Source of the DNA: a virus
Lineage: Duplodnaviria > Caudoviricetes
DNA: 64,000 nucleotides
Virus record (IMG/VR): IMGVR_UViG_3300042477_000769
Strand: one strand, 5' to 3'
Part shown: positions 1 to 64,000 of the stretch, piece after piece
Numbering within the stretch: position 1 is the stretch's first letter
Layout of the letters: every line of letters begins with the position of its first letter
Notes under the pieces: model-generated
Databases searched by the model: none
Seen by the model: the letters and a program-made list of their open reading frames with translations, nothing else
What the model was told of the DNA's origin: nothing
Position numbers and translations under genes: made by a program

Positions 1-1
1 T

Positions 2-2347
2 TTGGCACTGGGTAAATTATTTTATTTTAAAGGAATGTTAGGCGGGCCAGAATCAACTAGAAACTGGCAAAAATGCGTTCATTTTATTAGAGAAGGATTA
101 AAATTACCACCCACCAAAACATTATTATTTATTAATCCACAAGAACGAGATTATTTTTCTTATGTCTATTTAAATTATGCTCTTAATAAATTAGGAGATG
201 TGCAGGGAGCTTTAGAGAGCGTTAATATGGGTTTAAAAGCAGAGCCTAATGATACTATGTTATTAGGGAATAAAAAAATATATGAAGATTTCTTGGCGCG
301 AGATGCGATTGTTAAAGCTAGTAATTCATTAAAAAATAATGGCACTTTAACAGATGTTGCTGTTGAAAAGATTAGTGCTATTATCAATAATTTAGAGTTA
401 CCACAAATTGAAGTAGTTAAAAAGAAAAGTTTGCTTCGTAAATCGCGAACTAATGTATTAGATATTATATTTTATCTAGGTAACGGAGTAGAAATATGGT
501 CTCCTGAAACTGTGAGAAAAAATGGCATTGGCGGTAGTGAGTTAATGGCATTAGAATTGGCCAAAAGATTAGCTACTTTAGGTCATAAAGTTAGAGTATA
601 TAACAGTTGTGGAAATTATGAAGGCACTTATGATGGAGTAGAATATTGTCAAACAGAAAAATATCATGATTTAAACTGTGATGTGTTAGTTGTCTCTAGA
701 GATGCTTCAGCTTTAGACAATTCTACTATTACTAGTAAGCTTAAATTATTGTGGGTACATGATATTTTTGCATTAAATGCCAATAGTAAATTACTATTAC
801 AAGCAGATAGAATTTTAGCCTTATCTCAATGGCATAAAAAATTCTTAATGGAGCATCATCATCTTCATCCGGAACATATTATAGTTACTAGAAATGGGAT
901 TGATTTAAATAGGTTCAATATCTCGGTAGATAGAAATAAATATAAGTGTATTAATAGTAGTAGTCCTGATCGTAGCTGGCCGGTGTTATTAGATGTTTGG
1001 CCCACTATTAAAAATGCAGTTCCTCAAGCCGAGCTTCATTTATTTTATGGGTTTAAAAATTGGGAATATAGCGCTCAATTTAATCCAAAACAACAAGAAA
1101 CAATTGCTAGTTTAAAAGAACAAATAAATTCATTACAAAAACTAGACGTTTATTTTCACGATCGAGTTGATCAAGTAACGTTAGCTAAAGAGCTATTATC
1201 CTCTGGTGTGTGGACTTATCCGACATTTTTTACAGAAACTTCGTGTATTACCGCGATGGAAATGCAAGCGGCTGGCGTACGAATGGTTACTTCTAATATT
1301 GCGGCTTTAACAGAAACAGTTGGTAACAGAGGCGTTTTATTAGATGGAGATTGGACCTCAGCAGAATATAAAAATAAATTTATTGCAGCGGTGGTAGAAA
1401 AATTAACACACGAAGATGAATCAGATAGAAAAGAATTACAAGAATATGCTAGATTAAATTTTGATTTAGATCAATTGGCTTTGGATTGGGAAGATATGTT
1501 TTATTCTTTATTAAAAGAAATTACCACTAATCCATTAGTGCCTTATTTTCCAACTCGTCCATATTTAAGTAGATCTTCTTTTCACTCGGCTCCCTTTAGT
1601 TTACTAAATACTGACAATTTAGTTAAACTAAATATTGGTGCTGGCCCTAATATTTTTCCATTTGATGGATGGATTAATTATGATAGAGTATATTTTTCCG
1701 AATATTTTCAGCAATTAACTATGGTAGCTAAAGATGTGAATTTACCAGAAAATGAAAGACATCCTAATACCATTTCATGGATGAAAAATATAACTTCTCG
1801 ACAAGGCAAATTAATAGATTATTTGTCTCGTGGAGGATCTATTGAATATAGAATAGGTGACGTTCAGTATCCTTTTGATATGCATCCAGATAATAGTGTA
1901 GATATTATTTATCTAGGGCAAATGATTGAACATTTAAATCCTATTTATGTGATACCTAAATTATTAGCTGAGTGTTATCGTATGTTAAAGCCAGGTGGAA
2001 CATTAAGAATAACTACACCTGATTTAGATTTATTAATTCAAGCATATCTAAACAATGATTTAGATAAATTTTCTAACGAACAACCGTTATTTTATAAAGA
2101 GGCCGATCCTAGTGAACAATTAGCTTATATTATGTATGGTGCTTGTGGTCCAAATTGCTCTTGGAACAATTATGAAGGTCATATGTTCTTATTTACTAAG
2201 AATTCGATGCGCAAAGCACTTAAAAATGTAGGATTTGAAAAAATTAAGTTTTTCAATTCTGGACATTTAAGTGATCATCCAGTTATTTTACAAGAAGTAA
2301 CGGATGAAGGTGTGAGTCATTCTCTCTTAGTTGAGGCTATTAAGTGA
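2..2347 (+). CDS. 5'-truncated TPR-repeat / GT4-like glycosyltransferase / class I SAM methyltransferase fusion
   Basis: N-terminal TPR-like helices (YLNYALNKLGDVQGALESVNMGLKAEPND); GT-B motifs GGSE, VTRNGID, SSPDR and ETSCITAMEMQAAG; C-terminal KLNIGAG, MIEHL and YRMLKPGG methyltransferase motifs. Open at the window edge. Confidence 0.85.
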   Translation: MALGKLFYFKGMLGGPESTRNWQKCVHFIREGLKLPPTKTLLFINPQERDYFSYVYLNYALNKLGDVQGALESVNMGLKAEPNDTMLLGNKKIYEDFLARDAIVKASNSLKNNGTLTDVAVEKISAIINNLELPQIEVVKKKSLLRKSRTNVLDIIFYLGNGVEIWSPETVRKNGIGGSELMALELAKRLATLGHKVRVYNSCGNYEGTYDGVEYCQTEKYHDLNCDVLVVSRDASALDNSTITSKLKLLWVHDIFALNANSKLLLQADRILALSQWHKKFLMEHHHLHPEHIIVTRNGIDLNRFNISVDRNKYKCINSSSPDRSWPVLLDVWPTIKNAVPQAELHLFYGFKNWEYSAQFNPKQQETIASLKEQINSLQKLDVYFHDRVDQVTLAKELLSSGVWTYPTFFTETSCITAMEMQAAGVRMVTSNIAALTETVGNRGVLLDGDWTSAEYKNKFIAAVVEKLTHEDESDRKELQEYARLNFDLDQLALDWEDMFYSLLKEITTNPLVPYFPTRPYLSRSSFHSAPFSLLNTDNLVKLNIGAGPNIFPFDGWINYDRVYFSEYFQQLTMVAKDVNLPENERHPNTISWMKNITSRQGKLIDYLSRGGSIEYRIGDVQYPFDMHPDNSVDIIYLGQMIEHLNPIYVIPKLLAECYRMLKPGGTLRITTPDLDLLIQAYLNNDLDKFSNEQPLFYKEADPSEQLAYIMYGACGPNCSWNNYEGHMFLFTKNSMRKALKNVGFEKIKFFNSGHLSDHPVILQEVTDEGVSHSLLVEAIK

Positions 2348-3429
2348 AAATTGGCATTATCGCCACTCATTCTTTTCCAATTCCGTATCCTAATCTTCAT
2401 ACGGGCGATATTATTATTTTAAATTTGGCCAAATCATTACAAAAATTAGGCCAAGAAGTTACTTTATATGCTCCAGAAGGAACTCAATTTGATAATTTAA
2501 AATCTATTAAGCCTTCTTTAGGAAAGGCAGACCCAACTGCTTATAAATGTGAAAATGAAATCTATCTGACTTATAAAGATAGTTTATTTTCTCAAGACAT
2601 AATTAGTGATTTTAGTTCCACTAAGCATATTTCAAAAGCCATGAATAATGAAGGTTTTGCAGCTACTTGCTGTACTTTAATGGGTGGACCTTGGAGATAT
2701 ACGTGGGAAACTAATAATATAATTACTTGGTCACAATCTCATCAATTTAGAGTATTAAATGGATTAACAGATTATCATCAAACGCCTTATGTTACTATGG
2801 ATAATGGAGGTTATCCAGTCTCACAAGCCGCTGTTATTTATGGAGGAATTGATACTGATTTTTATGTACCATCTTATAAAAAAGATAATTATTTCCTATG
2901 GTTAGGAAGATGGCACGAAGCTAGAGGTTATCGTATTGCTATTGAAATTGCCAAAAGAACCGGAATTAGATTAATTTTAGCTGGCGAACATCCAGATAAT
3001 GAATTTTTTGAAACTCAAAAAAAATCTGCACAAGAGGCAGAACAATTATGTCAAGGACATTCTAATATAGAAATAGTTTGGTTACCTCCCGATCCAGATC
3101 ATCATTTAATGAAAAGAAAATTGTATCAAGAAGCGATAGCTTTTATTAATCCGACTCAATTTCATGAGCCATTTGGCATGTCTCAAGTAGAGGCGATGGC
3201 ATGTGGAACACCAGTTATTACTACTAACTATGGCTCGATGCCAGAAATAATAACACATAAAAAAACCGGAATCGTATGCCAGAATGATATATATGAATTA
3301 TCTCAAGCTTGCTATCAAATTAATAATATTGATTATTATACTTGCCGGCAACGAGCAGAAGAGTTTGATCAAAAAGTTATGGCTCAATCGTATTTAAATT
3401 TTTACCAAAACATACTCACACAAAGTTAA
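2344..3429 (+). CDS. GT4-family glycosyltransferase
   Basis: LWLGRW and EPFGMSQVEAMACGTPVI (E-x7-E motif); GTGA overlap with upstream stop. Confidence 0.9.
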   Translation: MKIGIIATHSFPIPYPNLHTGDIIILNLAKSLQKLGQEVTLYAPEGTQFDNLKSIKPSLGKADPTAYKCENEIYLTYKDSLFSQDIISDFSSTKHISKAMNNEGFAATCCTLMGGPWRYTWETNNIITWSQSHQFRVLNGLTDYHQTPYVTMDNGGYPVSQAAVIYGGIDTDFYVPSYKKDNYFLWLGRWHEARGYRIAIEIAKRTGIRLILAGEHPDNEFFETQKKSAQEAEQLCQGHSNIEIVWLPPDPDHHLMKRKLYQEAIAFINPTQFHEPFGMSQVEAMACGTPVITTNYGSMPEIITHKKTGIVCQNDIYELSQACYQINNIDYYTCRQRAEEFDQKVMAQSYLNFYQNILTQS

Positions 3430-3430
3430 T

Positions 3431-4090
3431 ATGGAAATTGATTTCAAAGGAAATAAATTTATTATTAGTAAAGGCAGTACTCATCCTGAATATTCTATCT
3501 TTACTTTTACCGGAGAAGAAGTTGATTTTAAAAATAAATATTGGGATATTAAACCAGATGATATTGTTTTTGATGTTGGCTCTTCTTATGGAACTTATGC
3601 TTTAACAGCCACGGCAATGGGAGCTAAAGTTTTTTGTTTTGAGCCTGAATCGACTGTATATTGTGATTTAGTTAATAATATTAAATTAAATAATTGGGAA
3701 CAGCAATGTATAGCTCATAATTTAGCCCTTTGGAGTTGTTCATCTACGGTAGATATGAAAGACTATGCTCCTCATTGGCCAGTTCAAACTATTACTAGTT
3801 TATATCCAACTGATACGTTAGATAATATTGTTAATAAAAATAATTTAACTACAGTAAATTGGATTAAAATCGATGTCGAAGGTTCAGAAGAGCAAGTCCT
3901 ATTAGGCGCCCAAGAAACTATTACTAAATTTTCTCCTAATATGATTATTGAATGTCATAATTTTCTTGATAATCAAATAAGTAATAGAGTTAAAGAATTG
4001 ATATTATCATATAATTCAAATTATAATATTGAAGAAATTGAAAGAGATCCTTGTGTAATGTTAGTGATAAAGTTGAGAGGAAGAATATGA
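3431..4090 (+). CDS. FkbM-family methyltransferase
   Basis: FDVGSSYGTY, FCFEPE and WIKIDVEGSE motifs. Confidence 0.9.
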   Translation: MEIDFKGNKFIISKGSTHPEYSIFTFTGEEVDFKNKYWDIKPDDIVFDVGSSYGTYALTATAMGAKVFCFEPESTVYCDLVNNIKLNNWEQQCIAHNLALWSCSSTVDMKDYAPHWPVQTITSLYPTDTLDNIVNKNNLTTVNWIKIDVEGSEEQVLLGAQETITKFSPNMIIECHNFLDNQISNRVKELILSYNSNYNIEEIERDPCVMLVIKLRGRI

Positions 4091-5208
4091 AAGTTGGGGT
4101 TATTTTAGGGGCATTTAGTATTGGAACTCGTCCTTTAGATTTTTGGTATAATAATATTTGGGATAGTGCTAGGGGATTAACGGGCACTGATTTATGTTTT
4201 GTTAAAACGGCACAAATTTTAGCTCAACGAGGGCATGAAGTCCATTTATTTACTGTACATGCTCAGCCCGCACATAAGCCAGACTACTGGGAAAATGTAA
4301 AAATTCATTCTTTTGAAGATCGTTTCAGTGTTATTGATGACTCTTTTGATGGATTAATTTCTATTAATGAGCCGGATGTATTTAGAGGATTAACTACTAA
4401 ACCCGTGCGTATTGTGTGGCAAATGTTAAATGATTTTCCTTTTTGCCAAGAAGGTTTTGACGATTTTGTCGATCACTGGTTTGGAGTTTGTAATCAACAT
4501 ACTGAATTCTTAAAAAAACAAGTAGCTAAACCAGAAAAATGGCAAACTTTGCCATTAGGATGCAGTCCAGAATGGTATCAAGATCAACGAGTTCCTGGTC
4601 GTGTCATTTGGTGTTCCAGTGCAGATCGAGGTTTACATGTATTGTTATCCCAATGGCCCTTAATTAAAAAAGCGGTTCCACATGCAACATTAAAAATATT
4701 TTATCATTTTAATTATAGTGGCTTAGAAGATATTAGCCCACATGATAAAGAAAGTCATTTTCATGTAGTAGAAATGGGAAATCGTATTAGGTATATTAAA
4801 TATGCTATTGATAAATTAAAAAATTTTGGTGTTGAACATGTCGGGTCAATTAGTCGAGAGCAAATGAAAAAAGAATTTAGCGAAGCGGCAGTCTTTGCTT
4901 TTAGTTGTGACACGGTTGCCTTTTCTGAAGGTTTTTCAGTATCTACCTTAGAGGCTCACGCAAGTTTTACCGTACCAGTTATTACTTCTCAAGATTGTTT
5001 GGGGAGCATTTATCAAGATTCGGGCGCTATTATTATTCCAGCTCCAGTTAAAGATCATTTGCCAGACTATACACAAGCAGTGATTAAAAGTTTATTAGAT
5101 ACCGAATATTCTAATGAAATTATTAAAAATTGTCGTAATTTTGCTGAAAATCATACCTGGGAAAAAAGCGTCTCAGTCCTGGAATCTACTATTTCTGCGG
5201 GTAAATAA
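4087..5208 (+). CDS. GT4-like glycosyltransferase (start revised to 4087)
   Basis: GLTGTD, WCSSADRGL and EGFSVSTLEAHAS motifs; paralogous to the GT domain of 2-2347. ATG 4087 overlaps the upstream stop (ATGA) and follows GAGAGG. Confidence 0.85.
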   Translation: MKVGVILGAFSIGTRPLDFWYNNIWDSARGLTGTDLCFVKTAQILAQRGHEVHLFTVHAQPAHKPDYWENVKIHSFEDRFSVIDDSFDGLISINEPDVFRGLTTKPVRIVWQMLNDFPFCQEGFDDFVDHWFGVCNQHTEFLKKQVAKPEKWQTLPLGCSPEWYQDQRVPGRVIWCSSADRGLHVLLSQWPLIKKAVPHATLKIFYHFNYSGLEDISPHDKESHFHVVEMGNRIRYIKYAIDKLKNFGVEHVGSISREQMKKEFSEAAVFAFSCDTVAFSEGFSVSTLEAHASFTVPVITSQDCLGSIYQDSGAIIIPAPVKDHLPDYTQAVIKSLLDTEYSNEIIKNCRNFAENHTWEKSVSVLESTISAGK

Positions 5209-5219
5209 AAATTAGTCGA

Positions 5220-5228
5220 TGTTATAAT
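5220..5228 (+). promoter_or_regulatory. Extended -10 promoter (TGnTATAAT) ahead of the NDP-sugar genes
   Basis: TG-T-TATAAT in a 38-nt intergenic gap, followed by SD AAGGTG and ATG 5247. Confidence 0.6.
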
Positions 5229-5246
5229 TGACTGAGAAAGGTGACC

Positions 5247-5663
5247 ATGGATAATAAAAAATACTCAGAGATGGTAGAAAAAGAAGAATTTCCAACGGAA
5301 ATGTCGGTACCATTAGATACTCCGACTATCGATGAACGAGGCGTAATACAAAATATTCTAAACTCTCATGTTGGCAGTGTAGCGATTATTACTAGTAAAG
5401 CTGGTTCTGTCAGAAGTAATCATTGGCACCAAAGCAATTGGCATTATTTATATGTCATTTCTGGTAAGATGAAATATCTAGAAAGAAATTTAGATGGTTC
5501 AGGTTTAAAAGAAAAAGTATATCAAACTGGAGAATTAGTTTTTACTGCTCCTCATAAAGCCCATCGAACAGAATTTTTAGAAGATACAGTCTTATTAAGC
5601 CTAGGAAAGTCTTCTAAAGAGCATCAACATCATGAAGAAGATTTAGTTAGAGTGATATGGTAA
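5247..5663 (+). CDS. Cupin-fold protein, probable NDP-sugar epimerase/isomerase (start revised to 5247)
   Basis: RSNHWH...YLYVISGK and TAPHKAH cupin motifs; sugar-pathway context. Confidence 0.7.
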   Translation: MDNKKYSEMVEKEEFPTEMSVPLDTPTIDERGVIQNILNSHVGSVAIITSKAGSVRSNHWHQSNWHYLYVISGKMKYLERNLDGSGLKEKVYQTGELVFTAPHKAHRTEFLEDTVLLSLGKSSKEHQHHEEDLVRVIW

Positions 5664-5666
5664 GTT

Positions 5667-6899
5667 ATGCAAGTCAAGAATAAAGTTGTCAAAAATTGTT
5701 TATTATGTGGCGGAGAAACTAAAATAATTATAGATTTAGGAAAAACACCTTTAGCTAATAATTTCACTACTGAAAAAGTTGCCCAAAAAACTTTCCCTTT
5801 ACGCTTAGTACAATGCCAACATTGTCAACATGTACAATTAGATTATATTGTACACCGTAAAACTTTGTTTGAAAATTATTTATATGTTTCCGGCACTTCA
5901 CCAGTTAATGTGAAACATTTTCAGGATTATGCTCATCAAGTAATTGAAAAATTTCAATTAAATGAACATAATTTAGTTTGTGATGTGGCCTCTAATGATG
6001 GATGTTTCTTACAGAATTTCAAAAATACTACCAAAATAGTTGGAGTGGACCCAGCTAAGAATATTGCGGAAGAAGCAAATCAAAATGGAATTTATACTAT
6101 TGCTGATTTCTTTTCGACTAAATTAGCCAAAGAAATTAAACAAAATCATGGGTTTGCTAAAGTTATTACTTGTAATAATATGTTAGCTCACAATATGGAC
6201 ATTAAAGATATTGTTAAGGGCGTCAAAGCGCTTCTTGATCCTCAAGGGACTTTTATCTTTGAAAATTCTTATTTATTAGATATTGTTAATTTTGATCTTA
6301 TTGATTTGGTGTACCATGAACATATTCATCATTTTCACATCTATCCATTAGTTAAGTTTTTTAATCAATTAGGGATGGATATTTATCATGTGGAGCGCTT
6401 ACCTAATCATGGTGGCTCTATTAGAGTATATGTTTGCTTTCAAGGACAATATCCAATCGACCCATCAGTTCAGCAATGTTTAGAGTTAGAAAAAGAAATT
6501 CCTAATAAAATTAAACAGTTAGCAGTTAAAATTGAACAATTAAAAGAAAAAATTAATACCAGCTTGTTATCTTTACATTCTCAAGGTAAAAAAATTGGAG
6601 TTTTTGGTTTTCCGGCAAAAGCTACAACATTAATTTACGGACTAGGAATCAATATGAAGACCATAGATTTTATTGTAGATGATGCCAAATTAAAACAAGG
6701 AAAATTTATTCCCAGCCAATCTCAAAAAAAATCAATGGTAATTGAACCTCCTTCAGTTATTGTAAGTAAAAATCCAGATTATTTATTAATTTTGGCTTGG
6801 AATTTTGCGGATTCTATTATAGAAAATTGTAAAAAACAAGGTTATACTGGCAAATTTATTGTTCCGCTGCCACAATTTAGCATTAAGGGGGAAATGTGA
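5667..6899 (+). CDS. NDP-hexose C-methyltransferase (TylC3/EryBIII-like architecture)
   Basis: Zn-binding CLLCG...CQHCQHVQL, DVASNDG, YHEHIHHF, HGGSIRV, and C-terminal FGFPAK, IVDD and LAWNFAD motifs. Confidence 0.9.
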   Translation: MQVKNKVVKNCLLCGGETKIIIDLGKTPLANNFTTEKVAQKTFPLRLVQCQHCQHVQLDYIVHRKTLFENYLYVSGTSPVNVKHFQDYAHQVIEKFQLNEHNLVCDVASNDGCFLQNFKNTTKIVGVDPAKNIAEEANQNGIYTIADFFSTKLAKEIKQNHGFAKVITCNNMLAHNMDIKDIVKGVKALLDPQGTFIFENSYLLDIVNFDLIDLVYHEHIHHFHIYPLVKFFNQLGMDIYHVERLPNHGGSIRVYVCFQGQYPIDPSVQQCLELEKEIPNKIKQLAVKIEQLKEKINTSLLSLHSQGKKIGVFGFPAKATTLIYGLGINMKTIDFIVDDAKLKQGKFIPSQSQKKSMVIEPPSVIVSKNPDYLLILAWNFADSIIENCKKQGYTGKFIVPLPQFSIKGEM

Positions 6900-7864
6900 A
6901 AAAAATATTAGTTACAGGTTCATGTGGATTTATTTTCTCTAATTTTATGAGAAAAGTGATGCAAGATAAATTACCCTATACTTTTGTCAGTATAGATAAA
7001 GTATTATCGCCTTATAATTTATATAATGTGGAGTTAAATAAAGACCACCATTTTTATATGGGAGATATTGCTGATGAGCAATTTGTCGAGAATGTTTTTA
7101 AATTAGAAAAACCAGATATTATCATTCATGGAGCAGCAGAAAGTTTTGTTGACGACTCTATTCGAAGTGCTGCTCCATTTATTCATTCTAATGTAGTCGG
7201 CACCCAAGTCATGGTAGATATTTCTTTAAAATATAATGTAGAAAAATTTATTTACATTAGCACCGATGAAGTATATGGTCAATTGGCCTATGGTGATAGT
7301 AGCTGGACTGAGCTATCTTCTATTAATCCTAGAAATCCCTATTCTGCTTCTAAGGCTGCAGGAGAACTAATCGTGAGAGCAGCTAATCAAACTCATGGTC
7401 TAAAGTATAACATTACCCGATGCTGTAATAATTATGGCCCTAGTCAGCCATATCGTAATTTAGTGCCGGTTATTATTTATAATTTATTGCATAATAAACC
7501 TATTCCTATTCATGGTAGTGGAAAACAATATCGTGAATGGATTTATGTTGAAGACCATATTAGTGCTATTTTAAAAGTATTAGAGTCAGGTTCTGTAGAT
7601 GAAACATATAATATTGGTACTGGAGCAGAATGTACTAATTTAGAAATGGTGGAAAATATTGCCGCTATTTTGAATAAAACCCCTATAATTCAAAATGTAA
7701 AAGATCGCCCCGGTCATGATTTTAGATATTCAGTTAATTGCTCCAAATTACACAAATTAAAATGGAAACCTTCTTTTAAATTTACCGAAGGTTTAGAAAA
7801 GTGTGTGAATTGGTATCTAAATAATACTTGGTACTGGAATGAACAATCTAATATTAGTTGGTAA
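6896..7864 (+). CDS. rmlB: dTDP-glucose 4,6-dehydratase
   Basis: HGAAESFVD, YISTDEVYG, PYSASKAAG, RCCNNYGP and DRPGHDFRY. Confidence 0.9.
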   Translation: MKKILVTGSCGFIFSNFMRKVMQDKLPYTFVSIDKVLSPYNLYNVELNKDHHFYMGDIADEQFVENVFKLEKPDIIIHGAAESFVDDSIRSAAPFIHSNVVGTQVMVDISLKYNVEKFIYISTDEVYGQLAYGDSSWTELSSINPRNPYSASKAAGELIVRAANQTHGLKYNITRCCNNYGPSQPYRNLVPVIIYNLLHNKPIPIHGSGKQYREWIYVEDHISAILKVLESGSVDETYNIGTGAECTNLEMVENIAAILNKTPIIQNVKDRPGHDFRYSVNCSKLHKLKWKPSFKFTEGLEKCVNWYLNNTWYWNEQSNISW

Positions 7865-8624
7865 TGGTCAGTGGGGAAAGAATTATGTTAACACTTTGAG
7901 ACAATTTTCAAATGTAAATTTAAAGATTGCTAATAGAAATAATTGGCAATCTTTAATTGATCAAGGCGCAGATGGCGTCATTATCTGTACCCCTCCAGAT
8001 TCACATATAGAAATTGCTCATTTTTCCTTATCAAGAAATATTCCAACTATGATAGAAAAGCCGGTGGCTTTATCTATGTCAGAAGTATTATCCTTAGAAA
8101 CTTATACCGTTCCTATTTTAGTGAATTATATTCATTTATTTTCTGAAGCTTATCAACTAGCTAAACAATCTATTCAAGGCCCAATATTAGAGATTAATTC
8201 TATTGGTTATAATAAAGGGCCTCTCCGCACTTATTCTAGTTTGTGGGATTATGGCTCCCATAATATAGCCATGATATTAGATCTTATAAATAAGATGCCA
8301 ACTTCCATAACGGCCAAAAAAGAGATTACTCCACATGGAGAGTTATTTCATTTATCTTTAAAGTTTGATCAGATAAATACTCTGAGTATTATTGGAAATG
8401 GGGCCGAAACGAAAGCCTTAAAATTAGATATTAAATCTAAAAACCATGTAATTTATGATAATAAAGATAATTCATCTTTACAGATTAGTCCGTTAACTAG
8501 TGCGTTACAAGTTTTTATTCGAGCTCTCCATGGGCACAATGATGGTAGGTTAGGATTATATTTAACGAAGCAAGTTACTCAAATCCTAATAGAATGTGAA
8601 AATATATGTAATATTCTTATATAG
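7839..8624 (+). CDS. Gfo/Idh/MocA-family oxidoreductase
   Basis: LVGNGQWG, MIEKP and WDYGSH motifs. Confidence 0.85.
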   Translation: MNNLILVGNGQWGKNYVNTLRQFSNVNLKIANRNNWQSLIDQGADGVIICTPPDSHIEIAHFSLSRNIPTMIEKPVALSMSEVLSLETYTVPILVNYIHLFSEAYQLAKQSIQGPILEINSIGYNKGPLRTYSSLWDYGSHNIAMILDLINKMPTSITAKKEITPHGELFHLSLKFDQINTLSIIGNGAETKALKLDIKSKNHVIYDNKDNSSLQISPLTSALQVFIRALHGHNDGRLGLYLTKQVTQILIECENICNILI

Positions 8625-8639
8625 TAGGAGGAGTGAATA

Positions 8640-8957
8640 ATGCCTGATTTTGGAAATCCTAGAGCCCCGATTGATTATGGTTTTGATTATAATTTCTTTG
8701 CCAAACTTACTGTCAATAATGCTAATTATAATACAAATTGTGATATGATTATTAATTTAGCCGCTCCGACGTATGCGGTGTCGTTTCAGTTGGAGAGCGG
8801 GACCCGAATTGAGTACTCCTTTAACGGCATCACCACCCATGGCGACATGATCCTTTCCGAAGCCAGCACCAACCTATTATTTCAAAACAGAGTCATCTCT
8901 AAAATATGGTTTAGAGGCGATGGCTATGTTCGAGTAGAAGCATGGGCCATTAGATAA
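8640..8957 (+). CDS. Small beta-rich hypothetical protein, possibly virion-associated
   Basis: Strong SD (AGGAGGAG), 105 aa, contains a DGY motif. Confidence 0.6.
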   Translation: MPDFGNPRAPIDYGFDYNFFAKLTVNNANYNTNCDMIINLAAPTYAVSFQLESGTRIEYSFNGITTHGDMILSEASTNLLFQNRVISKIWFRGDGYVRVEAWAIR

Positions 8958-8972
8958 TTTATAAGAAAGACC

Positions 8973-9770
8973 ATGAAAGACAAAATTTGTAGCACCTGCC
9001 AAATTACTAAAGATATTTCTTGTTTTCACAAAAATAAAACCAAATTAGATGGATTAAGCAATATTTGCAAACCCTGTAAATCTTTATATTATCACGGATT
9101 TAAAAAAGAAAATACTAGAAAAATGTTGTTGCAACAACAGCTTAAACATTGTCCACAATGTCAAGAAATTAAACCTATTTCTTTATTCTTTAATAATAAA
9201 TCCTCAGCTAATAAACTGTCCACTTATTGCAAAACTTGTTCAGTCATTAAAAATAATCAATATTATCAACAACATAAGCCAAAATTAACCTGTCAAACTT
9301 GTACGACTTCTATTGCTAGAGGTAAATTTTGTCCAGAGTGTCGTATTATTCACAAAAAAGAATATCGAAAATTATTTGAAAGAAAGCAACGTCAACAGAT
9401 AGAATATCGGCTCAAGAATAATATTTCACGATCGGTTCGAGAGATGTTATTGTTAAGAAACAAAAGCAAAAGAAATCGCACAATTGTTAATTATTTAAAT
9501 TATTCGGTTAATGAATTAGTGGCTCATTTAGAATCTAAATTTGAGCCCTGGATGAATTGGGATAATTATGGAACATACAATAAAAATGTTTGGAATGACC
9601 AGGATATAAATACTTGGACATGGCAAATTGATCATATCATGCCTCATAGTTATTTCAATTATACCTCTTTAACAGAGGAAGCATTCCAGCAATGCTGGGA
9701 TCTGAATAATTTGAGACCTTTATCCGCCAAAGCCAATATACACAAAAGCAATTATTATGGCCAAAAATAA
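8973..9770 (+). CDS. HNH endonuclease with three N-terminal CxxC...CxxC zinc fingers (free-standing homing-endonuclease-like)
   Basis: HLESKFEPWMNWDNYG...WQIDHIMP...NNLRPLSAKAN; paralog of three other genes in the window. Confidence 0.85.
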   Translation: MKDKICSTCQITKDISCFHKNKTKLDGLSNICKPCKSLYYHGFKKENTRKMLLQQQLKHCPQCQEIKPISLFFNNKSSANKLSTYCKTCSVIKNNQYYQQHKPKLTCQTCTTSIARGKFCPECRIIHKKEYRKLFERKQRQQIEYRLKNNISRSVREMLLLRNKSKRNRTIVNYLNYSVNELVAHLESKFEPWMNWDNYGTYNKNVWNDQDINTWTWQIDHIMPHSYFNYTSLTEEAFQQCWDLNNLRPLSAKANIHKSNYYGQK

Positions 9771-10080
9771 ATTAATTCTTAATAAATGTGAAATTGAAGG
9801 GTGTCAAGAGACAGAAAATTTACATTTGCATCATATTATTGAAAGAACAGAATTAAATACCAATAATCATCCTTTTAATCTTAGTATTTTGTGTCCTAAT
9901 CATCATGCACATGTGCATAGTGGTAGATTAAAAATTATTGGAGTGTTCCCATCTACACAGTTACCGAATAAAAGAACCTTAATCTATGAATTAGATGGTA
10001 AAAAGAATGTAGACATAGATCGACCTTATATCCAATTTACTAATAAATCATTTAAAATTCATGGAGAAAGTAATGAGTAA
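9757..10080 (+). CDS. Small HNH endonuclease
   Basis: CEIEGC...LHLHHI...NLSILCPNHHAHVH. Confidence 0.85.
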   Translation: MAKNKLILNKCEIEGCQETENLHLHHIIERTELNTNNHPFNLSILCPNHHAHVHSGRLKIIGVFPSTQLPNKRTLIYELDGKKNVDIDRPYIQFTNKSFKIHGESNE

Positions 10081-10405
10081 GTTTAAAATTGATGCGACTA
10101 ATCCTGACAATATCAGTAATAAACCCACTAATGAAGCTGAGACTCGTAAAAAGTTTTTAACCGTGGCTAGTTGGGCCGGTCGTCAAAAAGATATGTTAAC
10201 TTTGTTTTATAAATTTGATAAATTAAGAAGAGAAGCTAAAACAGAAGAACAAAAAAAAGATCTAGGTAAAATCGGAGCGATTGAAGTATATAGATTATTA
10301 GGAGATTGTTTTGCTACTTTAAAAGCTAATGGAGCTTTAGTTCTTCCCGGTGTCGAACGTGGAGAATTATGGGTAGACGGAGAATTAGTATATAAAGAGA
10401 AATGA
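10073..10405 (+). CDS. Hypothetical protein (start revised to 10073)
   Basis: SD GGAG at 10063 upstream of ATG 10073. Confidence 0.6.
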   Translation: MSKFKIDATNPDNISNKPTNEAETRKKFLTVASWAGRQKDMLTLFYKFDKLRREAKTEEQKKDLGKIGAIEVYRLLGDCFATLKANGALVLPGVERGELWVDGELVYKEK

Positions 10406-10421
10406 TACGATTAAATCTTAA

Positions 10422-10471
10422 GTTTTAAGTAATTACGCCTACTTAAAACCAAAAAATTATTAAAGGGCGTA
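10422..10471 (+). promoter_or_regulatory. Predicted H-type RNA pseudoknot in the cold-shock gene leader
   Basis: S1: GTTTTAAGTA 10422-31 pairs with TACTTAAAAC 10440-49 (10 bp). S2: TACGCC 10434-39 pairs with GGCGTA 10466-71 (6 bp). SD AGGA at 10475. Confidence 0.65.
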
Positions 10472-10484
10472 TTTAGGATAAGAC

Positions 10485-10724
10485 ATGAGTGAAAATAAAA
10501 AACATTATGGTGAAGTTATCTTTTTTGATCCCAAAAAAGGTTATGGTTTCTTAGAATGGCGGAGCGAAGCCGGAGAACGACAAAAGGATCTTTTTGTTCA
10601 TTTCTCTGATGTAGTCTGTGATGGCTTTAAAACTCTGTTCAAAGGACAAAAAGTTTCTTTTGGATTAGGCACCAATATGAGAGGTGAGCCTAAAGCCACT
10701 GAAGTAACCGTACTCAGACATTGA
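10485..10724 (+). CDS. csp: Cold-shock domain protein (CspA family)
   Basis: RNP1 KGYGFL, RNP2 LFVHFS and GFKTL.GQKVSF. Confidence 0.95.
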   Translation: MSENKKHYGEVIFFDPKKGYGFLEWRSEAGERQKDLFVHFSDVVCDGFKTLFKGQKVSFGLGTNMRGEPKATEVTVLRH

Positions 10725-10725
10725 G

Positions 10726-11010
10726 TTATTTTTTTAGAAATATTTGAATTATTTGAATGACTAAAGAAAGCAATCCAGTAATGAATAATACTTGAATTCG
10801 AAATAAATCTTTATTAGTAGCATCAGCCTGAACTAAGATTTTATCTATTTTCTTATCTTGTTCAGTTTGATTCTTTTTAATTTCATTTAAAGAACCAATC
10901 ACCTCTTCATTTTGGTCTGCGACTTCGGTTTGAATTTCAATAGATTTTTTGTTAACCTCTAAAATGAAGTCCAGGTCTTGTTTCTTTACATTATCATTTC
11001 GTTCGGGCAT
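10726..11010 (-). CDS. Coiled-coil protein with a C-terminal transmembrane helix
   Basis: Heptad-like N-terminus; hydrophobic IQVLFITGLLSLVIQIIQIFL followed by KK. Confidence 0.65.
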   Translation of the reverse strand: MPERNDNVKKQDLDFILEVNKKSIEIQTEVADQNEEVIGSLNEIKKNQTEQDKKIDKILVQADATNKDLFRIQVLFITGLLSLVIQIIQIFLKK

Positions 11011-11029
11011 GCCTGGTTCCTTAGGTTAA

Positions 11030-11200
11030 TTATTTTGTTTTCTTACTAGCCTTTCTGGTCTTTATTTTATTAATTACCTTTTCGCATTTTTCATTCAAAT
11101 TTTTATACTCTTCCAAAATTTCATCCAGGTGCTCAATATTAGCTGGCTCTGGAGGGTCCATAGTATCATTAGATGTACTCACTAATCGTTTAAGAGACAT
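11030..11200 (-). CDS. 56-aa protein absent from the ORF track (MSLKRLVSTSND...TRKASKKTK)
   Basis: Hand-translated; SD AAGGTG upstream; fills the gap between two co-oriented genes. Confidence 0.7.
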   Translation of the reverse strand: MSLKRLVSTSNDTMDPPEPANIEHLDEILEEYKNLNEKCEKVINKIKTRKASKKTK

Positions 11201-11202
11201 AA

Positions 11203-11589
11203 TCACACCTTTTTTCGAAGATTATCCAAATCTACCATATCGGCATTTTCTTTAGCAAATTCTTCATCAGACATATTTAATTCTTCATAGGTATCTTCTT
11301 TAATAGCAAAAATAGAGCGTTCTCGAGAAGGAATATTACTATTTTGTTGAAAAGACATTTGTGCTTTAGCGATTATGGGAGCCACTTTTCTTACTACTAA
11401 CTTATCCCGTTTCTTAAATAAAGAACCGGATTCAGCAGATTTTTTTAATTGCTCTAAATTATAGTAGTAGTGACGAGTATCCATTAAATTAACCGAAGTG
11501 TAAGCTTTAATAGTCAGATTCAAATCTGATAAGCTAACATTTCGATTAGAAATATTGGTAATCCAAAACTCTGGATGGGTTTTATCCAT
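11203..11589 (-). CDS. Hypothetical protein, probably leaderless
   Basis: 128-aa ORF; no SD; -10 box 6 nt before the ATG. Confidence 0.7.
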   Translation of the reverse strand: MDKTHPEFWITNISNRNVSLSDLNLTIKAYTSVNLMDTRHYYYNLEQLKKSAESGSLFKKRDKLVVRKVAPIIAKAQMSFQQNSNIPSRERSIFAIKEDTYEELNMSDEEFAKENADMVDLDNLRKKV

Positions 11590-11595
11590 GATATC

Positions 11596-11624
11596 AGTAT
11601 ATTTTTTTATTAGTTGCTTTCCAA
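11596..11624 (-). promoter_or_regulatory. Sigma70-type promoter, leaderless geometry
   Basis: Minus strand TTGGAA-N17-TATACT-N6-ATG(11589). Confidence 0.55.
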
Positions 11625-11665
11625 GAATTTATCAAAAAAGATATTATTAGTTTTGCATGTAGGGT

Positions 11666-12007
11666 ATGAGCAACATTTTGCAATATATGCCAGGAATGCA
11701 GGCGACAATTTATTTAGAAACCAAAAGTAGTGATGGTTATCGAACAGATAGTCCCACTCTCCCAATGGTCAATAAAATTATTTTTCCGGCATTAACCTTA
11801 GCAGCTAACTATCCGAGTCCAATGACCAAAGTAGAGACTGGATTATATGTAGCTCAATTTACTCTTCCTACCGGAGCGGCTTCGATTGGCAGTTATTTAG
11901 TCGATATCTCCTATACTCATCCTACTACTAATATAGTAAATACTGATATTTATCAGGTTATTGTGACAGCACCCTATGGCAATTTTACAGTTAATACTAC
12001 TATATAA
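11666..12007 (+). CDS. Small Ig-like/beta-sandwich virion protein
   Basis: TGLYVAQFTLP...GSYLVDISY resembles the N-terminus of the next gene (IGKYSYIFTIP...GVFQDIWEG). Confidence 0.5.
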   Translation: MSNILQYMPGMQATIYLETKSSDGYRTDSPTLPMVNKIIFPALTLAANYPSPMTKVETGLYVAQFTLPTGAASIGSYLVDISYTHPTTNIVNTDIYQVIVTAPYGNFTVNTTI

Positions 12008-12034
12008 ATCTCATTAGAGATTGGAGACTTAATC

Positions 12035-12934
12035 ATGGTAATCAAAGCACGCGGAGAAACTTTAGATGTGACGGATCAAGTTAATTTGATCGTACAATTT
12101 AAAGATTCAGCAGGAAGCCCAGTTAATACTGATTCGTTTCCTAGAATTTCTATTGTTCAACCCAGCGGATTAGTCTTATTAGCTCCAACTTCTGCCGGAG
12201 TAACCCAAGTAGGTATCGGTAAATACTCTTATATTTTTACTATCCCTATTAATGGACCTTATGGGGTGTTTCAAGATATTTGGGAAGGGTATATTAATGG
12301 ATTTCGAGTGGAAGCCTTATTTAATTTTGTCGTGGTTAAAACCGATATTCCAGCAATCAATACTGATGGTTATGCTCATTTAGGTGATAGTGTTCCTTTT
12401 AATTACTCCCAAGCGGCCATTAAAAATATTAATAAATTATTAAAATCATTACGAGCCAGATTAAATAGTCAAGGTAAAGCCAAAGCCACAGATAGTTATG
12501 GTAATGTTATTTATGTAGATTGTGATATTTTTTCTATTGATATGTTAGTTACTTTCTTAGCTACTGCTTTATGGGACTTTAATCAAGTGCCATTTTTTAC
12601 ATTCTTTCAATTTGATGATGATAATTTCGTTGAACAATTTGGAGAAATTTTAGTAGAAGGTGCCACCCTCTATGCTTTAGCGTCTAAAGCGTTAATTGAA
12701 AGAGGAAGAGAGTTTCAAATTACCGATAATGGATTAAATTTTAATCCTCCTACCGTGAGTGATTTGATGAATACTCAGTATAGTAGTTTGTTGAGCCATT
12801 ACTGGGAAAAGTTGAAGTTCATAAAAGCCTCCCTCCGCCCTGCCCCTCGTGGCCTGGGCGTCTTTGGGATGAGTTCGGGGCTGAACCCGGCCTTCGCTAG
12901 ATTAAGACATCTGCGGGCACGCAGATTAATCTAG
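12035..12934 (+). CDS. Putative head-tail adaptor (neck) protein with an N-terminal Ig-like domain
   Basis: Helical C-terminal half with the adaptor-like pattern ALASKALIERGREFQITDNGLNF; position upstream of the tail module. Confidence 0.5.
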   Translation: MVIKARGETLDVTDQVNLIVQFKDSAGSPVNTDSFPRISIVQPSGLVLLAPTSAGVTQVGIGKYSYIFTIPINGPYGVFQDIWEGYINGFRVEALFNFVVVKTDIPAINTDGYAHLGDSVPFNYSQAAIKNINKLLKSLRARLNSQGKAKATDSYGNVIYVDCDIFSIDMLVTFLATALWDFNQVPFFTFFQFDDDNFVEQFGEILVEGATLYALASKALIERGREFQITDNGLNFNPPTVSDLMNTQYSSLLSHYWEKLKFIKASLRPAPRGLGVFGMSSGLNPAFARLRHLRARRLI

Positions 12935-12946
12935 CTCCCGCGCCCG

Positions 12947-13708
12947 CTAAACTCTTTTATTGCTATCTAATAAATTCATTTTAGAAGAATAAGGCCGAAG
13001 ATTATTAAGTCCCCAGCAGGCTAAAAATTGAGGGTCAGCCATAGAAGTAAAATAAAAAGAAGATTGCGGAATAATATGATCTATTTGCCAAGTCCAAGTA
13101 GATGGATCATGATCTTGCCAACTATTTTTTCGATAGGAACCATAATTACTCCAATGCATCCAGGGTTCAAATTGTGACTCCAAATGTTGAATTAAATTAT
13201 CAATAGAATATCCTAAATAATCTAAACAAGAGTTCTTCTGTTTAGCAGAACCAACAGATTTTAAATAATTATTAATGCTGGCAGAAATATTATAACGCAG
13301 CTTAAAACTTATCTTAGTGGAGCGTTGATAGCGCTGATAATGTCGATGATATTCTCTAATCTGTTTTATATTATTAGCTTGATATATTTTATTTTGTTCC
13401 AAAATACGTTGTTTGTTTAATGAATAATAATTTTTATTGTACTCTTTCTTTTCTTCTGGATGTTGTTGATAAGATTGAGATTCTGTTAATAAGATTTTCT
13501 CTTTATTATCTTGGTAGTACTTTTGTTTGCGGTGTTGTATGGCAGATTTATTATTTTGATAATAAGTTTTATCATATTGTTGTTGATAATTTTTAATTTT
13601 ATCTTTATTTTTAGCTCGATATTCTCTCATGCGAATGGTATTACAGTCAGTACACAATCCATTCTTTTTAACATGGCTTTCTTGTTGACAATTCATACAA
13701 GCTTTCAT
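12947..13708 (-). CDS. HNH endonuclease (homing-like) with a zinc finger and ~15-aa helical repeats
   Basis: HLESQFEPWMHWSNYG...WQIDHIIPQS...NNLRPYSSKMN. Confidence 0.85.
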   Translation of the reverse strand: MKACMNCQQESHVKKNGLCTDCNTIRMREYRAKNKDKIKNYQQQYDKTYYQNNKSAIQHRKQKYYQDNKEKILLTESQSYQQHPEEKKEYNKNYYSLNKQRILEQNKIYQANNIKQIREYHRHYQRYQRSTKISFKLRYNISASINNYLKSVGSAKQKNSCLDYLGYSIDNLIQHLESQFEPWMHWSNYGSYRKNSWQDHDPSTWTWQIDHIIPQSSFYFTSMADPQFLACWGLNNLRPYSSKMNLLDSNKRV

Positions 13709-14193
13709 TTTTTTAGTGGAAACGTAATGGTCATTCCATTTTTTTCAGTCGATAAAAATAAATCATTAACGGTGTGTTTTATTTCTGGTATTGAAAAAGA
13801 AGATATTTCAGAATCATGGAATGACAGAGTAATATGAGGGGTAAAATCTCTAAAAATTTTAGAGAATTCAATATTATTATTTTCTAATGTTTGTATTATT
13901 TTATTTCTAATAGAAAATAAAGGTAATGATTTCACTTTTGCAAAAATAGGAACTGGAGTGTTGGCTATTTTAGGGAAACAAGCAATAGTTTTAGTAGTAA
14001 TATCAAATGGTTCGCAATTTTTAATAGTATCATAAAGAATTGGCAATATGGCGGACGCTTTAGCTATTGATAATTTATCAAAATAAACTAAAGTAATATG
14101 GTAATTAATAATTTCTTCTTTAGTGCCAGGGAGGTTAACTTTAACAAGTTGAGTTCCAATATTTTCTGGTATTTTTATTCCGAGGTAAGCCAT
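13705..14193 (-). CDS. 2H phosphoesterase (ThpR/Acb1-like)
   Basis: Two HxT motifs: YHITLVY and FTPHITLSF. Confidence 0.85.
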   Translation of the reverse strand: MAYLGIKIPENIGTQLVKVNLPGTKEEIINYHITLVYFDKLSIAKASAILPILYDTIKNCEPFDITTKTIACFPKIANTPVPIFAKVKSLPLFSIRNKIIQTLENNNIEFSKIFRDFTPHITLSFHDSEISSFSIPEIKHTVNDLFLSTEKNGMTITFPLKK

Positions 14194-14199
14194 GCATTC

Positions 14200-14228
14200 A
14201 ATATAACCCGTTTAGTTTCTCATATTAA
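14200..14228 (-). promoter_or_regulatory. Sigma70-type promoter, leaderless geometry
   Basis: Minus strand TTAATA-N17-TATATT-N6-ATG(14193); no SD. Confidence 0.5.
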
Positions 14229-14261
14229 TGAGAAAATATATGTGTTAATTGGCATTTATAT

Positions 14262-14771
14262 GTGAAAAAAATTCCGTTAGCTGAGATTAAAGCCTTACCT
14301 CCTACTTTTTTTCTTCGTTTGATCAAAAAAATGAAGAAAAAACTTAAGGAAGATGAAGTAATGCGTAAAATCTTCCAAGAATATGAGACAGATATCAATG
14401 AATTGGATTTTTATCCGATGAAATTTGGTAATTTAGACGTGTCAGCTAAAACAGATCATGGAATTATTATTTTTAATTATAAGCTATTGTGTGATGGTGA
14501 TTTCGAAAAAGATTATAGTTATGCTATTCATGAAGTTACCCATGTTTTACAGCAAACGACCGGCAATAAACCCACTCAAGGGGCAGATGATGGAAGTTAT
14601 CTAGATAATCCTCATGAAAAAGAAGGTTTTCAAAATCAAGTAGAATATATTGCTAATGATTTAGGAGAAGAGGCCGCAGAAGATTATGTGGATAACTTAT
14701 TAGAGTATCATGATATTGAAGACAATAAAGAATTCAAAAATAAAAAAGAAACCTTGATGTCTAAGGTGTAA
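14262..14771 (+). CDS. Zincin-like metallopeptidase domain protein
   Basis: YAIHEVTHVLQQ (HExxH) and a downstream YLDNPHEKEGF glutamate motif. Confidence 0.7.
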   Translation: MKKIPLAEIKALPPTFFLRLIKKMKKKLKEDEVMRKIFQEYETDINELDFYPMKFGNLDVSAKTDHGIIIFNYKLLCDGDFEKDYSYAIHEVTHVLQQTTGNKPTQGADDGSYLDNPHEKEGFQNQVEYIANDLGEEAAEDYVDNLLEYHDIEDNKEFKNKKETLMSKV

Positions 14772-14782
14772 CTGGAGTAATC

Positions 14783-16735
14783 ATGGTATTTTATCCTAAT
14801 CCCGTTAGAGCTGGAACACAAGTAGTTAGTAGTTTAGGCGATGGTTATACTATTAATGTCAAATGGTTTCAAGCCATTCCATCCGTTAAAAGCAATAAAA
14901 TTGCGTATAATATTTATTATTCAACAGTTAAAGACGCGGTGTTTTTAGAAGGGCCCAAATTACTATCTATTGATGAATGTTTGGAAGCCAATATTATTGG
15001 TTTAACGCCAGGACAAGAATATTTTGTGGCAGTCCGGCCCATTGAATATAATTCTAATTTTTATAATTTATCATTATTACCTATTGCTCATGATAATTTA
15101 AGATATTACCCACAAAGCATTTTACGAGAAAATATCACTAATAGTTCTTTACTTATTCCTTTATTAGATGTGACTGATTTTCCTTCTACCGGTGTTATTA
15201 AAGTAGGAGTTGAGTTAATTCAATATTCTTCTGTGGATATTGCCAATAACAATTTAATTGTTCCCGCTCCTACTGCCGCTACTCCCGCCCAATTGGTTGA
15301 TTTAGGTGGTGGTAATTTTTATGAACCTTTAGTCTCCAATGTAGGACAAGGTAGTATAAATAATTTATCTGTAGGAACTGGAATTACTGAAACCTGGACA
15401 ATTCGATGTGTAGGAGTACAGAGAGATCCTTCTAATAATCCAATTGCTAATACGGCTAAATTTATTGCTATTGGATCCATTACTGGAACTCGATATGATG
15501 GATATGGTAATCAAATTATTTGGCAAGCTAATGGTACAGTAGTTAGTAATGGAGTATTAACTTTTGGAATTACAGAAACTTCTCCAGTTTTTCGTGAGGG
15601 AGATGGATTTAGGGTAGAAGTAATTGGAGCAGTAGCCGGAAGTAGTGGAGGAAGAGGCTATGATAATAGCGTAGCTCGGTTACATACTACTGCTGGATTT
15701 GATGGTTTGCGTATTTGGGACACTAATATTCCATTTTTTGTCATTGGAGAAAGCCAGATGTTTGACCGTATTTTTATGTGTCAATCTAGGTTTGAATATC
15801 CTAATCATGCATTTACCTTAGTAGATGGGTATCATCAAGTATTAACAGATATTTTATCTACTGATTTATCGGAAGCCGATGCTTCTAACGTTAATTTTCC
15901 AATGTATGATTATGCTGGATATCATCGTACAGATCCAGTACAATTATTAAATGGCACTTGTGTGGGCAGCTATTTAGGCGGAGAGCAAGGGTGCATTGAT
16001 GGATACGGCAATTTTCAAATATTTAGAGGCATGTCATTACAGGATCAAAACACTCAACGTCAAGAGATTTTGTTATCAGTCACAGGAAGAGATGCAATTT
16101 TAATTCGTCGAGTCCAAACTGGAATTACCTGTTCTTGTTATTTAGCCTCTAGTGAATATCAAGATGATAGATGTCCTAAATGTTATGGAACTAAATTTGT
16201 GTTTGGTTACCAGCAATATTTTAATCCTAGAATTTCTAGTGGTCGTATTAGAGTCAGAATTGGCCCCACACCAGAAGGATTAAAAATGTATGAAGCTGGT
16301 TTAGAGTCAGAGTTCCCAATTGATGTTTGGACATTAACCGTACCAACTATTAAAATGAGAGATGTAATAGTATTATTTGATCAAACTGGAGTTAATGAAG
16401 AATTTCGATATGAGGTGACTGAAGTTAATAGAAATAATACTATTGTAGGATTACAAGGTGGCCAAAAATTTAGAGCTATTCGAGTCAGAAAAACAGATCC
16501 AATTTATCAAATTAGAGTGTTTAGAGATAGCTCTATGTTTCCGAGTAAATTAAATACTAGCATTGGATTTGTCACAGGAATACCACCACATACTCATGAA
16601 ATTACGGTAAGTGAAAAAATAACTGCGGTTAATCAAATTAATCAAACAACTGATATTTCTGCTTCTCATAATCATCCCATTGTTAATGGGGTAGTCATGG
16701 AAGTATTAGGACATACTCATACGATTATTATTTGA
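14783..16735 (+). CDS. Putative head-closure/neck protein with an FN3-like N-terminus, a Zn-binding Cys cluster and a His-rich tail
   Basis: INVKW...YNIYY...YFVAVR (FN3-like); CSC...CPKC; beta-barrel C-terminal half (RYEVTEVNR). Confidence 0.55.
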   Translation: MVFYPNPVRAGTQVVSSLGDGYTINVKWFQAIPSVKSNKIAYNIYYSTVKDAVFLEGPKLLSIDECLEANIIGLTPGQEYFVAVRPIEYNSNFYNLSLLPIAHDNLRYYPQSILRENITNSSLLIPLLDVTDFPSTGVIKVGVELIQYSSVDIANNNLIVPAPTAATPAQLVDLGGGNFYEPLVSNVGQGSINNLSVGTGITETWTIRCVGVQRDPSNNPIANTAKFIAIGSITGTRYDGYGNQIIWQANGTVVSNGVLTFGITETSPVFREGDGFRVEVIGAVAGSSGGRGYDNSVARLHTTAGFDGLRIWDTNIPFFVIGESQMFDRIFMCQSRFEYPNHAFTLVDGYHQVLTDILSTDLSEADASNVNFPMYDYAGYHRTDPVQLLNGTCVGSYLGGEQGCIDGYGNFQIFRGMSLQDQNTQRQEILLSVTGRDAILIRRVQTGITCSCYLASSEYQDDRCPKCYGTKFVFGYQQYFNPRISSGRIRVRIGPTPEGLKMYEAGLESEFPIDVWTLTVPTIKMRDVIVLFDQTGVNEEFRYEVTEVNRNNTIVGLQGGQKFRAIRVRKTDPIYQIRVFRDSSMFPSKLNTSIGFVTGIPPHTHEITVSEKITAVNQINQTTDISASHNHPIVNGVVMEVLGHTHTIII

Positions 16736-16784
16736 AATAATAATAAAAGGACATACAGATAAATCTTTATAATACGAGAAATTA

Positions 16785-18140
16785 ATGGCAAACCCTCCAA
16801 ATCCTACAAACCCTAATATTACTACTGGCGCGACTACGGGCCGAGTAGCGGCAGATCGATATGATTTTCAAAAACATATAGTAGGAGAAGATTTTCGACA
16901 TGATGGCTATTCTTTAGATTTAACACCACCCGTCGTTATTAATTCAGTATCTTATCCTAATGTTCATGCCGCTATTTCTCAGCTAGCTAATTTAATAAAT
17001 CCACCACCTCCGCCTGATGCCACGGCTTCAGTTAAAGGTTTAGTAAGATTAGCTGGCGATTTAGCCGGAACCAGTACCAGTGCGTTAACTCCCAGAGTTT
17101 CTGGTTTACAAGGATATCCAGTTAATACTTTAACTCCTACTTCGGGTCAAATCTTAACTTGGAATGGTAGTGCTTGGGGCCCAGCAGCCGCTCCTGTTAG
17201 TTTTACCGCAGGTGGAGATTTAACAGGGTCTAGTACTGATCAAGAGGTAATAAGTTTATCTGGAGCGGCTAATCTAGTTACTATGTTATGTGGAATTTTT
17301 ACCTGGGATCCTGCTATTAGCAATCCAACTATTTCACAACTAGCAGAGCCATCAACTAATGCAAGAAATTTAACAGTAGTAGCTCAATCTGCCACCGCAT
17401 CAGCTACAAATGGGGGCGCTTTAAGACTTAGAGGCGGAACTAGTGGAGCTGGTGGTTTAGGTGGAGGAATAGAATTTCAAGTGGCAGGACAAAGATTATT
17501 ACATGCGTCAGAAGTTGCTTCGGGTCGTAGAGTTTTAGCTTTAGCTGGTAGTAGCAATGTTACTACAACTAATATGCCCGCTAATACTGGAGATAGAGTT
17601 ATTTTTATTCATGATAGTGCGACTGCGCCTACTACTGGCATTCCAGTAGGCGGAGTTATTTTATATTCCAAAGCAGGAGTATTGTGGAATAAAAATGCTG
17701 ATGGTTATGATTTTGCAATTGGATCTAGCCCTAATCCTAGAATAAATGGAGATGAAAAAACTTCATTTATATTTGAATATCGTGCAGAAGTTGTTACGAC
17801 TACTGGAACAACAGATGAGATGTTTACTAAAATTTTTAGTGATCCTAATTTTTTTGACTCGACTGTGAGAGTAGAAGCCAAGATTTTAGGCAGACAAAAT
17901 CCTACAGCTAATGCTATGATTGTTAATTTAACCAATTCTTATGTTGTTAATAGTGCTGGAACATTAACTGCTATGGGTGTTATTAGTAGTATAGACCCTA
18001 GAAATACTGCTGGAGCCTCTGGTTGGACTGTTCCAACTATTACTATTTCTGGAAACAAATTAGATATAGTGTCTGGAGCCAATGCGTCAACAACTATTCA
18101 TTGGGCCGCATTTATCAATATATATGTCAATCACTATTAA
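16785..18140 (+). CDS. Fibre/whisker-like trimeric virion protein
   Basis: PDATASVKGLVRLAGDLAG and GQILTWNGSAW.P fibre motifs; Gly/Thr/Ala-rich. Confidence 0.65.
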   Translation: MANPPNPTNPNITTGATTGRVAADRYDFQKHIVGEDFRHDGYSLDLTPPVVINSVSYPNVHAAISQLANLINPPPPPDATASVKGLVRLAGDLAGTSTSALTPRVSGLQGYPVNTLTPTSGQILTWNGSAWGPAAAPVSFTAGGDLTGSSTDQEVISLSGAANLVTMLCGIFTWDPAISNPTISQLAEPSTNARNLTVVAQSATASATNGGALRLRGGTSGAGGLGGGIEFQVAGQRLLHASEVASGRRVLALAGSSNVTTTNMPANTGDRVIFIHDSATAPTTGIPVGGVILYSKAGVLWNKNADGYDFAIGSSPNPRINGDEKTSFIFEYRAEVVTTTGTTDEMFTKIFSDPNFFDSTVRVEAKILGRQNPTANAMIVNLTNSYVVNSAGTLTAMGVISSIDPRNTAGASGWTVPTITISGNKLDIVSGANASTTIHWAAFINIYVNHY

Positions 18141-18186
18141 TATTCAATGAATACTAATTAAATTGTATCCAATACAAGGAGTTTGT

Positions 18187-18567
18187 ATGGAACAAATCTT
18201 TTTAGGATTTATAACCTGGCAATTTTTATTTTTTTGTTTAGCTCTTGGTGCATTAGTATATGTAGTTAGAACTTCAGTAGAATTTGCTTTACATAATACT
18301 AACAAAAATGCAAAGTGGTGGAGAGAATTGGTTCTCCCAATTTTTCCAATTGTGTTAGGTCCAACAGTTACTTTTTTTATTACTGTTTATCCATATCCTG
18401 AAGGATTTGATGGTGCCGGAGGTCGTTGGATTTTCGGATTAGTCGCGGGTTTTACTTCTGGATTTGTAGTAAGAATTTATAAATCTTGGCTATCTGGTAA
18501 AGTAACTGATTTAATCAGCCGACTAAAAGTAACCTTAACGCCAAATAAAGAAGAACCAAAAGAATAA
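18187..18567 (+). CDS. Membrane protein with three hydrophobic segments, holin-like (start revised to 18187)
   Basis: SD AGGAG at 18177; three hydrophobic stretches and a charged C-terminus. Confidence 0.55.
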   Translation: MEQIFLGFITWQFLFFCLALGALVYVVRTSVEFALHNTNKNAKWWRELVLPIFPIVLGPTVTFFITVYPYPEGFDGAGGRWIFGLVAGFTSGFVVRIYKSWLSGKVTDLISRLKVTLTPNKEEPKE

Positions 18568-18605
18568 TAACAAATTTAGTTATATAAATTACCGATGGTA
18601 GGATT

Positions 18606-21600
18606 ATGAGTTTTCCAAATACTTTTGATGACGATACAACTATACCTTTTGTCAACGATAATATCGTTGAAATTGGCGGAGAAGCTATTAATGCTTCAAG
18701 AAATGCTATTTTTAATATTGAACAAAATATTGGATTAAATGCTCAAGGCAGCATGCCCACTATTGCTGCCCGTTTAAATGTATCATTACTGCCAGATGGT
18801 AATATTAGACCTTCTGCCATTGCTAGTATGGGTTTAGTTACTTTACCAATTGTAGATAGTCAAATTGCAGATTGGGCTGCCATTCCTGAACGAAAATTAC
18901 AATTAGACCATCGAACACAAGATTTATTTAATTATATTAGAGATTTATCAGGTGATGTTAATACTGCTATTGGTTGGATAAATAGTACGGGCATTAAATT
19001 AGAGCCTCATTTATTAGGGCAAATTTATCGTCATGAATTAAGCCAAATCAATGTGAGTAGCGCTCCAATTAATTTCTTAGATAATAATTTAAGGCTATTA
19101 CGAGATAATAGTGATTCTTATAAGTTAATTAAAGATATAAATAGTGAATTATTAGCTCACCAATGGGCAGACGGTTCACCATTTGGTACTATTAGCAATA
19201 TCATTACTAATGATGGTTCTACTTTTCCCAATAATTTTGCTCATACAGCTGGAGGTATATTTATTAATACTTCTAGATTTGCAACTATTCCGCAAACAGC
19301 GGATGATTTGCAAGCTTTTGCAGAGTTTATTGATAGTACCAGTATTTTCTTATTAGGAACTAGATTACAAAACTTATATTCTAATGGTATTTCTCGAGAA
19401 TCACGATCTACCTCTTTATTAAATGATGGTTATGGTGCTCCGATTATTCCATCGACTCCAGCTATTGCCTTTTTGAAAAATTTAGGAAATAGTAGTAGCC
19501 CAGTTGATGATATTAATAATGGAGATGATATCGTTGAACTATTACCACCAACCAGCGTATTATCCAATAATTCTTTTGATCAAAAATTTGCCCTAGTGCA
19601 AGTGGGTGATATTATTAGGGTAAATTACGGAACTATTGAAGTTGCTTTTGTTATTAAAGAAAAAAAATATATCCAAAATGGTGGTAATAAAAGATTTATT
19701 ATTCGAATTGCTGGTAAAAATATTCAATATGCGCCCAATGCTTCGGTTAGAATTGATAAACCATTAGTTAATATTAATAAATATGGCGTCTTAGCAGTTT
19801 CTGCAGTCAATAGTGGTAATGCTTCTGTTCCGGCTAGTTTAATTACAGTTAATCCTAGAGGCGCGCAAGCATTAGGATTAGGATTTAATCCAGATCAGTT
19901 TGATGCCAGTCATTATATGCTATATTTGGCGTTATTTACTACCGGCTCTCCTAATGATGGGTATATTATTTTACCACCTATCGATGTGACAGGTAATGCA
20001 GGAACGACACCTGGAGCTTATACTTTAAATTCTGTAGTAGAAGCCACTAATAATGCTTTTAGACGTGCTGGGTTTAATTATCGATTTGTCGCCTTTCAAT
20101 ATCAAGGTGAATTTGGAATTGCTTTAGCAGACTCTTATGGTAATGCTGGTTTTTCTATTTTAAATGCAGTCGTAAACAGCAATGGAACATTAAATGAAAC
20201 TGAAACTAACATTGTATTTCCTAATAATGTAGTTAGCATGTTTTCAGATGATGGGACTACTGGGCCCGATCCTTTAGGATTTGGACCGACAGGATCCGCA
20301 GTCGCCAGTCCTCCATATCAAGCTTCTTATCCTTCGGCTGAAGCTGCAGTTTTGCCCACGAAATTATTTTTACCATTAAAAAGAAATAATTATTATGTCA
20401 ATGGTACTGAAAGAGAAAAATTAAACCTAGATATTGACCAAGTACTAGATACTTATGGTGATGGTTATTGGCCCGCTACGATTGTGGCTCAAACAATTAC
20501 TCCAGGGCCATCAGGTTCAGTTAAAACTACTTATCGAGTAGCGTTAGATCTTTCAGCCTCTCAATTAAAAATTGGTAAAACTTTAGTCGTTCAATCTCTA
20601 GATGGAACAGGAACTTCTCCTAATGATTTTGGTAGATTTATTATTGAGAATATTTCCTTAAGTTGTTCCCCTTCTAATTATACTGATATCACGGTCTTAG
20701 ATGCTGTTCATGGATTAGGAACTACTGGGTCTAGCGGATTAGTATTAGGAGTAGGCGGTAAAGTTGCGCTATATTTCTCGCAAGACTCTATTGCTTTAAA
20801 TGCGGAGAGTGCTACTGATTTTTCTGAAGTTTCTCCCTTTAAACGATTTTTTGAAATTTATGTAGATGAAAATGGAAACACTTTCACTCATGAACGAGCT
20901 AGATTTAATAGTGGTGGAATTTCTCCGCTTATTATTAATGATAATATTCCTTTAGTTAATAATTCAGAGTTAATTAAATTAAATTTTGTTAAAGTGTCGC
21001 CTAAATTAACAGGGTATCCATACGGATCCATAAATAAAATAACGTTATTCATGAATTCTTATGATAACGTTACTGGTAATTATGATGGATATTTAGCCGC
21101 TTGGGATGGCAATTTAGCTACGCCAGCAACTCATCGTGGACCTGTAGTTTCAGGAAAAAGAGGATTAGTTTCTAGATTTTACGATGAAACTTATTTAGAT
21201 TATATAGATATAGTTTTTGATTTTAATAGTACGGTGTCTTCATTTGCCGATCAAAAATTAGACATTCAATTATTTCCAAGTTTAGCGCTAAATAGTCAAA
21301 TTATGACTATTGGCTCCTGTCAGTACAATGATGTTAGTAATGTCATTAATTATATTAATGACGATCGACAATTTGGAAATATTTCAGAAAAAGATTTAAC
21401 TACTTCGGCTTTAAATTATATTGCTGCACCTGAAAGATTATTGCATGGCAATGGAGTAATTAAAGGTTTTGAGCTACAAAATATTCCAGGGTTAACTAAT
21501 CCTCGCAGAGGAAATATTTATTTAACAGGTGGAGAACTGTTAGTTAATGGTAAATTCATTCAAAAAAATGATGAAACTGTCATTATTCCAGCAATGCGAG

Positions 21601-24600
21601 AAGTAACTCCTGGAATTAGCTCCACTTTAAAAATAAACTGGTTAGTCTGTATTAATTCTTTAGGAGATTATGAAATCTTACCGTTATTAGATCCAGATCC
21701 TATTTTAAATACGTCTAGCAATACTAATAGAGCTTTTGTTGGGCAAAACTTAGTCAATGGCGGAAGTTATAATTTAAATGGGACTACTTTCTCTAATGTT
21801 ATTAATAATAGAAAAGATTTAACCTTATTATATATTGCTGCCGCCACTTCAGTAGCTATTAATCCGCCTACTGTTAGCTTAGTAGTTCATGATATTAGAA
21901 AATTTGTCAATGATGGCGATACTATCTTACCATTAAAATTAACTTCAGCTAATAGTCAAGGTAATTTTAAAAACATTGTGCCAATTTTTAATTGGATTAA
22001 ATATAATAATGCTTTTAATGGTACCGTTATTGTTAAAGGCGCGAATGTTAATAATGCAACTGTTGCTGCTGCCACAGAATTACATTTTACTAGTGGAAAT
22101 GTTACTATAGATGGTCAAAATAATGCAACTATTACTTTTAATTCTGCCTTAACAGTAGGATCTAATTTAACATTTAAAGATTCGATATTAAATTTAAATG
22201 CTGGCATGTTTATTAAAACAAATGCCACTATTACCAATTTAATATTTGAAGGCTGCACGTTAAACGTTATTTTACCATCTTCTGCACCTAATACTACTGC
22301 GCTATTAGATATTAATAATGGAAGTAATATTAAATTTAAAGATTGTACTTTTAATGTAACTTGGAATAAAAGTTTGCCAGTTCAATCTTATGGATTGGAA
22401 ACTACTTTTCCCTGTTTAATTAGAGCGACTAATACGAGTAATTTTATCGTAGATAATTGTGTGATGTCTGTAGATTATACTACTGCTAGCGTAGGAGTTC
22501 CTCCTGGCGGACATATTGTGCTCATAGATAGTGATGATGCAATTATTAATAACTGTACTTTTAGTGGAAATACTGATAAAACTTTAACTATTAAAAGCTC
22601 TAATAATGTTAAATTTACAAATTGTAGTGTATCATCTACTTATAATCCCGTAGATGATGGATTTGATGCTACTAATTTGGTTAGTTCAGAAAGTGGTTAT
22701 GTTTATTGTAGAATGGATAATCCAGTAGATAACATTTTAATTGATAATATTTCTTTTAATTATGTTCCGGCAGGAGATCCAGCTGCAGATACGGATCTAA
22801 ATATTAGATATCCATTTATTAGTTTTGAATTAGTAGCGTTAAATGCCACTTTAAGCAACTTAACCATTAATAATTGTAAATTTAATCATTTAAATACTGG
22901 AGCAGTAGTTACTGATATTAGACCAGGTATTGCTATTGTCAATACATATTCTGCTTTAGCTGGACCCACATTACCTAATGCCCAACAAGTTAATTTAATT
23001 AATGCTAATATTACTAAGAATATTGGTAATAGAAACCAATCTATTATCATTACTTCTAGACGCGATAGCGCTGGATTAATGAATTATCCTGGATTAGCGG
23101 CTCAAGGATGTAACATTAAAGATAATATTTGCGGAAATATTGGATATTTTATTTCTAGCGCCGTACAAACAGTTAATTTATCTCCCAACTATACTAGTTT
23201 GCCAGATAAATTAACAGGTTTAACTATTGAAAACAATGTCTGTCATTATATTTATAATTGTGACGAAGATGGTTACTCTTTCTTAATGTCTAAATTAGTA
23301 GGCGGCTCTAGTTCTAATCGTTGCGCGTATCCAAGTGGGTATGTAGATATTAATAAAAATAAGGCCAATTGGATTCATGTCGGTTGTGCTTATGAACAAC
23401 AAAGCGGGCTAAATATTACTAATAACGTACTTCAAGCATATTCAGAATCTTATTTAAATATGTTTGGAGCTAATGAAGGTAATTTTTATGGACCAGTCTC
23501 TGGTACTCGTTCTTTTAAGTATGCTATTTTTGTAAGTACTAATAAATATAAGATGAATCCAATACAAAGCCCTTCAGAAGGGAATGATACTTCCATTTTA
23601 ATTTCTGGAAATATTGTTAATCAGGGTTACTGGTATTTATCTAATGGTGTAGTTAACAATTATACTTATACTAATGGCTATATTTTCTGTCAAGGTTCTA
23701 GCACTATTACAGATAATATTTTAAGAGGTGCTGGTGTAGGCAATTTAATTCTAGTTGGTGGTTTACGTAATATTATCAAGGGAAATAAAATTTATCGAGA
23801 TAATATTGATGTTACCTCTTACATTAGATTTGATAATTTTGATACTCCTAATTGGGATAGTAACCCAGACGGAGAGGGTGCTGGTTCTCAAGGCTTAGTA
23901 GTAGATAATTTCTTTGATAAACCAACAATTAATGCTGTCGGAGTAACCGGATCATTTAACGGATTATCTTTTTTTGGAGCGATAAATATTCCTTCTACTG
24001 CGGCACCTGGATGGATTGTAGAAAGAAATAAAAATCAAACAGGAATTGCCATTGTTCCCTGGACTAATGGTCATATATTATATCATACTACAGGTGGATC
24101 TGCTTTTGGACCAGATGGTTATGATGACCTTTATATGAAACCTGCAAATAATAATCCTTCAGGAACTTTTACTGGAGAATATCGCTCTAGAGTTTTAAGA
24201 TTTAGAGATACAGAATCTGTTGGTTTTAGATTATGGGGAGTTCAGGTTAATTTAGAGGCATTTTTACCAAATGGAGTTCGAGTGTTAGAAGTTTCTTCGG
24301 CTATTCGATCTTTTGGCACCCAAGTTGATTATAATCCAGCATCTCCTCCAGCAGCTACTTCTAATTTTTGGATTAATTTAAGTTCACAAGATATGCAAAA
24401 TATCGGAGTAGGAACTTTTTCTTTAGATAATTTTAGCACAGTTTCTGATAACGATGATGGTGTATTTGAAATTAATAACACTGTCTTTTCTAATGTTACA
24501 GGCGGAGATTTTAATTCTAGTAGCTTAGCTCTTCCTTTTGAAATTGACTTAACTAACTATAATGGAAATGATATTTCTAATAGATACATTACTGGCCGAG

Positions 24601-24704
24601 GAATTGGTATAACTTTATCTTTAGATGCTAGATGGGCAAGAGATTCTATTTTTTTTGGTACTGAGTTCTTAATTTCTCCAGTACTTGTTACATATCGATG
24701 GTAA
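18606..24704 (+). CDS. 2032-aa virion appendage protein with a parallel beta-helix (pectin-lyase-like) region
   Basis: Repeats NLIFEGCTL, NIKFKDCTF, NFIVDNCVM, IINNCTFSG, NLTINNCKF, LTIENNVC and LISGNIV at about 22100-23850. Confidence 0.65.
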   Translation: MSFPNTFDDDTTIPFVNDNIVEIGGEAINASRNAIFNIEQNIGLNAQGSMPTIAARLNVSLLPDGNIRPSAIASMGLVTLPIVDSQIADWAAIPERKLQLDHRTQDLFNYIRDLSGDVNTAIGWINSTGIKLEPHLLGQIYRHELSQINVSSAPINFLDNNLRLLRDNSDSYKLIKDINSELLAHQWADGSPFGTISNIITNDGSTFPNNFAHTAGGIFINTSRFATIPQTADDLQAFAEFIDSTSIFLLGTRLQNLYSNGISRESRSTSLLNDGYGAPIIPSTPAIAFLKNLGNSSSPVDDINNGDDIVELLPPTSVLSNNSFDQKFALVQVGDIIRVNYGTIEVAFVIKEKKYIQNGGNKRFIIRIAGKNIQYAPNASVRIDKPLVNINKYGVLAVSAVNSGNASVPASLITVNPRGAQALGLGFNPDQFDASHYMLYLALFTTGSPNDGYIILPPIDVTGNAGTTPGAYTLNSVVEATNNAFRRAGFNYRFVAFQYQGEFGIALADSYGNAGFSILNAVVNSNGTLNETETNIVFPNNVVSMFSDDGTTGPDPLGFGPTGSAVASPPYQASYPSAEAAVLPTKLFLPLKRNNYYVNGTEREKLNLDIDQVLDTYGDGYWPATIVAQTITPGPSGSVKTTYRVALDLSASQLKIGKTLVVQSLDGTGTSPNDFGRFIIENISLSCSPSNYTDITVLDAVHGLGTTGSSGLVLGVGGKVALYFSQDSIALNAESATDFSEVSPFKRFFEIYVDENGNTFTHERARFNSGGISPLIINDNIPLVNNSELIKLNFVKVSPKLTGYPYGSINKITLFMNSYDNVTGNYDGYLAAWDGNLATPATHRGPVVSGKRGLVSRFYDETYLDYIDIVFDFNSTVSSFADQKLDIQLFPSLALNSQIMTIGSCQYNDVSNVINYINDDRQFGNISEKDLTTSALNYIAAPERLLHGNGVIKGFELQNIPGLTNPRRGNIYLTGGELLVNGKFIQKNDETVIIPAMREVTPGISSTLKINWLVCINSLGDYEILPLLDPDPILNTSSNTNRAFVGQNLVNGGSYNLNGTTFSNVINNRKDLTLLYIAAATSVAINPPTVSLVVHDIRKFVNDGDTILPLKLTSANSQGNFKNIVPIFNWIKYNNAFNGTVIVKGANVNNATVAAATELHFTSGNVTIDGQNNATITFNSALTVGSNLTFKDSILNLNAGMFIKTNATITNLIFEGCTLNVILPSSAPNTTALLDINNGSNIKFKDCTFNVTWNKSLPVQSYGLETTFPCLIRATNTSNFIVDNCVMSVDYTTASVGVPPGGHIVLIDSDDAIINNCTFSGNTDKTLTIKSSNNVKFTNCSVSSTYNPVDDGFDATNLVSSESGYVYCRMDNPVDNILIDNISFNYVPAGDPAADTDLNIRYPFISFELVALNATLSNLTINNCKFNHLNTGAVVTDIRPGIAIVNTYSALAGPTLPNAQQVNLINANITKNIGNRNQSIIITSRRDSAGLMNYPGLAAQGCNIKDNICGNIGYFISSAVQTVNLSPNYTSLPDKLTGLTIENNVCHYIYNCDEDGYSFLMSKLVGGSSSNRCAYPSGYVDINKNKANWIHVGCAYEQQSGLNITNNVLQAYSESYLNMFGANEGNFYGPVSGTRSFKYAIFVSTNKYKMNPIQSPSEGNDTSILISGNIVNQGYWYLSNGVVNNYTYTNGYIFCQGSSTITDNILRGAGVGNLILVGGLRNIIKGNKIYRDNIDVTSYIRFDNFDTPNWDSNPDGEGAGSQGLVVDNFFDKPTINAVGVTGSFNGLSFFGAINIPSTAAPGWIVERNKNQTGIAIVPWTNGHILYHTTGGSAFGPDGYDDLYMKPANNNPSGTFTGEYRSRVLRFRDTESVGFRLWGVQVNLEAFLPNGVRVLEVSSAIRSFGTQVDYNPASPPAATSNFWINLSSQDMQNIGVGTFSLDNFSTVSDNDDGVFEINNTVFSNVTGGDFNSSSLALPFEIDLTNYNGNDISNRYITGRGIGITLSLDARWARDSIFFGTEFLISPVLVTYRW

Positions 24705-24707
24705 TCT

Positions 24708-25529
24708 ATGGGCGCAAATAATTTCTTTAAAAGCAATTTAATGTCTTTACATAACGTGGTACAAGCCTCCATGTTAGTGTATCCTAAAGAAGTTATTATT
24801 GCTACGTTAAGAGATTATTTCTCTAAAGATGATTATTATCATTATGCCAAAGATCAATGGGGTTTTGCTAACACTATCGATCATACTGATTTACCTCCAG
24901 GGGCCGATATTCCAACCTCTCATAATCAATATGGAGCCAATGAAGAGGGATTAAGCACTCGGGTGTTTATTGGAGAAAATTATCGATATAATGGAATTTA
25001 TTATCCAGCTATTTTAGTCAAAAGCGGCGGCAGTACTTATGTGCCTATCTCTATTAATAGAGAACAGGAAGCTGTACAATATGAAGATATTGTATATGAA
25101 GATGGATATGGTAATCAAACTGTAGTTTCTAAACCTAAAGCTTTTGTGACAGCTGGTGCCTGGGAAGGCAGTATTATTATTGATATTTTATCTAGAAGCT
25201 TGCGAGCAAGAGATGATTTATCAGAAGCTATTGCTATGTGTTTTACTGAATTTTATTTTGATAGTTTATATGATATTGGAATTATTGTAAAACCTCCAAT
25301 TATTGGAGGCGCCAGCGAAACTGATGATAGAAATGATAAGCTTTTTCGCCAAAGTATTACGTTAAATGTTAGAACTGAATGGCGAAGAGAGATTCCAGTA
25401 GGCAATTTAATTGATACTATCTTTTTTACCGTTATTTTTGAAGATATTAGCAAGCCCGCTAATCCAGTACCTGCTAATTTAACTATTAATACCGAAGTTA
25501 GTTTAACTGATTTGTTAATCAATCTATGA
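24708..25529 (+). CDS. Putative tail terminator/completion protein
   Basis: YPAILVKSGG, GSIIIDILSRS...RDDL and LFRQSITL; directly upstream of the sheath. Confidence 0.6.
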   Translation: MGANNFFKSNLMSLHNVVQASMLVYPKEVIIATLRDYFSKDDYYHYAKDQWGFANTIDHTDLPPGADIPTSHNQYGANEEGLSTRVFIGENYRYNGIYYPAILVKSGGSTYVPISINREQEAVQYEDIVYEDGYGNQTVVSKPKAFVTAGAWEGSIIIDILSRSLRARDDLSEAIAMCFTEFYFDSLYDIGIIVKPPIIGGASETDDRNDKLFRQSITLNVRTEWRREIPVGNLIDTIFFTVIFEDISKPANPVPANLTINTEVSLTDLLINL

Positions 25530-26203
25530 AAATTTGCACCAAATGCCAGATAGAAAAATCTTTATCTGATTTTGGATTAAGAAAAAGAAAGTTAAAGTCA
25601 GGAATTAAAGAATATTATTCTATTTACTGCAAAACTTGCATTAACCAAACGGCTAAAAATTTTAGAAAACTTCATCCTTATCAAACAAGCGAATCTATCA
25701 AACTATCTAAACAAAAATGGGAAGAAAATAATAAAGAAGCTAGAAAACAATATCAAAAAAACTATTATCTTCTTCACAAGGAAGATTTTCAAAAACGCGC
25801 TAATAATCAACAATATAAAGAAAACAAACGCAAATATCATCAACAAAGACGACAAGATCCAATTTTTAGAATAAAAGAGAATATTTCTAATGCTATTTAC
25901 AAGGCATTAGTGAAAGGTAAAACATCTAAAGCTGGAAATAGTATCCTTCAGTTTTTAGGATATTCTATCCAGGATTTAAAAAGTCATTTAGAAAGTTTGT
26001 TTACTGATAATTTTAATTGGGATAATTATGGCGTTGTTTGGCATATTGATCATATTATTCCACATAGTAATTTTTCTTATCTGTCGATGACAGATCCATC
26101 TTTTACGCAATGTTGGGCCTTAGCAAATTTAAGACCGTTAGCTGCCGCTCAAAATATGAGAGATGGAAGTACTCGAGTCAGACATTTAAAGAAGAATATA
26201 TGA
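25526..26203 (+). CDS. HNH endonuclease (homing-like)
   Basis: CTKC...CKTC finger; HLESLF...NWDNYG..WHIDHIIP...NLRPL...N. Confidence 0.85.
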   Translation: MKICTKCQIEKSLSDFGLRKRKLKSGIKEYYSIYCKTCINQTAKNFRKLHPYQTSESIKLSKQKWEENNKEARKQYQKNYYLLHKEDFQKRANNQQYKENKRKYHQQRRQDPIFRIKENISNAIYKALVKGKTSKAGNSILQFLGYSIQDLKSHLESLFTDNFNWDNYGVVWHIDHIIPHSNFSYLSMTDPSFTQCWALANLRPLAAAQNMRDGSTRVRHLKKNI

Positions 26204-26249
26204 ATAATACTATATAACAATGAATATTTACTTTTAATGGAGTTTCATA

Positions 26250-29200
26250 ATGGCTAACATTCCAGGCGCAACAAATGTCCTACCCGGAGTTTTTACAGAC
26301 GTAATTACTCAATCCCGTGGCGTCTCCGTTCCTGGTGGTTCTCGTATAACTGCTATGATTGGAGAGGGCTCAACAGATGAGACTTTAGTATCACAAGCGG
26401 TAGGTGGTGGGCAAGACGGCCTTAACCCTAGCTATACTGGAACAACTGGTAGAGATGGTAGACACTTTCAATTATCAAGTTTTCCATTAATTTCTAATCG
26501 TACTACTTTATTTAAAAATGGAATTCCATTAAGAGGTTTAGAATCAACTATTGATACTAATCCATTTAGCAATTCTTTTGATTACCGAATTGATATTACT
26601 ACTGGCCAAATAGAATTGCAACGCGCTCATTTAGTTGACCAAGGTGGTTCTTTATGGACCGCCCTTTCTACCAATGTGGGGTTAGGATCAGTTAATAATT
26701 TAACTTTAGTAGATCCTAATGCACAACCAGAAAACTGGACGATTCGTTGTATCAAAGTTCAACGTGATGCGTTAAATAATCCGATTGGTGGAACCGCCTC
26801 TTTCTTAGCTTTTGGCTCTATTTCGGGAGCAAAATTAGATGCTAACGGCAATCCTATTGTTTGGATTGCTAATAATAATGTAGTGAGCAATGGTGTGATT
26901 AGCTTCTCTATTTCGGAAACTATGGTAGGACCCAATGCAGTATCTCCTTTTAGAGAGGGAGATGGATTCTTAGTAGTGGTAGATAGTGGTGTGTTAGTTA
27001 GAAATGATTCCTTAACAGCTAATTATATTGCTACGGCCAATCTAAATGATCCTATTTTATTGCAAGGTTTAGGTGATGTAGTTACCCGTCATGGATTACC
27101 CAGTTTAACTAATAATTTATCGTTAGGCGCCCAATTAGCTTTTGCGAATAATGCTCCGGCGTTATTAACAGTGCAAGCAGCACCGGCTCTACCACGTAGA
27201 ACTTCTTACGTTTTAGATCAATCAGTAAATGCTTTATCTCCAGACCAAGATGATTTTATTTTCCCATTACCAGTAGGCGTAGTTCCAGATTTTAATTCAG
27301 AAATTCATTTCTTTGTTAAAAACAACGCTACCAATGTCGAAACGCAATTATTGCCTAATAAGTTAACTTATTATACCTTAGATACGGCAGGCAATCCTAC
27401 TACTAGCTCCTTTATTTTTGACAATACTCCTGCCCCTGGCGGATATTCATATTTCTATACCGTCAAAGAAGGCTTAGAAGCGATGAGCTTTGGAGAAGAT
27501 GGTTATATTGGTCGCAATTTAGCTTTCTTTAATCAAGGTGAGTTTAGCTCTGCCTCTCAAGTCTTTGATGCGAGCTATGTAGGTAAAGCTTTAAAGATTA
27601 TTGATTCAGTTAACTCTGCCAATATTGGGGTGTTCCGAGTTACCGCTGTTAATAATGGTAAATTATATGTGGTAGCAGATGGTAATACCTTCCCGCCATC
27701 TACTTTAACTGCCAGCCCCACTTTCTTGTCTGATTTTGTTAATGAATCAAGCGTAGGTTTTAAAGTAATTAATCCTGTTACTGGATTAGAAGTAGTAGGC
27801 GGTTCTGGTACAAATGGAGTTATTGTTACCTCTGGAGCTTCTACAGGTACTGCTACTTTACGTAGTACCACTGTAGCCTTTACTGCTATTAGCGGTATTA
27901 CTAATTATCGATTACAGATAAACGGATCTACTATTTCTACAGATGCATTACCAGTAGGTAATGATGGTCTGTATGATATTACGTCAGCCGCTACATTTAG
28001 CATTAATGCTGCCACTAATGCTAGCCCCATTGCTATTACTACTACTGCAAATCATAATTTAACAACAGGTAAAACGGTAACTATTACTGGTGTAGTAGGT
28101 AATACGGCAGCTAATGGTACCTTTGTCATTACTGTTACTGGGTTGAATTCATTTACTCTGAACGGTTCAACAGGTAATGGTGCCTATACTAGCGGTGGAA
28201 CAGTATTCCCACACGTAATTACTATTAAAAAAGCCATTGTTAATGAAAATAATCTAGAGTTTATTGTTCAAGATCCTAGCGCTAATAGTAATTATATTGT
28301 GTTAAATAAAAATATCGTTCCCAATGGTAATGGTTTACGCGTTACTATTGTCGACGCTAGAGATGCAACTTTCTTTGATGCGGGCTGGATTAATGCCTTA
28401 GAATCATTAGAAGCAGTAGAGTGCGATATTTTGGTACCTTTACCAAAACAAACTATTTCTATCATCTTCCAAAATGCCTTAAGTCATTGTTTAGCTATGA
28501 GTAATATTCGTAACAAAAAAGAACGAGTCTTATTTATCGGAGCTATTAATGGATTAACCCCAGATAATTTAACGGGAGCACAATCTGCCGCCGTAGAAGA
28601 TATCGGCATCTTAGAAGGTATTCAAGGAGAAACTGTCACTGATATTTTGTCAGGTAATATTGAAGACTTAGCTAATTATTCAGTACCTAATGCTTTCGGT
28701 AATACCTTCCGAGCAGTTTATTTCTATCCAGACCAAATTGTGGTCCAAGCCGGAACAGAAAATGTCTTAATTGATGGTTTCTATTTAGCTGCCGCTGCTG
28801 CTGGATATGAATCGGCCGATGTAAGATTGGAAAATCCATTAACTAATAAAGTTTTAAGCGGATTTACCATCTTAAGAAATAAACAATTCTCTCCACAAAC
28901 ATTAGAAGCTTTAGCTACTGCCGGTGTTACTACTTTACAACCTGTGGCTGGTGGTGGTCGAGTAGTTTGGGGTATCACCACGACTCAAAGTGGCTTCCCT
29001 GAAGAGCAAGAAATCTCTATCGTCTTTATTAGAGACCGAGTAGCTAAGACTTTAAGAGCAGGATTCCAAGGATTTATTGGATTAGCAGAGACTCCAAATA
29101 CTGGAGCTATCTTAAATACTCGTGGAGTAATCTTACTCAACTCGTTAGTGTCACAAGGATTAATTACTCAATATAAGGACTTATCGGTGCAGAGAGACGA

Positions 29201-29294
29201 GGTTGATCCGCGTCAGTGGAATATCTCGGTTAGAGTACAACCGACATATCCCGTTAACTTCATCTACATCCGCGTCAGCCTCGGTCAACTATAA
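26250..29294 (+). CDS. Contractile tail sheath protein with large inserted domains
   Basis: N-terminal PGVFT; C-terminal ENPLTNKVLSGF, GVTTLQPV, EEQEISIVFIRDRV and ISVRVQPTYPVNFIYI. Confidence 0.92.
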   Translation: MANIPGATNVLPGVFTDVITQSRGVSVPGGSRITAMIGEGSTDETLVSQAVGGGQDGLNPSYTGTTGRDGRHFQLSSFPLISNRTTLFKNGIPLRGLESTIDTNPFSNSFDYRIDITTGQIELQRAHLVDQGGSLWTALSTNVGLGSVNNLTLVDPNAQPENWTIRCIKVQRDALNNPIGGTASFLAFGSISGAKLDANGNPIVWIANNNVVSNGVISFSISETMVGPNAVSPFREGDGFLVVVDSGVLVRNDSLTANYIATANLNDPILLQGLGDVVTRHGLPSLTNNLSLGAQLAFANNAPALLTVQAAPALPRRTSYVLDQSVNALSPDQDDFIFPLPVGVVPDFNSEIHFFVKNNATNVETQLLPNKLTYYTLDTAGNPTTSSFIFDNTPAPGGYSYFYTVKEGLEAMSFGEDGYIGRNLAFFNQGEFSSASQVFDASYVGKALKIIDSVNSANIGVFRVTAVNNGKLYVVADGNTFPPSTLTASPTFLSDFVNESSVGFKVINPVTGLEVVGGSGTNGVIVTSGASTGTATLRSTTVAFTAISGITNYRLQINGSTISTDALPVGNDGLYDITSAATFSINAATNASPIAITTTANHNLTTGKTVTITGVVGNTAANGTFVITVTGLNSFTLNGSTGNGAYTSGGTVFPHVITIKKAIVNENNLEFIVQDPSANSNYIVLNKNIVPNGNGLRVTIVDARDATFFDAGWINALESLEAVECDILVPLPKQTISIIFQNALSHCLAMSNIRNKKERVLFIGAINGLTPDNLTGAQSAAVEDIGILEGIQGETVTDILSGNIEDLANYSVPNAFGNTFRAVYFYPDQIVVQAGTENVLIDGFYLAAAAAGYESADVRLENPLTNKVLSGFTILRNKQFSPQTLEALATAGVTTLQPVAGGGRVVWGITTTQSGFPEEQEISIVFIRDRVAKTLRAGFQGFIGLAETPNTGAILNTRGVILLNSLVSQGLITQYKDLSVQRDEVDPRQWNISVRVQPTYPVNFIYIRVSLGQL

Positions 29295-29319
29295 TCCTCT
29301 CAGATATAGTTGGTAGAGA

Positions 29320-30051
29320 ATGGCTACCCAATTAACTCCATCACAATTAGATAAAATACAAGAGCTCTACCATCAAGGTTTGGGCTCTCGTAAAATTGCC
29401 CTAATAATTGGAGTTAACAGAAGTACTATTCAAAGAAGTTATCAACAACTTCAGTTAAATAGTGCGGCTAAAAAATTACCTCGATTAGCTTCTCAATATA
29501 CGGAAAAATATTGCAAAATTTGTGGCGATCTTAAAAAGATAGAGTTTTTTAGAAAACGATGCAATCAGAAAACACAACGAATTTCTTTTGAAAGCTATTG
29601 TAAAGAGTGCGAATATAGAAGAAATAACGAGAGATTAAAAAGAGCAGCTAAAATATTAAGACAGACTAATCCTAATTTTGTTATTAGAAAAAGTCTGTCT
29701 TATTTTATTTGGAAATCATTGGCCAAATCTAATTCCAGCAAACAAGATCAGAGTTGCTTGCAATTTCTTCCATATGCCATAGAGAAACTTAGATTACATT
29801 TAGAGTCACAGTTTGAACCCTGGATGAACTGGGATAATCATGGCAGTTATCGTAAACATACCTGGAACGATGATGATAGTAGTACTTGGAGTTGGCAAAT
29901 AGATCATATTATTCCACAATCAGATTTGCCGTATACTAGTATGGCAGAAGAAAATTTTCACAAAAGTTGGGCGTTAAATAATTTGAGACCTTTGTCAGCT
30001 AAGCAAAATTTATTAGATGGAGCCAGGAAAATAAGGCATAAAATTATATAA
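29320..30051 (+). CDS. HNH endonuclease (homing-like) with an N-terminal HTH and zinc finger
   Basis: LYHQGLGSRKIALIIGVNRSTI (HTH); CKIC...CKEC; FEPWMNWDNHG...WQIDHIIPQS. Confidence 0.85.
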   Translation: MATQLTPSQLDKIQELYHQGLGSRKIALIIGVNRSTIQRSYQQLQLNSAAKKLPRLASQYTEKYCKICGDLKKIEFFRKRCNQKTQRISFESYCKECEYRRNNERLKRAAKILRQTNPNFVIRKSLSYFIWKSLAKSNSSKQDQSCLQFLPYAIEKLRLHLESQFEPWMNWDNHGSYRKHTWNDDDSSTWSWQIDHIIPQSDLPYTSMAEENFHKSWALNNLRPLSAKQNLLDGARKIRHKII

Positions 30052-30081
30052 GATAAACACTATATTGTTTAGGAGTTTACG

Positions 30082-30768
30082 ATGGCTAATGCCGCTAATA
30101 CAGGATCTACACTTACTGTGGCTGGTAGCAATGTTAATAAAACTAGCACTGCTATTTCCACTAATATTATTATTTTAGTTAATAATCAGGCCGTAGGTGC
30201 GGTACAACAAATGCAAATTAATGAGCAGAGAAATATTACAATGATCGATGAAGTCGGCACAGATGGCCATATTGATTCTGTTCCTACTAGCTCTACTAAT
30301 ATCAGTGGGAGTTGTACAAGAATTAGATTTGATCGTTTAAGAATTACTGAAGCTTTTAGTCGAGGATTTATCCATGTAGCTTCTCAAGTGTATCCTTTTG
30401 ATATTGTTATTTTAGATAAACAAAAACGAGATCAAGGAAGTCAAATTTCTACTATTATTAAAAATGTATGGATTGAAAGTCTAGGTTATACTTATGATGC
30501 TGGTAATTGGGTAATTTCTGAAAATATGGGATGGAAAGCTGAGACTATCTTTAGCGTGTTGAACAATGGTAGTTCGCAACCAGTGGCTGTGGGCGGAGAG
30601 CTTGGAATTAAGCATATGGGTGCGGGACCGAATGGTATTGTGAACATTACGAGCGGAGATGGTATTACCAACATCGAGCAATTAGTCGACACCGGCGCAA
30701 GTGGTCGTCGTGGCTCTCTCGATGCCGCCGGCTTAATTGACATTGGTTCTTCTGGAGACCTCTTCTAA
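30082..30768 (+). CDS. Tail tube protein
   Basis: VGAVQQMQINEQRNI..IDEVG.DG and ISGSCTRIRF; follows the sheath. Confidence 0.85.
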   Translation: MANAANTGSTLTVAGSNVNKTSTAISTNIIILVNNQAVGAVQQMQINEQRNITMIDEVGTDGHIDSVPTSSTNISGSCTRIRFDRLRITEAFSRGFIHVASQVYPFDIVILDKQKRDQGSQISTIIKNVWIESLGYTYDAGNWVISENMGWKAETIFSVLNNGSSQPVAVGGELGIKHMGAGPNGIVNITSGDGITNIEQLVDTGASGRRGSLDAAGLIDIGSSGDLF

Positions 30769-30783
30769 TGATATAGTAGTGGA

Positions 30784-31668
30784 GTGAAGACCAAGTTTTT
30801 TGAACAAGCTCCACTGAGACACCAAAATAAATATAATTACTCGCAAGTCAATTATGTCGATCATAAAACTAAAGTAATTATTATTTGCACTCAACATGGG
30901 GAGTTTTCACAGACTCCCCATGCGCATTTAAAGGGGCAAGGATGTCCAGTTTGTGGTCGATTAAAAACTAGACAAGCTAAAAAATTAACCACTGCACATT
31001 TTATTACCCGAGCTCAACAAAAGCATGGAAATAAATACTCTTATTTGAAAAGTAATTATCAAGGCCAAGATCAATTAATCGAAATTATTTGTGCTACTCA
31101 TGGAAGCTTTTTCCAGCGAGCAGCGGATCATTGGAGTGGGCACGGTTGCAATCAATGTGCCATGCAACAACGACATCAACAATTATCTTTAACTACTGAA
31201 CAATTTATTAACAAATGTAAAATAATACATGGAGATAAATACAATTATCATTTAGTTAATTATTTAAAACAAGACGAAATGGTGGAAATAGTTTGTCCGT
31301 ATCATGGTAATTTCTGGCAACGAGCAGTTTATCATCTACAGGGTTGTGATTGCCCTAAGTGTGCGTTAAATGGCATTTCTGAAGGAGAAACTATCTGGTT
31401 AAACGGTTTAGATATTAAGGAGCGTCAAGTTACTTTAGTGATTGACAATAAAAAAATTAAAGTAGATGGTTACGATAGAGATAATAATACAATTTATGAA
31501 TATTATGGAAATTATTGGCATGGTAATCCTCAAGTTTTTGAGCCAGAAGATATGAATAAATCAGTCGGATTAACTTTTGGGGAATTATATCAAAAAACAT
31601 TAGATCGGGAACGATTAATAAAAAAGGCGGGATTTAATTTAATAATAAAATGGGAAACGGATATATAG
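30784..31668 (+). CDS. DUF723-repeat endonuclease with a C-terminal PD-(D/E)xK/Vsr-like domain (homing-like)
   Basis: Three repeats of H.NKY.Y....Y......V.IIC..HG.F.Q....H..G..C..C; KVDGY...IYEYYGNYWHG. Confidence 0.8.
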   Translation: MKTKFFEQAPLRHQNKYNYSQVNYVDHKTKVIIICTQHGEFSQTPHAHLKGQGCPVCGRLKTRQAKKLTTAHFITRAQQKHGNKYSYLKSNYQGQDQLIEIICATHGSFFQRAADHWSGHGCNQCAMQQRHQQLSLTTEQFINKCKIIHGDKYNYHLVNYLKQDEMVEIVCPYHGNFWQRAVYHLQGCDCPKCALNGISEGETIWLNGLDIKERQVTLVIDNKKIKVDGYDRDNNTIYEYYGNYWHGNPQVFEPEDMNKSVGLTFGELYQKTLDRERLIKKAGFNLIIKWETDI

Positions 31669-31684
31669 ATAATTAGGAGAAATT

Positions 31685-32359
31685 ATGCCCAAATATGATA
31701 GCCCATTAGGTTCTAAAAATATTAATGCCCCCTCGTTAAGAGAGTTTGATGTGTCGGATGAGAGTGAGATGCAGCCCATTATGAGGAACCAAGGGCCTGG
31801 ATTACATGGATCTCAGCCGCCAATTAATTTAAATGCGGCTTATGAATTTCAACAGAAATTAAATCGTCAGCCAACCTCTTTTCAAGATGACATGCAATTA
31901 GAGAGAGAGATTAAAGAGGCCAAAGTAGCGAAAATAACTGGCAAAGAACGATTAAATGAAGGGGCCAGACGTCGAATTGAGATGTTAGTCGGCATGACAC
32001 GCTCTACTCGGGAAGTAGATTTAGAGGGCAATAAATTCTTATTGCAAACTTTACGATCTCGGGAGATGAGAGAAGCAATTATGGCGGCTTCTGAATATGA
32101 CAATACGGTACAATCACCTTTTGAGGTGAGACGGCAGTTATTGGCTCGTTCTTTGGTGCAAGTTGCTGGAATTGAGGTGGGACAATTTTTAGGAACGGAT
32201 GCCTTGGAAGCGAGGTTAGCCTTAGTAGATGATTTAGATGAAGCTCCATTAAATAGATTATATTCAGAATATTTATCTTTAGTTCAAGATTCTCGAGAAA
32301 AGTTTGCTATCAAGACTCCGGAAGAAGCTAAGGAAGTGGTAGAAGACTTAAAAAAATAA
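31685..32359 (+). CDS. Tail assembly chaperone (lambda gpG analog)
   Basis: Lies between tube and tape measure; ends at the slippery site L-K-K-stop. Confidence 0.8.
   Translation: MPKYDSPLGSKNINAPSLREFDVSDESEMQPIMRNQGPGLHGSQPPINLNAAYEFQQKLNRQPTSFQDDMQLEREIKEAKVAKITGKERLNEGARRRIEMLVGMTRSTREVDLEGNKFLLQTLRSREMREAIMAASEYDNTVQSPFEVRRQLLARSLVQVAGIEVGQFLGTDALEARLALVDDLDEAPLNRLYSEYLSLVQDSREKFAIKTPEEAKEVVEDLKK
32350..32356 (+). other. Programmed -1 frameshift site A_AAA_AAA
   Basis: TTA AAA AAA TAA; the -1 frame is open from 32356 through ATG 32440 to 32709. Confidence 0.8.
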
Positions 32360-32709
32360 TAAATGAACCGGAACATAGATTTCATTGGTATTTATGTAAG
32401 TTATACCAAACTGAGGTCGATGATCCTAAAATTTTAAATATGGATCCGGTTCAAAAAATATGGATGTATAATAATTGGATAGCTGATCAAAATGAGCAGG
32501 CCGAACTTGCTAAAAATCACGCATATCTAGTAGCATCCTTTTGGAATCCTGAAGCGGTGCAAAAGATCGTGGGTCAAGACAATGTTCATAAATCCACGGA
32601 TGAAGAATATGAAGAATCTTTACGAATTGTGCAAGACCAAAGCTTTAAATTAATGGAAGAGACTGTGCCCAAACGTAAACGACGCAAACGAGGCACTTTA
32701 CAATCATAA
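32356..32709 (+). CDS. Frameshift extension of the chaperone (gpGT analog, fusion about 341 aa)
   Basis: Reads IINEPEHRFHWYLCKLYQTEVDDPKILN then MDPVQKIWMY...; no SD before ATG 32440. Confidence 0.75.
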   Translation: MINEPEHRFHWYLCKLYQTEVDDPKILNMDPVQKIWMYNNWIADQNEQAELAKNHAYLVASFWNPEAVQKIVGQDNVHKSTDEEYEESLRIVQDQSFKLMEETVPKRKRRKRGTLQS

Positions 32710-32718
32710 GGGTAACAG

Positions 32719-34884
32719 ATGGCAGATGATGATATTACAGGCTCCGGTCAAGCGGCTCAAAATACTGCTAATGCATTAGAGGCTTTGGCAAATGGTGCTA
32801 ATAATTCTGGAGAACGCTTAAATGGATTAGGGGCCATCGCTGCCGGCGCTAAAGACATATTTTCAAATTTTAGCAAAACACTTGAATCATATAATATGTC
32901 TTTAAAAGACTCTGGAGCTTTCACTAATCAGCAAAGTGTGGCTTTTGCTGCGCTAGCTACTACCGCTTTAGAGACTAGAAAAGCATTTGACAATTTAACT
33001 GGAGTAGATTATAGTAATATTTCTGGTTTTACGGAACAATTTTCTACCTTAAAAAAAATTATTGGTGATTCTCCAGTTTATAATACTACAGAAAAACAAA
33101 TGTCAGCTATTTCTAAATCTTTAGTTAGTTTAGGGGTGCCGATGGATAAAATCCAAGAAGCCGCTAAAGGAGGTTTAAGTGGTTTAATAGCATATGGTGC
33201 TGGTTTTTTACAAAGCGCGGATAATGCCTTAAGATTACAATCTGCGATAATTCAATTAGCTGGTAAAACCGGATCCTTAAATGAAATTTTTAATGTCGCG
33301 GGAGAAGATTTAGGAAATGTTAATTCTTTATTAGCTCAGCAAAATAAGATTATTGGAGACAGCATTAGTGCCACTGGATTAAATGAACAAAAAATAGAAT
33401 CTTATTATGCTATGTTAGGAGGAGTTCGGGGAGCTTTAAATGAGAATGTGAAAGCTACCGAACAATCCGAAAAAAATACCAATATGTTGACGGCGAGTAT
33501 TAAATTAGCGATGGGTACTGGTCAAAGATATGAAGAGGTAATTTCAGATTTACGTGTCGCTTTTAGAGAATATGGCATTGTGGGAGAAAACGCTTTAAAA
33601 TTAAATGCTCGCTTTAGTGAGTTAAGTAATAAATTCGGGATTGAATTAGATGATGTGCGTAGTGGTTTAATGGGGGCAGCTGGTGCTTTTAAAATCTTTG
33701 CTGATGCAGGTGATGCCGCTAGTAAAATGTCAGAAAATCTAGCTGGTATTATGAATGATTATGTCCAAAGCTTGAAAGGAACTGGCATGTCTGGTTTACA
33801 GGCGGTTAAAGTAGTTCAAGATATGACTAGTTCAGTCGCTGGATTAAACGTAGCTCAAAAAGCTTTCTTATCTGCCCAAACAGGTGGACCGGGCGGATTA
33901 ATGGGGGCTTTTCAAATTGAGAAAATGCTAAAAAGCGGCGATATTGAAGGAGTGTTCAACAAGGTTCAACAAACTATGCAAAAACAATTTGGAAAAATTG
34001 TTACTTTAGATGAGGCTAGTACCAGTCAAGCGGCAGCTTCTCAATTGCAAAAACAAATGTTATTATTACAAAAAGGGCCTTTAGGCGGAATGGTTAAGAG
34101 CGACCAAGATGCGTATCGATTATTAGAAGCGATGCGAAATAAGCAAGAAGGTCGTATTACGTCGGATCAGGCAGCATCTCCATTACGAGACGATATTGTT
34201 CAACAATCTATGGATCGTGGTACTGCTATTCAAGAAAAATCATATACTACATTAACAGAAGCTAATGTTAATTTACAAGCTATTAGAAGAGCAGCGGATG
34301 TCTTAGCGCTAGATACGATACAAAAAGGAATGACTGCGGGTACGGGAAGCGCTAACTTTTTAGGAACAGATACTAATCCTCAACAAATGATGAGAGCTGG
34401 CCTCAAAGAGTTTATGTCTAACGTATCACAACAAGGCGGAGAAGCTAATAGAGATTATAAAGCTCAACTGGCAGGTGAGATGCCAATAAAGGAAGAAGCT
34501 GCTGGAGCAGCGGCGGCAACTAGTATAAATAATATGGATGGGTTTACGGATCAAATTGTCAATACCTTTGATTCTATGAAAGATTTATTTGGGCAACTAT
34601 TTGATCAAAAAACAGAAAATCCCACTGTTGCTTATAATAACTTAGCAATGACTACGCAACAAGCTATTGAAGCTCAACCCACTCGTACTTCGGGACAAAT
34701 GGTAAGAGAAGCTCCTAGAATGGTTCCCTCACCAACGACAGCCGGTCCGGCTACTACCCAGACTATGGTTCCGGATGTTAGGGTTAATAAATCAGGAGAT
34801 ATGGGTAGAGTTACCGTACAAGTAGATGTCAAGGTCATAGAAGATGGTAATCAATCAATAGCAATAACTCCAGCAGCTCGATAA
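32719..34884 (+). CDS. Tape measure protein
   Basis: Ala/Gly/Gln-rich helical 721-aa protein directly after the chaperone pair. Confidence 0.8.
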   Translation: MADDDITGSGQAAQNTANALEALANGANNSGERLNGLGAIAAGAKDIFSNFSKTLESYNMSLKDSGAFTNQQSVAFAALATTALETRKAFDNLTGVDYSNISGFTEQFSTLKKIIGDSPVYNTTEKQMSAISKSLVSLGVPMDKIQEAAKGGLSGLIAYGAGFLQSADNALRLQSAIIQLAGKTGSLNEIFNVAGEDLGNVNSLLAQQNKIIGDSISATGLNEQKIESYYAMLGGVRGALNENVKATEQSEKNTNMLTASIKLAMGTGQRYEEVISDLRVAFREYGIVGENALKLNARFSELSNKFGIELDDVRSGLMGAAGAFKIFADAGDAASKMSENLAGIMNDYVQSLKGTGMSGLQAVKVVQDMTSSVAGLNVAQKAFLSAQTGGPGGLMGAFQIEKMLKSGDIEGVFNKVQQTMQKQFGKIVTLDEASTSQAAASQLQKQMLLLQKGPLGGMVKSDQDAYRLLEAMRNKQEGRITSDQAASPLRDDIVQQSMDRGTAIQEKSYTTLTEANVNLQAIRRAADVLALDTIQKGMTAGTGSANFLGTDTNPQQMMRAGLKEFMSNVSQQGGEANRDYKAQLAGEMPIKEEAAGAAAATSINNMDGFTDQIVNTFDSMKDLFGQLFDQKTENPTVAYNNLAMTTQQAIEAQPTRTSGQMVREAPRMVPSPTTAGPATTQTMVPDVRVNKSGDMGRVTVQVDVKVIEDGNQSIAITPAAR

Positions 34885-34910
34885 TTCCAACAACTAATGA
34901 GAGATAATTT

Positions 34911-35765
34911 ATGGTAAATGAAATTTTAAATGCAGCTAATGCGGCGCAAGACTTTCTAAATCAAAATAACCCTTTAACTAATCAGCAGCAAAATAGTTTT
35001 AGGTCAGATGGTTTTTTATTGCCTGCTACTTATTCGGCTGACGGTAATGGTTTACCATATAATAATGTTCCAAGTAATAAACAAGGAAAAATTAATAGAA
35101 ATATTATTACTTGGTTTATTCCACAATTTGGAATTGTTAGAATGTTTATTAATCCCAATAATATTGTCTATACTCATAGAAAATTAATTGGTAAAGAACC
35201 AACTAAAGGCGGATTTACTTTACAATATTGGGGAGAAGATTTAACAACTCTTAACATTAGAGGAACGACTGGTAGTTCGGGCATTGAAGGAATCAATGTC
35301 TTATATGAAATGTATCGAGCAGAACAATATGCTTTTGATTCGGTTGGTTTAACTTTAGCAGCTAATAATTTTAATAATGATTTAAGTAATAATCTTATTA
35401 ATGGAGCTAGTAGTTTATTTGGTGGTAGCGAAACTACACAAGCCGGCACTGCGGGTATATTAGGAGGTGTCTTAGGATTAAATTCACCCAATAATTCTTT
35501 GGCTCCTAGAAATATTCCTTCTCTAGCGCAATTAGCTTTTGGAGTTGAGATGTATTATAATGGTTGGGTATTTCGAGGTTATTTTGAAAATATTAATATT
35601 ACTGAAAGTGCAGAAAATTTCCTCATGAATTATGATATAACTTTTATAGCGACTCAAAAACGCGGATATCGAACCAATTATTTCCCCTGGGCCAGAAGCG
35701 CCAAAGATGGACCCTCAAATTATACTACATCTAATAGTTTTAGTGGAAATGTGATTGGAGAATAA
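34911..35765 (+). CDS. Tail tube initiator / baseplate inner protein
   Basis: MFINPNNI...GGFTLQYWGEDL..LNIRGTTG and FRGYFENINITE; follows the tape measure gene. Confidence 0.65.
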   Translation: MVNEILNAANAAQDFLNQNNPLTNQQQNSFRSDGFLLPATYSADGNGLPYNNVPSNKQGKINRNIITWFIPQFGIVRMFINPNNIVYTHRKLIGKEPTKGGFTLQYWGEDLTTLNIRGTTGSSGIEGINVLYEMYRAEQYAFDSVGLTLAANNFNNDLSNNLINGASSLFGGSETTQAGTAGILGGVLGLNSPNNSLAPRNIPSLAQLAFGVEMYYNGWVFRGYFENINITESAENFLMNYDITFIATQKRGYRTNYFPWARSAKDGPSNYTTSNSFSGNVIGE

Positions 35766-35773
35766 AGATAATT

Positions 35774-38700
35774 ATGAGTTTTTTAGGAGAATTAGCCAAT
35801 CAGATATCATCTCAATTTTCATTAGGAGAAAATACTAATACTACGTTAGATTCTATTGATTTACAAACTGGTAAGACTATTCCATATGGATCTTTGGGTG
35901 AATTTGCTAAGAATTTTGATCAATCCGCAGAACGAAGATATGTAGAAGAGGGCTATTTAAGAAAAGATCCGTATAATGTAGATCCTAAAAAATTTGAAGT
36001 GTTATTACAGGAGCCGAGTGCGACGGTCTTAATTAAAAAGAAGATGTTCTCGTCTGTGGGTGAGAATTTTCGTCCTGATTATATGGACCAAGAGGAAAAA
36101 GTATATTATCGGGCGATGCGATTTTTGTTTCAAAACAAATGTCGCCAGATTGCCAATTTAGAAAAACTGTCTAAAATACAAAAGATAACTTCTGCAATGG
36201 GCAGTTTACCAGACCAATTAATGCCTATTATTTTTACTTTATCTGATGAATTAAGCGACGGATTATCCGGAGGGAATTCGGCTATTAGTGGAAATAGTGT
36301 GTTAACACAAGAAGCTGGTTCCGTGAGTGATACTCTGAATCGATTACGTAGAATTTATGCCTTTAATACCACTAGCAAAATGACTAGTTGGATTACTGAT
36401 GCTACTAATTTGTATCAATCACAATTAGGACAGGGTACTGGAGTTATTGAAATAACTAATTTTACTAATTTAACCACCAATGTTACTACTAGTTTAAATA
36501 GTCCAGGTAGTTTCACTTTATCAATTAGTGACCCTTATGAATCTATGTTGATTACAGAGTATGATATTGAGCGAGCTATTAGTGATGCTACTAATATGTT
36601 TTATAATAGCCGATTAACTGAATTTTCTAGTGAAAGTGCTGGAACTTTAATCAATGATTTGTTGGCAAAAATTAATTATATCAGATCAGAACGCAAAGCC
36701 TCACCAATTAGTATTAAAGTCAATCCAGATACCTTATTAGGTAAAAGGGTAGTTGTTATTTTAGATAGACGTGGAATTGAATTGCCTTTTACTTATGATA
36801 GTACTAGTGCTCAATCTATTTTTTCTGGTGGTGCCTTAGGAGGCGGAGTGACAGTAGCCTCTCAATATTTAAGGGGAGGTATTATTGCCGGAGAAGATGG
36901 ACTAGATACTCAGCCTCAAACTTTTAATAATTTTCCCTTTTCCTCAGTTAATCCGGGAACACATAATGGAATTGATTCAGAATTTTCTATTTTTAATAGA
37001 TTAATTTCTACCATTTTTAGTAAAATTAGTTTAGAAGCTAATTCTAAAGGGGCATTTCAAACTCAAAATAAAGAAACGAATTATGCTAGAAGAAAAATGA
37101 GATTTAATTTTTCTGGTAAATTATTAATTCAGCCGATGGATACGATCCATATCTATATTAATTCTAAAAGTAGATATGATAATAAGTTATTATCTGGATT
37201 GCCCAATATGTTTAATGGTTTGGGCATGTTACAAAATCTGAACAACACTTTAACTAATTTACAAAATGCCGTGGGAGCATTAGATCCCGCTGGAAATATT
37301 GGGTTACAAATAGAAAAATCAGTCTATGTCGGACAAGAATTTCCTAATTTTTTGTGGAATTTAATTCGGGGACAGTTCATTTCTGAAAATGAAGGCACTC
37401 ATGTCTTTGCAGGCGTGGTGCAAGGAGCTAAATCTAACTGGTCTAACGGACGATTTCAGGTAGATATTAATGGGGGAGACAATACCGTTTATTTTGATCA
37501 AGGAAAAGTTAACTTTAACCCTGGAGCTGATGCATTTAATGGAGCCATGTTTGATCCTTTAACTCCATTTAAAAGCAATTTTGACAGCATTAATAGTAAT
37601 GCTAGTGATGCTATTCCAGAATTATTAGAAGACAATAAAGTATTATTAGGCACTCGTCAAAATCAAAATGGTGGAAGCAGTGGAGCAGCTTTAGTTAAAA
37701 ATAAATTAGGAAGATTTGCGGGAGAATTAGTTAACGAACAAAATATTATTCAAGATCGTAATTTTGATCCTATTACTGGGCGAATTACTAAAGTGTTTTA
37801 TGCTCCCGATGGATTAGTATATAAATGGAAAGAAGGCATTGGCGTTTTCGTTCAATTTGGCAGCAATTTATCGTTAAATAATCCGGCTTTAGTTGGCAAT
37901 CCCAATACAGCTAAAGAGCCGTTTGCTGGCCAAAATGTCATGAATGTGTTATCATTATTAATTACTGGAGTTCCATATAATTTTGCTACTTATTTTAAAG
38001 CGGCCGTAGAATTTGATAGTATTACGGCGGATCCTCAAAGTAAACAAAATGCAGTTAATTCGTTTTTGCAAGGACTGAGAACTGATTTAACTAAAAGTAA
38101 TACTTTATGGGGAAATTTTATTCCTTTTAAAAACCTTAAGGTTGATGAGCCGTCTTTTGTTCAAGCTATCAATAAAACTGCGACAGTAGTTCAAAAAAAT
38201 CAAGTTTTAGATAATCAAATTAGAAAATTACAAGATTTCCAACAGGAAAGAATGATTAATGGAGCGGCGACTTTAGTTAGCGCTTATACTACTAAAAATG
38301 AGAAAGTTGCCTCTGAATTAGACAATAGAATTCAATTATTACAACAAGACATACAAACTACTATTAATGATATTGCTAGTGCGGATGCTTCTTTTATTCA
38401 AGAAGTAGGAGACGATATTTCCTTTGATTCCAATCAATTTATTGATTCAGGTCAAGATAAAAAAACTGCCGGTGAAACTCGTCGTTTCTTACGTCGACAG
38501 TTAAATCATTTAACTCGACGGATGTCGTATAATGTCAGAGCTAATGAAGATAAAAATCTATTTATTGTGGATGATTTTTATGATAAAGATTTTGATATTT
38601 TAGCTTATGAAAAGGCTTTATCCGATGGAATTAAACTATATAATAGTGAATTCACTTCAGTGCGTCAAAAGATTAACCATGTAGCTCAATTATTAGATTT

Positions 38701-40825
38701 AGAAGTCTTTTGTGATACTCAAGGGCATATTCGATGTCGCCCGCCGCAATATAATAGAATGCCGAGTTCTGTGTTTTATAAGATGATGTATCTTAAACAG
38801 GCACTAGATATTCAAATCTTTCCTCAATTTTTAGCTGATTTATTTAACACCAAATTAGAAACTTTAAGAACTCAAGTAGAAATTATAGAAGATGAAATTA
38901 GATTAAGTTGTGCTTTATTAGCTAAAAATACAGATGAAGAAGCCGTTAATTTTATTTTATATAATGGCAGCTCTTTAAGCACTAATAGTCCCACGGCTGG
39001 TACTGGAGACACTTTCTCTTTCTTATCGGCAGAAGACAGCGGAATTGTGTCTAACATTTCATTGTTATTAAAAGCGGCTAACCCTGATGAAAGAGATGAT
39101 TTACAGCCACAAGATTTAGATACTTTTGATACTTTAGAAAAAAATGCTTTATCTACTAAAAATTTATTTAGTATGAGAGCTAAGTATTATAGTATAGTTA
39201 ATTCTTTAGTGAGTCAAGAATTAACGACGGCAGGGTTTCCAGAGATTATTACTGATGAAGTATTTAATAGTGAAAGAGTGAATGAATTAGTTAATAGAAT
39301 TCAAACCAAATCTGGTCAACGTGTTGCCTTAAATGATTATTTAATTAAAAGAGATACTATTACCGTCATAGAATTGCCTGATAATTCAACTATTGATGTT
39401 TTTAAAGTTATCAAGGATTTATTCTTTCAAATTGGTAAGCGTCAAAAAGTAATTAAATTATTTTATCATACTTTGAAAAATGCACAAGAATTCAAATCAT
39501 TGGATGATAACGATGATACCACCGGAAATGCATTAATTACTCCGGGAGTATATGGTAACTCAAATATTCCAGAAGTATTTGAGCATATGATAGAAGATGA
39601 AACTTTTGATGATTATGGCCTTAATTCCGGGCAAAGATATATTATTAAAAGAAGCCAAATTAAATCATTAAATATTTCAGAAAATCCTCCGCCATTTACT
39701 GCAGTAGAAGTACAAGGAGTCTTGGATCCATTTATTAGTAATAATGATTTGCCACCAGGTTTAGTTGGAGCGTTTGATGGCAATGGAAATGGCATGACCA
39801 CGGCTAAGGCTATTGATTACGATATGTGGAGAATGTATGGCTATAAAGAAGGTGCACCGATTAATGTGCCATTTTTATCTGACCCTACTTCGCAATGTGG
39901 GCCCTATGCCAGTATGATACTAAGTAAAAATAGAAAGAATATTTTACAGGGAACAGTTACTATTTCTGGTAATGAATATATGCAACCAGGAGAAGTAGTT
40001 TTTCTAGAAGACAGACAAATGTTATTTTATGTCTCTTCTGTAAGCCACACTTTTACTCAAGGTCGTTCTTTTGATACTACCTTAAATTTAACTTATGGTC
40101 ATACTCCAGGAGAGTATATTCCCAATGTGACTGATATTATTGGTAAATTAATTTATAATAACCGAGATGTTGCCGAGCTAGTTATCGATAGACAGAGCAG
40201 TTCGTCAAATGAATTAAGTATTGGTGTCATTCAAAGAAGCAATGATGATTCCGGTATCGATAATTCTGCTAATTTAAATAACTTATCTAAAACATTTGAT
40301 GTATTTAATGCTCAAACTATTGAAAATATTTTATATACTACTCGATATTTATTAAATGCAAATGAATCAGAAAATCAACAAGCCATTGCATCCATTGAGT
40401 TAAGAATTTATCATGACAATAATAATAAACCAGATCCTGATTTAGAAGGTTATGCTAATGGAATTAGAGATATTCTACTTGGTAGAAATGATGCTACCGA
40501 TTTAGCTAGTAAAGATTTAATAGTTCCTCTTAATATTAAGCAAGTAAAACCAATTGAAGATAGTTTTGTTAATTTAGATGATACCGATGACCGCCGCTCT
40601 CCTTCTCAAAAAGCTATTGATGCAGCGCGCAACCACAAAGAGACAATATCCACTAATGGTGGAGGAGCTTCTAATCCTGGGACGGAGGATGATGGTGGGC
40701 AAGCGACGGAGACAGAGTCCCCAAATATTAATAAAGATAGTATTAGGGTATCTTTATTTAAGTATATAATAGATTGTTGGGTAACTATCCAGCCAATATT
40801 TCCTCAAACTTCTAATGGGTCTTAA
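35774..40825 (+). CDS. Large baseplate hub protein
   Basis: IQPMDTIHIYI, EVFCDTQGHIRCRPP and TISGNEYMQPGEVV...FYVSSVSHTF hub-like motifs. Confidence 0.7.
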   Translation: MSFLGELANQISSQFSLGENTNTTLDSIDLQTGKTIPYGSLGEFAKNFDQSAERRYVEEGYLRKDPYNVDPKKFEVLLQEPSATVLIKKKMFSSVGENFRPDYMDQEEKVYYRAMRFLFQNKCRQIANLEKLSKIQKITSAMGSLPDQLMPIIFTLSDELSDGLSGGNSAISGNSVLTQEAGSVSDTLNRLRRIYAFNTTSKMTSWITDATNLYQSQLGQGTGVIEITNFTNLTTNVTTSLNSPGSFTLSISDPYESMLITEYDIERAISDATNMFYNSRLTEFSSESAGTLINDLLAKINYIRSERKASPISIKVNPDTLLGKRVVVILDRRGIELPFTYDSTSAQSIFSGGALGGGVTVASQYLRGGIIAGEDGLDTQPQTFNNFPFSSVNPGTHNGIDSEFSIFNRLISTIFSKISLEANSKGAFQTQNKETNYARRKMRFNFSGKLLIQPMDTIHIYINSKSRYDNKLLSGLPNMFNGLGMLQNLNNTLTNLQNAVGALDPAGNIGLQIEKSVYVGQEFPNFLWNLIRGQFISENEGTHVFAGVVQGAKSNWSNGRFQVDINGGDNTVYFDQGKVNFNPGADAFNGAMFDPLTPFKSNFDSINSNASDAIPELLEDNKVLLGTRQNQNGGSSGAALVKNKLGRFAGELVNEQNIIQDRNFDPITGRITKVFYAPDGLVYKWKEGIGVFVQFGSNLSLNNPALVGNPNTAKEPFAGQNVMNVLSLLITGVPYNFATYFKAAVEFDSITADPQSKQNAVNSFLQGLRTDLTKSNTLWGNFIPFKNLKVDEPSFVQAINKTATVVQKNQVLDNQIRKLQDFQQERMINGAATLVSAYTTKNEKVASELDNRIQLLQQDIQTTINDIASADASFIQEVGDDISFDSNQFIDSGQDKKTAGETRRFLRRQLNHLTRRMSYNVRANEDKNLFIVDDFYDKDFDILAYEKALSDGIKLYNSEFTSVRQKINHVAQLLDLEVFCDTQGHIRCRPPQYNRMPSSVFYKMMYLKQALDIQIFPQFLADLFNTKLETLRTQVEIIEDEIRLSCALLAKNTDEEAVNFILYNGSSLSTNSPTAGTGDTFSFLSAEDSGIVSNISLLLKAANPDERDDLQPQDLDTFDTLEKNALSTKNLFSMRAKYYSIVNSLVSQELTTAGFPEIITDEVFNSERVNELVNRIQTKSGQRVALNDYLIKRDTITVIELPDNSTIDVFKVIKDLFFQIGKRQKVIKLFYHTLKNAQEFKSLDDNDDTTGNALITPGVYGNSNIPEVFEHMIEDETFDDYGLNSGQRYIIKRSQIKSLNISENPPPFTAVEVQGVLDPFISNNDLPPGLVGAFDGNGNGMTTAKAIDYDMWRMYGYKEGAPINVPFLSDPTSQCGPYASMILSKNRKNILQGTVTISGNEYMQPGEVVFLEDRQMLFYVSSVSHTFTQGRSFDTTLNLTYGHTPGEYIPNVTDIIGKLIYNNRDVAELVIDRQSSSSNELSIGVIQRSNDDSGIDNSANLNNLSKTFDVFNAQTIENILYTTRYLLNANESENQQAIASIELRIYHDNNNKPDPDLEGYANGIRDILLGRNDATDLASKDLIVPLNIKQVKPIEDSFVNLDDTDDRRSPSQKAIDAARNHKETISTNGGGASNPGTEDDGGQATETESPNINKDSIRVSLFKYIIDCWVTIQPIFPQTSNGS

Positions 40826-40827
40826 TT

Positions 40828-42861
40828 ATGATAGATAATGGCGTAAATAAATTTGATGAAGTAGTAGGTCTATTAAAAAGGGCTACTATTGTCAATTATT
40901 TGCCCGATCGTGATATTATTCAAGTTAAATTAGCTGCGGGTCAATCTGCGTTAAAGGGGCAAAGCCCCTTAGTCCCTATTGATGTTCCTGCCCCACATGG
41001 ACTATTTTATAATAATGGTTTATTTATTGGAACCTTGCCGGATATTGGAACCCCAGTAGTTATTGGCCAAGGAAGCGGTGGGCAATATCATTTTGTCTCT
41101 TTTTTAGCGGAAAATATCACTAAAGTTCCAGTATTAAAATCGGGAGAATTATTAATTCGTGGTTCTGAAACTGCGGTTATTACCTTAAATAAAAATAATG
41201 ATATTTCTGTTGGTTCAGAAACTAATAAAATTCATATTAATGCTCAAAGTAATTTAATTACTACTAATTTTAACAATGAAAATCATTTTACTCAAGCTTC
41301 TAGAAAAATAGAAGGAGTAGTTAAACGAGATTTATTAAGAAATACTAAGTTTGATCAAAATAATAAGTTAGAAAGTGACGATTACGATTCTAAATTTAAA
41401 ATTATTGGTATGGACCCCAGCTCTAATGCTAATAGTGTTATCACTGGTCCCTATAAAAATCCGCCCTTAGTAGAATCACGAGAAATCATTTATGAGTTTC
41501 AATTTGAATCAGAGATAGAAAATGATGCTATTGAATCGCTAAGATATAGTGACATAAATACTGATAATAATTACACTTTTCCAAATCGAAGAAACAGCCG
41601 AGCAGATTTACTCAGTTTATCTTTAGTGGCGCCTAATTATTTAATTGAAACTGTCAAAGGCACAGTGGTGGATATTTTTGGTAATATTTTAGATCTCAAT
41701 CGATATCCATTGCCTATTGGAACAGATCAAGCGACAATCAATAAAGATAGTACTATTGATAAAAGTGAGGCATTTTTATTAATTAAAGAATTAGAACGAA
41801 AAAGTTTAGCTTATCATTTTGAAATTAATACTCGCAAAGATTTACAGGGTCAACCTGCTACTAATTTTATTGATTCTAGTGATGATTATGCAAGAATTAG
41901 AAGTCGTTTCTTTTTAGATATTGATAAAGAAGGGCAATTTAAATTAAATGTTCCGGCTTCTAGTGAAAAGGGTAACATTCCCTTATTAACTAGATATGAA
42001 AATTATTCTACTTTTGGGTCAGAAGATAATGGTAATCCTAATAAGTTAGTTTTTCAAGGGGCAGGTAATAATTTTGATGTTTATCAAGATTCTTTTGCTT
42101 CTCCAATTCTGACGCCTAGTGATGGAGGATTTTTACCATCTTCTGATAAAGGATCCATTACCTTAAAAACTTCTTCTGGAGCTGATGGAGCGCCACAAGA
42201 CAGACTGACCGGAAATCATATCAAGCATGGAATGGTATTCCATGATATTTTGCAAACTTGCTTTGCTCATCAAAATAATCAATTCATTAATTATCCTACC
42301 AATGCTTACATCTCGCCTATTTTAAATAATATCCCGACATTAAATAATGTAGTTTCTAAAACTATTGTGATTGATGGAGATGAGGCTCGGGCTGGAGGAA
42401 GAAGCGGCTCTTTAAATTTTGATGGGTCCTTAGAATTAAATATTGGAGCTAATACTATCGATCGTCAATCGATGTGGTGCAGTATGGCTGGTGGGGCAGT
42501 GTATAATATTGGTCGAGATATTAATGGTCGAAGCATTATGGCAGCTACGGGTGGAGATTTTTATTTACAAGTAGGCGGGTTTGGGATTACTGGAGATTCA
42601 AGATTTGAGGAAGGCGGAATTAATCCGCAAGATAATTCTATTAAGGGCGCGGTGTTAGATTTACGTATTTTGAGTAATGGTGGTTATTGTCATATGATTA
42701 GAATAGATGACAATGGTATTACTTTAATGACTCCTGGTAATATGGCGATTCATGCTAAAGGAGCCTTGGAGTTAACTTCTGATCAAAGTATTAGAATAGA
42801 AGCTCCCAATGTTACTATGCAAAAACGATTGGTACTTAATGCTCCTATGGGATCTATTTGA
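40828..42861 (+). CDS. Baseplate central spike (gp5/VgrG-like)
   Basis: N-terminal OB-fold pattern (LPDIGTPVVIG); C-terminal beta-helix-like IRIDDNGITL...MAIHAKGALEL. Confidence 0.65.
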   Translation: MIDNGVNKFDEVVGLLKRATIVNYLPDRDIIQVKLAAGQSALKGQSPLVPIDVPAPHGLFYNNGLFIGTLPDIGTPVVIGQGSGGQYHFVSFLAENITKVPVLKSGELLIRGSETAVITLNKNNDISVGSETNKIHINAQSNLITTNFNNENHFTQASRKIEGVVKRDLLRNTKFDQNNKLESDDYDSKFKIIGMDPSSNANSVITGPYKNPPLVESREIIYEFQFESEIENDAIESLRYSDINTDNNYTFPNRRNSRADLLSLSLVAPNYLIETVKGTVVDIFGNILDLNRYPLPIGTDQATINKDSTIDKSEAFLLIKELERKSLAYHFEINTRKDLQGQPATNFIDSSDDYARIRSRFFLDIDKEGQFKLNVPASSEKGNIPLLTRYENYSTFGSEDNGNPNKLVFQGAGNNFDVYQDSFASPILTPSDGGFLPSSDKGSITLKTSSGADGAPQDRLTGNHIKHGMVFHDILQTCFAHQNNQFINYPTNAYISPILNNIPTLNNVVSKTIVIDGDEARAGGRSGSLNFDGSLELNIGANTIDRQSMWCSMAGGAVYNIGRDINGRSIMAATGGDFYLQVGGFGITGDSRFEEGGINPQDNSIKGAVLDLRILSNGGYCHMIRIDDNGITLMTPGNMAIHAKGALELTSDQSIRIEAPNVTMQKRLVLNAPMGSI

Positions 42862-42868
42862 GGTGAAT

Positions 42869-43219
42869 ATGAGAAAATTAAATAGTGTTATTTATAATAA
42901 GTTATTAGCTCAAGCAGAAGAAGCGAAAGATCAAGGTCATACTAAATTAGCTAATTCTATTCATGTGTGTATTGGAGCTTATCCAGAAAATGAAGTGACG
43001 GAATATGAATATTCTCAATTAGAAGAAGACCTTAAAATGGAAATGTGGAAAGCGGCAGCTAATGTTATTAACTACTATGGCGTAGAGAGTGTAGATGCGG
43101 AAAAAATGGATGAAGCATTAACCGCCTGTGCTAATAAAATGTTAACAGAATTAGAACAAGTATTAGGAATAGAGAACAAATTTGGACCTTTTGAACCAAA
43201 AGTATTAGGCCAAAAATAA
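42869..43219 (+). CDS. Small helical hypothetical protein (start revised to 42869)
   Basis: SD GAGGTG precedes ATG 42869. Confidence 0.65.
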   Translation: MRKLNSVIYNKLLAQAEEAKDQGHTKLANSIHVCIGAYPENEVTEYEYSQLEEDLKMEMWKAAANVINYYGVESVDAEKMDEALTACANKMLTELEQVLGIENKFGPFEPKVLGQK

Positions 43220-43243
43220 TATTTTGAAGTTATATAATAAATA

Positions 43244-45445
43244 ATGGCACCCTGTAATCCTAATGATCTTTCTATTCCAGTTCCAGATGGCCCTAGTGGG
43301 CCATCCATTCCTGGATTTGGTACACCTTTTATTCCTAAAGGTCCAAATTTAAATCCTTTTCCAGAAGGGTTTCCTGAAGATATTTTAGAATTATTCAATC
43401 AATTACAATTATTGATTCCTCCGGGAGCCTTAAAACCACAATTAAATCCTAATTATGGTAAAGATGTATTTGATGCTATAATGAAGTTGTTAGATCAATT
43501 TATGCCATTTTTAATGTTGTATAAATTTTTCTTACCAGTTTTAGAATTAATCATTTGTATCATTGAAGTATTATGCGCACTAATGAACCCCTTTAAATTA
43601 GTGAGAGCATTAAATAGATTATTTACTCAATGTATTCCGGCCTTTTTAAATCTATTTCCTATTTTTGCTTTAGTAATAATGATTATTTCTTTATTGTTGC
43701 TAATTTTGGCCTTAATTGAATATATTGTGGCTCAGATAATTAAATTTATTGAAATCGTGACTCGTAATATTTTGGCTTTGCAAAAATCATTTGCTGATGG
43801 AGATGCCGAATCTATTAAAGCAATTGCCTTGAAGCTGGGTTCGTTATTATGTATTTTTCAAAACTTATTTGTTTTGTTTGCAATCTTTAATATTATCATT
43901 CAAGTAATTAAAGATATTTTGGCTTTAGTTTTTGCCATTCCACCATGTGAAGATAGTGCGGCGGAAGATTTAGATGGTTGCTGTACTCCAGATGTCTGTC
44001 CTTCCATTGTGAAGGAAGAGTATACTAGAACTACTGGCACTTTACAATACTTAAATAAAGTGGGCGTAGAAACTTCTGTGGTGTTACCTCCACAATTTGG
44101 CGGAGCTTTTAGTGTAGATATTCGCCCAGAAAGTTGGCAAATCTATGATATTCAGCAACCTATCCCACAACAATTTAAAAATATTTATGATGGTTATGAT
44201 GTACCAGTACCATTTGGTTTAGAGTTTTTGCCATTTGCCAAGCCAGTCTTTTTCCCCACCGCTTTAACTTATACTGCAGAATCAGATCCTAAGCAGGCTC
44301 CATATGTTTTAGATTTACGATTATTTTATAATCCAGCTAATTGGGGTCGGCCAGGATTAGCACGATATGTTAGATTTACTAATTGTATTATGTTAACAGT
44401 GCCATCTAGCACATTAACTTTAGGTAATTTGCTTAAATTACCCATTCCAACAGCAGTAGCTAGTATTGCTGGAGGATTTGGTTATGAAGATGATGGTTAT
44501 ACTAAATTAACTGGATTTGATACAGATGGTGTTACTCCAATTGATGCTCAAGCTACTTTAAATAACTTTTTACATAAAGCAGCAGAAAATTCTACTAATC
44601 CTTCTCTTTCCATTACTGATGGATATACTTTCCAAAATATAGAATATACTTTTAGACCCAATATTGCGCCGTTATTAGCTACTAATTTAGTCACTTTAGG
44701 GTGTGCTCCCGATATTGCTATTAATAGGACCTTTGTCAATAATGTATTTGCTGGTGATATTGCGCTCAAGACGCAATTATTGCGCAATCTATTAAATAAT
44801 CCTAATTTTACTAATCCAGGAGCGGCCCAACAATGTCTCTCTACCGCAGTAGCTAATTTAAGTACTAATATGACGTTAGAAGGGGCAGCAGAGTTTCAAA
44901 CAACGACTACATTATGTTTACAAAAACTCAAAGATGATACGAACAGTGCCTTAGGAGAATTAATTGGTATTGGTTTTGATCCATGTAAGAGTAGTTTTAC
45001 TTTAGAGCCAAAAGTTCAATTTACAACTAAACCCATTATTGTTTCTGTTTCGTTAAATGAACGAAATGGATTATCCTTAACTGCCGGATTATCTGAGGAA
45101 GTAGCCGCTAATTTAGCTGATAGAATCTCACCACATATTACTTTTGGCGAAATTAGCAGATTTAGTTATGATGGATACCAAGCTTTTACGGCCGAATTAA
45201 CTAGTAAAAATCCAGGGAGTGGAAGTATTATGATTTCTTTTGATAATAATACTTTATGTAATAATAAATTGCCTGAAACTGGTGATTCGGCTGATGTACT
45301 ACCTGAACATACCTTACAATCAATTGATTATCAATTTATCTATGCACCATATGGTGTTGCAACAGATAGTGATGGTAAGCCACGAAGAGACGCGGGTGAC
45401 GTGGCTATTACTGGACTAGTTAATCCTGGTAACGGAGGCGGTTAA
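43244..45445 (+). CDS. Baseplate-region protein with a long hydrophobic helical segment and a C-terminal Ig-like domain
   Basis: Residues about 86-230 are largely L/I/F/V/C; Pro-rich N-terminus; four DGY motifs. Confidence 0.6.
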   Translation: MAPCNPNDLSIPVPDGPSGPSIPGFGTPFIPKGPNLNPFPEGFPEDILELFNQLQLLIPPGALKPQLNPNYGKDVFDAIMKLLDQFMPFLMLYKFFLPVLELIICIIEVLCALMNPFKLVRALNRLFTQCIPAFLNLFPIFALVIMIISLLLLILALIEYIVAQIIKFIEIVTRNILALQKSFADGDAESIKAIALKLGSLLCIFQNLFVLFAIFNIIIQVIKDILALVFAIPPCEDSAAEDLDGCCTPDVCPSIVKEEYTRTTGTLQYLNKVGVETSVVLPPQFGGAFSVDIRPESWQIYDIQQPIPQQFKNIYDGYDVPVPFGLEFLPFAKPVFFPTALTYTAESDPKQAPYVLDLRLFYNPANWGRPGLARYVRFTNCIMLTVPSSTLTLGNLLKLPIPTAVASIAGGFGYEDDGYTKLTGFDTDGVTPIDAQATLNNFLHKAAENSTNPSLSITDGYTFQNIEYTFRPNIAPLLATNLVTLGCAPDIAINRTFVNNVFAGDIALKTQLLRNLLNNPNFTNPGAAQQCLSTAVANLSTNMTLEGAAEFQTTTTLCLQKLKDDTNSALGELIGIGFDPCKSSFTLEPKVQFTTKPIIVSVSLNERNGLSLTAGLSEEVAANLADRISPHITFGEISRFSYDGYQAFTAELTSKNPGSGSIMISFDNNTLCNNKLPETGDSADVLPEHTLQSIDYQFIYAPYGVATDSDGKPRRDAGDVAITGLVNPGNGGG

Positions 45446-47133
45446 TGGCTAGACCTAATAGTGCTAATACTCCTAATCAAAATATCTTTCAAGACAATCA
45501 AAATTATGATATTGATATTGCTCAATTATATAATGATTGGATTGTTCCAATTGATAATATTAGAAGTTATTCTAGTATTAATCCTCAAAATACTAATATT
45601 TTAAGTTCATTAGCTAAAAGTGAAGTGATTGATATTACAGAAATTGCTAAATTAGTTAAAATGGAACAAACGATTCAAGAAAGTCGTTGTCATGCCTTTT
45701 TTAGATGGATTGGTTTTCCAGTAGCAGATAAGAGTCATCAAATCTATAATCCTGGTTTTGATATTATTAAAGATAAAACTAGAGCGTTAAATAATAAAAA
45801 GAAAATAAATATAGCAGTTAATCCAATTGAAAATTTCAATGAATTATCGGTGAAACGAGAAAATTATTCTAAAAATAATTTGGATATTTTTAACAAATCT
45901 AATTCAATTGATGCGGGAACATTGGCGCTCTCCAATGGAGGAACTAGAGCGTTAAGAAAATTTGTTACTCCGTTAGATCCAGAAAAAAGCGATGATCCGT
46001 TTGATATGAATCCAGAAAACCAGTCATATCAAGTTAATTTAGATGCTAGAGTAGGGAAAACAAAAGTCTCCTTAAAAAACTATCAAGATGTTAATGGTAA
46101 TTTTCCAACTAAATTATCTGATAAACGGCAGCATTTAATCAAGCCCTTTATTGTAGATGCTAGAATTGATTATAGTGTGGCTCCACAATCTCGTTTAATT
46201 GCTGTTCCATTTGTTTTTGATAGTTACCAAACTAAAGTAAATTCAGTCAATAATGTCACTCGCCCGTTATTAGAAAAAATAATTAGAGATAGGTTTACTA
46301 ATCAAGATCCCACAGCTAGTGCGGGCACTTCTGCTAACCAGGTATTGAAAAATATTTCTGAATCTTTAGATATTACGGATAATGAATTAATTCAAAAGGT
46401 TAGCAATCAAGATATTTATAATCAATCAGAAACCTCGCAATTTATTCAATCTATTAATGTTATTAAATCTATGATGAAAAAATTAGCTGAGGCTCAAAAC
46501 ATTGTAGAAAAAGCTCAAGGGCAATATTATTGGTTACCTATTCCATCTGCTTCAGGTCCAGAAAAAGGATGTACCGTAAAAGGGATTTTTTTGCCTAAAT
46601 TCATTAATACTACGTTAGTAACAGAGGCAGATAAAGCTATTTTAACTGCTTTCTATGATAATATCTTAAATAACTTGACCTCGGAAGGGGCATTAGCGAC
46701 AGGATCTCCTACTGGATTAGATTTTGGATTATCTACCCCTACGGTAACTTTTGGGAAAGATACTACTAATGCTTTAGGAGATAATACTAATCAAAATTTA
46801 CAAGCATTAACGTCTAAAAGATTCAAAATCTTAACCGACGCTAGTGAGGCGTTAAAAACCATTGAAATCATTATGGGAGATTTTAGCGGACTGGGGTTGT
46901 GCGATATTATTGCCATTATTAGCGCTTTAAATATTATGTCTAAAGAGAATTTAGTCGGGTTTTTAGATGAAGATGCCAAAGTCAGGATGTATACTTCGCT
47001 TAATTTAACGGAACAAACAGTTAATCCTGGAACTTATGATGCGGCGATGAATGAATTATTTTCTACAGTTCGAGATTTTTATAATTTAATGGACCAGATT
47101 TATAAAGACTTTTCACAAAAGGGCATCTCCTAA
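45445..47133 (+). CDS. Hypothetical baseplate-region protein
   Basis: 562-aa ORF coupled to the upstream stop (TAATG). Confidence 0.6.
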   Translation: MARPNSANTPNQNIFQDNQNYDIDIAQLYNDWIVPIDNIRSYSSINPQNTNILSSLAKSEVIDITEIAKLVKMEQTIQESRCHAFFRWIGFPVADKSHQIYNPGFDIIKDKTRALNNKKKINIAVNPIENFNELSVKRENYSKNNLDIFNKSNSIDAGTLALSNGGTRALRKFVTPLDPEKSDDPFDMNPENQSYQVNLDARVGKTKVSLKNYQDVNGNFPTKLSDKRQHLIKPFIVDARIDYSVAPQSRLIAVPFVFDSYQTKVNSVNNVTRPLLEKIIRDRFTNQDPTASAGTSANQVLKNISESLDITDNELIQKVSNQDIYNQSETSQFIQSINVIKSMMKKLAEAQNIVEKAQGQYYWLPIPSASGPEKGCTVKGIFLPKFINTTLVTEADKAILTAFYDNILNNLTSEGALATGSPTGLDFGLSTPTVTFGKDTTNALGDNTNQNLQALTSKRFKILTDASEALKTIEIIMGDFSGLGLCDIIAIISALNIMSKENLVGFLDEDAKVRMYTSLNLTEQTVNPGTYDAAMNELFSTVRDFYNLMDQIYKDFSQKGIS

Positions 47134-47172
47134 TATCTAATATTTCCACATTAAATAGTAGGAGTAACCGGG

Positions 47173-47604
47173 ATGTCTTTTGATTTAAAAATAACAAATG
47201 GAGACTTAGTTATCACTCAAGGCCAGATAAAAACGGTGGTTGATAGTGAGAAATTAATTCAAGATATTCTTAAAATGGCCTTGACCACTGCCGGTACTAA
47301 TCCGGTTCATCCTTGGTATGGGTCTTTCGTGTCTCGAACTTTAGTAGGAAATCCAAATTATACTAGCGTATTAGTTCAAATTGCGAAATCACAACTGACA
47401 ACTGCCCTACAAAATCTAAAAGAATTACAAGACATACAGATTAAATCTTATCAACGAATGAGTGCAGATGAGCAAATTGCGGCTATTTCTGATATTTCTA
47501 TTGTTAATAGTAGGTCAGATCCTCGATTATTTGATGTCGTTATTAAGGTATTAACTAAAGGATTAAAGCCCATTACTACTGCTTTTACTGTCTCAACGAT
47601 ATGA
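47173..47604 (+). CDS. Baseplate wedge subunit, gp25/GPW-like
   Basis: KLIQDILKMALT..G.NPVHPWYGS...DPRLFDVVIKV. Confidence 0.8.
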   Translation: MSFDLKITNGDLVITQGQIKTVVDSEKLIQDILKMALTTAGTNPVHPWYGSFVSRTLVGNPNYTSVLVQIAKSQLTTALQNLKELQDIQIKSYQRMSADEQIAAISDISIVNSRSDPRLFDVVIKVLTKGLKPITTAFTVSTI

Positions 47605-47668
47605 ATAAAATATATAAACAATCTCAAGATAAAAGTATGACTCGTGTTAATTTTAAAGGTAGTGTACT

Positions 47669-50600
47669 ATGGTAACAATTCGTAGTTCTAATGAAATAAT
47701 TTTAAGTTTAATAGACTTTTTTAAATTAGCACAACCAGATTTAGACACTAAACCTGGTACAGTGTCACGAGATTTATTTATTGAAGGTCCCGCTAGCCAA
47801 TTATCATTATTATATGATGAATTAAGCGGAGTTTCTAATAAACAATCTTTACGATTAGTTATTGGTTCAGATTTAGATAAATTAGCTAAAAATTTTGCTA
47901 TTGTTAGAAGACAAGCTACTCCAGCCACTGGGGCCGCCATTTTAACCTTTGCTTCTATTAATGCACCCATTCCTATTAATCGTGGGACCATTATTACGGC
48001 TAGTAATGGATTTTCATATTCAGTGACCACGGGCACCGTTGTAACCCCTACAGCTATTAATTTTTATAAATCAGTAGCCACTAAATTTAGAGATCAATTA
48101 GATTTTGCCGGTATTAGTGATACATTGGCTGTACAAGTCACTGTTACGGCTACCTCAGCAGGAACTACTGGAAATATTGGTAAGTATTCATTAAGCCGAG
48201 CTAATATTCCAGGAGTTAGTAATGTAACTAATGTTAATTCTTTTACTGGTGGTACGGATCAAGAAACAGATGCAGCTTTTAGAAACAGAATTCTAGCTAC
48301 TTTTAGTGGTTCTAGTGTGGGCACAGCCTTAGGCTATTTGAATGTTGCGTTAAGTGTAGATGGTGTAGGTGATGCTGCCGTCATTGAGCCTGGTAATAGT
48401 TTAATGACACGAGATGGTACTGAAGTTAATGTGGCGGCCGATGGAACTCGAACTATCGTCTCCGAAGGTTCCGGTGGCAAAGTTGACGTCATTGTTTTAG
48501 GGTCTAATTTAGTAGAGAATTCTGAAAGTTTTATTTTTAGAGATAAAAGTAATAATAATGATCCAACTAGTTCCAAAAATAATGTAGTATTAGGTCAAAT
48601 TCCAGAAGACGTTAATAAAACTATTAATCGTAAAAGAATTGATGATATTCGAAATGGTACCTTACCAGCTCAGCCAGTAGATACTATTTTACAAGTTAGC
48701 GGTTCAGTTAGTGGGTCGAATTTCACTCCTAAATCTGTTGATTCTTTAGGTAGAGTTTCTGGAAATTATGAAATTATTAAAGATACTGGGGTGTATAGTG
48801 GAAGCCCATTTGGATTTGATACTTTTCACTGGATTTCTAATAAAATCTCTTTATTTTCTGAAGATAGATTAAAAGGCCAATTTAATGGTCAAGATTCCAC
48901 TACTTTTACTGATGTATTAGAGATACCACAAGCACAACAAACAGTATTAATTACTAATGAAAATAGTACTGTTACTTCCGATAGATCTATTATTCAATTA
49001 TTGCATACTCCGGCTACTAATGTCACTCGAGTTTTTAATGTCAATACTGGAGAAAGATATATTATTACTAATCAAAATTTGGACCAAACAGGAGCAACAA
49101 ATACTTCTGGTAGAATTCAAATTAGCGGCAATACTTTACCTTCTACTAGTGATGCTTTACAAGTAGATTATAGTTGGATTGTTAATTTTGATCAGTACTC
49201 AGATTATGATGGGCTAGTTAATACTAAAAATTCTAGAGCCACTAATAATAGTATTGATTGGGGATTAAGCGCAAATATTAGAAAAGAGCCAATCGTCTTT
49301 ACTCAAAATTTAGGTAATAATTTTTATACAGGTAACACTTCTTTACCAATTAGTTCTGTTATTTCTGCTAATAAAAGTACCGTAGTAGATGGTTATGTGG
49401 AGTTAATCACCACAGGTACTTTTGCTAACAGATTATCTATAGCGATAAATAACTTATTAGAAACAGTTAATTCAGTAGACTCTGTTAAATTTAAAAATAA
49501 TAATGTAGAATTATATCATACTAGCCAGGGGAATAATTCATTTAGCGTTACCACGGCAGTAGTTGGCATTCAAATTGTTTATACATTAAATATTATTTTG
49601 CCAACCGATACTTTAGCAGTTAATGGTGATAAAGTAACAGTTACTATTAACTCAGTAGATGTATTTAATTCATCAGTGACTCAGGGAAGTAGTTCTGGAA
49701 CCCAAATTACTATTCCTAGCAATTTAGTTAATTCATCAGCCACGAGTTTAATTTTAGAAACTACTTATTTAACTAATGTTGCTGATTTATTCTCTTCAGC
49801 TATTACCTCTCTATCAGCTAGTCGAACAGGTAATGGTTTTACTTTGCTCAACAATAATGGTTTTAATAATTTTAGTCCAGTTAATATAGCTAGAAGAGAA
49901 AATCAAATAGTTCAAAAAAATCTGAGCAATCAATTTTATGTAGACTTATCTCTTGGAGCCTTAGATTTTAATCTGGCTCCCGAACAAGTATTATCAGTCG
50001 TTAGATTGCGAGATGGGTATGAGCTATGGTCTAGTAATCATTTAGGTACTATTGCGACTGGAATTAATGGCAATTATCAATTAATTTTATCTGGATTTAA
50101 TGACCCAGTTATTTCTGATCGAGTATTAGTAATTTACTATGCTAATGATATTAGAAGATTTCAACCATTTAGTTTTAGTAATAATTTAATTAAAAGCAGA
50201 GTCTTAAATTTAACAGTAGATCCCGGAACTAATAGATTACAAGTCCCTATTAATACTTTTACTACACAATTTGATGTGTCATTTACTGTTAAAGATTCCA
50301 ATAGTGATATTGTCTGGTTCACTATTACTGATGGCGAATTAATTAATAATAATGATGGAACTGCCTTTTTAACTAGTACGGCAGTAAATATGTCTACTAT
50401 CCCAGATTTATTACATAAAAAAGTAAAATTAGTTGTACCTAATTTATTAGGCGGGCCAACTAATGTTAATAATGATGGGGTGTATGATATTATTAATTAT
50501 AATTTGACTACCAACACGTTGACTATTACACAGACGCTATCTAAATTAACATATGACCAAGTTTCTATTATTAGATTATTAGATGGACAAGAAGTATGGA

Positions 50601-51784
50601 ATTATAGTGGAACTATTGATGTTGTTAACAATAAATTATTATTACCAACCTCTGCAGCTGCTAGTGTAGGTGATTTAGTGGTGGTGATGTTATTTAATTA
50701 TAATAACCTTCGACAAGCGCCTACTCGAATAGTAGGAACTACAGTAGATCAATTAGTTAATCCAGGAATTATTACTTTTAGCGGAACTACTTTAAGTAAA
50801 GCAGAGAATGTAGTATTTACAGCGACTAATACTGGAGTAAAATTAAATGTATCAGAAGCTTTACGTAAAGCATTAAAATTATCATCGATAGCTGTTATTC
50901 CTAGTAATATAAAATTAGCAAAAATTTTAAAAGTAGAGAAGGTGGTAACAGCTAGTAATACCGATGACACTGTGATTCAAGTTCTACATACTTATGATAC
51001 TACTAATAGTATTATTCAAAATAATTTATTTTTTAATACTGATATGGTATCGGATCCTACTTTACAAGCTTTAGAGTTTAAGTTGCCTAATACCACAAAT
51101 AATACTTTGACCGGTATTACTAATAATCTTCCTACTTTAGGCGATAAAATAAGAATCACTTTTTATTTTAGTACAGACAATGATTCAGAGAATTTATCTT
51201 ATACTCGTAATGGAACACTATATACTAATAAAAAATTTGCTTTAATAAACAAAATTTTTGTTTCTAGTGGTTTCAAAAATTCTCTGGCAACTCGTTTAAA
51301 TGTTAGCTGTTTTAATCAGCCGGGATTAGGAGCCAGATATAAGGTTTTTTATGATTATTTAGCCCCAAAACAGAATGAACGGATAGTAATAAGATATAAT
51401 TATAATAAGTTAATCTCTGATGTTACTTTTGCCGTTGAAAATTCTCGACCAGTTAATGCAGATGTTTTAGTTAAAGCTGCCAGAGAAACATTATTAGACT
51501 TAACTATTAATGTGGTAATTGATCCGGCTCAACTTAGCTCACAAACTACCATTTTACAAAACTTAAGAGATAGTTTAGTTACCACTTTAACAACTACTGA
51601 GTTAGGCCAAATTGTTGATCAGCCTACTATTATAAATGTAGCTCAAGCAACTAACGGTATTGCCAGAGCCAGAATACTGTATTTTAATAAAGCTGGTGGT
51701 ATAGGTCAAGTATTAAAAGTGCAAGCTCAAGAAGATGAATTCTTTTCTCCTAATAATATCATCATTAACACCGAAACAAGATAA
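47669..51784 (+). CDS. Baseplate J-like (gp6-like) wedge protein with large insertions
   Basis: DLDKLAKNF...RRQATPATG, FTGGTDQETDAAFRNRI and GKVDVIVLG. Confidence 0.85.
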   Translation: MVTIRSSNEIILSLIDFFKLAQPDLDTKPGTVSRDLFIEGPASQLSLLYDELSGVSNKQSLRLVIGSDLDKLAKNFAIVRRQATPATGAAILTFASINAPIPINRGTIITASNGFSYSVTTGTVVTPTAINFYKSVATKFRDQLDFAGISDTLAVQVTVTATSAGTTGNIGKYSLSRANIPGVSNVTNVNSFTGGTDQETDAAFRNRILATFSGSSVGTALGYLNVALSVDGVGDAAVIEPGNSLMTRDGTEVNVAADGTRTIVSEGSGGKVDVIVLGSNLVENSESFIFRDKSNNNDPTSSKNNVVLGQIPEDVNKTINRKRIDDIRNGTLPAQPVDTILQVSGSVSGSNFTPKSVDSLGRVSGNYEIIKDTGVYSGSPFGFDTFHWISNKISLFSEDRLKGQFNGQDSTTFTDVLEIPQAQQTVLITNENSTVTSDRSIIQLLHTPATNVTRVFNVNTGERYIITNQNLDQTGATNTSGRIQISGNTLPSTSDALQVDYSWIVNFDQYSDYDGLVNTKNSRATNNSIDWGLSANIRKEPIVFTQNLGNNFYTGNTSLPISSVISANKSTVVDGYVELITTGTFANRLSIAINNLLETVNSVDSVKFKNNNVELYHTSQGNNSFSVTTAVVGIQIVYTLNIILPTDTLAVNGDKVTVTINSVDVFNSSVTQGSSSGTQITIPSNLVNSSATSLILETTYLTNVADLFSSAITSLSASRTGNGFTLLNNNGFNNFSPVNIARRENQIVQKNLSNQFYVDLSLGALDFNLAPEQVLSVVRLRDGYELWSSNHLGTIATGINGNYQLILSGFNDPVISDRVLVIYYANDIRRFQPFSFSNNLIKSRVLNLTVDPGTNRLQVPINTFTTQFDVSFTVKDSNSDIVWFTITDGELINNNDGTAFLTSTAVNMSTIPDLLHKKVKLVVPNLLGGPTNVNNDGVYDIINYNLTTNTLTITQTLSKLTYDQVSIIRLLDGQEVWNYSGTIDVVNNKLLLPTSAAASVGDLVVVMLFNYNNLRQAPTRIVGTTVDQLVNPGIITFSGTTLSKAENVVFTATNTGVKLNVSEALRKALKLSSIAVIPSNIKLAKILKVEKVVTASNTDDTVIQVLHTYDTTNSIIQNNLFFNTDMVSDPTLQALEFKLPNTTNNTLTGITNNLPTLGDKIRITFYFSTDNDSENLSYTRNGTLYTNKKFALINKIFVSSGFKNSLATRLNVSCFNQPGLGARYKVFYDYLAPKQNERIVIRYNYNKLISDVTFAVENSRPVNADVLVKAARETLLDLTINVVIDPAQLSSQTTILQNLRDSLVTTLTTTELGQIVDQPTIINVAQATNGIARARILYFNKAGGIGQVLKVQAQEDEFFSPNNIIINTETR

Positions 51785-54700
51785 TGGAAAATCTGAGAAT
51801 TTTAAATATCAAAGTCATAGATAGCTCCAACATTGAAGCTACTTTTACTGATAATTTGATTACTAATTTAATTAAAGAAAATGTAGTTATTACTTCTAAT
51901 ACTGCCAAAGTTCCTAATTCTGAAGTATTAGAAATAACTATTAAAGGTGCAACTTTATCTATTACTTGCCAACCTCTAACTCCACTAGCAGATTACTTTG
52001 TTGAATTTAAATCTGTCTTACCTTTGTATCCATTCCAATCAGTTAATGGAACGGCTAGAGTAGTAGAAGATGGTATTTCTAATAAGTATTTAATTACTGC
52101 TCCGTTAGGCATTGACAATCCAGTTAAAAATTATTTAAATAGTTATTATAATGGAAATATTTATAATCATGAAGATGAGAATAGTATCGTTGCTAAGTTA
52201 ATAAATTCTTATGCTGTCAATTTCTCTAAGGCATTATATGATATTAGACAATTAAAAAATGAAAATTATCTCAATGTTGACATTGTCGATGAGCCTAAAG
52301 TAAGAGGAGCCGGACCAGTAGATAGATTAACTGAAGAAGGCGCCTATCAAATAGTTCGTGTAGGTCGTACTCCAACTGGTACTTTTGTTAGTAATACTAT
52401 TCCTTTTGATATTTTTCCTCGTAACCCTATTACTTTACAAAGAACAGTCTCAGTAGAATTATTAACAGCTAACTCTATTAATGCTAAAACCTTTTTTAAT
52501 ATTAATGATTTAATACTTAACTTGAGTAATGCCCCGGTTACTAAAGTAAATAGTATCGTCTTTACTTTAAATTCTGTATCAGCAGTTTATACCTATGATA
52601 TTGCTAAATATGGATACCAAATATTAGACTCCAGATATGATCAAGAGTTTGGCTTTACTTACTTATTATTAGAAAATAATCAAATTAAATTAAACGATCA
52701 AATTTTAGAAGATCCTTTATTTGAATTAGATAAAATTATTAGAGTAGATGTTAATTATGAATATAAAAATTTAGGTATCGTAGTTAATCCAGATACTGTT
52801 AATGTGTATTCTATACAATCAGCTGTTCGAGAAGTTATTCCACCTATTATTAATGTTTTTAGTTTAAAACATGCCCCATTAGTAGACGGAAATAACAATA
52901 TACCTACTATAGGTGGTATTCAATTTTTAGATCCTAATTCAAATTTAAACACACCACATCCAGCGTTTAAATTTGAATTGCCTTATCGATTAGAAGCGTT
53001 ACCATCTACTCCGGGACAATACGCAATTGATTATGCTACTGGTACAGTTTATGTTTATGGAGCAGATTTAACCAATGATGGTACTGGGCCATTTCCGCCA
53101 TTAGCTAATTATAAATATCGATTAACCTATCAGTCAGAGATAGATTACGTTTATGATACAGATTTATTAGATTTAGTGGCACTACCAACTGGAAGCTTAT
53201 TAGATTTTGATGGAACTATTAATTTTGAATATGAAGAAGTTTTTATTCCTGGACAAGATTATGAGGCTAATTTACATTTAGAAGAATTAACAGAAAGAGT
53301 CGGGAATAATTTAATTGCTTTAAATGCTTTTAGAACTAAAAAAGGCCCCATTACTAATGTCTTCAGAATTTTAAATGAAACTTCTGGTGAAATTTATACT
53401 TTAAATCGTTGGACTGAAGATAAAGTCTACTTTAGATATAATACGCCGCCTAGAATTGTTGCTCAAACTGGAGAGAGAGTTTCTTTTGAAACTATTCCTA
53501 ATGAATTGTTATTTGTTAATACTTCATTGATTAACAGTGGTAGCATTAAAATATTTAATATACCACTAAATAATAATAACATTATTTCTTCTTCAGAAGA
53601 TGGATTAGGATCTTCCATTAATACTAGTGTGTCATTTTCTAATCAAACTATATTTGTCTCAGAAAAATGGTTTAATCGAGGATTATCTGTTTCTTTAAAT
53701 TTAGAAAATTTAAATAATGTAGGGGAATACATGATAGATTATACCAATGGTATTGTTTATTGTGCAGTCTCTACTAGCCAAGATTTTAATATTGGAACCG
53801 TTACTTACAAATATAAAAATATCATTCCAAATTTCCCGCATATTATTACTGCGGATGATATTTACTATCAAATTAATCCATTATCTAATAAAAACAAAAG
53901 TTTTACTGTTTTTTCTTCCGGAGAAAATAGCATTATACCAGAAACATTAGATTTTTCTGATGAAACATTTTTAAACAATACTGATTCCTCGCCCTATCAA
54001 TTGTTTAGTGGGCAAATTGGATCTTTTGTGGGACAAAACTTTGTTGGCGGAGTAACTAATCAAATTAAATTTATTCGTGGAGTATACGAATTTTTTGATT
54101 TACAAAATAGTGCTCATCCTTTTAATTTTTCTGGATTTGCCGCACATGATGGATTTAATATTACACTCAATCCCACAGTTAAGCAAACACTAAGTTCAGT
54201 CCAATATGATGGAACAGATTATTTTGTGTTAATTAATGAGAATATTCCATATCTCTCTCCTAGTATTAACTATACTTTTAGCATTATTCGGTCCTCTGAT
54301 TCTCAAGAGTTATGGGATGTCATGGGCACAATAGTTCCAGGTAATCCATTAAAACTAGTTTTATCAGGACTTAACTCGCCTCAAACTAATGATCAAGTAA
54401 CTGTTAATTATACAATTGAGATTAAAGACTTATCAAGAGTAATTGTTGATTACAATAAAGGAGATTATTTTATTGATTATACTTATTTGGCTGATGAAAT
54501 TGTAGTTAGTTATGAATACGGTGATAACGTATTAGATTTTCGTCGTAGTACCAATATTCCAACTAATACAGAATATTATGCCTCCTATAAAGTTGGCGCT
54601 TTACGCGATGCATTATTAAAGAATTTTGGAACCTTAGTCAATGTAGCAGAGTTATCGGTATTTGATGTGGATTTTAAGCGCGAGCGTTATCGAGATGCAT

Positions 54701-57700
54701 TATTAGCTGCCTTATCTTCTTTTATCCAAGGGGCGACATTAACAGCTATTAAAAATATTGGAAAAACAATTTCTCATATTGAGCCAATAGTAACCGAATC
54801 ATCATTTATTAATTGGTCATTAGGAAATAGTTTATTATCTCCTCAAATGATAGAGACTACTGGAGACATAACTTTATTACCTGCTAAATTTGGTAATGGA
54901 GCTTTATTAACTCATGAAGGTCAGACTATTTCTGTCCCAGTAAATAGCAATATTAGATTAGAAGAAGGGACTTTTGAAACTTGGATTATTCCTCAATGGA
55001 ATGGATTAGATAATGATGCCGTTCTTACTTTTAATGTTTTAAAAGATGGATATGCCATGCCAGCCAATCAAATATTTATTGGCGCAGAAGAATACCATCC
55101 CACGTTAGTGAGTGGCAAGTTTTCTGTTAATAAAAATATTTTAGGAACACCTAATACTAATAAAGATGGAGTCTTTATTTATTATGATAAAGATTTATCT
55201 GGAGATTTCAATCGTTGGTATGTTCAAGTAATTGATGGCTATGTAAATTCTATAAGCTCTACTTATAAAATTACTATTCAATCTACTGGCAGCTTTTATG
55301 ATAGCAAAAGTTTAGTCTTGCCAAAATCTAATAATGTATCTATTACTACGGGAACTAATTCTTTAACGTTAAATATTACTGGAGGATCTGCTCTTGATGA
55401 AGGTGTGACATTTATTTCCGATGTAGACCATTATGTATTAGATTTTGGCAAGGAAAAAAATAAAAGTCGAGTCTCTTTATACAAAGATATTTCCGGTTAC
55501 ATGGTATTTAAAGTTTATGATCGATTAGGTACGGCTTATATGGTTAGTGCCGATGTATCTGCCTGGCGTGCGGGAGAAGCTCATCATGTAGCAGCGTCAT
55601 GGAAATTAAATAATTTTAATAGTCGTGATGAGATTCATCTATTTTTAGACGGATTTGAAGTTCCTAACATCATTAAGTATGGGCAAAAATTGCGCCCATA
55701 CTTGCATGAAAAATTTAGAGCTATTAATACTGAAGAAATTATTGGTCTTTCTAATCGAGATATTATTTCTTCTGTGGATTTAGTTACTATAGCTGGTAGC
55801 ACTCAAGTCACTTCTTCTATTAATTTTAGTAGTTTTAATATTTTTCCAGGAGATATCATCAATATTGATGAGGTTGGGTTTGCTGAAGCAGGCTATTCTA
55901 TTGTGAGTATTAGTGGTCAATCATTAACATTAAATACTAGCATGCCAGTTTCTTTAAATAATGGAAAATTCTCTATTAATAGAACTTCATTTTCAGTTTC
56001 TTCAGATATTGATTTAGCTCCTAATATTGCAGTTAGCACTCTGAGTCCGATGGTTATTAATAGTGATTTGCAAGGAAGCATTGGATCAAATATTGTTACT
56101 TCTACTTCAGTAAATTTTGTGACAGCTGGAGTGAAACCAGGGTTTATCATTAGAATTGATAATATTTCTTTAGAATCCACTTATCATATTTTACAAGTCA
56201 GTGGAAATACTCTGGTATTAACTGACCCAATGCCTGTTAACTTTACTAATGAAGATTTTCAAGTGTACTCTACTACTGAACAAGAGATTCCGGGAGTAAG
56301 AGCGGTTCGCCCTTCTTATTCTATTAGTAAAGATCTTAATTTTAATAATGTTTTAACTATTTCTAATAATGTCTTGGCTAAAGATTTAATTTTAGTGCGT
56401 ACTTTAGGAATTAATCATCGTAAAGTAAAAAAGCAACATTATGTGTGGAGCAATGGTGAAGAGAATATTCTGAAAACACAATTACCAGCCCCCGTTGCGT
56501 TAGATGAAGTTAAAATAACAAAAATTATTTTGCCTACTACTGCTATTGGGCCGGCGAATTCTACGTTGACTTTAGGTCAATTTGTTTCTAATAATTTAAC
56601 TGCTTATCCTACGACCAATGATCAAACAGGCAGAACCATTAGCATAACTATTAGTGGAAATAATACAGATTTTATTGCACCAGCAGTAGTAACTATTAAT
56701 GGAGTCTCTGGAAACGCTACTATTAATGAGAATTTATCATTTACGGAATATGGCACTTTAGATACTGTTAATTTATTCCAAAGCATTAATTATATTACGG
56801 TAACAGTTACGCCTATTGATTCTACTAAAAATGCCTTAACTTTAATCGCAAAAGAAAAGTACTCTATTACACAAGTGGAAGCTAGTGGTAGTGTGCCAGT
56901 TATTAGATTCAGTTATGTTATTGGTTCTGGTTATACTTTATTTAATGATACCTCGTATTCTGTGAGAGATGAAAATTTCTTATTTAGTAGTGTAGATATT
57001 GGAAATTATTTATTAATTCAGACTCCTATTACAGTAGCAGGATATTATCAAATAACCGGATTATCTACAGATAGAAAAACTATTCATATTCAGCCAGCAG
57101 CACAGGCAGATCCATTACCTTTAGCTAATTTTACCAATGGTACCTATCAAGTATTAAATGTAAATCAATCTCGAAGTGGATTACAAAATGGATTCTTTAC
57201 TTTAGAAAATAAAGAGTTGCCAGGTCAACCATACTTTTTAAGTAATGGATTTTATGAATTAGAATATTCTACTTATACTAAAATTAATTTAGACCCTATT
57301 AATAGTAAAGCTTTTATTGGTTCTAATTTTGTTGGGAACTTATCAGCGAATGCCATTTTAGATCAAGTAAAAACATATTCAGTGATGTTAACTGATACTA
57401 GAATAGGGGAATCAATTCCGGCCAATCAAAGATCTATTACTAAAGATTTTAATTCATTAAAACCATTAACCGCAGATAGTAATACATTAATGTTAATTAA
57501 TTTTGATAGTGTACCATTTGAAAATGAAGCTAAATTTTATATTAGCTCTACCCCTAGCAAAGATCATTTCCAATCTTCTGTAGTTATTAATGAAAACTTT
57601 GGTAATAGTATTGCGTTTTTAAATAAACCATTAGTGTTAGATAACGAAGGAATTTTAAATACTAAAAGAGAAGGCACTATTGAATTTTGGATGAATCCAT

Positions 57701-58929
57701 TATTTGATACCTCTAACGATCCTAATATGAGATATTATTTTGATGCGTTTGGTGCCGTTATTGAAGAGACCGTCAGTGTTAATAATACTGCAGTTAAATT
57801 AACTGGCCCAGCTAGTAAAATTCTTTATGTAAAATTACCCGGCAATGATGATATTGATTATTTTGCGGGCGGAAAAATTGAAATTGACACTCAAAATGCT
57901 ATTCAAGAAGAAAGCGTTAGTTCTTCCAATAGCAATGTCTTGGTTTCTAAGCCAATCTTACAGGTAATTAGTGTTAAAATTGTAGGAGATTTAACTAATA
58001 CTGACTATTTTGCGAATGGCACCATTAGCTCTAATTTAAAAACTATTTTCTTGGGCAAATTATTGCCTAAAAGTAATTTACCAGTAGTAGTTACTTATCA
58101 AACCACTGAAAATAATAACATTAAACTTAATACTCAAGTTATTAGATTAAATAGAAAATTACCTTATCAAAATACTAAGGTTACCGTGGCCTATGTACCT
58201 CAAGGTTTACAAGGAGATCGAATCTCTATTTTTAAAGATAAAGTCGGTTATCTCAATTTCTCGATTACCGCTTCTGGTATGGACCATGTCGTACGAGCAC
58301 CTACATTGTGGGCTAAAAATACTTGGCATCGAATAAAGGCCAGTTATAAAATAAATGGCGGTGCGGGCCAAGATGAAATGAGATTATTTTTAGATGGCTA
58401 TGAATATGTTAATTTGACATATGGTCAAAACATAATTTATGGAGACTTTCCATTAGTATATGGAATGGCTATTCCGGGAGGCATAAGAAATCGGGATGGG
58501 TATGAATCTTTAATAAATATTAAATTCAAAGATCCTATTAATGAATTATTTATTGGAACGCAGTATACTAGAACCAGCCCAGCTTTCTGCTTATTAGATA
58601 ATTTTAGAATCAGTAATATTTCTAGACCTATCTATGCGCCTTTTGGAGAGCCACTAGATATTAATTACAGTACTAATTTAAGTACAGTCTTTCCTGTCAC
58701 AGAAGATTTATTTACTACTTATTTAATGAATTTCAATAATTTAGTGTTCTTAAATGATGATTTTGCTGTGTTAAAAAATCGAAAAACTGGATTATTTGAT
58801 TTTTCGATAAATATTTTAGATTCTCTGGGTATAGTAAATAGTAATATTAAAAGTAAAGAAGCATTAGAGGCTTTACTTAAAGTATTGAAACCCGCCAATA
58901 GTAGAGTGTTCATCAATTATACTAGGTAA
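51784..58929 (+). CDS. 2381-aa baseplate wedge/receptor-binding protein with two LamG (ConA-like) domains
   Basis: Wedge-like ERYRDALLAAL...GAT..AI and C-terminal LKVLKPANSRV; LamG motifs GTFETW/GTIEFW, HHVAASW/HRIKASY and LFLDG. Confidence 0.7.
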   Translation: MENLRILNIKVIDSSNIEATFTDNLITNLIKENVVITSNTAKVPNSEVLEITIKGATLSITCQPLTPLADYFVEFKSVLPLYPFQSVNGTARVVEDGISNKYLITAPLGIDNPVKNYLNSYYNGNIYNHEDENSIVAKLINSYAVNFSKALYDIRQLKNENYLNVDIVDEPKVRGAGPVDRLTEEGAYQIVRVGRTPTGTFVSNTIPFDIFPRNPITLQRTVSVELLTANSINAKTFFNINDLILNLSNAPVTKVNSIVFTLNSVSAVYTYDIAKYGYQILDSRYDQEFGFTYLLLENNQIKLNDQILEDPLFELDKIIRVDVNYEYKNLGIVVNPDTVNVYSIQSAVREVIPPIINVFSLKHAPLVDGNNNIPTIGGIQFLDPNSNLNTPHPAFKFELPYRLEALPSTPGQYAIDYATGTVYVYGADLTNDGTGPFPPLANYKYRLTYQSEIDYVYDTDLLDLVALPTGSLLDFDGTINFEYEEVFIPGQDYEANLHLEELTERVGNNLIALNAFRTKKGPITNVFRILNETSGEIYTLNRWTEDKVYFRYNTPPRIVAQTGERVSFETIPNELLFVNTSLINSGSIKIFNIPLNNNNIISSSEDGLGSSINTSVSFSNQTIFVSEKWFNRGLSVSLNLENLNNVGEYMIDYTNGIVYCAVSTSQDFNIGTVTYKYKNIIPNFPHIITADDIYYQINPLSNKNKSFTVFSSGENSIIPETLDFSDETFLNNTDSSPYQLFSGQIGSFVGQNFVGGVTNQIKFIRGVYEFFDLQNSAHPFNFSGFAAHDGFNITLNPTVKQTLSSVQYDGTDYFVLINENIPYLSPSINYTFSIIRSSDSQELWDVMGTIVPGNPLKLVLSGLNSPQTNDQVTVNYTIEIKDLSRVIVDYNKGDYFIDYTYLADEIVVSYEYGDNVLDFRRSTNIPTNTEYYASYKVGALRDALLKNFGTLVNVAELSVFDVDFKRERYRDALLAALSSFIQGATLTAIKNIGKTISHIEPIVTESSFINWSLGNSLLSPQMIETTGDITLLPAKFGNGALLTHEGQTISVPVNSNIRLEEGTFETWIIPQWNGLDNDAVLTFNVLKDGYAMPANQIFIGAEEYHPTLVSGKFSVNKNILGTPNTNKDGVFIYYDKDLSGDFNRWYVQVIDGYVNSISSTYKITIQSTGSFYDSKSLVLPKSNNVSITTGTNSLTLNITGGSALDEGVTFISDVDHYVLDFGKEKNKSRVSLYKDISGYMVFKVYDRLGTAYMVSADVSAWRAGEAHHVAASWKLNNFNSRDEIHLFLDGFEVPNIIKYGQKLRPYLHEKFRAINTEEIIGLSNRDIISSVDLVTIAGSTQVTSSINFSSFNIFPGDIINIDEVGFAEAGYSIVSISGQSLTLNTSMPVSLNNGKFSINRTSFSVSSDIDLAPNIAVSTLSPMVINSDLQGSIGSNIVTSTSVNFVTAGVKPGFIIRIDNISLESTYHILQVSGNTLVLTDPMPVNFTNEDFQVYSTTEQEIPGVRAVRPSYSISKDLNFNNVLTISNNVLAKDLILVRTLGINHRKVKKQHYVWSNGEENILKTQLPAPVALDEVKITKIILPTTAIGPANSTLTLGQFVSNNLTAYPTTNDQTGRTISITISGNNTDFIAPAVVTINGVSGNATINENLSFTEYGTLDTVNLFQSINYITVTVTPIDSTKNALTLIAKEKYSITQVEASGSVPVIRFSYVIGSGYTLFNDTSYSVRDENFLFSSVDIGNYLLIQTPITVAGYYQITGLSTDRKTIHIQPAAQADPLPLANFTNGTYQVLNVNQSRSGLQNGFFTLENKELPGQPYFLSNGFYELEYSTYTKINLDPINSKAFIGSNFVGNLSANAILDQVKTYSVMLTDTRIGESIPANQRSITKDFNSLKPLTADSNTLMLINFDSVPFENEAKFYISSTPSKDHFQSSVVINENFGNSIAFLNKPLVLDNEGILNTKREGTIEFWMNPLFDTSNDPNMRYYFDAFGAVIEETVSVNNTAVKLTGPASKILYVKLPGNDDIDYFAGGKIEIDTQNAIQEESVSSSNSNVLVSKPILQVISVKIVGDLTNTDYFANGTISSNLKTIFLGKLLPKSNLPVVVTYQTTENNNIKLNTQVIRLNRKLPYQNTKVTVAYVPQGLQGDRISIFKDKVGYLNFSITASGMDHVVRAPTLWAKNTWHRIKASYKINGGAGQDEMRLFLDGYEYVNLTYGQNIIYGDFPLVYGMAIPGGIRNRDGYESLINIKFKDPINELFIGTQYTRTSPAFCLLDNFRISNISRPIYAPFGEPLDINYSTNLSTVFPVTEDLFTTYLMNFNNLVFLNDDFAVLKNRKTGLFDFSINILDSLGIVNSNIKSKEALEALLKVLKPANSRVFINYTR

Positions 58930-59050
58930 TAGCTCAATAATTCAATATAAATGTATGACAGGTAGAAATTTTAATTCCAGCTGGGCCTTGATTAATTATG
59001 GGGCACTATCAGCCACAAACCATATTGTAGATAATAATGGGAGATAAATC

Positions 59051-62000
59051 ATGACTAAAAGAAGCCCAGTGTCTGCTGAAAAAAATATTTGGTTTGATGC
59101 TCAACAAGTAGATGATACCGACTTAACTGTTGAACAAGACTATAATGATACTATTGATTCAGCCATTATCAACAATCATATTGGTACCGGAGTACTTCCT
59201 GAAGTATTAGTACAAAATGTTATTTTTGATTCCTCATTAGCTACTGGTTTATTAGATGGCGCAGTGATTTCAGTTCAGAATCAACCGAGTGATAATAATT
59301 TAGGAAATCAATTAGAAATTTCTTTAACTGGGTCACAAGTTGGTGGCCGCAAAGCAGTTAAAGTTGCTATCATTGGATTAGATTTTCAAAGTAATCTACA
59401 ATTTGAAACGTTTTATTTTAGAGCTAATGAAATTCAAGTTAGCAGAAAACATTTTACCCAAATTTTAGTTTTACTATTTAATGATTTAAAAGGAAATCCT
59501 AATTTTTCTATGAATCTAGGAGGTCGGTTAGTTATTAAAGAGGCTAAACCTATGACCCTGTCTCGTTCTGCTATGATGGTAGCGCAAGATATTCAGCCCA
59601 ATTTATTTTTTAGAGATTTTTTTACTGGAAATGGCACCGATTCATTAAATAGCTTATTACAAAACGCATTACCATTTTATAATATTGATTCATTAGGAAT
59701 TTATACGGCGGGTATTGATAAAAAAGTATTATTAAATAGTGACGTAACTACTCAAATTGGAGAAAAGTTTCTAGCTACTACCAATAATATTCAAAAAGTT
59801 TCTTTGTTATTATCGGTTAGAAACTTAGAAGTAGGTAGTGAAAATGATTTGGTGTGGAATGGAGACTTAGTAGTTAGCATTTATCCTTTACAATCTGATT
59901 TAGATTGTCCTACTGATATCGCTCCTAGTTTAGCTATTGATTTTGCTCCCTCTAATATTCCATTAGCACAAGTGAGTGTCAATTATACTACTTTAGCTGA
60001 GCAAGGAGTAGTATTAGATTCTGTTCCTCAGCCAGTAGATTTTGTATTTAGCAATAGTCCAATTGCTACCGGCAATGTGTTAAAGCCTAATACTTATTAT
60101 GCGGTAGCGATTAAAAGAAGTGGCTCAGCGAATAAGTGTGATATTTTAATTGAAACGGGCTCTAATTTAATTGCTAATAGCAGAATAACTACTTTTACCG
60201 GAACTTTATGGGTAGATATTCCAGAAGAACAATTATGGTTTAGAGTATGGAATGATGCTGCTAAAGTATCTGATGGTCAAGGTTATGAATCAGGCCATGG
60301 AATTATTATTCCTAAAATTATAGAAGATCAAACTAGTCAAACAAATATTGATTATTCTAAAGAAAATATTCAGTTTGTTGGCAATGATGTTTATCGGGCA
60401 GTAGTTTCAGCAGTTACAGAAGAAAGTACTCCATTACCAGATCAAAGAACAGGCAACTCAGTATTAACTAGACAGCAATTTGTTCCAGAAGTTACTTTAT
60501 TTAATACCCTAGATATTGCTAATTTAGAAGTGACCGCTGAACCATTAATTATTGGATCTATTTCGGATAAAAATAAAAAATTCTTTGATTCTATTTCATC
60601 GTTAATTTCTTCTAAATTATATAGTGCTACTTTTGCCAAAGATGAATTATTAATTAGAATAGTAGATGATCCTACCGACACTACTCGATATGATACTTCG
60701 GTCATTGATTTACAAAGCAAATTGCTAAATGGTGATTTTATTGGCGCTAAATTAATTCCTAATGCCAATAATTCTACTTTATTTTATCGAGTAGCTGATG
60801 CCAAACTATGTACCTATATCTTAGGAGATGTTGATGGTAATGGCGTTATTGATAATAATGATTTAGAGTTATTAAATACTTATGTAGGCACTGATTTAAC
60901 ACAAGGATTACCCTTACAATCTATAGTCACTACTAATGGAACCACCACCACTTTCACTAATGGCTATTTAACTGAGATTCAAGCATTTACTAATTTATTT
61001 GGAGTGACATTTCAGTTAGTAGACGCTACGACTAATGTCGTGGTAGCTAGTGGAACAGATGGCGTATTAATTGCTAACCCTAACGATGCTAGGTTGGCTC
61101 AATTTACTAGCGCGAGCGTTTCTTTTAATAGTGTAGTTGGTATTAGTTCTTATAAATTAGTAGTCTTGATGCCAGGAATTGACTCTGATTATGGTGGATT
61201 TGATATTTCTAGTATTGATGTGCTTACAGATGTTATTACGATTAGAAAAATTATTAGATCAGGCGATGTGCTAGGGCAAATGTTACGTGCAGATGTGGAT
61301 GGAGATTTCCATATCACTAACATTGATGGATATTTATTACAAAGTTATATTGATAAGGTTCCTTTAAGTACTTCTCCAGTTTCTTCATATCCAGCACCGG
61401 CCACGAATCCATATATTAAAATTGGAACCACATTTAACGTATTACGATTCAGATTAGAACAATTTATTGATCGAACAGATGATTATAGTACTTTAATTTC
61501 TGGTCGACCCACTGTGGTTCATCCTGCTCCTGATATCTTTTTAAATGATGGATATTTAGCATTACATAATTTTTCACTATTACCTATTCCAATTACTTTT
61601 CAAAAACAATTGGTGTGGGATGAATCATTAATTGTGTTTAATAGCCACCCTAAAATGGTGCCCAGTGTCTTTACTTCTAATACTGGTTTTATTAAAAATG
61701 AATGTGAAATTAATGGAATTAATTGCAGCGTATATGGATCTAAACCAGATTTTGATCCAGGCAAAGTAGATTACTTTGTGCCAAATAACTTAATTATTGG
61801 TGAAGGTGGAGAAGTTTTTCGTCCAGATGGAAATTTCTATAAAGTAGATTTTGAAGTAGGTACTTTAATTTTAGAAATCCCTGATGGTTTATTTGGAGCG
61901 GAACGTACCATCAATATTTTTGATGATTTCATTTCAGATTATAATGGGGGCGTTACTCGTTTAGGCTTTCCTGCCATGAAATTTGCTGACTGTTCCTATG

Positions 62001-62614
62001 TTAAAGCAGACGCTTTAGTTAAGGATCAAATTAGATTTTCAGTCTCGGTTCAATCATTCTCACCTAATACTAATGGTTTAACTGATGATGGCTATGCTGG
62101 CGTTATTGTGGATGGTAAAATGGGAGTAGCTATTGATTATACTACTGGATTATTAACTTTAAATTTCACTAACTTATATCAAGATGAAGTCTTACCAACC
62201 TTAAGTACTAAAATTCAAGTCCATGTCTTTCTGAAAAAAGGCGGATTTAATAATAAAACTATCTTTGTTGATTCTACTAAAGTACAAAATATATTAAAAC
62301 TAATTAGCGTGTTCAGTGGCGCCAATGATGGCGGACCATCAGCATTAGTTAATATGGAAACTGATATTACCGGAGTATTACCCATTATTCATGGTGGTAT
62401 TGGATTAAATGCTATTGGAGCCAGTGGAACCGTGTTAACTAGTAATGGTTCTGGTTTAAGTTATCAATTCGTGACGGCCAGTAATACTGTTTATACGCCC
62501 ACTACACCTGCACACTGGGCGGGATCGCCTCCTACTACCGTTCAAGCGGCTATTGATCGTATTGCTAAGGCGTATGCCACCGCCGCTCCGCTTGGCAGCC
62601 CAATTCCAGTTTAA
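59051..62614 (+). CDS. Baseplate/fibre-attachment protein with a split dockerin-like pair and a C-terminal fibre motif
   Basis: GDVDGNGVIDNNDLELL and ADVDGDFHITNIDGYLL; GVLPIIHGGIG fibre motif. Confidence 0.6.
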   Translation: MTKRSPVSAEKNIWFDAQQVDDTDLTVEQDYNDTIDSAIINNHIGTGVLPEVLVQNVIFDSSLATGLLDGAVISVQNQPSDNNLGNQLEISLTGSQVGGRKAVKVAIIGLDFQSNLQFETFYFRANEIQVSRKHFTQILVLLFNDLKGNPNFSMNLGGRLVIKEAKPMTLSRSAMMVAQDIQPNLFFRDFFTGNGTDSLNSLLQNALPFYNIDSLGIYTAGIDKKVLLNSDVTTQIGEKFLATTNNIQKVSLLLSVRNLEVGSENDLVWNGDLVVSIYPLQSDLDCPTDIAPSLAIDFAPSNIPLAQVSVNYTTLAEQGVVLDSVPQPVDFVFSNSPIATGNVLKPNTYYAVAIKRSGSANKCDILIETGSNLIANSRITTFTGTLWVDIPEEQLWFRVWNDAAKVSDGQGYESGHGIIIPKIIEDQTSQTNIDYSKENIQFVGNDVYRAVVSAVTEESTPLPDQRTGNSVLTRQQFVPEVTLFNTLDIANLEVTAEPLIIGSISDKNKKFFDSISSLISSKLYSATFAKDELLIRIVDDPTDTTRYDTSVIDLQSKLLNGDFIGAKLIPNANNSTLFYRVADAKLCTYILGDVDGNGVIDNNDLELLNTYVGTDLTQGLPLQSIVTTNGTTTTFTNGYLTEIQAFTNLFGVTFQLVDATTNVVVASGTDGVLIANPNDARLAQFTSASVSFNSVVGISSYKLVVLMPGIDSDYGGFDISSIDVLTDVITIRKIIRSGDVLGQMLRADVDGDFHITNIDGYLLQSYIDKVPLSTSPVSSYPAPATNPYIKIGTTFNVLRFRLEQFIDRTDDYSTLISGRPTVVHPAPDIFLNDGYLALHNFSLLPIPITFQKQLVWDESLIVFNSHPKMVPSVFTSNTGFIKNECEINGINCSVYGSKPDFDPGKVDYFVPNNLIIGEGGEVFRPDGNFYKVDFEVGTLILEIPDGLFGAERTINIFDDFISDYNGGVTRLGFPAMKFADCSYVKADALVKDQIRFSVSVQSFSPNTNGLTDDGYAGVIVDGKMGVAIDYTTGLLTLNFTNLYQDEVLPTLSTKIQVHVFLKKGGFNNKTIFVDSTKVQNILKLISVFSGANDGGPSALVNMETDITGVLPIIHGGIGLNAIGASGTVLTSNGSGLSYQFVTASNTVYTPTTPAHWAGSPPTTVQAAIDRIAKAYATAAPLGSPIPV

Positions 62615-62622
62615 TTAACCTC

Positions 62623-62650
62623 TTGACAGCATTTTTAAAAAATGTATAAT
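62623..62650 (+). promoter_or_regulatory. Consensus sigma70 promoter, leaderless geometry
   Basis: TTGACA(62623)-N16-TATAAT(62645)-N6-ATG(62657). Confidence 0.8.
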
Positions 62651-62656
62651 GGCGGT

Positions 62657-63352
62657 ATGTCATTCAAAAAAATATTTAAATTACCTTCGCCCGTTGAATT
62701 AGGTAAAGCAAAATATAATGCTTTACCTATTCGAAGCTTCGATCCTGATTGCACCGAATATACCTGGGAAGATTGGAACGAAGAAGTTAAAAGTCTTTAT
62801 CCTATTAGATACTTTATTTTTCATACGAGTCGAGATTTTATATTATCTAAATTTATTGGTCCAATTAAAAGAGGATTTTATTGGTTGAAATGCCATCTGC
62901 TGCCTAAACATAAACATCATCTATTAGATTTACGTCAGCCGGTAAATGAGTATTATATTGATCATTATCGATATGGGTTTATCGATACTTCACATAAAAT
63001 GTTGTATGCTCTATTTAATTTATTAAAAGAGCATTTAGATCAAAAGCCATATGATGTATCTCTTGATTTTTCTTTAGAAGAAATCGCTAATGATCCTGCG
63101 ATGCAAGTTCAATTTGATACTTTACAAGAAGCGAAAGCATTAATGTATTGGTGGGAAGTCACACGTAAGGAAAATTATCAAACATATCACAATATGTTAA
63201 AAACTTGGAGTTTCCTACGACAACAAGGAAAGAATAAACAAGACGCTGATTTTTATTTGAATCAAATTCAAATCTTTGAAGACGGTTTACAGAAAACGAC
63301 TGATGAAATGACGTTTCGTCTATTAAGAATTAGAAAAAATTTGTGGGATTGA
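62657..63352 (+). CDS. Hypothetical protein, probably leaderless (start revised from 62642)
   Basis: ATG 62642 overlaps the promoter spacer and -10 box; ATG 62657 sits at the predicted transcription start. Confidence 0.7.
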   Translation: MSFKKIFKLPSPVELGKAKYNALPIRSFDPDCTEYTWEDWNEEVKSLYPIRYFIFHTSRDFILSKFIGPIKRGFYWLKCHLLPKHKHHLLDLRQPVNEYYIDHYRYGFIDTSHKMLYALFNLLKEHLDQKPYDVSLDFSLEEIANDPAMQVQFDTLQEAKALMYWWEVTRKENYQTYHNMLKTWSFLRQQGKNKQDADFYLNQIQIFEDGLQKTTDEMTFRLLRIRKNLWD

Positions 63353-63399
63353 AAATAATTAAAAATTATCGATTCCATTATTTTAAAAAATAATGGCGG

Positions 63400-63427
63400 T
63401 TGACAATCATTTATAAAATTCTACCAT
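63400..63427 (+). promoter_or_regulatory. Sigma70-type promoter
   Basis: TTGACA(63400)-N16-TACCAT(63422), then SD GGAG and ATG 63444. Confidence 0.55.
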
Positions 63428-63443
63428 AGTAGATGGAGAAAAC

Positions 63444-63623
63444 ATGAGCACATTAAATGGCCCTAGTGAGGGCACATGGTCAGTCTTTGCTTTAAAAGTA
63501 GTAGAAGAAAGAGATCGGGCACAACAACAATTACAAGAGGCGAAACAAGAAATTATTCGTCTGAAAAAGATTATTCAACAATTAGAGCAATCATTAACAG
63601 CAGTTTATGGAAAAAATTATTAA
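63444..63623 (+). CDS. 59-aa coiled-coil protein absent from the ORF track (MSTLNGPSEGTW...YGKNY)
   Basis: Hand-translated; SD GGAG; own promoter. Confidence 0.7.
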   Translation: MSTLNGPSEGTWSVFALKVVEERDRAQQQLQEAKQEIIRLKKIIQQLEQSLTAVYGKNY

Positions 63624-63828
63624 AAATAATCTTCGTTCGCTAGAAGAATTTCAACGAGCAGAAGTTATTCTTAAAAGATGTAGAAATTGTTTAGAATCTA
63701 TTGATATTGCTCTTAGAGCAGCATCTCAAGATGCCACGCCAATTGGTGATAACAATAATTGGGGCTCTTTAGGAGATACTGAAGATAAGTTACATCAACT
63801 GTTGATAGAAAATGGAGATAAATCATGA
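63607..63828 (+). CDS. Small hypothetical protein
   Basis: 73 aa; overlaps both neighbours. Confidence 0.55.
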   Translation: MEKIIKNNLRSLEEFQRAEVILKRCRNCLESIDIALRAASQDATPIGDNNNWGSLGDTEDKLHQLLIENGDKS

Positions 63829-64000
63829 CATACGAAGATTTTCAAAAAACAAAATGGCTTTCTATTTATGGCGCTTCAGTAGCCCTACAATGTCATCAAC
63901 AAATTTTAGATGGAAAAGGCAGTGATTTTACAGATAGCATGGAAAATATTAAAGAAGAAGCCGCCGCTATTGCTGATTGGGCGATGGAAGGCGAACAGCT
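63825..64000 (+). CDS. 3'-truncated hypothetical protein (MTYEDFQKTKW...)
   Basis: ATGA overlap, SD GGAG, open to the window end. Confidence 0.6.
   Translation, partial: MTYEDFQKTKWLSIYGASVALQCHQQILDGKGSDFTDSMENIKEEAAAIADWAMEGEQ

Follow-up and report, generated by a model that had tools for sequence, protein, structure and literature searches.

A glycosylation gene cluster of a huge phage and its likely acceptor, a collagen-like fibre protein

Introduction

Which sugar do the enzymes of a closely packed gene cluster in a phage genome make, and to what do they attach it? A first-pass annotation had proposed that the phage makes a C-methyl deoxysugar glycan and puts it on its own particle. This interpretation is supported in part: the enzymology agrees with the sequences, and the attachment receives indirect support from the linkage to a collagen-like gene and from the GmaR-like GT2 domain of the first enzyme. 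The likely acceptor narrows to a collagen-like fibre, the virion membership of which we infer.

Organization of the locus

The window is the 64,000-nucleotide stretch of DNA that was analysed; the phage is a huge lake-water myovirus. Eight plus-strand genes at positions 2..8624 are closely packed with overlaps or gaps of at most 32 nt (Table 1). ORF positions and profile matches confirmed all enzyme types that had been annotated, each on the plus strand, and searches per enzyme upheld the family assignments (Pfam, NCBIfam, PDB relatives, Atlas models). By inspection, catalytic motifs were intact across the cluster enzymes. No TM-like segment was found in the cluster proteins, the maximum KD19 being 1.30. 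The earlier placement directly upstream of the virion module was loose: between the cluster and the first structural-type gene are about 6 kb of small genes, which encode a cold-shock protein and a 2H phosphoesterase among others. Pfam scans covered all but a few of the window ORFs of at least 100 aa, and the homing-endonuclease-like ORFs were checked with PHROGs only. The annotated absence of a nucleotidyltransferase and a 2,3-dehydratase holds for the ORFs scanned.

Table 1. Features of the window and their supporting matches
Feature	Position	Strand	Evidence
Fusion gene, window part (3' 781 codons)	1..2347	+	Pfam: GT4 and class I methyltransferase domains
GT4 glycosyltransferase, 361 aa	2344..3429	+	Glycos_transf_1 75.6 bits; Glyco_trans_1_4 66 bits
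FkbM-family SAM methyltransferase, 219 aa	3431..4090	+	PF05050 60 bits; TIGR01444 88 bits
GT-B (GT4-like) glycosyltransferase, 373 aa	4087..5208	+	Pfam borderline; Atlas model
Metal-type cupin, 138-140 aa	5241..5663	+	Polysacc_synt_C and Cupin_2
NDP-hexose C-methyltransferase, TylC3/TcaB9/MtmC type, 410 aa	5667..6899	+	Methyltransf_13 and Methyltransf_14
dTDP-glucose 4,6-dehydratase (RmlB-like), 322 aa	6896..7864	+	TIGR01181 349.9 bits (cutoff 365.1)
Short Gfo/Idh/MocA NAD(P) oxidoreductase, 261 aa	7839..8624	+	PF01408; PDB 3c1a 77 bits
First structural-type gene downstream of cluster	start 14783		
Homing-endonuclease-like ORF	25526..26203		PHROGs
Tail sheath	26250..29294		
Homing-endonuclease-like ORF	29320..30051		PHROGs
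Homing-endonuclease-like ORF	30784..31668		PHROGs
Baseplate J	47669..51784		

Glycosyltransferases and O-methyltransferases

The first ORF is truncated by the 5' edge of the window; the last part of the TPR region lies inside, together with the GT4 and class I SAM methyltransferase domains. The full gene (L001:6783-10001) starts 874 nt before the window, and its product of 1073 aa has the Pfam order GT2-TPR-GT4-methyltransferase. The three GT4-like transferases counted before are present; because the full gene adds an N-terminal GT2 outside the window, the glycosyltransferase domains number four. The closest solved relative of the GT2 domain was GmaR (53.8 bits, E 8.5e-14), followed by SunS and a ThuS-like enzyme, and the fusion carries DGDD, ExxxxxxxE and GAG motifs. 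GmaR is a flagellin O-GlcNAc transferase with TPR repeats, and GmaR, SunS and ThuS-like enzymes act on proteins or peptides in the cytoplasm (PMC9638930); in FlmG the protein substrate is bound by the TPR domains (PMC7591256). Judged by its sequence, the first cluster enzyme resembles cytoplasmic protein O-glycosyltransferases. Listeria GmaR likewise consists of a GT2 domain followed by TPR repeats, and GmaR, Caulobacter FlmG and the peptide S-glycosyltransferase SunS are soluble and transfer an NDP-sugar straight onto protein (PMC9638930, PMC7591256). On the other hand, the phage fusion adds GT4 and methyltransferase modules, lacks the GmaR anti-repressor domain and has a collagen-like chain as presumed acceptor, whereas that of GmaR and FlmG is flagellin.

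By architecture, with no sequence relation claimed, the fusion is also similar to A064R (with A061L) of the chlorovirus PBCV-1, a virus-encoded GT-GT-methyltransferase in which a C-terminal SAM methyltransferase follows two glycosyltransferase domains. This enzyme builds and O-methyl-caps the 6-deoxyhexose end of the virion capsid glycan in the cytoplasm (PMC9614988). A second, free methyltransferase adds another methyl group in that system (PMC9614988). Yet A064R has no TPR repeats, it acts in a eukaryotic virus, on the N-glycan of the major capsid protein, and its system contains no C-branched sugar.

The top NCBIfam match of the free 361-aa GT4 was Agl16, followed by further GT4 families. 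The Atlas model of exactly this 373-aa protein (pLDDT 0.87) had TM values of 0.80-0.91 to GT4 clusters, mostly viral, and the protein is 54% identical to its L005 counterpart. The FkbM enzyme is a probable sugar O-methyltransferase.

Putative enzymes of branched-sugar synthesis

All of the ten best PDB relatives of the RmlB-like protein are dTDP-glucose 4,6-dehydratases (up to 272 bits). It carries the Thr-Asp-Glu (TDEV) and YxxxK (YSASK) motifs of these enzymes, its Rossmann motif is a GxxGxxF variant, and its score lies 15 bits under the NCBIfam equivalog cutoff. The best solved relatives of the C-methyltransferase were the D-mycarose 3-C-methyltransferase MtmC (PDB 4rv9, 224 bits), TcaB9 (177 bits) and 5t64, a further sugar 3-C-methyltransferase (167 bits). 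As in TcaB9-type enzymes, it has a Cys4 zinc site and a Tyr-x-Glu-His catalytic motif; Cys4, SNDG and Y-x-E-H were invariant in seven phages. The cupin is a candidate NDP-4-keto-sugar epimerase or isomerase: it matched the C-terminal cupin of Cap5F/CapF (E 1.7e-4), but oxalate-decarboxylase cupins scored better. Its HxH...H motif is kept in relatives, where the cupin, if present, always adjoins the C-methyltransferase. In the Gfo/Idh/MocA enzyme GxGxxG, EKP and DxxxH are present and kept in relatives, and its nearest Atlas clusters are mostly viral. We infer a role as terminal ketoreductase. In deoxysugar pathways, enzymes of this family are better known as C-3 ketoreductases or 3-dehydrogenases than as 4-ketoreductases, so that the order of steps could differ.

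The motifs of C-methyltransferase, RmlB and Gfo/Idh/MocA enzyme are all conserved in six related phages, and at this level the C-methyl deoxysugar enzymology claimed before is supported. A 6-deoxy rather than a 2,6-dideoxy product, as annotated, is also the simpler expectation because the window ORFs scanned include no 2,3-dehydratase. The actinomycete antibiotic pathways of TylC3, EryBIII, MtmC, TcaB9 and KijD1 share the three-domain C-methyltransferase with its zinc site and Tyr/Glu/His active site, fed by an RmlB-type dehydratase. In contrast to these, the phage cluster has no 2,3-dehydratase, aminotransferase or SDR 4-ketoreductase, the partners of its C-methyltransferase are the cupin and the short Gfo/Idh/MocA enzyme, and the proposed target is a protein in a virus instead of a polyketide.

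The collagen-like protein upstream

A gene for a collagen-like protein of 2309 aa adjoins the fusion gene upstream on the same strand with a gap of 76 nt and ends 950 nt before window position 1, i.e. outside the window. Its uninterrupted Gly-X-Y tract shows at least 457 triplets, with Thr at Y in 195 of 457 (43%), and is nearly uncharged (0.29% charged residues). The protein also bears a LamG-like domain. A low-confidence model of its C-terminal domain (pLDDT 58) matched TNF/C1q-type jelly rolls, among them B. cereus ExsFA/BxpB, a BclA entry and phage receptor-binding heads; the sole sequence match to BclA (1wck) lies within the collagen repeats. There were no other collagen ORFs in the 64-kb window, L009, L005 or L006. 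The tract would form a triple helix about 0.4 micrometres long, free of both hydroxyproline and salt bridges. The peptide (Gly-Pro-Thr)10 becomes triple-helical solely once its Thr carries a sugar, and viral collagens are enriched in TGP triplets (PMC11923368). With the cluster right behind the collagen-like fibre gene, the likeliest reading is a phage that coats its own fibre with sugar.

Conservation in related phages

The fusion-glycosyltransferase family had 657 matches (E <= 0.001) among 8000 candidates scored, and 12 of the 120 best were on contigs >200 kb. The gene order fusion glycosyltransferase, GT4/methyltransferase, cupin, C-methyltransferase, RmlB, Gfo/Idh/MocA is retained in nine relatives, with the cupin missing in L007. 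Conservation of the cluster extends over a clade of huge phages. Fusions in relatives couple activities: GT4 and FkbM are joined in one 618-aa gene in L007, as are cupin and C-methyltransferase in LR756502.

In eight of ten loci examined, a collagen-like gene (58-490 triplets) is found no more than 10 kb from the cluster, in four of these directly upstream, and Thr ranks first or second at Y in the linked genes. The visible flanks of the other two loci, L012 and L013, held no collagen gene. The head domains are non-homologous between relatives, and strictly speaking the acceptors are therefore not orthologues. In L007 the collagen-plus-glycosylation module sits between homologues of window genes 14783..16735 and 16785..18140, which are adjacent to each other in the window. 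The module therefore moves as a unit.

Alternative targets of the glycan

Other virion proteins might be glycosylated by the same enzymes, either in place of the collagen fibre or in addition to it. Candidates are capsid, sheath, baseplate or fibre proteins, such as the outer tail proteins enriched in the Asp-Gly-Tyr tripeptide. This would parallel the glycosylation of mycobacteriophage capsid and tail tube, where phage-encoded glycosyltransferases decorate short C-terminal tails of the subunits; the passages of the citing article that describe it mention neither a collagen protein nor a branched sugar (Freeman et al. 2023, as cited in PMC12619734). The 35 ORFs counted together contain about 30 DGY tripeptides, where about 2.8 were expected; with one exception these lie in ORFs downstream of the cluster, and the collagen protein has none. 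The cluster is placed between head and tail regions, two relatives retain it with no collagen gene in view, and a second, smaller glycosylation locus about 2.9 kb beyond the window end (L009:14225-17827) makes more than one acceptor plausible. Yet DGY may have a structural role in a repeated fold and has no link to a glycosyltransferase, the linkage that is actually conserved is to collagen genes (8/10 loci), and the chemical need for glycosylation is clear in the Thr-rich, uncharged collagen tract. We consider other virion proteins an unlikely answer.

Remodelling of the host surface is the role usually assumed for glycosyltransferases of aquatic myoviruses. The enzymes would then modify O-antigen, capsule, S-layer or flagellin during infection, for superinfection exclusion or to keep progeny from sticking to debris. 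Bacterial surface-polysaccharide loci typically hold genes of the GT4, FkbM, RmlB and C-methyltransferase types, the C-methyltransferase has its nearest cellular relatives within a conserved bacterial and archaeal cassette, and pelagimyophage glycosyltransferases are usually read this way (PMC7029224). Against it, Pfam scans found no flippase, polymerase, ABC transporter or initiating phosphoglycosyltransferase in the cluster or window, the cluster proteins have no membrane segment, the GT2 domain is similar to protein glycosyltransferases, and, in a clade of huge phages that are apparently lytic, the cluster lies amid structural genes and shows linkage to collagen genes. Such a role is quite doubtful here.

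Hypermodification of phage DNA bases with sugars, which would evade restriction, is highly improbable: phage glycosyltransferases that place diverse glycans on DNA are known (10.1101/2023.12.21.572611; PMC13326640) and GT4_2 had a weak, sub-threshold match to 'GT4-conflict' (21 bits), but Pfam detected no hydroxymethylase, TET-like or other base-modifying gene in the cluster or the scanned window ORFs, and TPR repeats with a GmaR-like GT2, two O-methyltransferases and collagen linkage are foreign to known DNA-glycosylation systems.

Proposed pathway and comparison with BclA

We favor, with somewhat better than even confidence, soluble O-glycosylation of the phage collagen fibre with a methylated glycan that contains the proposed C-methyl-6-deoxyhexose. 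The cluster would be a self-contained cytoplasmic protein O-glycosylation system with the giant Thr-rich collagen-like protein as its main client. RmlB would convert dTDP-glucose, supplied by the host or by a phage RmlA elsewhere in the genome, to dTDP-4-keto-6-deoxyglucose, which the cupin may epimerise or isomerise. The TylC3-type enzyme would then add a SAM-derived C-methyl branch, most likely at C-3 and otherwise at C-5, and the Gfo/Idh/MocA enzyme would reduce the 4-keto group to yield a dTDP-3-C-methyl-6-deoxyhexose of the virenose, evalose or cereose class. Guided by the TPR repeats, the GmaR-like GT2 would attach the first sugar to Thr/Ser of the unfolded collagen chain; extension of the glycan would fall to the GT4 domain of the fusion and to both free GT4 enzymes, and its O-methylation and capping to the class I methyltransferase of the fusion and to FkbM. 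Glycosyl-Thr at Y would stabilise the long triple helix, and the glycans would also supply a hydrophilic, protease-resistant coat.

Mimivirus, along with the glycosylated fibrils of giant viruses, offers another parallel: here, too, a very large virus encodes collagen-like proteins, an enzyme (L230) by which these are glycosylated, and its own nucleotide-sugar pathway (PMC9614988). Yet L230 uses the animal-type chemistry of Lys hydroxylation and glucose addition, whereas the phage has no hydroxylase, Thr as likely sites and a bacterial host.

If the proposed pathway is true, the phage coats its own fibre much like Bacillus spores coat their BclA hairs. Cereose, one of the BclA sugars, is reportedly itself a 3-C-methyl-6-deoxyhexose, the synthesis of which takes a dehydratase, a C-methyltransferase and a reductase. 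BclA forms the exosporium 'hairy nap' of the Bacillus cereus group and carries rhamnose, anthrose and cereose glycans; its collagen region bears short O-glycans with rare methylated sugars, anthrose or cereose (PMC12357932). Both systems have a Gly-Pro-Thr-type collagen protein, a trimeric TNF/C1q-like C-terminal head (that of the phage from the low-confidence model) and deoxysugar pathway genes beside the collagen gene. They differ in that BclA belongs to a spore, while the present system is viral. The phage sugar is probably dTDP-linked via RmlB instead of CDP-linked, the phage reductase is of the Gfo/Idh/MocA family, and the four-module GT2-TPR-GT4-methyltransferase enzyme has no described BclA counterpart. 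Finally, the phage stalk is about 20 times longer than that of BclA and is interrupted by extra LamG-like and beta domains.

Layout of the cluster and its fusion glycosyltransferase

Eight co-directional ORFs on the plus strand span positions 2..8624, overlapping each other or leaving gaps of at most 32 nt, a packing that, as far as the sequence goes, is the layout of one translationally coupled operon. Assignment by Pfam, NCBIfam and searches of solved structures (see table) confirmed the gene content of what the first-pass annotation had described as a branched-sugar glycosylation cluster. Its 5' boundary did not hold, because the window edge cuts into the first ORF. The upstream sequence was read via public contigs carrying the protein of 2344..3429. 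The full gene (L001:6783-10001, on a contig that extends beyond the 5' edge) codes for a fusion glycosyltransferase (fusion GT) of 1073 aa with four modules, i.e. an N-terminal GT2 with DGDD (residues 7-110 by Pfam), TPR repeats (approximately residues 209-390, also by Pfam), a GT4 with ExxxxxxxE and a class I methyltransferase. A near-identity DNA search of the phage collection with the cluster and an exact 50-mer search of IMG/VR gave no match. Scans for sigma-70 promoters and intrinsic terminators in 1..12500 and at the junction of the collagen and GT genes stayed at shuffle level and were uninformative.

Genes of the glycosylation cluster and the basis of their assignment
Product	Position	Strand	Basis
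GT4 and class I methyltransferase domains (3' part of the fusion GT)	2..2347	+	Pfam
GT4	2344..3429	+	Pfam, NCBIfam
FkbM methyltransferase	3431..4090	+	TIGR01444, 88 bits
GT-B enzyme	4087..5208	+	Pfam borderline; Atlas model of the exact sequence, TM 0.8-0.9 to GT4 clusters
Metal-type cupin, Polysacc_synt_C / CapF C-terminal kind	5241..5663	+	Pfam and solved-structure match
Three-domain sugar C-methyltransferase (C-MT)	5667..6899	+	Solved-structure matches MtmC, TcaB9, 5t64
RmlB-like dehydratase	6896..7864	+	TIGR01181 and solved relatives
Gfo/Idh/MocA oxidoreductase, 261 aa	7839..8624	+	Pfam, solved-structure and Atlas matches

The best solved relative of the GT2 domain was GmaR (E 8.5e-14, PDB search), followed by SunS and a ThuS-like enzyme. 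GmaR is the flagellin O-GlcNAc transferase of Listeria, in which a GT domain precedes the TPR, and SunS- and ThuS-type enzymes glycosylate peptides (PMC9638930). In FlmG the protein substrate is bound by the TPR domain (PMC7591256). The fusion GT shares with GmaR the TPR repeats downstream of the GT domain and has the features of GmaR/FlmG-type enzymes, a GT domain joined to TPR in a soluble protein. No membrane-type segment was found in any cluster protein (maximal hydrophobic 19-mer KD 1.30). By this scheme a protein substrate would be bound by the TPR repeats and the GT2-TPR enzyme would transfer sugar directly to its Ser/Thr residues. For GT2-TPR residues 1-460 (25-row alignment) paired with a collagen segment of 46 residues, complex prediction gave a score of 0.00, which was uninformative either way. 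The architecture of the fusion GT parallels that of A064R from PBCV-1, a multi-domain GT-GT-methyltransferase by which the rhamnose end of the glycan on the chlorovirus capsid is assembled and 2-O-methylated (PMC9614988).

Enzymes of the predicted sugar pathway

The best solved relatives of the C-MT were the D-mycarose 3-C-methyltransferase MtmC (224 bits), TcaB9 (177 bits) and the sugar 3-C-methyltransferase 5t64 (167 bits), with the MtmC alignment running over the full length (residues 6-406 of 410). An N-terminal Cys4 zinc-binding domain (Methyltransf_13, PF08421, 55.8 bits), whose CxxC...CxxC is invariant across 7 phage sequences, is followed by a central SAM-binding Rossmann domain (PF13489) and a C-terminal Methyltransf_14 domain (PF08484, 114.5 bits). 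The active-site Tyr-x-Glu-His (Y222/E224/H225 in TcaB9) is present in VYHEHI, which aligned to IYDEHF of TcaB9, and Y, E and H are invariant in the relatives. The C-MT is predicted to catalyze the SAM-dependent C-methylation of an NDP-4-keto sugar. Candidates for the methylated carbon are C-3, as in the best structural relatives, and C-5, as in NovU.

The RmlB-like enzyme narrowly missed the curated equivalog cutoff of TIGR01181 (349.9 versus 365.1 bits). Its ten best solved relatives were all dTDP-glucose 4,6-dehydratases with up to 272 bits. The catalytic Thr-Asp-Glu (TDEV at residue 123) and Tyr-x3-Lys (YSASK at 149) are present and invariant in 6 phage sequences. The NAD motif GSCGFIF has Phe for the third Gly of GxxGxxG, a variant seen in 4 of 6 clade members with the canonical Gly in the other 2. 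We regard the score shortfall and the GxxGxxF variant as caveats to the assignment rather than as grounds to drop it. The Gfo enzyme (PF01408, 32.7 bits) contains GxGxxG (GNGQWG), EKP (IEKP) and DxxxH (DYGSH), all conserved in 7 phages, and the HxH...H motif of the cupin is intact. Across six related phages the active sites of all four enzymes, C-MT, RmlB, Gfo and cupin, are conserved.

A nucleotidyltransferase and an NDP-hexose 2,3-dehydratase, which the first-pass annotation had found missing, indeed had no Pfam match in the window ORFs scanned (nearly all of at least 100 aa). A 2,6-dideoxy product of the mycarose type came into question with MtmC as the best structural relative; it was rejected as the default because no 2,3-dehydratase was found among the window ORFs scanned or in the nine related clusters.

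A related cassette in bacteria and archaea

When a profile built from the phage C-MTs was run against prokaryotic genomes, one per species, at least 585 loci were returned. In the best 80 of these (L014-L093) a cupin was located immediately upstream of the C-MT 61 times, and the full order cupin, C-MT, SDR, Gfo was found 39 times (e.g. L042:7496-11210, L032 and L016). The taxa of these best 80 loci included Rhodospirillales, Magnetospirillum, Prochlorococcus, Elusimicrobia, CPR bacteria and DPANN archaea. The four-gene cassette has the look of an uncharacterised route to a sugar with a C-methyl branch. Its SDR carries motifs of the UXS/ArnA type (SSSEIYG, YDESK), which suggests a generator of UDP-4-keto-pentose, and the sugar made is possibly a pentose. 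With these motifs and an identity of 23-28%, the bacterial SDR was rejected as an orthologue of the phage RmlB. Both versions, RmlB type and UXS type, occur on one phage contig (L095), where a UDP-glucose dehydrogenase precedes the UXS-type cassette. This 192-kb contig carries two tandem C-MT cassettes at L095:15377-23399, the first consisting of UDP-glucose dehydrogenase, Gfo, SDR and C-MT, the second of cupin, C-MT, a DUF723 insert, RmlB and Gfo.

In phage and bacteria alike, one SDR per cassette would generate the NDP-4-keto sugar, which cupin and C-MT would process and the Gfo enzyme reduce. This common logic supports the predicted roles of SDR, cupin, C-MT and Gfo. In both the phage and the bacterial cassette Gfo is the one candidate for the reductase step, and we infer that it is the NDP-4-keto (or 3-keto) sugar reductase of the pathway.

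The collagen-like protein

A gene on the same strand, which ends 76 nt upstream of the fusion GT gene and thus outside the window, codes for a collagen-like protein of 2309 aa. Its main tract comprises 457 uninterrupted Gly-X-Y triplets (in the 2234 residues readable), mainly GPQ, GPT, GSI, GAT and GST, with Thr at Y in 195 of the 457 (43%) and GPT alone accounting for 95. The 1371 residues of the tract include four Arg and no Lys, Asp or Glu, i.e. 0.29% charged residues. At 0.286 nm per residue it would be about 0.4 micrometres long. After it, a LamG-like domain, a beta-rich domain and a C-terminal domain of 200 aa are separated by short collagen runs, two before the beta-rich domain and one behind it.

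The C-terminal domain had no match in a Pfam scan. Its fold was predicted with low confidence from a 7-sequence alignment (pLDDT 58) and with a pLDDT of 30 from the single sequence. In Foldseek the best matches of the low-confidence model were nearly all either jelly rolls of the TNF/C1q type or phage receptor-binding heads, among them B. cereus ExsFA, BxpB and the BclA entry 3twi, with TM of 0.45-0.59 by target. An Atlas features search placed a C1q cluster at rank 7 with a score of 0.91. A C1q/TNF-like trimeric head is likely from these models, but not established.

Viral and bacterial collagens have anomalously many Thr-containing triplets, and Ac-(Gly-Pro-Thr)10 is a random coil that becomes triple-helical only with glycosylated threonines; KGE/KGD salt bridges are an alternative stabiliser, for which charged residues are needed (PMC11923368). 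Because the phage tract is almost devoid of charge and no hydroxylase gene was found near it, it would need glycosylation of its threonines.

Conservation of the cluster and linkage to collagen genes

The fusion-GT family is very large, with 657 matches (E <= 0.001) among 8000 candidates scored. The best 120 of them all exceeded 970 bits, and 12 of those 120 were on contigs of 243-479 kb. Some homologues (P0003, P0015, P0113) contain intein or LAGLIDADG domains (PF14528, PF13403, PF14890); inteins usually reside in highly conserved, important proteins. The contig context was inspected for eight divergent members (46-62% identity) and for the contig L057. The order fusion GT, GT4/methyltransferase genes, cupin, C-MT, RmlB, Gfo was kept in all nine, with the cupin missing in L007. 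Gene fusions and fissions tie the activities together: GT4 and FkbM form a single gene of 618 aa in L007, L011 has the methyltransferase module as a gene of its own, and cupin and C-MT are one ORF of 867 aa in the 642-kb phage LR756502.

By direct count of GXY runs, 8 of 10 loci have a collagen-like ORF no more than 10 kb from the fusion GT, with 58 to 490 triplets and Thr as the first or second commonest Y residue. The collagen ORF lies directly upstream in 4 loci (the window's phage, L008, L094 and L095) and downstream in L057, while the visible flanks of L012 (just 4.3 kb upstream) and L013 contained none. The linkage is not due to collagen genes being ubiquitous, since no other collagen-like ORF was found outside the module in the 64-kb window, the 10 kb beyond, L005 and L006. 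In L007 collagen and glycosylation genes lie between homologues of the adjacent window genes 14783..16735 and 16785..18140, which indicates a joint move of the two parts. Between phages, the globular heads of the collagen proteins are non-homologous, as would be expected of fibres whose distal domains can be exchanged.

Several peculiarities of single loci were noted. In L007 RmlB is split into two ORFs of 186 and 90 aa (L007:18345-19293 and L007:16298-17056) and the cupin is unrecognisable, which may reflect decay of the cassette or assembly errors. L057 is a 10.9-kb contig (GC 47%) binned with a Methylobacter MAG that holds a whole phage-type module of fusion GT (47% identity), GT4, cupin, C-MT, RmlB and Gfo, followed by a collagen-like ORF of 190 triplets; mis-binning of a phage contig is the probable explanation, and the bin is perhaps a weak hint at the host. 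A small response-regulator receiver-domain protein (PF00072), an odd passenger for a sugar operon, is encoded between C-MT and RmlB on a 472-kb JGI contig and at L094:19313-19732. Homing-endonuclease-like genes (DUF4379/CapR, DUF723, weak HNH) are located within or just after the sugar cassette (L005:3607-4539, L095:21323-22444, window 8973..9770) and always separate conserved enzyme genes. Several relatives have a cold-shock-domain gene 2-3 kb downstream of the cluster (window 10485..10724, L008:22617-22832, L011:19950-20186, L094:23010-23228).

The proposed acceptor of the glycan

The proposal of the first-pass annotation that the phage glycosylates its own particle gained partial support and could be sharpened to the collagen fibre as the likely acceptor, with the linkage in 8 of 10 loci and the GmaR-like GT2-TPR speaking for it. 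Two features of the BclA-type system are found in the phage, a long collagen region rich in Gly-X-Thr triplets, and deoxysugar and glycosyltransferase genes beside the collagen gene, here 76 nt apart. The phage module follows the logic of the BclA pathway with a cupin in addition. Cereose, as Li et al. reportedly found in 2017, is a 3-C-methyl-6-deoxyhexose formed through the action of dehydratase, C-methyltransferase and reductase enzymes. O-glycans with anthrose or cereose decorate the collagen region of BclA in the spore hair of the B. cereus group (PMC12357932). Judged by its genes, the cluster, which a whole clade of huge phages has kept, most likely is a soluble O-glycosylation system for a BclA-like phage collagen fibre.

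Other virion proteins may be further clients of the cluster. Asp-Gly-Tyr occurred about 30 times in the window ORFs versus about 2.8 expected from composition, i.e. roughly ten-fold more often (35 ORFs counted), and all but one copy were downstream of the cluster; the collagen protein and the glycosylation enzymes have none. ORFs with this tripeptide are found within 14783..62614 of the window, e.g. at 14783..16735, 18606..24704, 43244..45445 and 51784..58929. Furthermore, a second, smaller glycosylation locus is present at L009:14225-17827, about 2.9-6.5 kb past the 3' end of the window. It directly follows the tail-fibre region; its three genes, for a GT4-like protein of 371 aa, a 231-aa class I methyltransferase and a GT2 of 230 aa, are interspersed with homing-endonuclease-like genes of the DUF4379 type.

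The lack of membrane segments and the GmaR/SunS-like GT2 argue against a lipid-linked surface-polysaccharide route, as does the lack of genes for a flippase, polymerase, transporter or polyprenyl-phosphate/initiating phosphotransferase, for which there was no match in the cluster or the Pfam-scanned window ORFs. Host machinery may nevertheless be used. Remodelling of the host surface, the conventional role of glycosyltransferases in aquatic myoviruses (PMC7029224), fits poorly with the linkage to a collagen gene and the soluble, GmaR-like features of the cluster. DNA glycosylation has no support in the window, as no base hydroxymethylase, dioxygenase or kinase was found in the cluster or the Pfam-scanned window ORFs.

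Virus-encoded virion glycosylation and glycosylated bacterial collagens are known kinds already, and the phage cluster is a variant of both. Giant eukaryotic viruses and a few mycobacteriophages are established cases of autonomous virion glycosylation, to which glycosylation of the collagen fibre would add huge phages. The client would be a very unusual one, an almost uncharged collagen stalk exceeding human type I collagen in length, and glycosylation of Thr offers a testable answer to how viral collagens free of Hyp and charge fold. The full picture of a clade of huge freshwater phages that make sub-micrometre BclA-like collagen fibres and coat them with a methylated glycan of their own that contains a C-branched deoxysugar has, in our estimate, somewhat less than an even chance of being right. 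If true, it would be the first virus-encoded branched-chain sugar pathway in the literature searched and the first case of a phage stabilising a collagen triple helix by Thr glycosylation instead of by hydroxyproline and salt bridges. Long-range capture of hosts or particles would then fall to the variable heads (TNF-like, LamG-like or beta-helix). The literature searched, an incomplete selection, contained no description of a phage-encoded C-methyl sugar pathway or of phage collagen glycosylation. The analysis predicts fibres of about 0.4 micrometres on uncultured lake phages and assigns predicted roles to an eight-gene module common to hundreds of metagenomic contigs. It also points to an uncharacterised cassette of cupin, C-MT, SDR and Gfo widespread in bacteria and archaea. 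Recombinant collagens could be given custom O-glycosylation with the soluble GT2-TPR-GT4-MT enzyme.

Phage context

The window contains a tail sheath gene (26250..29294), a gene for a baseplate-J protein (47669..51784), homing endonucleases and several giant ORFs without known families; most of its giant structural ORFs had no match in PHROGs. A 2H phosphoesterase of the LigT/2'-5' RNA ligase superfamily (Pfam, 33 bits) is encoded on the minus strand at 13705..14193, beside a 253-aa ORF without family. In relatives, capsid-like and terminase genes precede the module by up to 10 kb. Lake-water metagenomes contain the stretch again, with at least 69% of its sampled words in each of 10 runs, three of which may be its source, and one contig carrying it belongs to the 0.2-1 Mb class.

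What the first reader, a model, noticed from the sequence alone, without database searches (positions are those of the whole stretch)
8640..62614. DGY tripeptide strongly enriched in outer virion proteins: candidate sequon for a phage virion-glycosylation system
Seen (hand count): 30 DGY in predicted virion proteins, out of about 96 DG dipeptides (about 31%), whereas Tyr is only about 4-5% of residues. Positions: 8919; 11732; 12365; 14840, 15497, 15824, 15998; 16902, 17700; 19425, 19956, 20460, 21084, 23268, 24114; 25101; 27498; 44189, 44492, 44618, 45170; 49388, 50012; 55045, 55234, 58393, 58495; 61325, 61547, 62087. There are none among about 8 DG in the glycan enzymes and none among about 16 DG in the inner tail core (tube, tape measure, initiator, hub, spike). 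The Gly codon varies (GGT/GGC/GGA/GGG) and all listed hits are in frame, which points to protein-level selection. DGYGN recurs three times and DSYGN twice. Established: Tyr O-glycosylation occurs on some bacterial S-layer proteins, and short sequons direct bacterial protein glycosylation. Inference: DGY marks surface loops whose Tyr is glycosylated by the adjacent TPR-GT cluster, giving a glycan-coated virion. Alternatives are a docking motif for a decoration or assembly factor, a maturation-protease site, or a beta-turn preference (unlikely to reach 31%).
Basis: partly seen in the sequence, partly recalled or inferred. Interest (0 to 1): 0.92.

Follow-up and report, generated by a model that had tools for sequence, protein, structure and literature searches.

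The report
DGY tag on huge-phage tail proteins
The outward-facing neck, sheath, baseplate and fibre proteins of this uncultured huge phage and its whole clade carry the tripeptide Asp-Gly-Tyr about ten times more often than chance, while the inner tail proteins carry none, which points to an undescribed mark that something reads, most plausibly a sugar-adding enzyme of the phage.

Summary
The window has 31 in-frame DGY among 115 DG (3 to 5.5 expected). DGY is by far the most over-represented tripeptide. In the outer virion proteins it is 30 of 83 DG (p about 1e-21). In the inner tail proteins and the sugar enzymes it is 0 of 25.

Selection acts on the protein, not the DNA: synonymous codons vary as in the background. 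The motif is specific to this clade. About 70 IMG/VR relatives show 451 DGY of 2028 DG, whereas T4, phage G and an Eggerthella phage do not.

- DGY has been gained many times at loop positions that otherwise hold polar Thr, Asn or Ser.
- Every one of 58 sheath homologues keeps at least one DGY.
- Five inner tail protein families have no DGY in 135 DG columns, although 15 of those columns carry DGF.

This fits a site read by another factor that needs the Tyr hydroxyl, probably a bulky modification.

The link to the adjacent TPR-GT cluster is weak. Near-complete relatives without it are equally enriched. However, all of them carry a conserved GT4-GT2 cassette after the last fibre gene. Glycosylation remains unproven.

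This scan noted the same motif before on other DNA (at least 23 notes in at least 13 genomes). I found no paper describing it.

The parts
2..8624 (+). Sugar-pathway and glycosyltransferase cluster. ORF 2-2347 is cut at its 5' end and holds a weak TPR-like peptide-binding hit, a GT4 domain and a methyltransferase. The remaining ORFs are a GT1 (2344-3429), an FkbM methyltransferase (3431-4090), a GT1 (4051-5208), a cupin (5241-5663), a sugar C-methyltransferase (5667-6899), an NDP-sugar 4,6-dehydratase (6896-7864) and an oxidoreductase (7839-8624). The cluster has 8 DG and no DGY.
   Evidence: Pfam hits. Counts. A syntenic copy exists only in relative G007.
8640..8957 (+). 105-aa conserved small protein; DGY at 8919.
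11666..12007 (+). 113-aa conserved small protein; DGY at 11732. The G007 orthologue has DGYRMDGY at this place.
12035..12934 (+). 299-aa protein, very conserved (81% identity to G008). It may be a neck or connector protein, on an Atlas lead only. DGY at 12365; DSY at 12491 in a column that is DGYGN in G007 and G008.
14783..16735 (+). 650-aa virion protein with a C-terminal Cys cluster and HxH motifs. DGY at 14840, 15497, 15824 and 15998. The G008 orthologue has DGY..DGYADGY near its N-terminus.
16785..18140 (+). 451-aa fibre-like protein; DGY at 16902 and 17700.
18606..24704 (+). 2032-aa large outer structural protein. DGY at 19425, 19956, 20460, 21084, 23268 and 24114; DSY at 20130 in a column that is DGY in 19 of 24 homologues. 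Across 25 homologues there are 34 different DGY columns.
24708..25529 (+). 273-aa protein just upstream of the sheath gene. DGY at 25101, kept in 47 of 48 homologues.
26250..29294 (+). Tail sheath, 1014 aa. DGY at 27498 (residues 417-419), kept in 50 of 58 homologues. Relatives have 16 further scattered DGY columns, all within residues 59-692. The conserved C-terminal core has none and holds an invariant DGF (residues 842-844).
   Evidence: PHROG sheath hit. Fold matches to phi812, T4 and KP1 sheaths. Alignment and model.
30082..30768 (+). 228-aa protein following the sheath gene (tube position), without DGY. The family has 95 DG and no DGY across 56 homologues.
30784..31668 (+). HNH homing endonuclease with one DGY at 31465. 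It is probably a chance occurrence in a mobile gene.
31685..43219 (+). It has 15 DG and no DGY in the window. The four families aligned here (31685, 32719, 34911, 35774) have 369 DG and no DGY across 29-50 homologues each.
43244..45445 (+). 733-aa baseplate-region protein; DGY at 44189, 44492, 44618 and 45170.
45445..47604 (+). 562-aa protein and a 143-aa baseplate protein (PHROG baseplate and wedge-subunit hits). They contain no DG at all.
47669..51784 (+). Baseplate J-like protein, 1371 aa; DGY at 49388 and 50012.
   Evidence: Pfam Baseplate_J.
51784..58929 (+). 2381-aa baseplate or fibre protein; DGY at 55045, 55234, 58393 and 58495.
59051..62614 (+). 1187-aa distal fibre protein; DGY at 61325, 61547 and 62087. 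In relatives G007 and G008 the conserved GT4-GT2 cassette lies shortly after this gene. The window ends at 64000, before that point.

Best explanation
DGY is a short linear motif read by another factor. Selection has placed it, again and again, on solvent-exposed turns of the proteins that form the outside of the tail: neck, sheath outer domains, baseplate periphery and fibres. It has been kept out of the proteins buried inside the tail.

The most likely reader is a phage enzyme, made together with the late genes, that modifies the tyrosine hydroxyl in the cytoplasm before assembly. My first choice is O-glycosylation started by one of the phage glycosyltransferases. The clade-wide candidate is the GT4-GT2-GT2-dehydratase cassette that follows the last fibre gene in relatives. 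The TPR-GT4-methyltransferase cluster at 2-8624 would then be a lineage-specific addition, either building a methylated deoxysugar glycan or serving as an alternative starter.

Shown: enrichment, clade specificity, protein-level selection, repeated gains, exposure-type positions, Tyr versus Phe discrimination, absence from inner proteins, and glycosyltransferase genes beside the tail module.

Inferred: that the motif is read by an enzyme, that Tyr is the acceptor, and that the modification is a glycan.
For: - Enrichment in the window: 30 of 83 DG in outer proteins against 0 of 25 in inner proteins and sugar enzymes.
- The motif is general in the clade and concentrated in the tail module. Relatives' loci have 451 DGY of 2028 DG against 65 expected. 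G007 has 45 of 149 in the module against 25 of 307 elsewhere; G008 has 44 of 133 against 29 of 291.
- It is not general in phages. T4 structural proteins have 5 of 67, phage G 4 of 47, and LE2-3 4 of 128.
- Selection is on the protein. GAC makes up 27% of Asp codons in DGY against 22% in the background, and all Gly and Tyr codons are used.
- Repeated multi-substitution gains. The sheath has 17 DGY columns and the 2032-aa protein has 34. In the other homologues these columns hold LGS, NAM, AGT, DAN or TAT.
- Presence is obligatory but position is flexible. All 58 sheaths have at least one DGY. Seven of the eight that lost the common site have three elsewhere, and the eighth has one.
- Tandem copies occur, such as DGYDGYDGY, DGYADGY and DGYRMDGY.
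- The hydroxyl matters. Where Tyr is absent from a DGY column, the residue is Phe in only 3.5% of cases, against 22% at other Tyr columns, and 78% are polar or small.
- Inner tail families have 135 DG columns; 15 of these carry F and none carries Y. Outer families have 52 with Y and 9 with F.
- In the sheath model, most of the scattered sites lie in loops or at strand ends, all within residues 59-692 and none in the conserved C-terminal core.
- Glycosyltransferase genes flank the tail module on the same strand in the window and in all five large relatives examined.
- No conserved sulfotransferase or Fic enzyme was found.
Against: - There is no direct evidence of any modification.
- Only one homologue of the TPR-GT cluster next to the motif-bearing genes was found in nine relatives searched, yet all are equally enriched.
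- The outgroup L123 has a fused homologue of the GT4-GT2 cassette (28% identity) but 0 DGY in 23 DG of its three structural-size proteins next to the sheath gene. The cassette is therefore not sufficient.
- Such cassettes could instead glycosylate DNA or make polysaccharide.
- No sequon for tyrosine glycosylation is known to me, and my literature searches found none.
- A complex prediction of the GT4 with a DGY-rich peptide gave no answer.
- The capsid proteins were not identified, so I cannot say whether the head carries the mark.
- Solvent exposure was inferred from substitutions and secondary structure, not measured on coordinates.
Confidence: 0.4

Rival explanations
1. DGY is a non-covalent docking motif. 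A phage protein such as a decoration protein, a hair-like fibre, an assembly chaperone or a Kelch-type propeller binds it on many different outer proteins.
For: - The motif lies on exposed turns of many unrelated outer proteins, and every sheath subunit keeps at least one.
- Tandem copies suggest that number of binding sites matters.
- The clade encodes a Kelch-repeat protein that hits a PHROG virion-structural-protein family. From general knowledge, Kelch propellers bind short motifs.
Against: - Three residues with free flanks give little binding energy or specificity.
- Docking on the finished particle does not predict the absence of DGY, with DGF tolerated, from inner proteins.
- The Kelch protein itself carries DGY in its blades.
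Confidence: 0.2
2. DGY is the site of another tyrosine modification, such as phosphorylation, sulfation, nucleotidylation or oxidation to DOPA or a cross-link, rather than glycosylation.
For: - The Tyr versus Phe discrimination fits any chemistry on the hydroxyl.
- A small kinase-like protein of about 200 aa is present in G007 and G008, with the motifs GxGxxGxV, VIK, HxDxHPRN and IDFD read from their sequences. G009 has a weak hit to the same Pfam region. All Pfam scores are below the cut-off.
Against: - No conserved Sulfotransfer_3 or Fic enzyme was found.
- The kinase-like gene lies far from the late module, and it was not detected in G005 or G006.
- Small modifications explain the exclusion from inner proteins less well than a bulky glycan does.
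Confidence: 0.12
3. DGY has an intrinsic role and needs no reader. It could be a turn that stabilises these particular beta-rich folds, or a surface patch of Asp carboxylate plus Tyr ring that binds host glycans or metal ions weakly at many sites.
For: - Alternating Tyr and Ile at positions -1, -3, -5 and -7, with Trp or Gly straight after the motif, suggest a strand-turn-strand setting.
- Gly is already present in many of the columns where DGY arose.
- Asp and aromatic residues are typical of sugar-binding sites (general knowledge).
Against: - NGY, which contains the classic NG hairpin turn, is not enriched: 2 of 115 NG.
- Tyr does not interchange with Phe.
- The beta-rich T4 fibres gp34 and gp37 have 0 DGY in 20 DG.
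- An intrinsic benefit does not predict the absence of DGY from inner proteins.
- The enrichment is confined to one clade.
Confidence: 0.15
4. One reading: the adjacent TPR-GT cluster (2-8624) is the enzyme system that glycosylates the DGY tyrosines.
For: - The cluster lies directly upstream of the motif-bearing genes on the same strand.
- ORF 2-2347 combines a weak hit to a peptide-binding TPR domain (E = 0.0065) with a GT4 domain and a methyltransferase. That architecture recalls protein glycosyltransferases such as OGT and FlmG (general knowledge).
- G007 keeps the cluster in synteny.
Against: - No homologue was found in eight of nine relatives searched, among them three records rated 97-100% complete, yet their DGY enrichment is the same.
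- The TPR hit is below the Pfam cut-off.
Confidence: 0.1
5. The pattern is a DNA-level signal (GATGGNTAT) or a chance or compositional artefact.
For: - All 31 window sites use GAT.
- All 35 DNA matches are on one strand.
Against: - GAT makes up 88% of Asp codons in the window, so 31 of 31 has p of about 0.02.
- In relatives with higher G+C, GAC is used in 27% of DGY against 22% in the background.
- All genes carrying the motif are on the + strand.
- Matches outside the coding frame are at the chance level.
- No shuffle reached 35 matches.
Confidence: 0.01

Closest known systems
Virion glycosylation of mycobacteriophages by phage-encoded glycosyltransferases (Freeman et al. 2023, as cited in PMC12619734)
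   Same: Phage glycosyltransferase genes sit beside the structural genes. The proposed result is a glycan coat on exposed virion proteins, made in the cytoplasm.
   Different: In the mycobacteriophages the glycans sit on the C-termini of the capsid and tail tube subunits. Here the tube family has no motif at all, and the mark is a Tyr-containing tripeptide scattered over neck, sheath, baseplate and fibres. Nothing here has been shown by mass spectrometry.
Bacterial glycosylation sequons: Campylobacter PglB D/E-X-N-X-S/T; Bacteroidota general O-glycosylation D-(S/T)-(A/I/L/V/M/T); cytoplasmic NGT/HMW1C N-X-S/T
   Same: Each is a motif of three to five residues with an acidic residue one or two positions before the acceptor. 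Such sites lie on exposed loops and are gained and lost during evolution.
   Different: The acceptor here would be Tyr, with Gly in between. The PglB and Bacteroidota systems act in the periplasm with membrane oligosaccharyltransferases, which phage tail proteins never meet.
Tyrosine O-glycosylation of S-layer proteins (Paenibacillus alvei, Thermoanaerobacter), glycogenin, and the PaTox toxin
   Same: Tyrosine is the sugar acceptor, so the chemistry has a precedent.
   Different: No DGY-type consensus is known to me for any of these. The S-layer systems use a membrane O-oligosaccharyltransferase outside the cell. Glycogenin (GT8) and PaTox use GT-A enzymes unrelated to the GT4 and GT2 genes found here. 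Membership was not tested.
N-glycan sequon turnover on viral envelope proteins (influenza HA, HIV Env)
   Same: The evolutionary signature is the same. A short motif appears repeatedly at new exposed positions while its total number is maintained.
   Different: Those viruses infect eukaryotes and use the host's ER machinery and Asn sequons.

Membership tests
Sequon-directed protein glycosylation | A short motif that contains a residue able to accept a sugar, over-represented in the target proteins | tested here: met
   DGY is 30 of 83 DG in outer proteins, z = 10.8. Tyr is not replaceable by Phe.
Sequon-directed protein glycosylation | The motif lies on exposed loops and shows gain and loss between relatives | tested here: met
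   There are 17 and 34 DGY columns in two protein families. Most of the sheath's scattered sites map to loops or strand ends of the model, and polar residues occupy these columns in homologues. Solvent exposure was not measured on coordinates.
Sequon-directed protein glycosylation | A transferase that recognises the motif | tested here: inconclusive
   Glycosyltransferase genes flank the tail module in the window and in all five large relatives. The outgroup with a homologous fused GT has no DGY. The complex prediction gave no answer.
Sequon-directed protein glycosylation | A glycan covalently bound to the motif residue | not testable with these tools
   This needs mass spectrometry or structural density.
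Mycobacteriophage-type virion glycosylation | Phage glycosyltransferase genes next to the structural genes | tested here: met
Mycobacteriophage-type virion glycosylation | The targets are the C-terminal ends of the capsid and tail tube subunits | tested here: not met
   The tube-position family has 95 DG and no DGY in 56 sequences. The motifs are internal and scattered. The capsid was not identified.
Generic beta-turn preference (type I' turn followed by an aromatic residue) | Also seen in other beta-rich phage structural proteins | tested here: not met
   T4 structural proteins have 5 of 67, with gp34 and gp37 at 0 of 20. Phage G has 4 of 47 and LE2-3 has 4 of 128.
Generic beta-turn preference (type I' turn followed by an aromatic residue) | Asn-Gly and Phe or Trp should serve as well as Asp-Gly and Tyr | tested here: not met
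   NGY is 2 of 115 NG, DGF occurs 8 times and DGW once. Phe makes up only 3.5% of the replacements for Tyr.
DNA sequence motif | Fixed bases at synonymous positions, and occurrence regardless of reading frame | tested here: not met
   Codon choice in DGY equals the background in relatives. Copies outside the coding frame are at the chance level.
S-layer type tyrosine O-glycosylation | A membrane O-oligosaccharyltransferase acting on a lipid-linked glycan outside the cytoplasm | not tested
   No search for Wzy_C-type transferases was run. Phage tail proteins assemble in the cytoplasm (general knowledge).

The most novel reading that the evidence does not exclude
A whole clade of huge phages codes a tyrosine-directed sequon, Asp-Gly-Tyr, into the exposed turns of its outer tail proteins. 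Cytoplasmic phage glycosyltransferases then cover the tail, but not its inner channel, with a glycan coat. This would be the first sequon for tyrosine O-glycosylation and the first genetically mapped glycan coat on a phage tail. Each lineage would tune it by gaining and losing sites, as enveloped animal viruses do.
Probability: 0.33. Interest if true: 0.92.

Novelty: new variant of a known kind. Interest (0 to 1): 0.8.

Why it matters
If DGY is a modification site, it gives a rule that can be read from sequence for which faces of a phage particle are decorated. It would also be a new acceptor motif for protein engineering: a three-residue tag on tyrosine, written in the cytoplasm. And it would open a way to study how huge environmental phages shield or adapt their tails.

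The contrast between saturated outer proteins and motif-free inner proteins could also be used to predict which proteins of uncultured phages are exposed.

The hypothesis can be tested without growing the phage. Co-express a DGY-bearing domain with the glycosyltransferase cassette, then compare its mass with that of a DGF mutant.

Tried and rejected
- The window's whole genome is not held.
- GenBank phages contain no close relative. Only distant sheath hits came back.
- Literature searches for a DGY motif, tyrosine glycosylation in phages, and glycosylated jumbo phages found nothing relevant. The 'moraphage' paper (PMC12619734) reports four core glycosyltransferase groups in large aquatic Bacteroidota phages. 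I did not test whether that is the same clade.
- Complex prediction of the conserved GT4 of relative G008 with the DGY-rich N-terminal 80 residues of its 535-aa neck-region protein gave no answer (score 0.00). This is not evidence either way.
- I tried to find the major capsid protein in relatives using Pfam Gp23 and Phage_capsid and using PHROGs on candidate ORFs. Nothing was found, so the status of the head is unknown.
- An Atlas search of the conserved 334-aa ORF inside the GT cassette returned only uncharacterised viral proteins.
- Sulfotransfer_3 gave only one weak sub-threshold hit in a single relative, and Fic gave none in the five large relatives.
- The sheath model is of medium quality (pLDDT 65.5, with a poor C-terminal core). 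No coordinates are returned, so solvent accessibility could not be computed. The fold search confirmed only that the protein is a sheath.
- I looked for a member of the clade that has lost DGY, for a presence/absence comparison. None exists among the 58 sheath lineages.
- Outgroup contexts were few and short.
- The maturation-protease-site idea was rejected because the motif lies in tail and fibre proteins with free flanks.

Full report
**What the window is.**
The 64-kb window has 32% G+C, and nearly all its genes lie on the + strand.
- Bases 2-8624 encode a sugar pathway: three GT4/GT1-type transferases, one of them fused to a methyltransferase and preceded by a weak TPR-like hit; an FkbM methyltransferase; a cupin; a sugar C-methyltransferase; an NDP-sugar 4,6-dehydratase; and an oxidoreductase.
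- From 8640 to 62614 runs the neck, sheath, inner tail, baseplate and fibre module of a contractile-tailed phage. The sheath is at 26250-29294 (PHROG hit; fold matches to the phi812, T4 and KP1 sheaths). A Baseplate_J-like protein is at 47669-51784, and a small baseplate protein is at 47173-47604. Four HNH/EndoVII homing endonuclease genes are interspersed.
- GenBank phages contain no close relative. IMG/VR holds 73 loci with a sheath 45-76% identical, on contigs of up to 481 kb. The window therefore belongs to an uncultured clade of huge phages.

**Check of the observation.**
One more site exists, at 31465 in an HNH gene.
- The window has 31 DGY among 115 DG, with Tyr at 3.8% of residues. The expectation is 2.9 from composition and 5.5 from a first-order model.
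- DGY is the most over-represented tripeptide, at z = 10.8. The other high scorers are one to four copies of rare Cys, Met or Trp tripeptides.
- The effect is specific on both sides of the Gly. NGY occurs in 2 of 115 NG, D precedes 31 of the 66 GY, and DGF occurs 8 times and DGW once.
- Grouped by protein class, outer proteins have 30 of 83 DG (binomial p = 8e-22), inner tail proteins 0 of 17, and sugar enzymes 0 of 8 (Fisher p = 9e-5).
- The DNA pattern GAYGGNTAY occurs 35 times on the + strand and never on the - strand, against 4.6 expected. Only four copies are outside the coding frame.

**Protein or DNA.**
In the window all 31 sites use GAT. GAT makes up 88% of Asp codons, so this is weak evidence (p about 0.02). 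In the relatives, which reach 49% G+C, DGY uses GAC 123 times out of 451 (27%) against 22% in the background. Gly and Tyr codons also follow the background. Selection therefore acts on the peptide.

**Clade-wide and module-specific.**
- In the 76 related loci, DGY accounts for 451 of 2028 DG against 65 expected.
- I assembled two nearly complete relatives from fetched pieces: G007 (394 kb) and G008 (361 kb).
- In both, the motif is concentrated in the tail module. G007 has 45 of 149 DG in the module and 25 of 307 elsewhere. G008 has 44 of 133 in the module and 29 of 291 elsewhere.
- Outside the module, the clearest carrier is a Kelch-repeat protein that hits a PHROG virion-structural-protein family. 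It has 5 DGY of 5 DG in G007, and its G008 orthologue has the insertion DGYDGYDGY.
- Controls are not enriched to this degree. T4 structural proteins have 5 of 67 DG, with none in 20 DG of the long fibres gp34 and gp37. Phage G has 4 of 47, and Eggerthella phage LE2-3 has 4 of 128.

**How the sites evolve.**
I aligned the homologues of eight window proteins.
- The sheath (58 sequences) has one common DGY column, present in 50 of 58, and 16 scattered ones. In the scattered columns the other sequences have LGS, NAM, AGT, DAN or TAT, so DGY arose through two or three substitutions at once.
- The 2032-aa protein has 34 DGY columns in 25 sequences, three of them nearly universal. The 273-aa protein has one column, kept in 47 of 48.
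- Every one of the 58 sheaths has at least one DGY. Of the eight that lost the common site, seven carry three others and one carries one.
- The window's two DSY sites (12491 and 20130) lie in columns that are DGY in orthologues.
- Flanking residues are almost free. Trp (about 9-fold) and Gly (about 2-fold) are favoured straight after Tyr. Tyr and Ile alternate at positions -1, -3, -5 and -7, as in a strand leading into a turn.

**Exposure and the role of the hydroxyl.**
- Where homologues lack Tyr in a DGY column, they have Thr, Asn, Ser, Val or Gly. Phe accounts for 3.5% of these, against 22% at other Tyr columns. Polar or small residues make up 78%, against 54%.
- In the AlphaFold model of the sheath (pLDDT about 80-88 for residues 40-580), most of the scattered columns map to loops or strand ends. 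All lie within residues 59-692. The conserved C-terminal core, which by analogy with solved sheaths faces the tube, has none. It holds an invariant DGF at residues 842-844.
- The five inner tail families have 464 DG in 135 distinct columns. Fifteen of those columns carry Phe after DG and none carries Tyr. The three outer families have 52 columns with Tyr and 9 with Phe. These sequences are related, so the counts are not independent. Still, the reversal of the Tyr-to-Phe ratio is hard to explain without selection against DGY inside the tail.

**The enzyme question.**
- A homologue of the TPR-GT4 protein (2-2347) was found in only one of nine relatives searched. That relative is G007, which keeps the whole cluster in synteny. 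G005, G006 and G008, rated 97-100% complete, and G009 (83%) lack it. Their DGY enrichment is nonetheless the same. The adjacent cluster therefore cannot be the general cause.
- No relative is free of glycosyltransferases. All five large genomes have a GT4 of about 375-400 aa and two GT2 genes. In G008 and G007 these lie, together with a 4,6-dehydratase, a short distance after the last fibre gene on the same strand, followed by TubZ and a UvsW-type helicase. The window ends before the place where this cassette would lie.
- An outgroup phage (L123, sheath 36% identical) has the same neighbourhood with a fused GT4-GT2-GT4 protein, 28% identical to the G008 GT4. It has 0 DGY in 23 DG of the three structural-size proteins examined: its sheath and two large ORFs upstream of it. 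The cassette alone therefore does not predict the motif.
- Searches for Sulfotransfer_3 gave only one weak sub-threshold hit in one of the five relatives, and Fic gave none. A small kinase-like protein is present in G007 and G008, with a weak hit to the same Pfam region in G009, but it lies far from the late genes.
- A complex prediction of the G008 GT4 with a DGY-rich peptide gave no answer.

**Reading.**
- The data fit a motif that something reads. It needs Asp and the phenolic hydroxyl. It sits on exposed turns, it is required in number rather than in position, and it is harmful inside the tail.
- A bulky covalent modification made before assembly explains all of these points. Glycosylation is the best candidate, because glycosyltransferases are the only modifying enzymes found beside the module. 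I put it at about 0.4.
- A docking motif (0.2), another tyrosine modification (0.12) and an intrinsic surface property (0.15) remain open.
- The specific claim that the adjacent TPR-GT cluster is the enzyme gets about 0.1. That claim is a subset of the glycosylation reading, so the figures are not meant to add to one.

**Relation to earlier notes of this scan.**
The same motif was noted on other windows of this clade: at least 23 notes in at least 13 genomes. Follow-up readers reached similar conclusions. My own tests agree on the enrichment, the repeated gains and the cassette after the fibre genes. They qualify the claim that the motif and the glycosyltransferase genes are present or absent together, because of outgroup L123. 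I found no publication describing the motif.

Noticed in passing
window 8973-9770, 25526-26203, 29320-30051, 30784-31668: Four HNH/EndoVII-type homing endonuclease genes sit between structural genes, on both sides of the sheath gene. They are paralogous to one another and to copies in relatives G007 and G008.
   Followed up: partly
window 10726-14193, minus strand: A small island of four minus-strand ORFs lies inside the plus-strand late module. It includes a LigT-like 2',5' RNA ligase or phosphoesterase (13705-14193) and a 253-aa protein with 9% Tyr.
   Followed up: partly
window 26250-29294, sheath residues about 579-655: A domain of about 75 residues inside the sheath recurs in many large proteins of up to 4418 aa in the metagenomic protein library, with up to 14 matched stretches per protein. 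It is probably an Ig-like decoration module.
   Followed up: no
L101:14305-17076 (relative G008): The phage tubulin TubZ gene of this relative is interrupted by an intein carrying a LAGLIDADG homing endonuclease.
   Followed up: no
L080:17055-17645 (G007), L114:11341-11979 (G008): A minimal protein-kinase-like protein of about 200 aa, with the motifs GxGxxGxV, VIK, HxDxHPRN and IDFD. G009 has a weak hit to the same Pfam region. All Pfam scores are below the cut-off.
   Followed up: partly
L098:14267-15484 (G007), L113:12130-13368 (G008): A Kelch-repeat beta-propeller protein, matching a PHROG virion-structural-protein family, in which the blade turn reads DGY. It has 5 DGY of 5 DG in G007. The G008 copy has a tandem DGYDGYDGY insertion.
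   Followed up: partly
window 12491 and 20130: DSY variants lie in alignment columns that are DGY in orthologues. They may be decayed sites or tolerated variants of the motif.
   Followed up: yes
window 14783-16735, C-terminal 230 residues: A Cys cluster (CSCY...CPKCYG) is followed by three HxH motifs (HTHE, HNHP, HTHT), as in the metal-binding tips of phage fibres and needles.
   Followed up: no
L116:6737-7138 (G008): A 133-aa ORF made largely of Gly-Tyr repeats with embedded DGY (GDGYGYGYGYGYSDGYGNGYGDGYGY...). I did not determine whether it is a real gene or what it does.
   Followed up: no
G007 165166-166292: In G007, the relative that also has the TPR-GT cluster, the conserved GT4 of the cassette is split into two overlapping ORFs of 94 and 291 aa. 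This could be a frameshift, a sequencing error or gene decay.
   Followed up: no

Follow-up and report, generated by a model that had tools for sequence, protein, structure and literature searches.

Why do conserved genes of an AT-rich lake jumbo phage become rich in G and C at their silent codon positions where they lie beside free-standing nuclease genes? Such patches had been proposed in a sequence-only reading of a 64,000-nucleotide stretch of this phage's DNA (the window), in which codons ending in G or C were counted by hand. On recount these numbers proved exact: 29/38 at 8760-8873 versus 7/40 at 8640-8759 of the same gene, 31/48 at 12788-12931, 23/39 at 29175-29291 and 34/71 at 30553-30765. 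Background GC3, the fraction of G/C-ending codons, is 0.2016 (20,975 codons in the 47 ORFs of the window). When every ORF was scanned in sliding steps of 40 codons, the first three patches emerged as the three highest peaks of the window, at 8754-8873 (29/40, binomial P 1e-12), 12776-12895 (28/40, P 1e-11) and 29163-29282 (23/40, P 2e-7), with the patch in the tube gene lower at 20/40 and tied with an orphan peak at 35999-36118. All patches are 100% identical across independent JGI, NCBI and Logan assemblies from 2020 and 2024, which rules out an assembly artefact as their cause, and the GC3-rich patches beside nuclease genes are confirmed as real. They are synonymous: silent codon positions have gone to G or C, while the protein is kept. 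The bounds of these islands, as listed here with their neighbours, were set by maximum likelihood (dyad denotes the internal G-then-C order described below).

8640..8957, + strand: host gene g8640, an ORF of 105 amino acids that carries island 1
8760..8873, + strand: island 1, GC3 29/38, G-ending codons left and C-ending codons right, switch at about 8812
8973..9770, + strand: free-standing HNH nuclease gene, phrog_1035 (7e-24), with an N-terminal zinc-ribbon (Lar-like) part
12035..12934, + strand: host gene g12035, 299 amino acids, no family; conservation within the protein is highest in its tail
12788..12895, + strand: island 2, GC3 27/36
12947..13708, - strand: free-standing HNH nuclease gene, convergent with g12035, paralog of those at 8973, 25526 and 29320
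25526..26203, + strand: HNH paralog, phrog_1035, HNH core retained, with a 14-residue deletion immediately before the core
26250..29294, + strand: tail sheath gene, Phage_sheath_1/1C, phrog_2839
29175..29282, + strand: island 3 (sheath end), GC3 23/36, dyad z 3.0, switch at about 29230
29320..30051, + strand: free-standing HNH nuclease gene, phrog_1035, with an N-terminal HTH_38
30082..30768, + strand: tail tube gene, weak phrog_985 match, conserved position after the sheath gene
30526..30765, + strand: island 4 (tube end), GC3 38/80, G left and C right, switch at about 30639
30784..31668, + strand: zinc-finger (DUF4379/DUF723) nuclease gene of the phrog_681/559 family
31727..31795, + strand: minor rise in GC3 (G-rich, 15/23) in the 5' end of g31685, beyond nuclease 30784
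35999..36118, + strand: orphan island, 20/40, mostly G-ending, without a resident nuclease gene nearby

The nuclease assignments stand: the genes at 8973, 25526 and 29320 belong to phrog_1035, that at 12947 is their paralog (blastp 1e-38 to 1e-47) and has no family match of its own, and that at 30784 falls into phrog_681/559 with DUF4379/DUF723. All four HNH paralogs, including that at 8973, keep the W-x-IDHI-P...NLRP...N core; their match to Pfam HNH_4 is below the cut-off, and a search by sequence found no PDB relative. The zinc-finger nucleases match phrog_559/681 in all four copies (1e-36 to 1e-44) and share a D-G/F-Y...E-Y/H-x-G block. As had been claimed, the genes are free-standing, since their ORFs occupy junctions whose two flanking genes adjoin in relatives, with no intron or intein, and mobile, as they occur sporadically among about 200 related loci. 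They remain predicted homing endonucleases, Mob-like for the HNH group. The nuclease gene between sheath and tube is found in only 11 of 72 relatives, that at 30784 is missing from the tube junction in nearly all of them, and the insertion behind g8640, a gene with no Pfam or PHROG match, is confined to this phage among the loci fetched. In relatives, g8640 is directly followed by a small core HNH gene; its counterpart at 9757-10080 is this conserved core gene and not a mobile one. The 3' junction of g12035 is occupied by homologs of nuclease 12947 in L075-77, L081, L083/84 and L090 and by different families in L078, L079, L088 and L086. With three unrelated nuclease families inserted there across relatives, the g12035 tail is a hotspot and therefore a bona fide homing target.

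The proposed link between patches and nuclease genes could be assessed beyond the window, because a further 39 kb was stitched onto it (102.8 kb in total). Six of the eight islands with at least 20/40 lie no more than 300 nt from one of eight nuclease genes, compared with a null fraction of 5.3% (P 5.7e-7), and two of the three islands in the new 39 kb lie upstream of phrog_559 nuclease genes, GT4 at 271 nt and GT2 at 110 nt. The association is thus far above chance and held out of sample. Five of these six islands are upstream of a co-oriented nuclease gene; the remaining one adjoins the 3' end of a convergent nuclease gene. Codons of normal composition separate three of them from the nuclease gene: island 1 by about 100 nt, and the GT4 and GT2 islands by the distances given above. 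Two of the eight nuclease genes lack an island, among them that at 25526, neither flank of which has one, and two or three islands lack a resident nuclease gene.

It seemed conceivable that this proximity is coincidental and that the islands are intrinsic to the host genes, reflecting codon preference in conserved, highly expressed segments. Nuclease-free relatives do show modest inherited GC3 rises, only in g12035 (about +0.1 to +0.19 in its tail), sheath and tube: the sheath gene's C-run, in its final ~14 codons, is partly common to nuclease-free close relatives, the tube gene has some C-ending preference in relatives, with tail C-runs also in nuclease-free ones, and in this phage orphan islands occur in g35774 and a helicase gene. 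However, the excess in the window is an outlier at every site. Island 1 is missing in five nuclease-free relatives, where the same codons have a GC3 of 0.08-0.36, at or below their own background. At island 2 the excess is +0.44, compared with at most +0.27 in 22 relatives; that of the sheath, +0.34, is the highest of 73 loci, with -0.006 in nuclease-free relatives, and the G-rich left part of island 3 is specific to the window. The codons homologous to the GT2 and GT4 islands give 0.00 +/- 0.08 and +0.05 +/- 0.07 in nuclease-free relatives, versus +0.32 and +0.25 in this phage. Together with the proximity (P about 6e-7) and its confirmation out of sample, this leaves an intrinsic origin already largely refuted and most improbable. 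The islands are therefore present in the carrier and absent from nuclease-free relatives, partially so for g12035 and the sheath C-run; the objection that such relatives might share the patches applies only to weak versions that sometimes occur there.

Carriage of a nuclease gene does not by itself predict an island. Most nuclease-bearing relatives have weak or no strong islands (mean +0.07 for sheath carriers; no island in L075-77, L083/84 and L086), so the signal does not generalize among carriers of the same nuclease family and is lineage-specific. The suggestion that cut sites could be predicted from composition alone worked within this phage but does not extend to most nuclease-bearing relatives. 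A closely related empty-site allele was searched for and not found.

The interpretation first offered for the patches is supported in part. Of its two origins, co-conversion from GC-richer relatives is now disfavoured. Islands would then have been copied in when the nuclease genes homed, and homing is known to co-convert flanking DNA (PMC2988022); sharp edges are possible in the islands, a few residues in the g12035 island are rare (G278, S280), and GC-rich relatives may have been missed by the collections searched. However, the nuclease genes of the window do not share the composition of a GC-rich donor: their GC3 is 0.20-0.26, compared with 0.47-0.76 in islands, and follows host GC3 across relatives (r 0.86). 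The three islands set apart from their nuclease gene break the expected contiguity. The island peptides are native to their proteins, their nearest relatives being those of the remainder of each gene (identity to relatives, Spearman rho 0.73-0.86, top relatives identical; g12035 is uninformative) and no excess of rare residues. No relative has a GC3 above about 0.53, compared with 0.64-0.76 in islands, and a search of IMG/VR gave no match to the codon-family combination of island 2. The internal switch from G to C would also be left unexplained by a uniformly GC-rich donor, and we regard this origin as improbable.

This switch is an additional feature, absent from the sequence-only reading. 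Five of six islands have G-ending codons on the left and C-ending codons on the right (Stouffer z 6.6-7.6; 4.5 when restricted to four-fold sites; for random coding windows the mean is 0 and the sd 1). Four-fold sites carry G in 48% of cases on the left versus 10% in the background, and C in 49% on the right versus 14%, such that on either side the G-rich strand is the one whose 3' end faces the island centre. The dyad is pronounced in island 1 (z 3.3) and in island 4 (z 3.7), the weakest of the four window islands, and weak in island 2 (z 0.3); the islands of the extension switch at L122:15025 and L122:17654. The strand-symmetric pattern fits a central break and suggests that the islands mark where the nucleases cut. 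It is left unexplained if the islands are expression devices, in which clustered rare G/C-ending codons, or local RNA or DNA structure toward the ends of the upstream genes, throttle translation or transcription into the nuclease genes. A co-oriented nuclease gene does follow five of six islands, a hairpin spans the end of g12035, and hairpins and terminators keep the nuclease genes of T4 under tight control (PMC2790892). However, RNA folding is no better than that of shuffled sequences (z +0.8, -1.9, -1.6, +0.3), the islands have no common motif, one adjoins the 3' end of a convergent gene, three stop 100-270 nt short of the nuclease start, and slower sheath and tube translation would be costly. 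We consider such devices very unlikely.

We tentatively favour the second origin initially offered, recoded target sites, which is compatible with the data but unproven: the islands would represent in-situ recoding at the nucleases' target regions that confers self-immunity, possibly fed by biased break repair, a reading to which we give somewhat less than an even chance. Each nuclease would recognise a stretch of conserved coding sequence in the gene on its low-coordinate side, as a rule in the 3' part of that gene. Among phages without the nuclease this stretch would keep the A/T-ending codons typical of the genome, while in the carrier its silent positions would have switched to G or C in situ over 100-240 nt, with the protein unchanged. 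The carrier allele, no longer resembling the cleavable one, would thereby be immune, as proposed for T4 MobE. The raw changes would have arisen as a central break or nick was repaired time and again, and selection against self-cleavage would have retained them. That the island contains the cut site we infer from its proximity to the nuclease gene and the G|C switch; recoding would lower cleavage, and repair may have supplied the silent changes. Cleavage sites of free-standing nucleases do lie away from the nuclease gene (PMC2988022), and polymorphisms in its target are proposed to be what protects the genome that carries MobE (PMC2790892). However, some homing nucleases, such as PI-SceI and PI-PspI, cut targets altered at every wobble position (PMC3159444), so that silent recoding is not guaranteed to protect. 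Several observations count against this reading. The islands, at 100-240 nt, exceed the ~14-40 bp recognition sites of characterised homing nucleases; nuclease-bearing relatives, which must be immune too, mostly have weak or no islands; nuclease genes and islands each occur without the other; and the g12035 island has no clear dyad.

Could the islands instead be a neutral by-product, without any role in immunity? Recurrent breaks or nicks would be followed by strand-asymmetric repair that favours G on 3'-ending strands or, equivalently, C on newly made strands, for example through biased repair synthesis or some type of GC-biased gene conversion, and purifying selection would leave only the silent changes visible. 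A dyad in the middle of five of six islands is what would be expected of a break-centred process with two-fold symmetry, four-fold sites are enriched for one base per side, the length of the islands would suit a repair tract (of assumed size) more readily than a recognition site, and GC enrichment at island 2 continues to the g12035 stop codon and across a GC-rich, non-coding 12-nt spacer. Against this, island 1 begins abruptly on its left rather than in a gradient, an immune carrier genome should seldom be cut, enrichment is slight in relatives that carry the same nuclease families, and our literature search turned up no phage repair process with this bias. We rate this neutral account as rather unlikely, but not as negligible. 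The islands might also be break-centred, strand-symmetric footprints in which repeated cutting and repair wrote G onto the 3'-ending strands on both sides, which we rate as possible, though doubtful. If so, the switch points at about 8812, 29230, 30639, L122:15025 and L122:17654 would mark the cleavage site of each nuclease to within a few tens of bases, and a previously undescribed base- and strand-biased process of phage break repair would be readable from a single genome sequence.

Recoding of this kind is closest to the T4 MobE/nrdB system (Wilson and Edgell 2009, PMC2790892), where a free-standing HNH nuclease gene lies between conserved genes, its target lies within a neighbouring conserved gene at a distance from it, as is proposed here, and the carrier is held to avoid being nicked because its nucleotides differ over a stretch that encodes a conserved peptide. 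However, that polymorphic stretch, as quoted, measures 18 nt (nucleotides 114-131 of nrdB), as opposed to 100-240 nt of near-complete wobble recoding; the passages considered describe no compositional signature or G|C strand pattern for T4; and MobE cleavage has been shown, whereas that by the nucleases of this phage is predicted. Seg-type marker exclusion and co-conversion in T-even phages likewise involve nuclease-driven conversion that reshapes flanks, with cut sites away from the nuclease gene (PMC2988022), yet the islands are protein-native, compositionally unlike the nuclease genes and often apart from them. In ICP1 phages, homing nuclease genes flank recombination boundaries by comparative genomics; a term search of that paper (Barth et al. 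2023, PMC10448857) gave nothing on synonymous or GC3 composition, and GC content comes up once, for AP2-domain targeting.

Co-conversion tracts bring in the sequence of the donor and, under the repair model, extend between cut site and nuclease gene. GC-biased gene conversion, described chiefly in eukaryotes and debated in bacteria, raises GC locally at silent sites around recombination hotspots, as seen here, but should be graded and without strand asymmetry; the islands are enriched specifically for G to one side and for C to the other, and our literature search found no paper on this process at phage homing-nuclease sites. Chi sites of RecBCD and AddAB are G-rich on the strand ending 3' at the break, on opposite strands on the two sides. 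The islands have this polarity, but their halves share no oriented octamer.

At the g34911/g35774 junction, which adjoins the orphan island at 35999-36118, the related loci L214 and L221 have a window-type HNH gene.

The sequence-only reading had described patches of codons ending in G or C (GC3) in conserved genes beside free-standing nuclease genes, and its hand counts were all reproduced exactly. In a 40-codon sliding-window scan of all ORFs, against a background GC3 of 0.20, the window's three highest peaks coincided with the first three of these patches (29/40, 28/40 and 23/40; P 1e-12 to 2e-7), whereas the patch in the tube gene, at 20/40, turned out to be weaker and level with an orphan peak at 35999-36118. 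Likelihood segmentation delimited four islands:

GC3-rich islands in the window
8760-8873, island 1, in gene g8640
12788-12895, island 2, in gene g12035
29175-29282, island 3, in the sheath gene
30526-30765, island 4, in the tube gene

The left edge of island 1 is sharp, at 8757/8760. According to the codon listings, the island changes are strictly third-position ones, plus codon-family switches at Leu, Arg and Ser, and the islands are identical across independent assemblies, indicating that they are not assembly artefacts. No repeats common to the islands were found, a promoter and terminator scan gave nothing exceeding shuffles, and RNA folding of the islands ranged from z +0.8 to -1.9 relative to shuffles. 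The only near-significant value (-1.9) is caused by a strong hairpin at 12896-12933, an inverted repeat over the last codons and stop codon of g12035, where this gene and the HNH gene converge; the hairpin may be a bidirectional terminator.

The window derives from a jumbo phage of 33% GC from lake-water metagenomes, whose DNA was found in at least 15 runs, the largest contig with the g12035 protein measuring 259 kb. Nucleotide and protein searches of isolated phages gave no close match to the window; IMG/VR holds a large family of relatives of 200-480 kb, with core-gene protein identities of 45-85%. Building outward by exact-protein look-ups, we extended the window by 10.9 kb on its upstream and 27.9 kb on its downstream side, yielding 102.8 kb (L numbers denote fetched loci, either relatives or contigs of the same phage). 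The extension contains three further phrog_559 nuclease genes and three new islands of at least 20/40, two of them each immediately upstream of a different new nuclease gene:

Nuclease-adjacent islands in the extension
L122:14975-15073, GT4 island, in a GT4-like glycosyltransferase gene; 26/40, P 1e-9; 271 nt from the nuclease gene
L122:17585-17716, GT2 island, in a GT2 glycosyltransferase gene; 21/40; 110 nt from the nuclease gene

GT4 adjoins GT2 in relatives, so the nuclease-plus-methyltransferase block between them is an insertion. Over the 102.8 kb, six of the eight islands of at least 20/40 are no more than 300 nt away from one of eight nuclease genes, against an expected 5.3% (P 5.7e-7), confirming that the patches are closer to nuclease genes than chance would place them; all six are on the low-coordinate side of the nuclease gene. 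Moderate orphan GC3 rises with no nuclease gene near were seen in a ResIII helicase gene (L126:16854-16964, 20/40) and in a DnaB gene (about L126:20327-20446, 18/40). Helicase and DnaB genes are common targets of homing elements.

The free-standing HNH genes at 8973, 12947 (minus strand), 25526 and 29320 are paralogs with a common C-terminal domain of ~140 residues that holds the HNH core, and with differing N-terminal DNA-binding parts. The gene at 30784 belongs to the zinc-finger nuclease family phrog_559/681, with DUF4379/DUF723; phrog_559 family copies lie at 30784-31668, L122:15341-16456, L122:17814-18767 and L128:2032-3003. Their proteins carry repeated DUF4379 zinc ribbons and a conserved D-G/F-Y...E-Y/H-x-G block with no evident HNH motif, and despite the PHROGs label 'HNH endonuclease' for phrog_559 the catalytic fold may be that of another nuclease type. 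A fold model of the HNH protein was too poor to read (pLDDT 42), and PDB profile searches with it returned empty or irrelevant matches. Sheath and tube genes are adjacent in most relatives, with an HNH gene between them in 11 of 72, and the g8640 junction has its nuclease insertion in this phage only, among the loci compared. Downstream of g12035, the junction is occupied by a window-type HNH gene in some relatives, by a phrog_4645 nuclease in L078, L079 and L088, and by a phrog_374 HNH gene in L086; this occupation by different nuclease families, together with the strong conservation of the g12035 tail, makes the latter look like a true homing target. The nuclease genes are evidently mobile. 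The small HNH gene at 9757-10080 (107 aa), in the same place in most relatives at 65-73% identity, is a conserved core gene and not mobile. The genes at 25526 and L128:2032-3003 are the two of the eight nuclease genes in the 102.8 kb without an island; inactivation was considered as the reason and rejected, as both catalytic cores look intact. Separately, a Logan contig (L103:1770-3101, compared with the window from 13100 onward) is identical to the window over g12035 and over the final ~50 HNH codons, then changes to a different 219-aa HNH paralog and continues into an unrelated structural-looking gene. It represents either a variant strain in which the N-terminal domain of the nuclease was exchanged or an assembly chimera at the paralog repeat; several contigs stop inside the 12947 HNH gene.

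Comparison with nuclease-free relatives gave the following:

GC3 at island positions in this phage and in nuclease-free relatives
Sheath tail: excess +0.34 in the window; mean -0.006 in relatives (61 loci)
GT2: excess +0.32 in this phage; 0.00 +/- 0.08 in relatives
GT4: excess +0.25 in this phage; +0.05 +/- 0.07 in relatives
g8640: island GC3 0.76 in the window; island in 0/5 relatives
g12035: excess +0.44 in the window; modest in relatives, at most +0.27

The expectation that nuclease-free relatives lack the islands was thus largely borne out, at the sheath, GT2, GT4 and g8640, but a small share is inherited, namely the g12035 rise and a C-run over the last ~14 sheath codons. Since this C-run is common to close nuclease-free relatives, parts of islands 2-4 are inherited. 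Among nuclease-bearing relatives, islands are mostly weak (sheath tails average +0.07), with little at g12035 in L075-77, L083/84 and L086; a scan of 99 loci found nothing stronger than P 4e-9, the best signals being those in the g12035 tail of L078 and in that of L081, each next to a nuclease. The strong island signal is lineage-specific. A check for a dS spike met silent sites saturated across the family; the frequency of identical codons among relatives falls in the g12035 tail, a stretch rich in six-fold codons, and shows no dip at GT2 or GT4. When g12035, the tube gene and the small HNH gene were looked up by exact protein sequence, every contig retrieved had the same nuclease genes and identical islands, and contigs from four lake runs gave patchy cover of the same phage across 12000-31900, none spanning an empty site. 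At 30690-30711 the end of one X12 contig departs from the window at six positions, with five of the changes silent and from G/C to A/T, but its depth of 2.6 is too low for these to count.

Co-conversion from GC-richer relatives, one origin proposed in the sequence-only reading, is disfavoured by composition, spacing, peptide affinity and the lack of a donor. Nuclease-gene GC3 tracks host GC3 in relatives (r 0.86). In this phage, nuclease genes of GC3 0.20-0.26 stand beside islands of 0.47-0.76, and for three islands a stretch of normal codons lies between island and nuclease gene. In peptide terms, each island and the remainder of its gene share their closest relatives (rho 0.73-0.86), and rare residues are not in excess in the islands (11/214 vs 26/796). 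No relative is as GC3-rich as the islands, a search of 2.9 million viral contigs for the codon-family pattern of island 2 gave no match, and no displaced tail copy was found. A displaced gene-tail model was rejected, as none of the island peptides occurs a second time in the 102.8 kb.

Within the nuclease-adjacent islands, G-ending codons occupy the left part and C-ending codons the right. Position tests with likelihood-defined bounds gave z of 3.3, 0.3, 3.0, 3.7, 2.7 and 3.2 (Stouffer z 6.6, p 1.5e-11; random coding windows, mean -0.05, sd 0.97), and four-fold sites alone a Stouffer z of 4.5, with G at 48% left of the switch (background 10%) and C at 49% right of it (background 14%). Relatives lacked this structure at GT2 and GT4. 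On both island sides the G-rich strand is the one whose 3' end points at the island centre, which is the symmetry that a resected double-strand break at the centre would have, or repair synthesis that is primed at either end. Chi recognition has the same polarity as the G-rich strands of the islands; no Chi-like oriented k-mers were convincingly common to the island halves.

The best-supported reading is that the islands mark the target regions of the nucleases in the carrier genome. Silent changes would have formed them in place, rendering the carrier allele unlike the cleavable A/T-ending allele, and break repair, at which the G-then-C pattern hints, could be the source of these changes. Recognition sites of characterised homing nucleases are shorter than the islands, which counts against recoding of targets, as do the nuclease-bearing relatives without strong islands. 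The tolerance of some nucleases for complete wobble recoding (PMC3159444) also speaks against it. There are precedents for the reading: free-standing nucleases cut away from their own gene (PMC2988022), and MobE is proposed to spare its own genome via target polymorphisms (PMC2790892). That the islands are a purely neutral by-product of repair is a serious rival explanation. A full-text literature search outside subscription journals returned no account of compositional or strand-patterned silent islands by phage homing nuclease genes.

Homing nucleases are major drivers of phage-phage recombination, and to our knowledge their cut sites are known for merely a handful of laboratory phages. If the islands mark targets, cut sites and self-immunity alleles could be readable from sequence alone in at least some lineages, uncultured phages included. 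As a concrete hint that can be tested, the G-then-C structure points to a mark, specific in base and strand, that this phage's break repair would leave behind, which, if true, would bear on the evolution of composition at recombination hotspots outside eukaryotes.

Several further features were observed. Population contig L117 differs from the window by six G-to-A changes in 75 nt (8500, 8511, 8523, 8544, 8545 and 8574), 190-260 nt left of island 1, all at codon position 1 or 2 of gene 7839-8624 and four of six in AGT context; this strand-coordinated cluster looks like hypermutation or deamination. The sheath (26250-29294), which has an E1_FCCH-like insertion (Pfam 3e-8), and an upstream 650-aa protein (14783-16735) have a 121-residue segment in common at 54% identity. 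Between 7.9 and 0.95 kb upstream of the window start, L128:2997-9925 is a single 2309-aa ORF (table 11) with internal repeats of 72-77% nucleotide identity, called as eight genes in the JGI record and as one in the NCBI record. Genes for glycosyltransferases, methyltransferases and sugar-nucleotide enzymes form two clusters adjoining virion genes, at 2-8624 of the window and at L122:14225-17827, the second containing two of the new islands. Downstream of the window, the same phage has a tubulin/TubZ-like gene (L126:14105-15463) neighboured by lysozyme, helicase, DnaB and ribonucleotide reductase genes.

Follow-up and report, generated by a model that had tools for sequence, protein, structure and literature searches.

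Closest described systems

In rpsO, the gene of ribosomal protein S15, a pseudoknot near the ribosome-binding site (RBS) of the regulated gene is in equilibrium with nested hairpins; the initiation region is part of this pseudoknot, which keeps the 30S subunit trapped together with S15. The cold-shock gene cspA of E. coli has a structured leader as its 5' UTR, and the RBS is exposed to a different extent in its alternative folds. Phage operons also have intercistronic stabiliser or processing hairpins (e.g., the RNase III sites of T7), local stem-loops between co-transcribed genes that could uncouple their expression. Cold-shock proteins (Csp) and gp32 of phage T4 are both OB-fold single-strand binders, and a cold-shock domain covers approximately 6–7 nt. 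In the operator of T4 gene 32, a pseudoknot located 67 nt upstream of the AUG nucleates the cooperative binding of gp32 along an unstructured, A+U-rich UUAA(A) tract that overlaps the RBS (PMC3014915). A T4 review from 2010 describes it as possibly the sole viral pseudoknot involved in translational autoregulation (PMC3014915).

The leader analyzed here is the spacer upstream of a cold-shock gene (csp) in a phage sequence of 64 kb, which is referred to in full as the window. Its putative pseudoknot, consisting of stems S1 and S2 and loops L1 to L3, resembles the gene 32 operator in its position in a phage leader (the 5' end lies at −63, compared to 67 nt upstream in T4), in the nature of the gene product, a small single-strand nucleic-acid binder, and in the enrichment of UUAA(A)-type repeats. 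In contrast to T4, there is no unstructured 3' tract, with only 13 nt from S2 to the AUG, and the UUAAR copies lie partly upstream of S1, partly inside it and partly where L3 meets S2, whereas the T4 repeats follow 3' of the pseudoknot. The T4 element is moreover common to T2, T4 and RB69, while the csp leader is confined to one species. The cspA leader differs in that the spacer discussed here comprises 79 nt within an operon and has a Shine–Dalgarno (SD) exposure predicted to be independent of temperature (nested model). Compared to rpsO, the SD and AUG are situated outside the pseudoknot and there is no Rfam match. Lastly, S1 is only 10 bp long and AU-rich for an intercistronic phage hairpin, and such hairpins need no S2.

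Organization of the csp locus

The features of the locus are collected in Table 1. The csp product belongs to PF00313 (54.1 bits against a gathering cut-off of 27, residues 8–76) and to phrog_729, cold shock protein. An N-terminal extension is excluded and the start codon is fixed because a TAA is present in frame at 10479–10481, upstream of the ATG. For the upstream 114-aa protein, searches of Pfam and PHROG gave no match. At the other end of csp, its stop (10724) is separated by 1 nt from the stop of a convergent minus-strand gene (10726–11010), without a terminator-like hairpin, and the convergent transcripts should therefore overlap. A small minus-strand gene at 11030–11206, after a 94-aa gene, varies between 43, 56 and 58 aa in its annotations on contigs with identical DNA, which reflects the start choice of the gene caller and not sequence variation.

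Table 1. Coordinates of the csp locus in the window.
Feature	Position	Strand	Remarks
Upstream 114-aa gene	10061..10405	+	Stop TGA; conserved 5' neighbour of csp in the phage group
Intercistronic spacer (csp leader), 79 nt	10406..10484	+	Noncoding; 27% G+C
S1 5' arm GTTTTAAGTA	10422..10431	+	Can pair instead with 10473–10484 (nested fold)
L1 (AT, 2 nt)	10432–10433	+	L2 = 0
S2 5' arm TACGCC	10434..10439	+	Within the S1 loop; a GC island (the spacer has two)
S1 3' arm TACTTAAAAC	10440..10449	+	Exact reverse complement of GTTTTAAGTA
L3 (CAAAAAATTATTAAAG, 16 nt)	10450..10465	+	A-rich; same in the variant strain
S2 3' arm GGCGTA	10466..10471	+	Ends 3 nt before the SD
Shine–Dalgarno AGGA	10475..10478	+	After TTT; 6 nt before ATG 10485
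Start-codon segment	10479..10489	+	Pairs with 10417–10427 in the nested MFE fold (alternative, RBS-closing)
csp, 79 aa, cold-shock domain protein	10485..10724	+	RNP1-like KGYGF and RNP2-like VHF motifs

An earlier note on this DNA had described an H-type pseudoknot next to the RBS of csp, and its pairing geometry can be read directly from the sequence. S1 comprises ten perfect Watson–Crick pairs closing an 8-nt loop, and S2 six perfect pairs, of which the 5' strand lies inside the S1 loop and the 3' strand downstream of S1. The loop lengths and the distance from S2 to the AGGA are likewise as described. The two stems are compatible with each other only in the form of an H-type pseudoknot. U10440-G10465 could add a seventh pair to S2, with the loss of one pair from S1. 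L1 would have to span the 6 bp of S2 with 2 nt and L3 the 10 bp of S1 with 16 nt, lengths that fit the usual rules of thumb for the crossing of the deep groove of S2 by L1 and the shallow groove of S1 by L3. S1 contains only two G-C pairs, and the only two GC clusters of the spacer are mutually complementary and make up the two arms of S2.

The leader as an insertion into a conserved gene pair

The 114-aa gene and csp are adjacent in many large phage contigs of up to approximately 500 kb. Related loci were taken from IMG/VR (L001–L027), JGI metagenomes (L031–L047) and Logan, JGI and ENA (L028–L030 and L177–L179). Across these relatives, identity amounts to 35–71% for the upstream protein and 59–75% for Csp, and homologues of the upstream gene at 57–71% identity are located directly 5' of csp in related jumbo-phage contigs. 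The distance between the upstream stop and the csp ATG in 46 relatives ranges from −29 to +37 nt, with junctions that are usually ATGA or TAAATG overlaps, or TAAAGGAA followed by 4–8 nt and ATG. Two loci deviate from this, L004 with 583 nt and L019 with 683 nt, as an HNH endonuclease gene is inserted at the junction. The csp leader is absent from the 46 related contigs, the closest of which have 70–71% identity in the upstream protein; the databases contain no homologue of this protein between 71% and 95% identity. The leader does occur in 14 other contigs from several lake-water samples, at least 99.7% identical to the window over 1–4 kb and 100% identical in the spacer. These contigs represent the same phage population as the window and are thus uninformative.

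Since the relatives have a gap of at most 37 nt, an overlap or an HNH gene at this junction, the comparison identifies the 79-nt leader as an insertion specific to the lake jumbo-phage species of the window. The ancestral state was probably a tight, translationally coupled expression of the 114-aa gene and csp. Because the relatives have a stop–start overlap or a gap of at most 37 nt, csp needs its own RBS in the window. The tight or overlapping gene pair recurs in dozens of jumbo-phage contigs (L001–L047 and L177–L179), which suggests coupled expression and perhaps a functional partnership of both proteins.

A serious alternative to a functional leader, with nearly the same likelihood, is a neutral insertion: recent functionless DNA, for instance a rearrangement scar at a homing-endonuclease junction, with a complementarity that has no role at the RNA level. 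S1 would then perhaps be a by-product of the origin of the insertion, and S2 a product of chance. The presence of the spacer in one species only fits this explanation, as do the HNH genes at the same junction in two relatives (L004:917-1501 and L019:2851-3535) and the two HNH-type genes directly upstream in the window (8973–9770 and 9757–10080). This pattern suggests that homing endonuclease genes have a local hot spot here. The spacer itself, however, does not resemble the L004 and L019 HNH inserts or any other part of the window. DNA similarity to GenBank phages was not found either. A repeat or mobile element was rejected as the identity of the spacer, as there is no second copy of the leader or its motif in the 64-kb window. 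The 265-aa HNH-type gene of the window resembles the L019 insert C-terminally (e.g., WTWQIDHI, NLRPLSAK) and has no counterpart in L028.

Variation in a second strain

A single variant strain carries a diverged copy of the leader. It is represented by a JGI contig of 2464 bp (sample 3300059473) that encodes an upstream protein (P0001) with 95% identity, an identical Csp and a spacer of 77 nt. A 151-nt contig from a metatranscriptome library (10359–10511), recovered from four runs compared with 9900–10900, evidently stems from the same strain. The variant spacer is shorter because of two single-base deletions at 10408 and 10410, both 5' of S1, and has four substitutions (A10420G, G10422T, A10435G and A10471G). 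Two changes in the upstream gene, at 10390 and 10399, are synonymous, in agreement with the identical C-terminus of P0001.

The earlier note had named a lack of S2 conservation as a point that would refute its reading; in this one variant, S2 can still pair: A10435G converts an A-U into a G·U pair and A10471G a U-A into a U·G pair. G10422T removes the terminal S1 pair (G10422-C10449), while A10420G offers a new possible pair (G10420-C10450) past a small internal loop, resulting in an extended S1 hairpin in the minimum free energy (MFE) fold of the variant. The S1 core, L1, L3 and the SD are unchanged. In simulations, two random hits in the S2 arms both preserve pairing with a probability of 0.07–0.15, and three hits in the helix arms leave all internal pairs intact with a probability of 0.09. 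The pattern is hence compatible with structural constraint, but not significant.

The same variant also informs on the neutral alternative. The spacer has diverged by 5% (four substitutions over 79 nt) plus two indels, compared to 1.4% in the flanking coding sequence, all at synonymous sites. Its divergence is thus close to the synonymous rate. Three of the four substitutions are located at helix positions, so that purifying selection is not apparent, which speaks for a functionless insertion. On the other hand, both changes in S2 maintain pairing, and the 79 nt have persisted in two diverged strains despite the high compactness of the genome. Such a retained spacer is unusual because approximately 96.5% of the window is coding according to a crude gene model.

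Non-randomness of the pairing

For an H-type score, the nearest-neighbour stacking energies of the best helix pair were summed. The observed pair scores −26.1 kcal/mol, with 9 bp in S1 and 7 bp in S2 (including U10440-G10465). Dinucleotide shuffles of the 82-nt stretch average −11.0 ± 2.8 kcal/mol, and none out of 2000 attains the observed value, which argues against a purely accidental complementarity. The scan behind the earlier note, however, covered 64 kb, so that a correction for the search applies. The window contains 12 pseudoknot-compatible pairs that are as good or better (five on the plus and seven on the minus strand), mostly inside genes, and four shuffled 64-kb strands yield best scores of −25.5 to −27.7 kcal/mol with about one such locus per strand. 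The abundance of comparable pairs is in line with a neutral origin. Conversely, noncoding DNA makes up only about 1775 nt in 14 gaps of at least 40 nt under the same crude gene model, and based on the 64-kb rates, only 0.02–0.17 such pairs are estimated to occur there by chance.

S1 is the fourth-longest inverted repeat listed for the window. The pattern of its 10+10 arms has no match in viral contigs. The 9+9 arm pattern occurs in 8 viral and 106 genome stretches, but these have other loops and flanks and were dismissed as unrelated chance hairpins. Unrelated natural hairpins that share the S1 arms were collected from 596 Gb of genomes and IMG/VR, in 228 strand instances; 16 of these (7%) have a loop complement of at least 6 nt within 45 nt downstream, a base rate that again favours a neutral explanation. 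A GC-rich S2 in a spacer with 27% G+C should nevertheless be rarer than this 7%. Taken together, the S1/S2 pairing is non-random locally and borderline after correcting for the search.

Predicted alternative folds and the ribosome-binding site

RNAfold considers nested folds only; the energy of the pseudoknot is a rough estimate. The MFE structure of 10406–10500 is a nested fold of −15.7 kcal/mol (z-score of −2.4 to −2.6), and the nested MFE at csp ranks fourth of the 46 gene starts in the window. This predicted fold retains S2 and replaces S1 by pairing of 10417–10427 with 10479–10489 and of 10430–10432 with 10473–10475, covering part of the SD and AUG. For the pseudoknot, the S1 hairpin alone contributes −8.7 kcal/mol and S2 stacking −12.6 kcal/mol, against a pseudoknot penalty of roughly 8–10 kcal/mol. 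The resulting rough estimate is approximately −11 to −16 kcal/mol. By this estimate, the pseudoknot would be comparable to the nested fold in energy and not clearly better. Two mutually exclusive conformers that share S2 are thus plausible in the model: a pseudoknot that opens the RBS and an extended hairpin that closes it. In the variant strain, the nested fold of the reference has a predicted energy of −10.8 kcal/mol, while its own MFE structure is a different fold of −12.0 kcal/mol with a z-score of −0.36; the nested MFE of the variant is not unusual.

Two predicted near-isoenergetic, mutually exclusive folds that open or close the RBS could point to a sensor or operator, as the earlier note had proposed along with a ligand switch, in which Csp binds its own leader by analogy with T4 gp32, or in which the pseudoknot and the nested fold constitute a thermosensor as in cspA. 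We consider such a role unlikely. In the nested model, the SD is predicted to be equally accessible at temperatures between 4 and 37 °C, and the spacer has no match to the Rfam cspA leader. In addition, the relatives encode csp without a leader, implying that leader-based autoregulation is not a property of this Csp family.

A search of Rfam at permissive thresholds, also with the short stretch alone, returned only sub-threshold noise. The fluoride riboswitch was rejected at 10.4 bits (threshold of 34; E = 1.9), and the cspA thermoregulator (RF01766) at 16.3 bits (threshold of 78), for a hit at 10587–10660 in the csp coding sequence and none in the spacer. No other riboswitch model appeared among the hits, including the pseudoknot types known next to an SD (preQ1-II/III, SAM-II). 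These scores rule out that the leader belongs to a known riboswitch family or to the cspA thermoregulator.

The base composition of the leader bears more specifically on the operator variant. Five copies of TTAAR are present in the spacer, three of them at a 7-nt spacing (10411, 10418 and 10425). In a comparison with dinucleotide shuffles, the P value of this density is 0.009. Among 3197 sampled stretches of 79 nt, the spacer alone has at least five copies, the highest TTAAR density in the window. The likeness to the T4 gene 32 operator, which includes UUAA(A) repeats (PMC3014915), is weakened by the location of the copies in helices and L3 instead of in an unstructured 3' tract, and the UUAAR excess is in part simply the S1 palindrome. 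It is improbable that Csp binds its own UUAAR-rich pseudoknot leader and tunes its own translation, which would make the leader a recent counterpart of the operator bound by T4 gp32, likewise combining an OB-fold single-strand binder with a pseudoknot and UUAA repeats. If true, such an operator would have arisen in a single species by insertion into a formerly coupled gene pair.

Transcription and DNA-level signals

The earlier note had named an absence of the leader from the csp transcript as a point that would refute its reading. Contigs from two RNA libraries (X19 and X24), metatranscriptomes of different studies, extend continuously across the leader, from the last 45 nt of the upstream gene into csp. 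The X19 contig (10361–10526) equals the window, and the X24 contigs (10359–10511 and 10497–10645) correspond to the variant strain. They fit co-transcription of the leader and csp, although contaminating DNA in the RNA libraries could yield the same. The RNA runs give no cover at 9900–10358 and 10646–10900, which is not readable as an absence of transcription. Contigs of both libraries start at 10359 or 10361, 45 nt before the stop codon of the upstream gene. This shared start hints, though weakly, at an RNA 5' end or a processing site. No sigma-70-like promoter was detected in or near the spacer, nor upstream of 10359/10361.

S1 starts 16 nt after the stop of the upstream gene. As an intercistronic hairpin, it could be a terminator, attenuator or RNase processing hairpin before csp, or it could terminate the minus-strand genes that converge on csp and read into it. 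The latter would suit the closely spaced convergent stops, which have no terminator between them, and the shared start of the RNA-library contigs would agree with processing. Yet, no terminator-like site is found on either strand over 9500–11500, S1 is AU-rich and is followed by an A-run rather than a U-run on the plus strand, and the RNA-library contigs run through the hairpin. This explanation is therefore very improbable. A frameshift or readthrough stimulator for the upstream gene was also discarded, as a TAA lies in frame two codons past the TGA and there is no slippery site.

The same palindrome may also be viewed at the level of the DNA. A perfect 10-N8-10 palindrome with three TTAAGT half-sites, two direct at a 7-nt spacing and one inverted, may be bound by a phage or host protein, in which case the RNA pairings would be incidental. 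Such a site could be an operator before csp or a recognition or recombination site. The junction being a hot spot for homing endonuclease genes in relatives is in keeping with a DNA-level site. We regard this as quite unlikely given that the spacer lacks a promoter-like site, the motif has no second copy in 64 kb, the outermost palindrome position is broken in the variant and the complementary GC islands are left unexplained.

Several signals elsewhere in the window were observed in passing. TATAAAT- or TATATAA-like motifs in the gaps before large genes (26204–26249, 42862–43243, 47605–47668 and 58930–59050) recall T4-type late promoters; the csp spacer has none. The palindrome TATTAATA is central in several listed inverted repeats (18135–18150, 23348–23355, 25052–25063, 25484–25491 and 21801–21808). 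A G+C-rich 11-bp hairpin (GGGGAGT...ACTCCCC, 30894–30923) marks a minus-to-plus gene boundary, and the 264-nt stretch beyond it (30898–31161) is unassigned in the crude gene model and may be coding. One possibility is that the hairpin terminates transcription in both directions and that a small unannotated or decayed gene follows.

Proposed role and significance of the leader

Our preferred reading, held tentatively, is that of a young, lineage-specific, cis-acting structured leader that gave csp its own, structure-modulated initiation after the loss of coupling. The recent insertion of 79 nt would have broken the ancestral translational coupling between the 114-aa gene and csp. The leader would be located on the same mRNA as csp and act in cis. 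The pseudoknot formed by S1 and S2 would leave the SD and AUG single-stranded, while in the alternative fold S2 would sit within an extended nested hairpin, with the 5' arm of S1 paired to the SD–AUG region. The balance between these near-isoenergetic folds may then set the efficiency of ribosome initiation on csp, and the hairpin may also shield the csp part of the transcript. The complementarities, the status as an insertion and the bridging RNA-library contigs are direct observations from which we infer that the structures form and affect translation, as well as the direction of this effect. Points that weigh against a structured leader include the lack of conservation beyond one species; moreover, at a chance probability of about 0.1, the wobble-preserving pattern in the variant falls short of significance. 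The neutral alternative comes close to the preferred reading in likelihood.

The finding of most use concerns evolution: the leader was inserted between two genes that otherwise form a conserved, probably coupled pair. Should it lack a function, the locus serves as a caution that a striking pseudoknot-compatible pairing occurs about a dozen times in 64 kb of AT-rich phage DNA. If it is functional, it would be a very young cis-regulatory RNA caught at birth, in which a widely conserved, ancestral coupling has been replaced in one lake jumbo-phage species by a structured leader and a separate RBS, and a clean natural case of how leader structures, possibly including a pseudoknot operator, arise.
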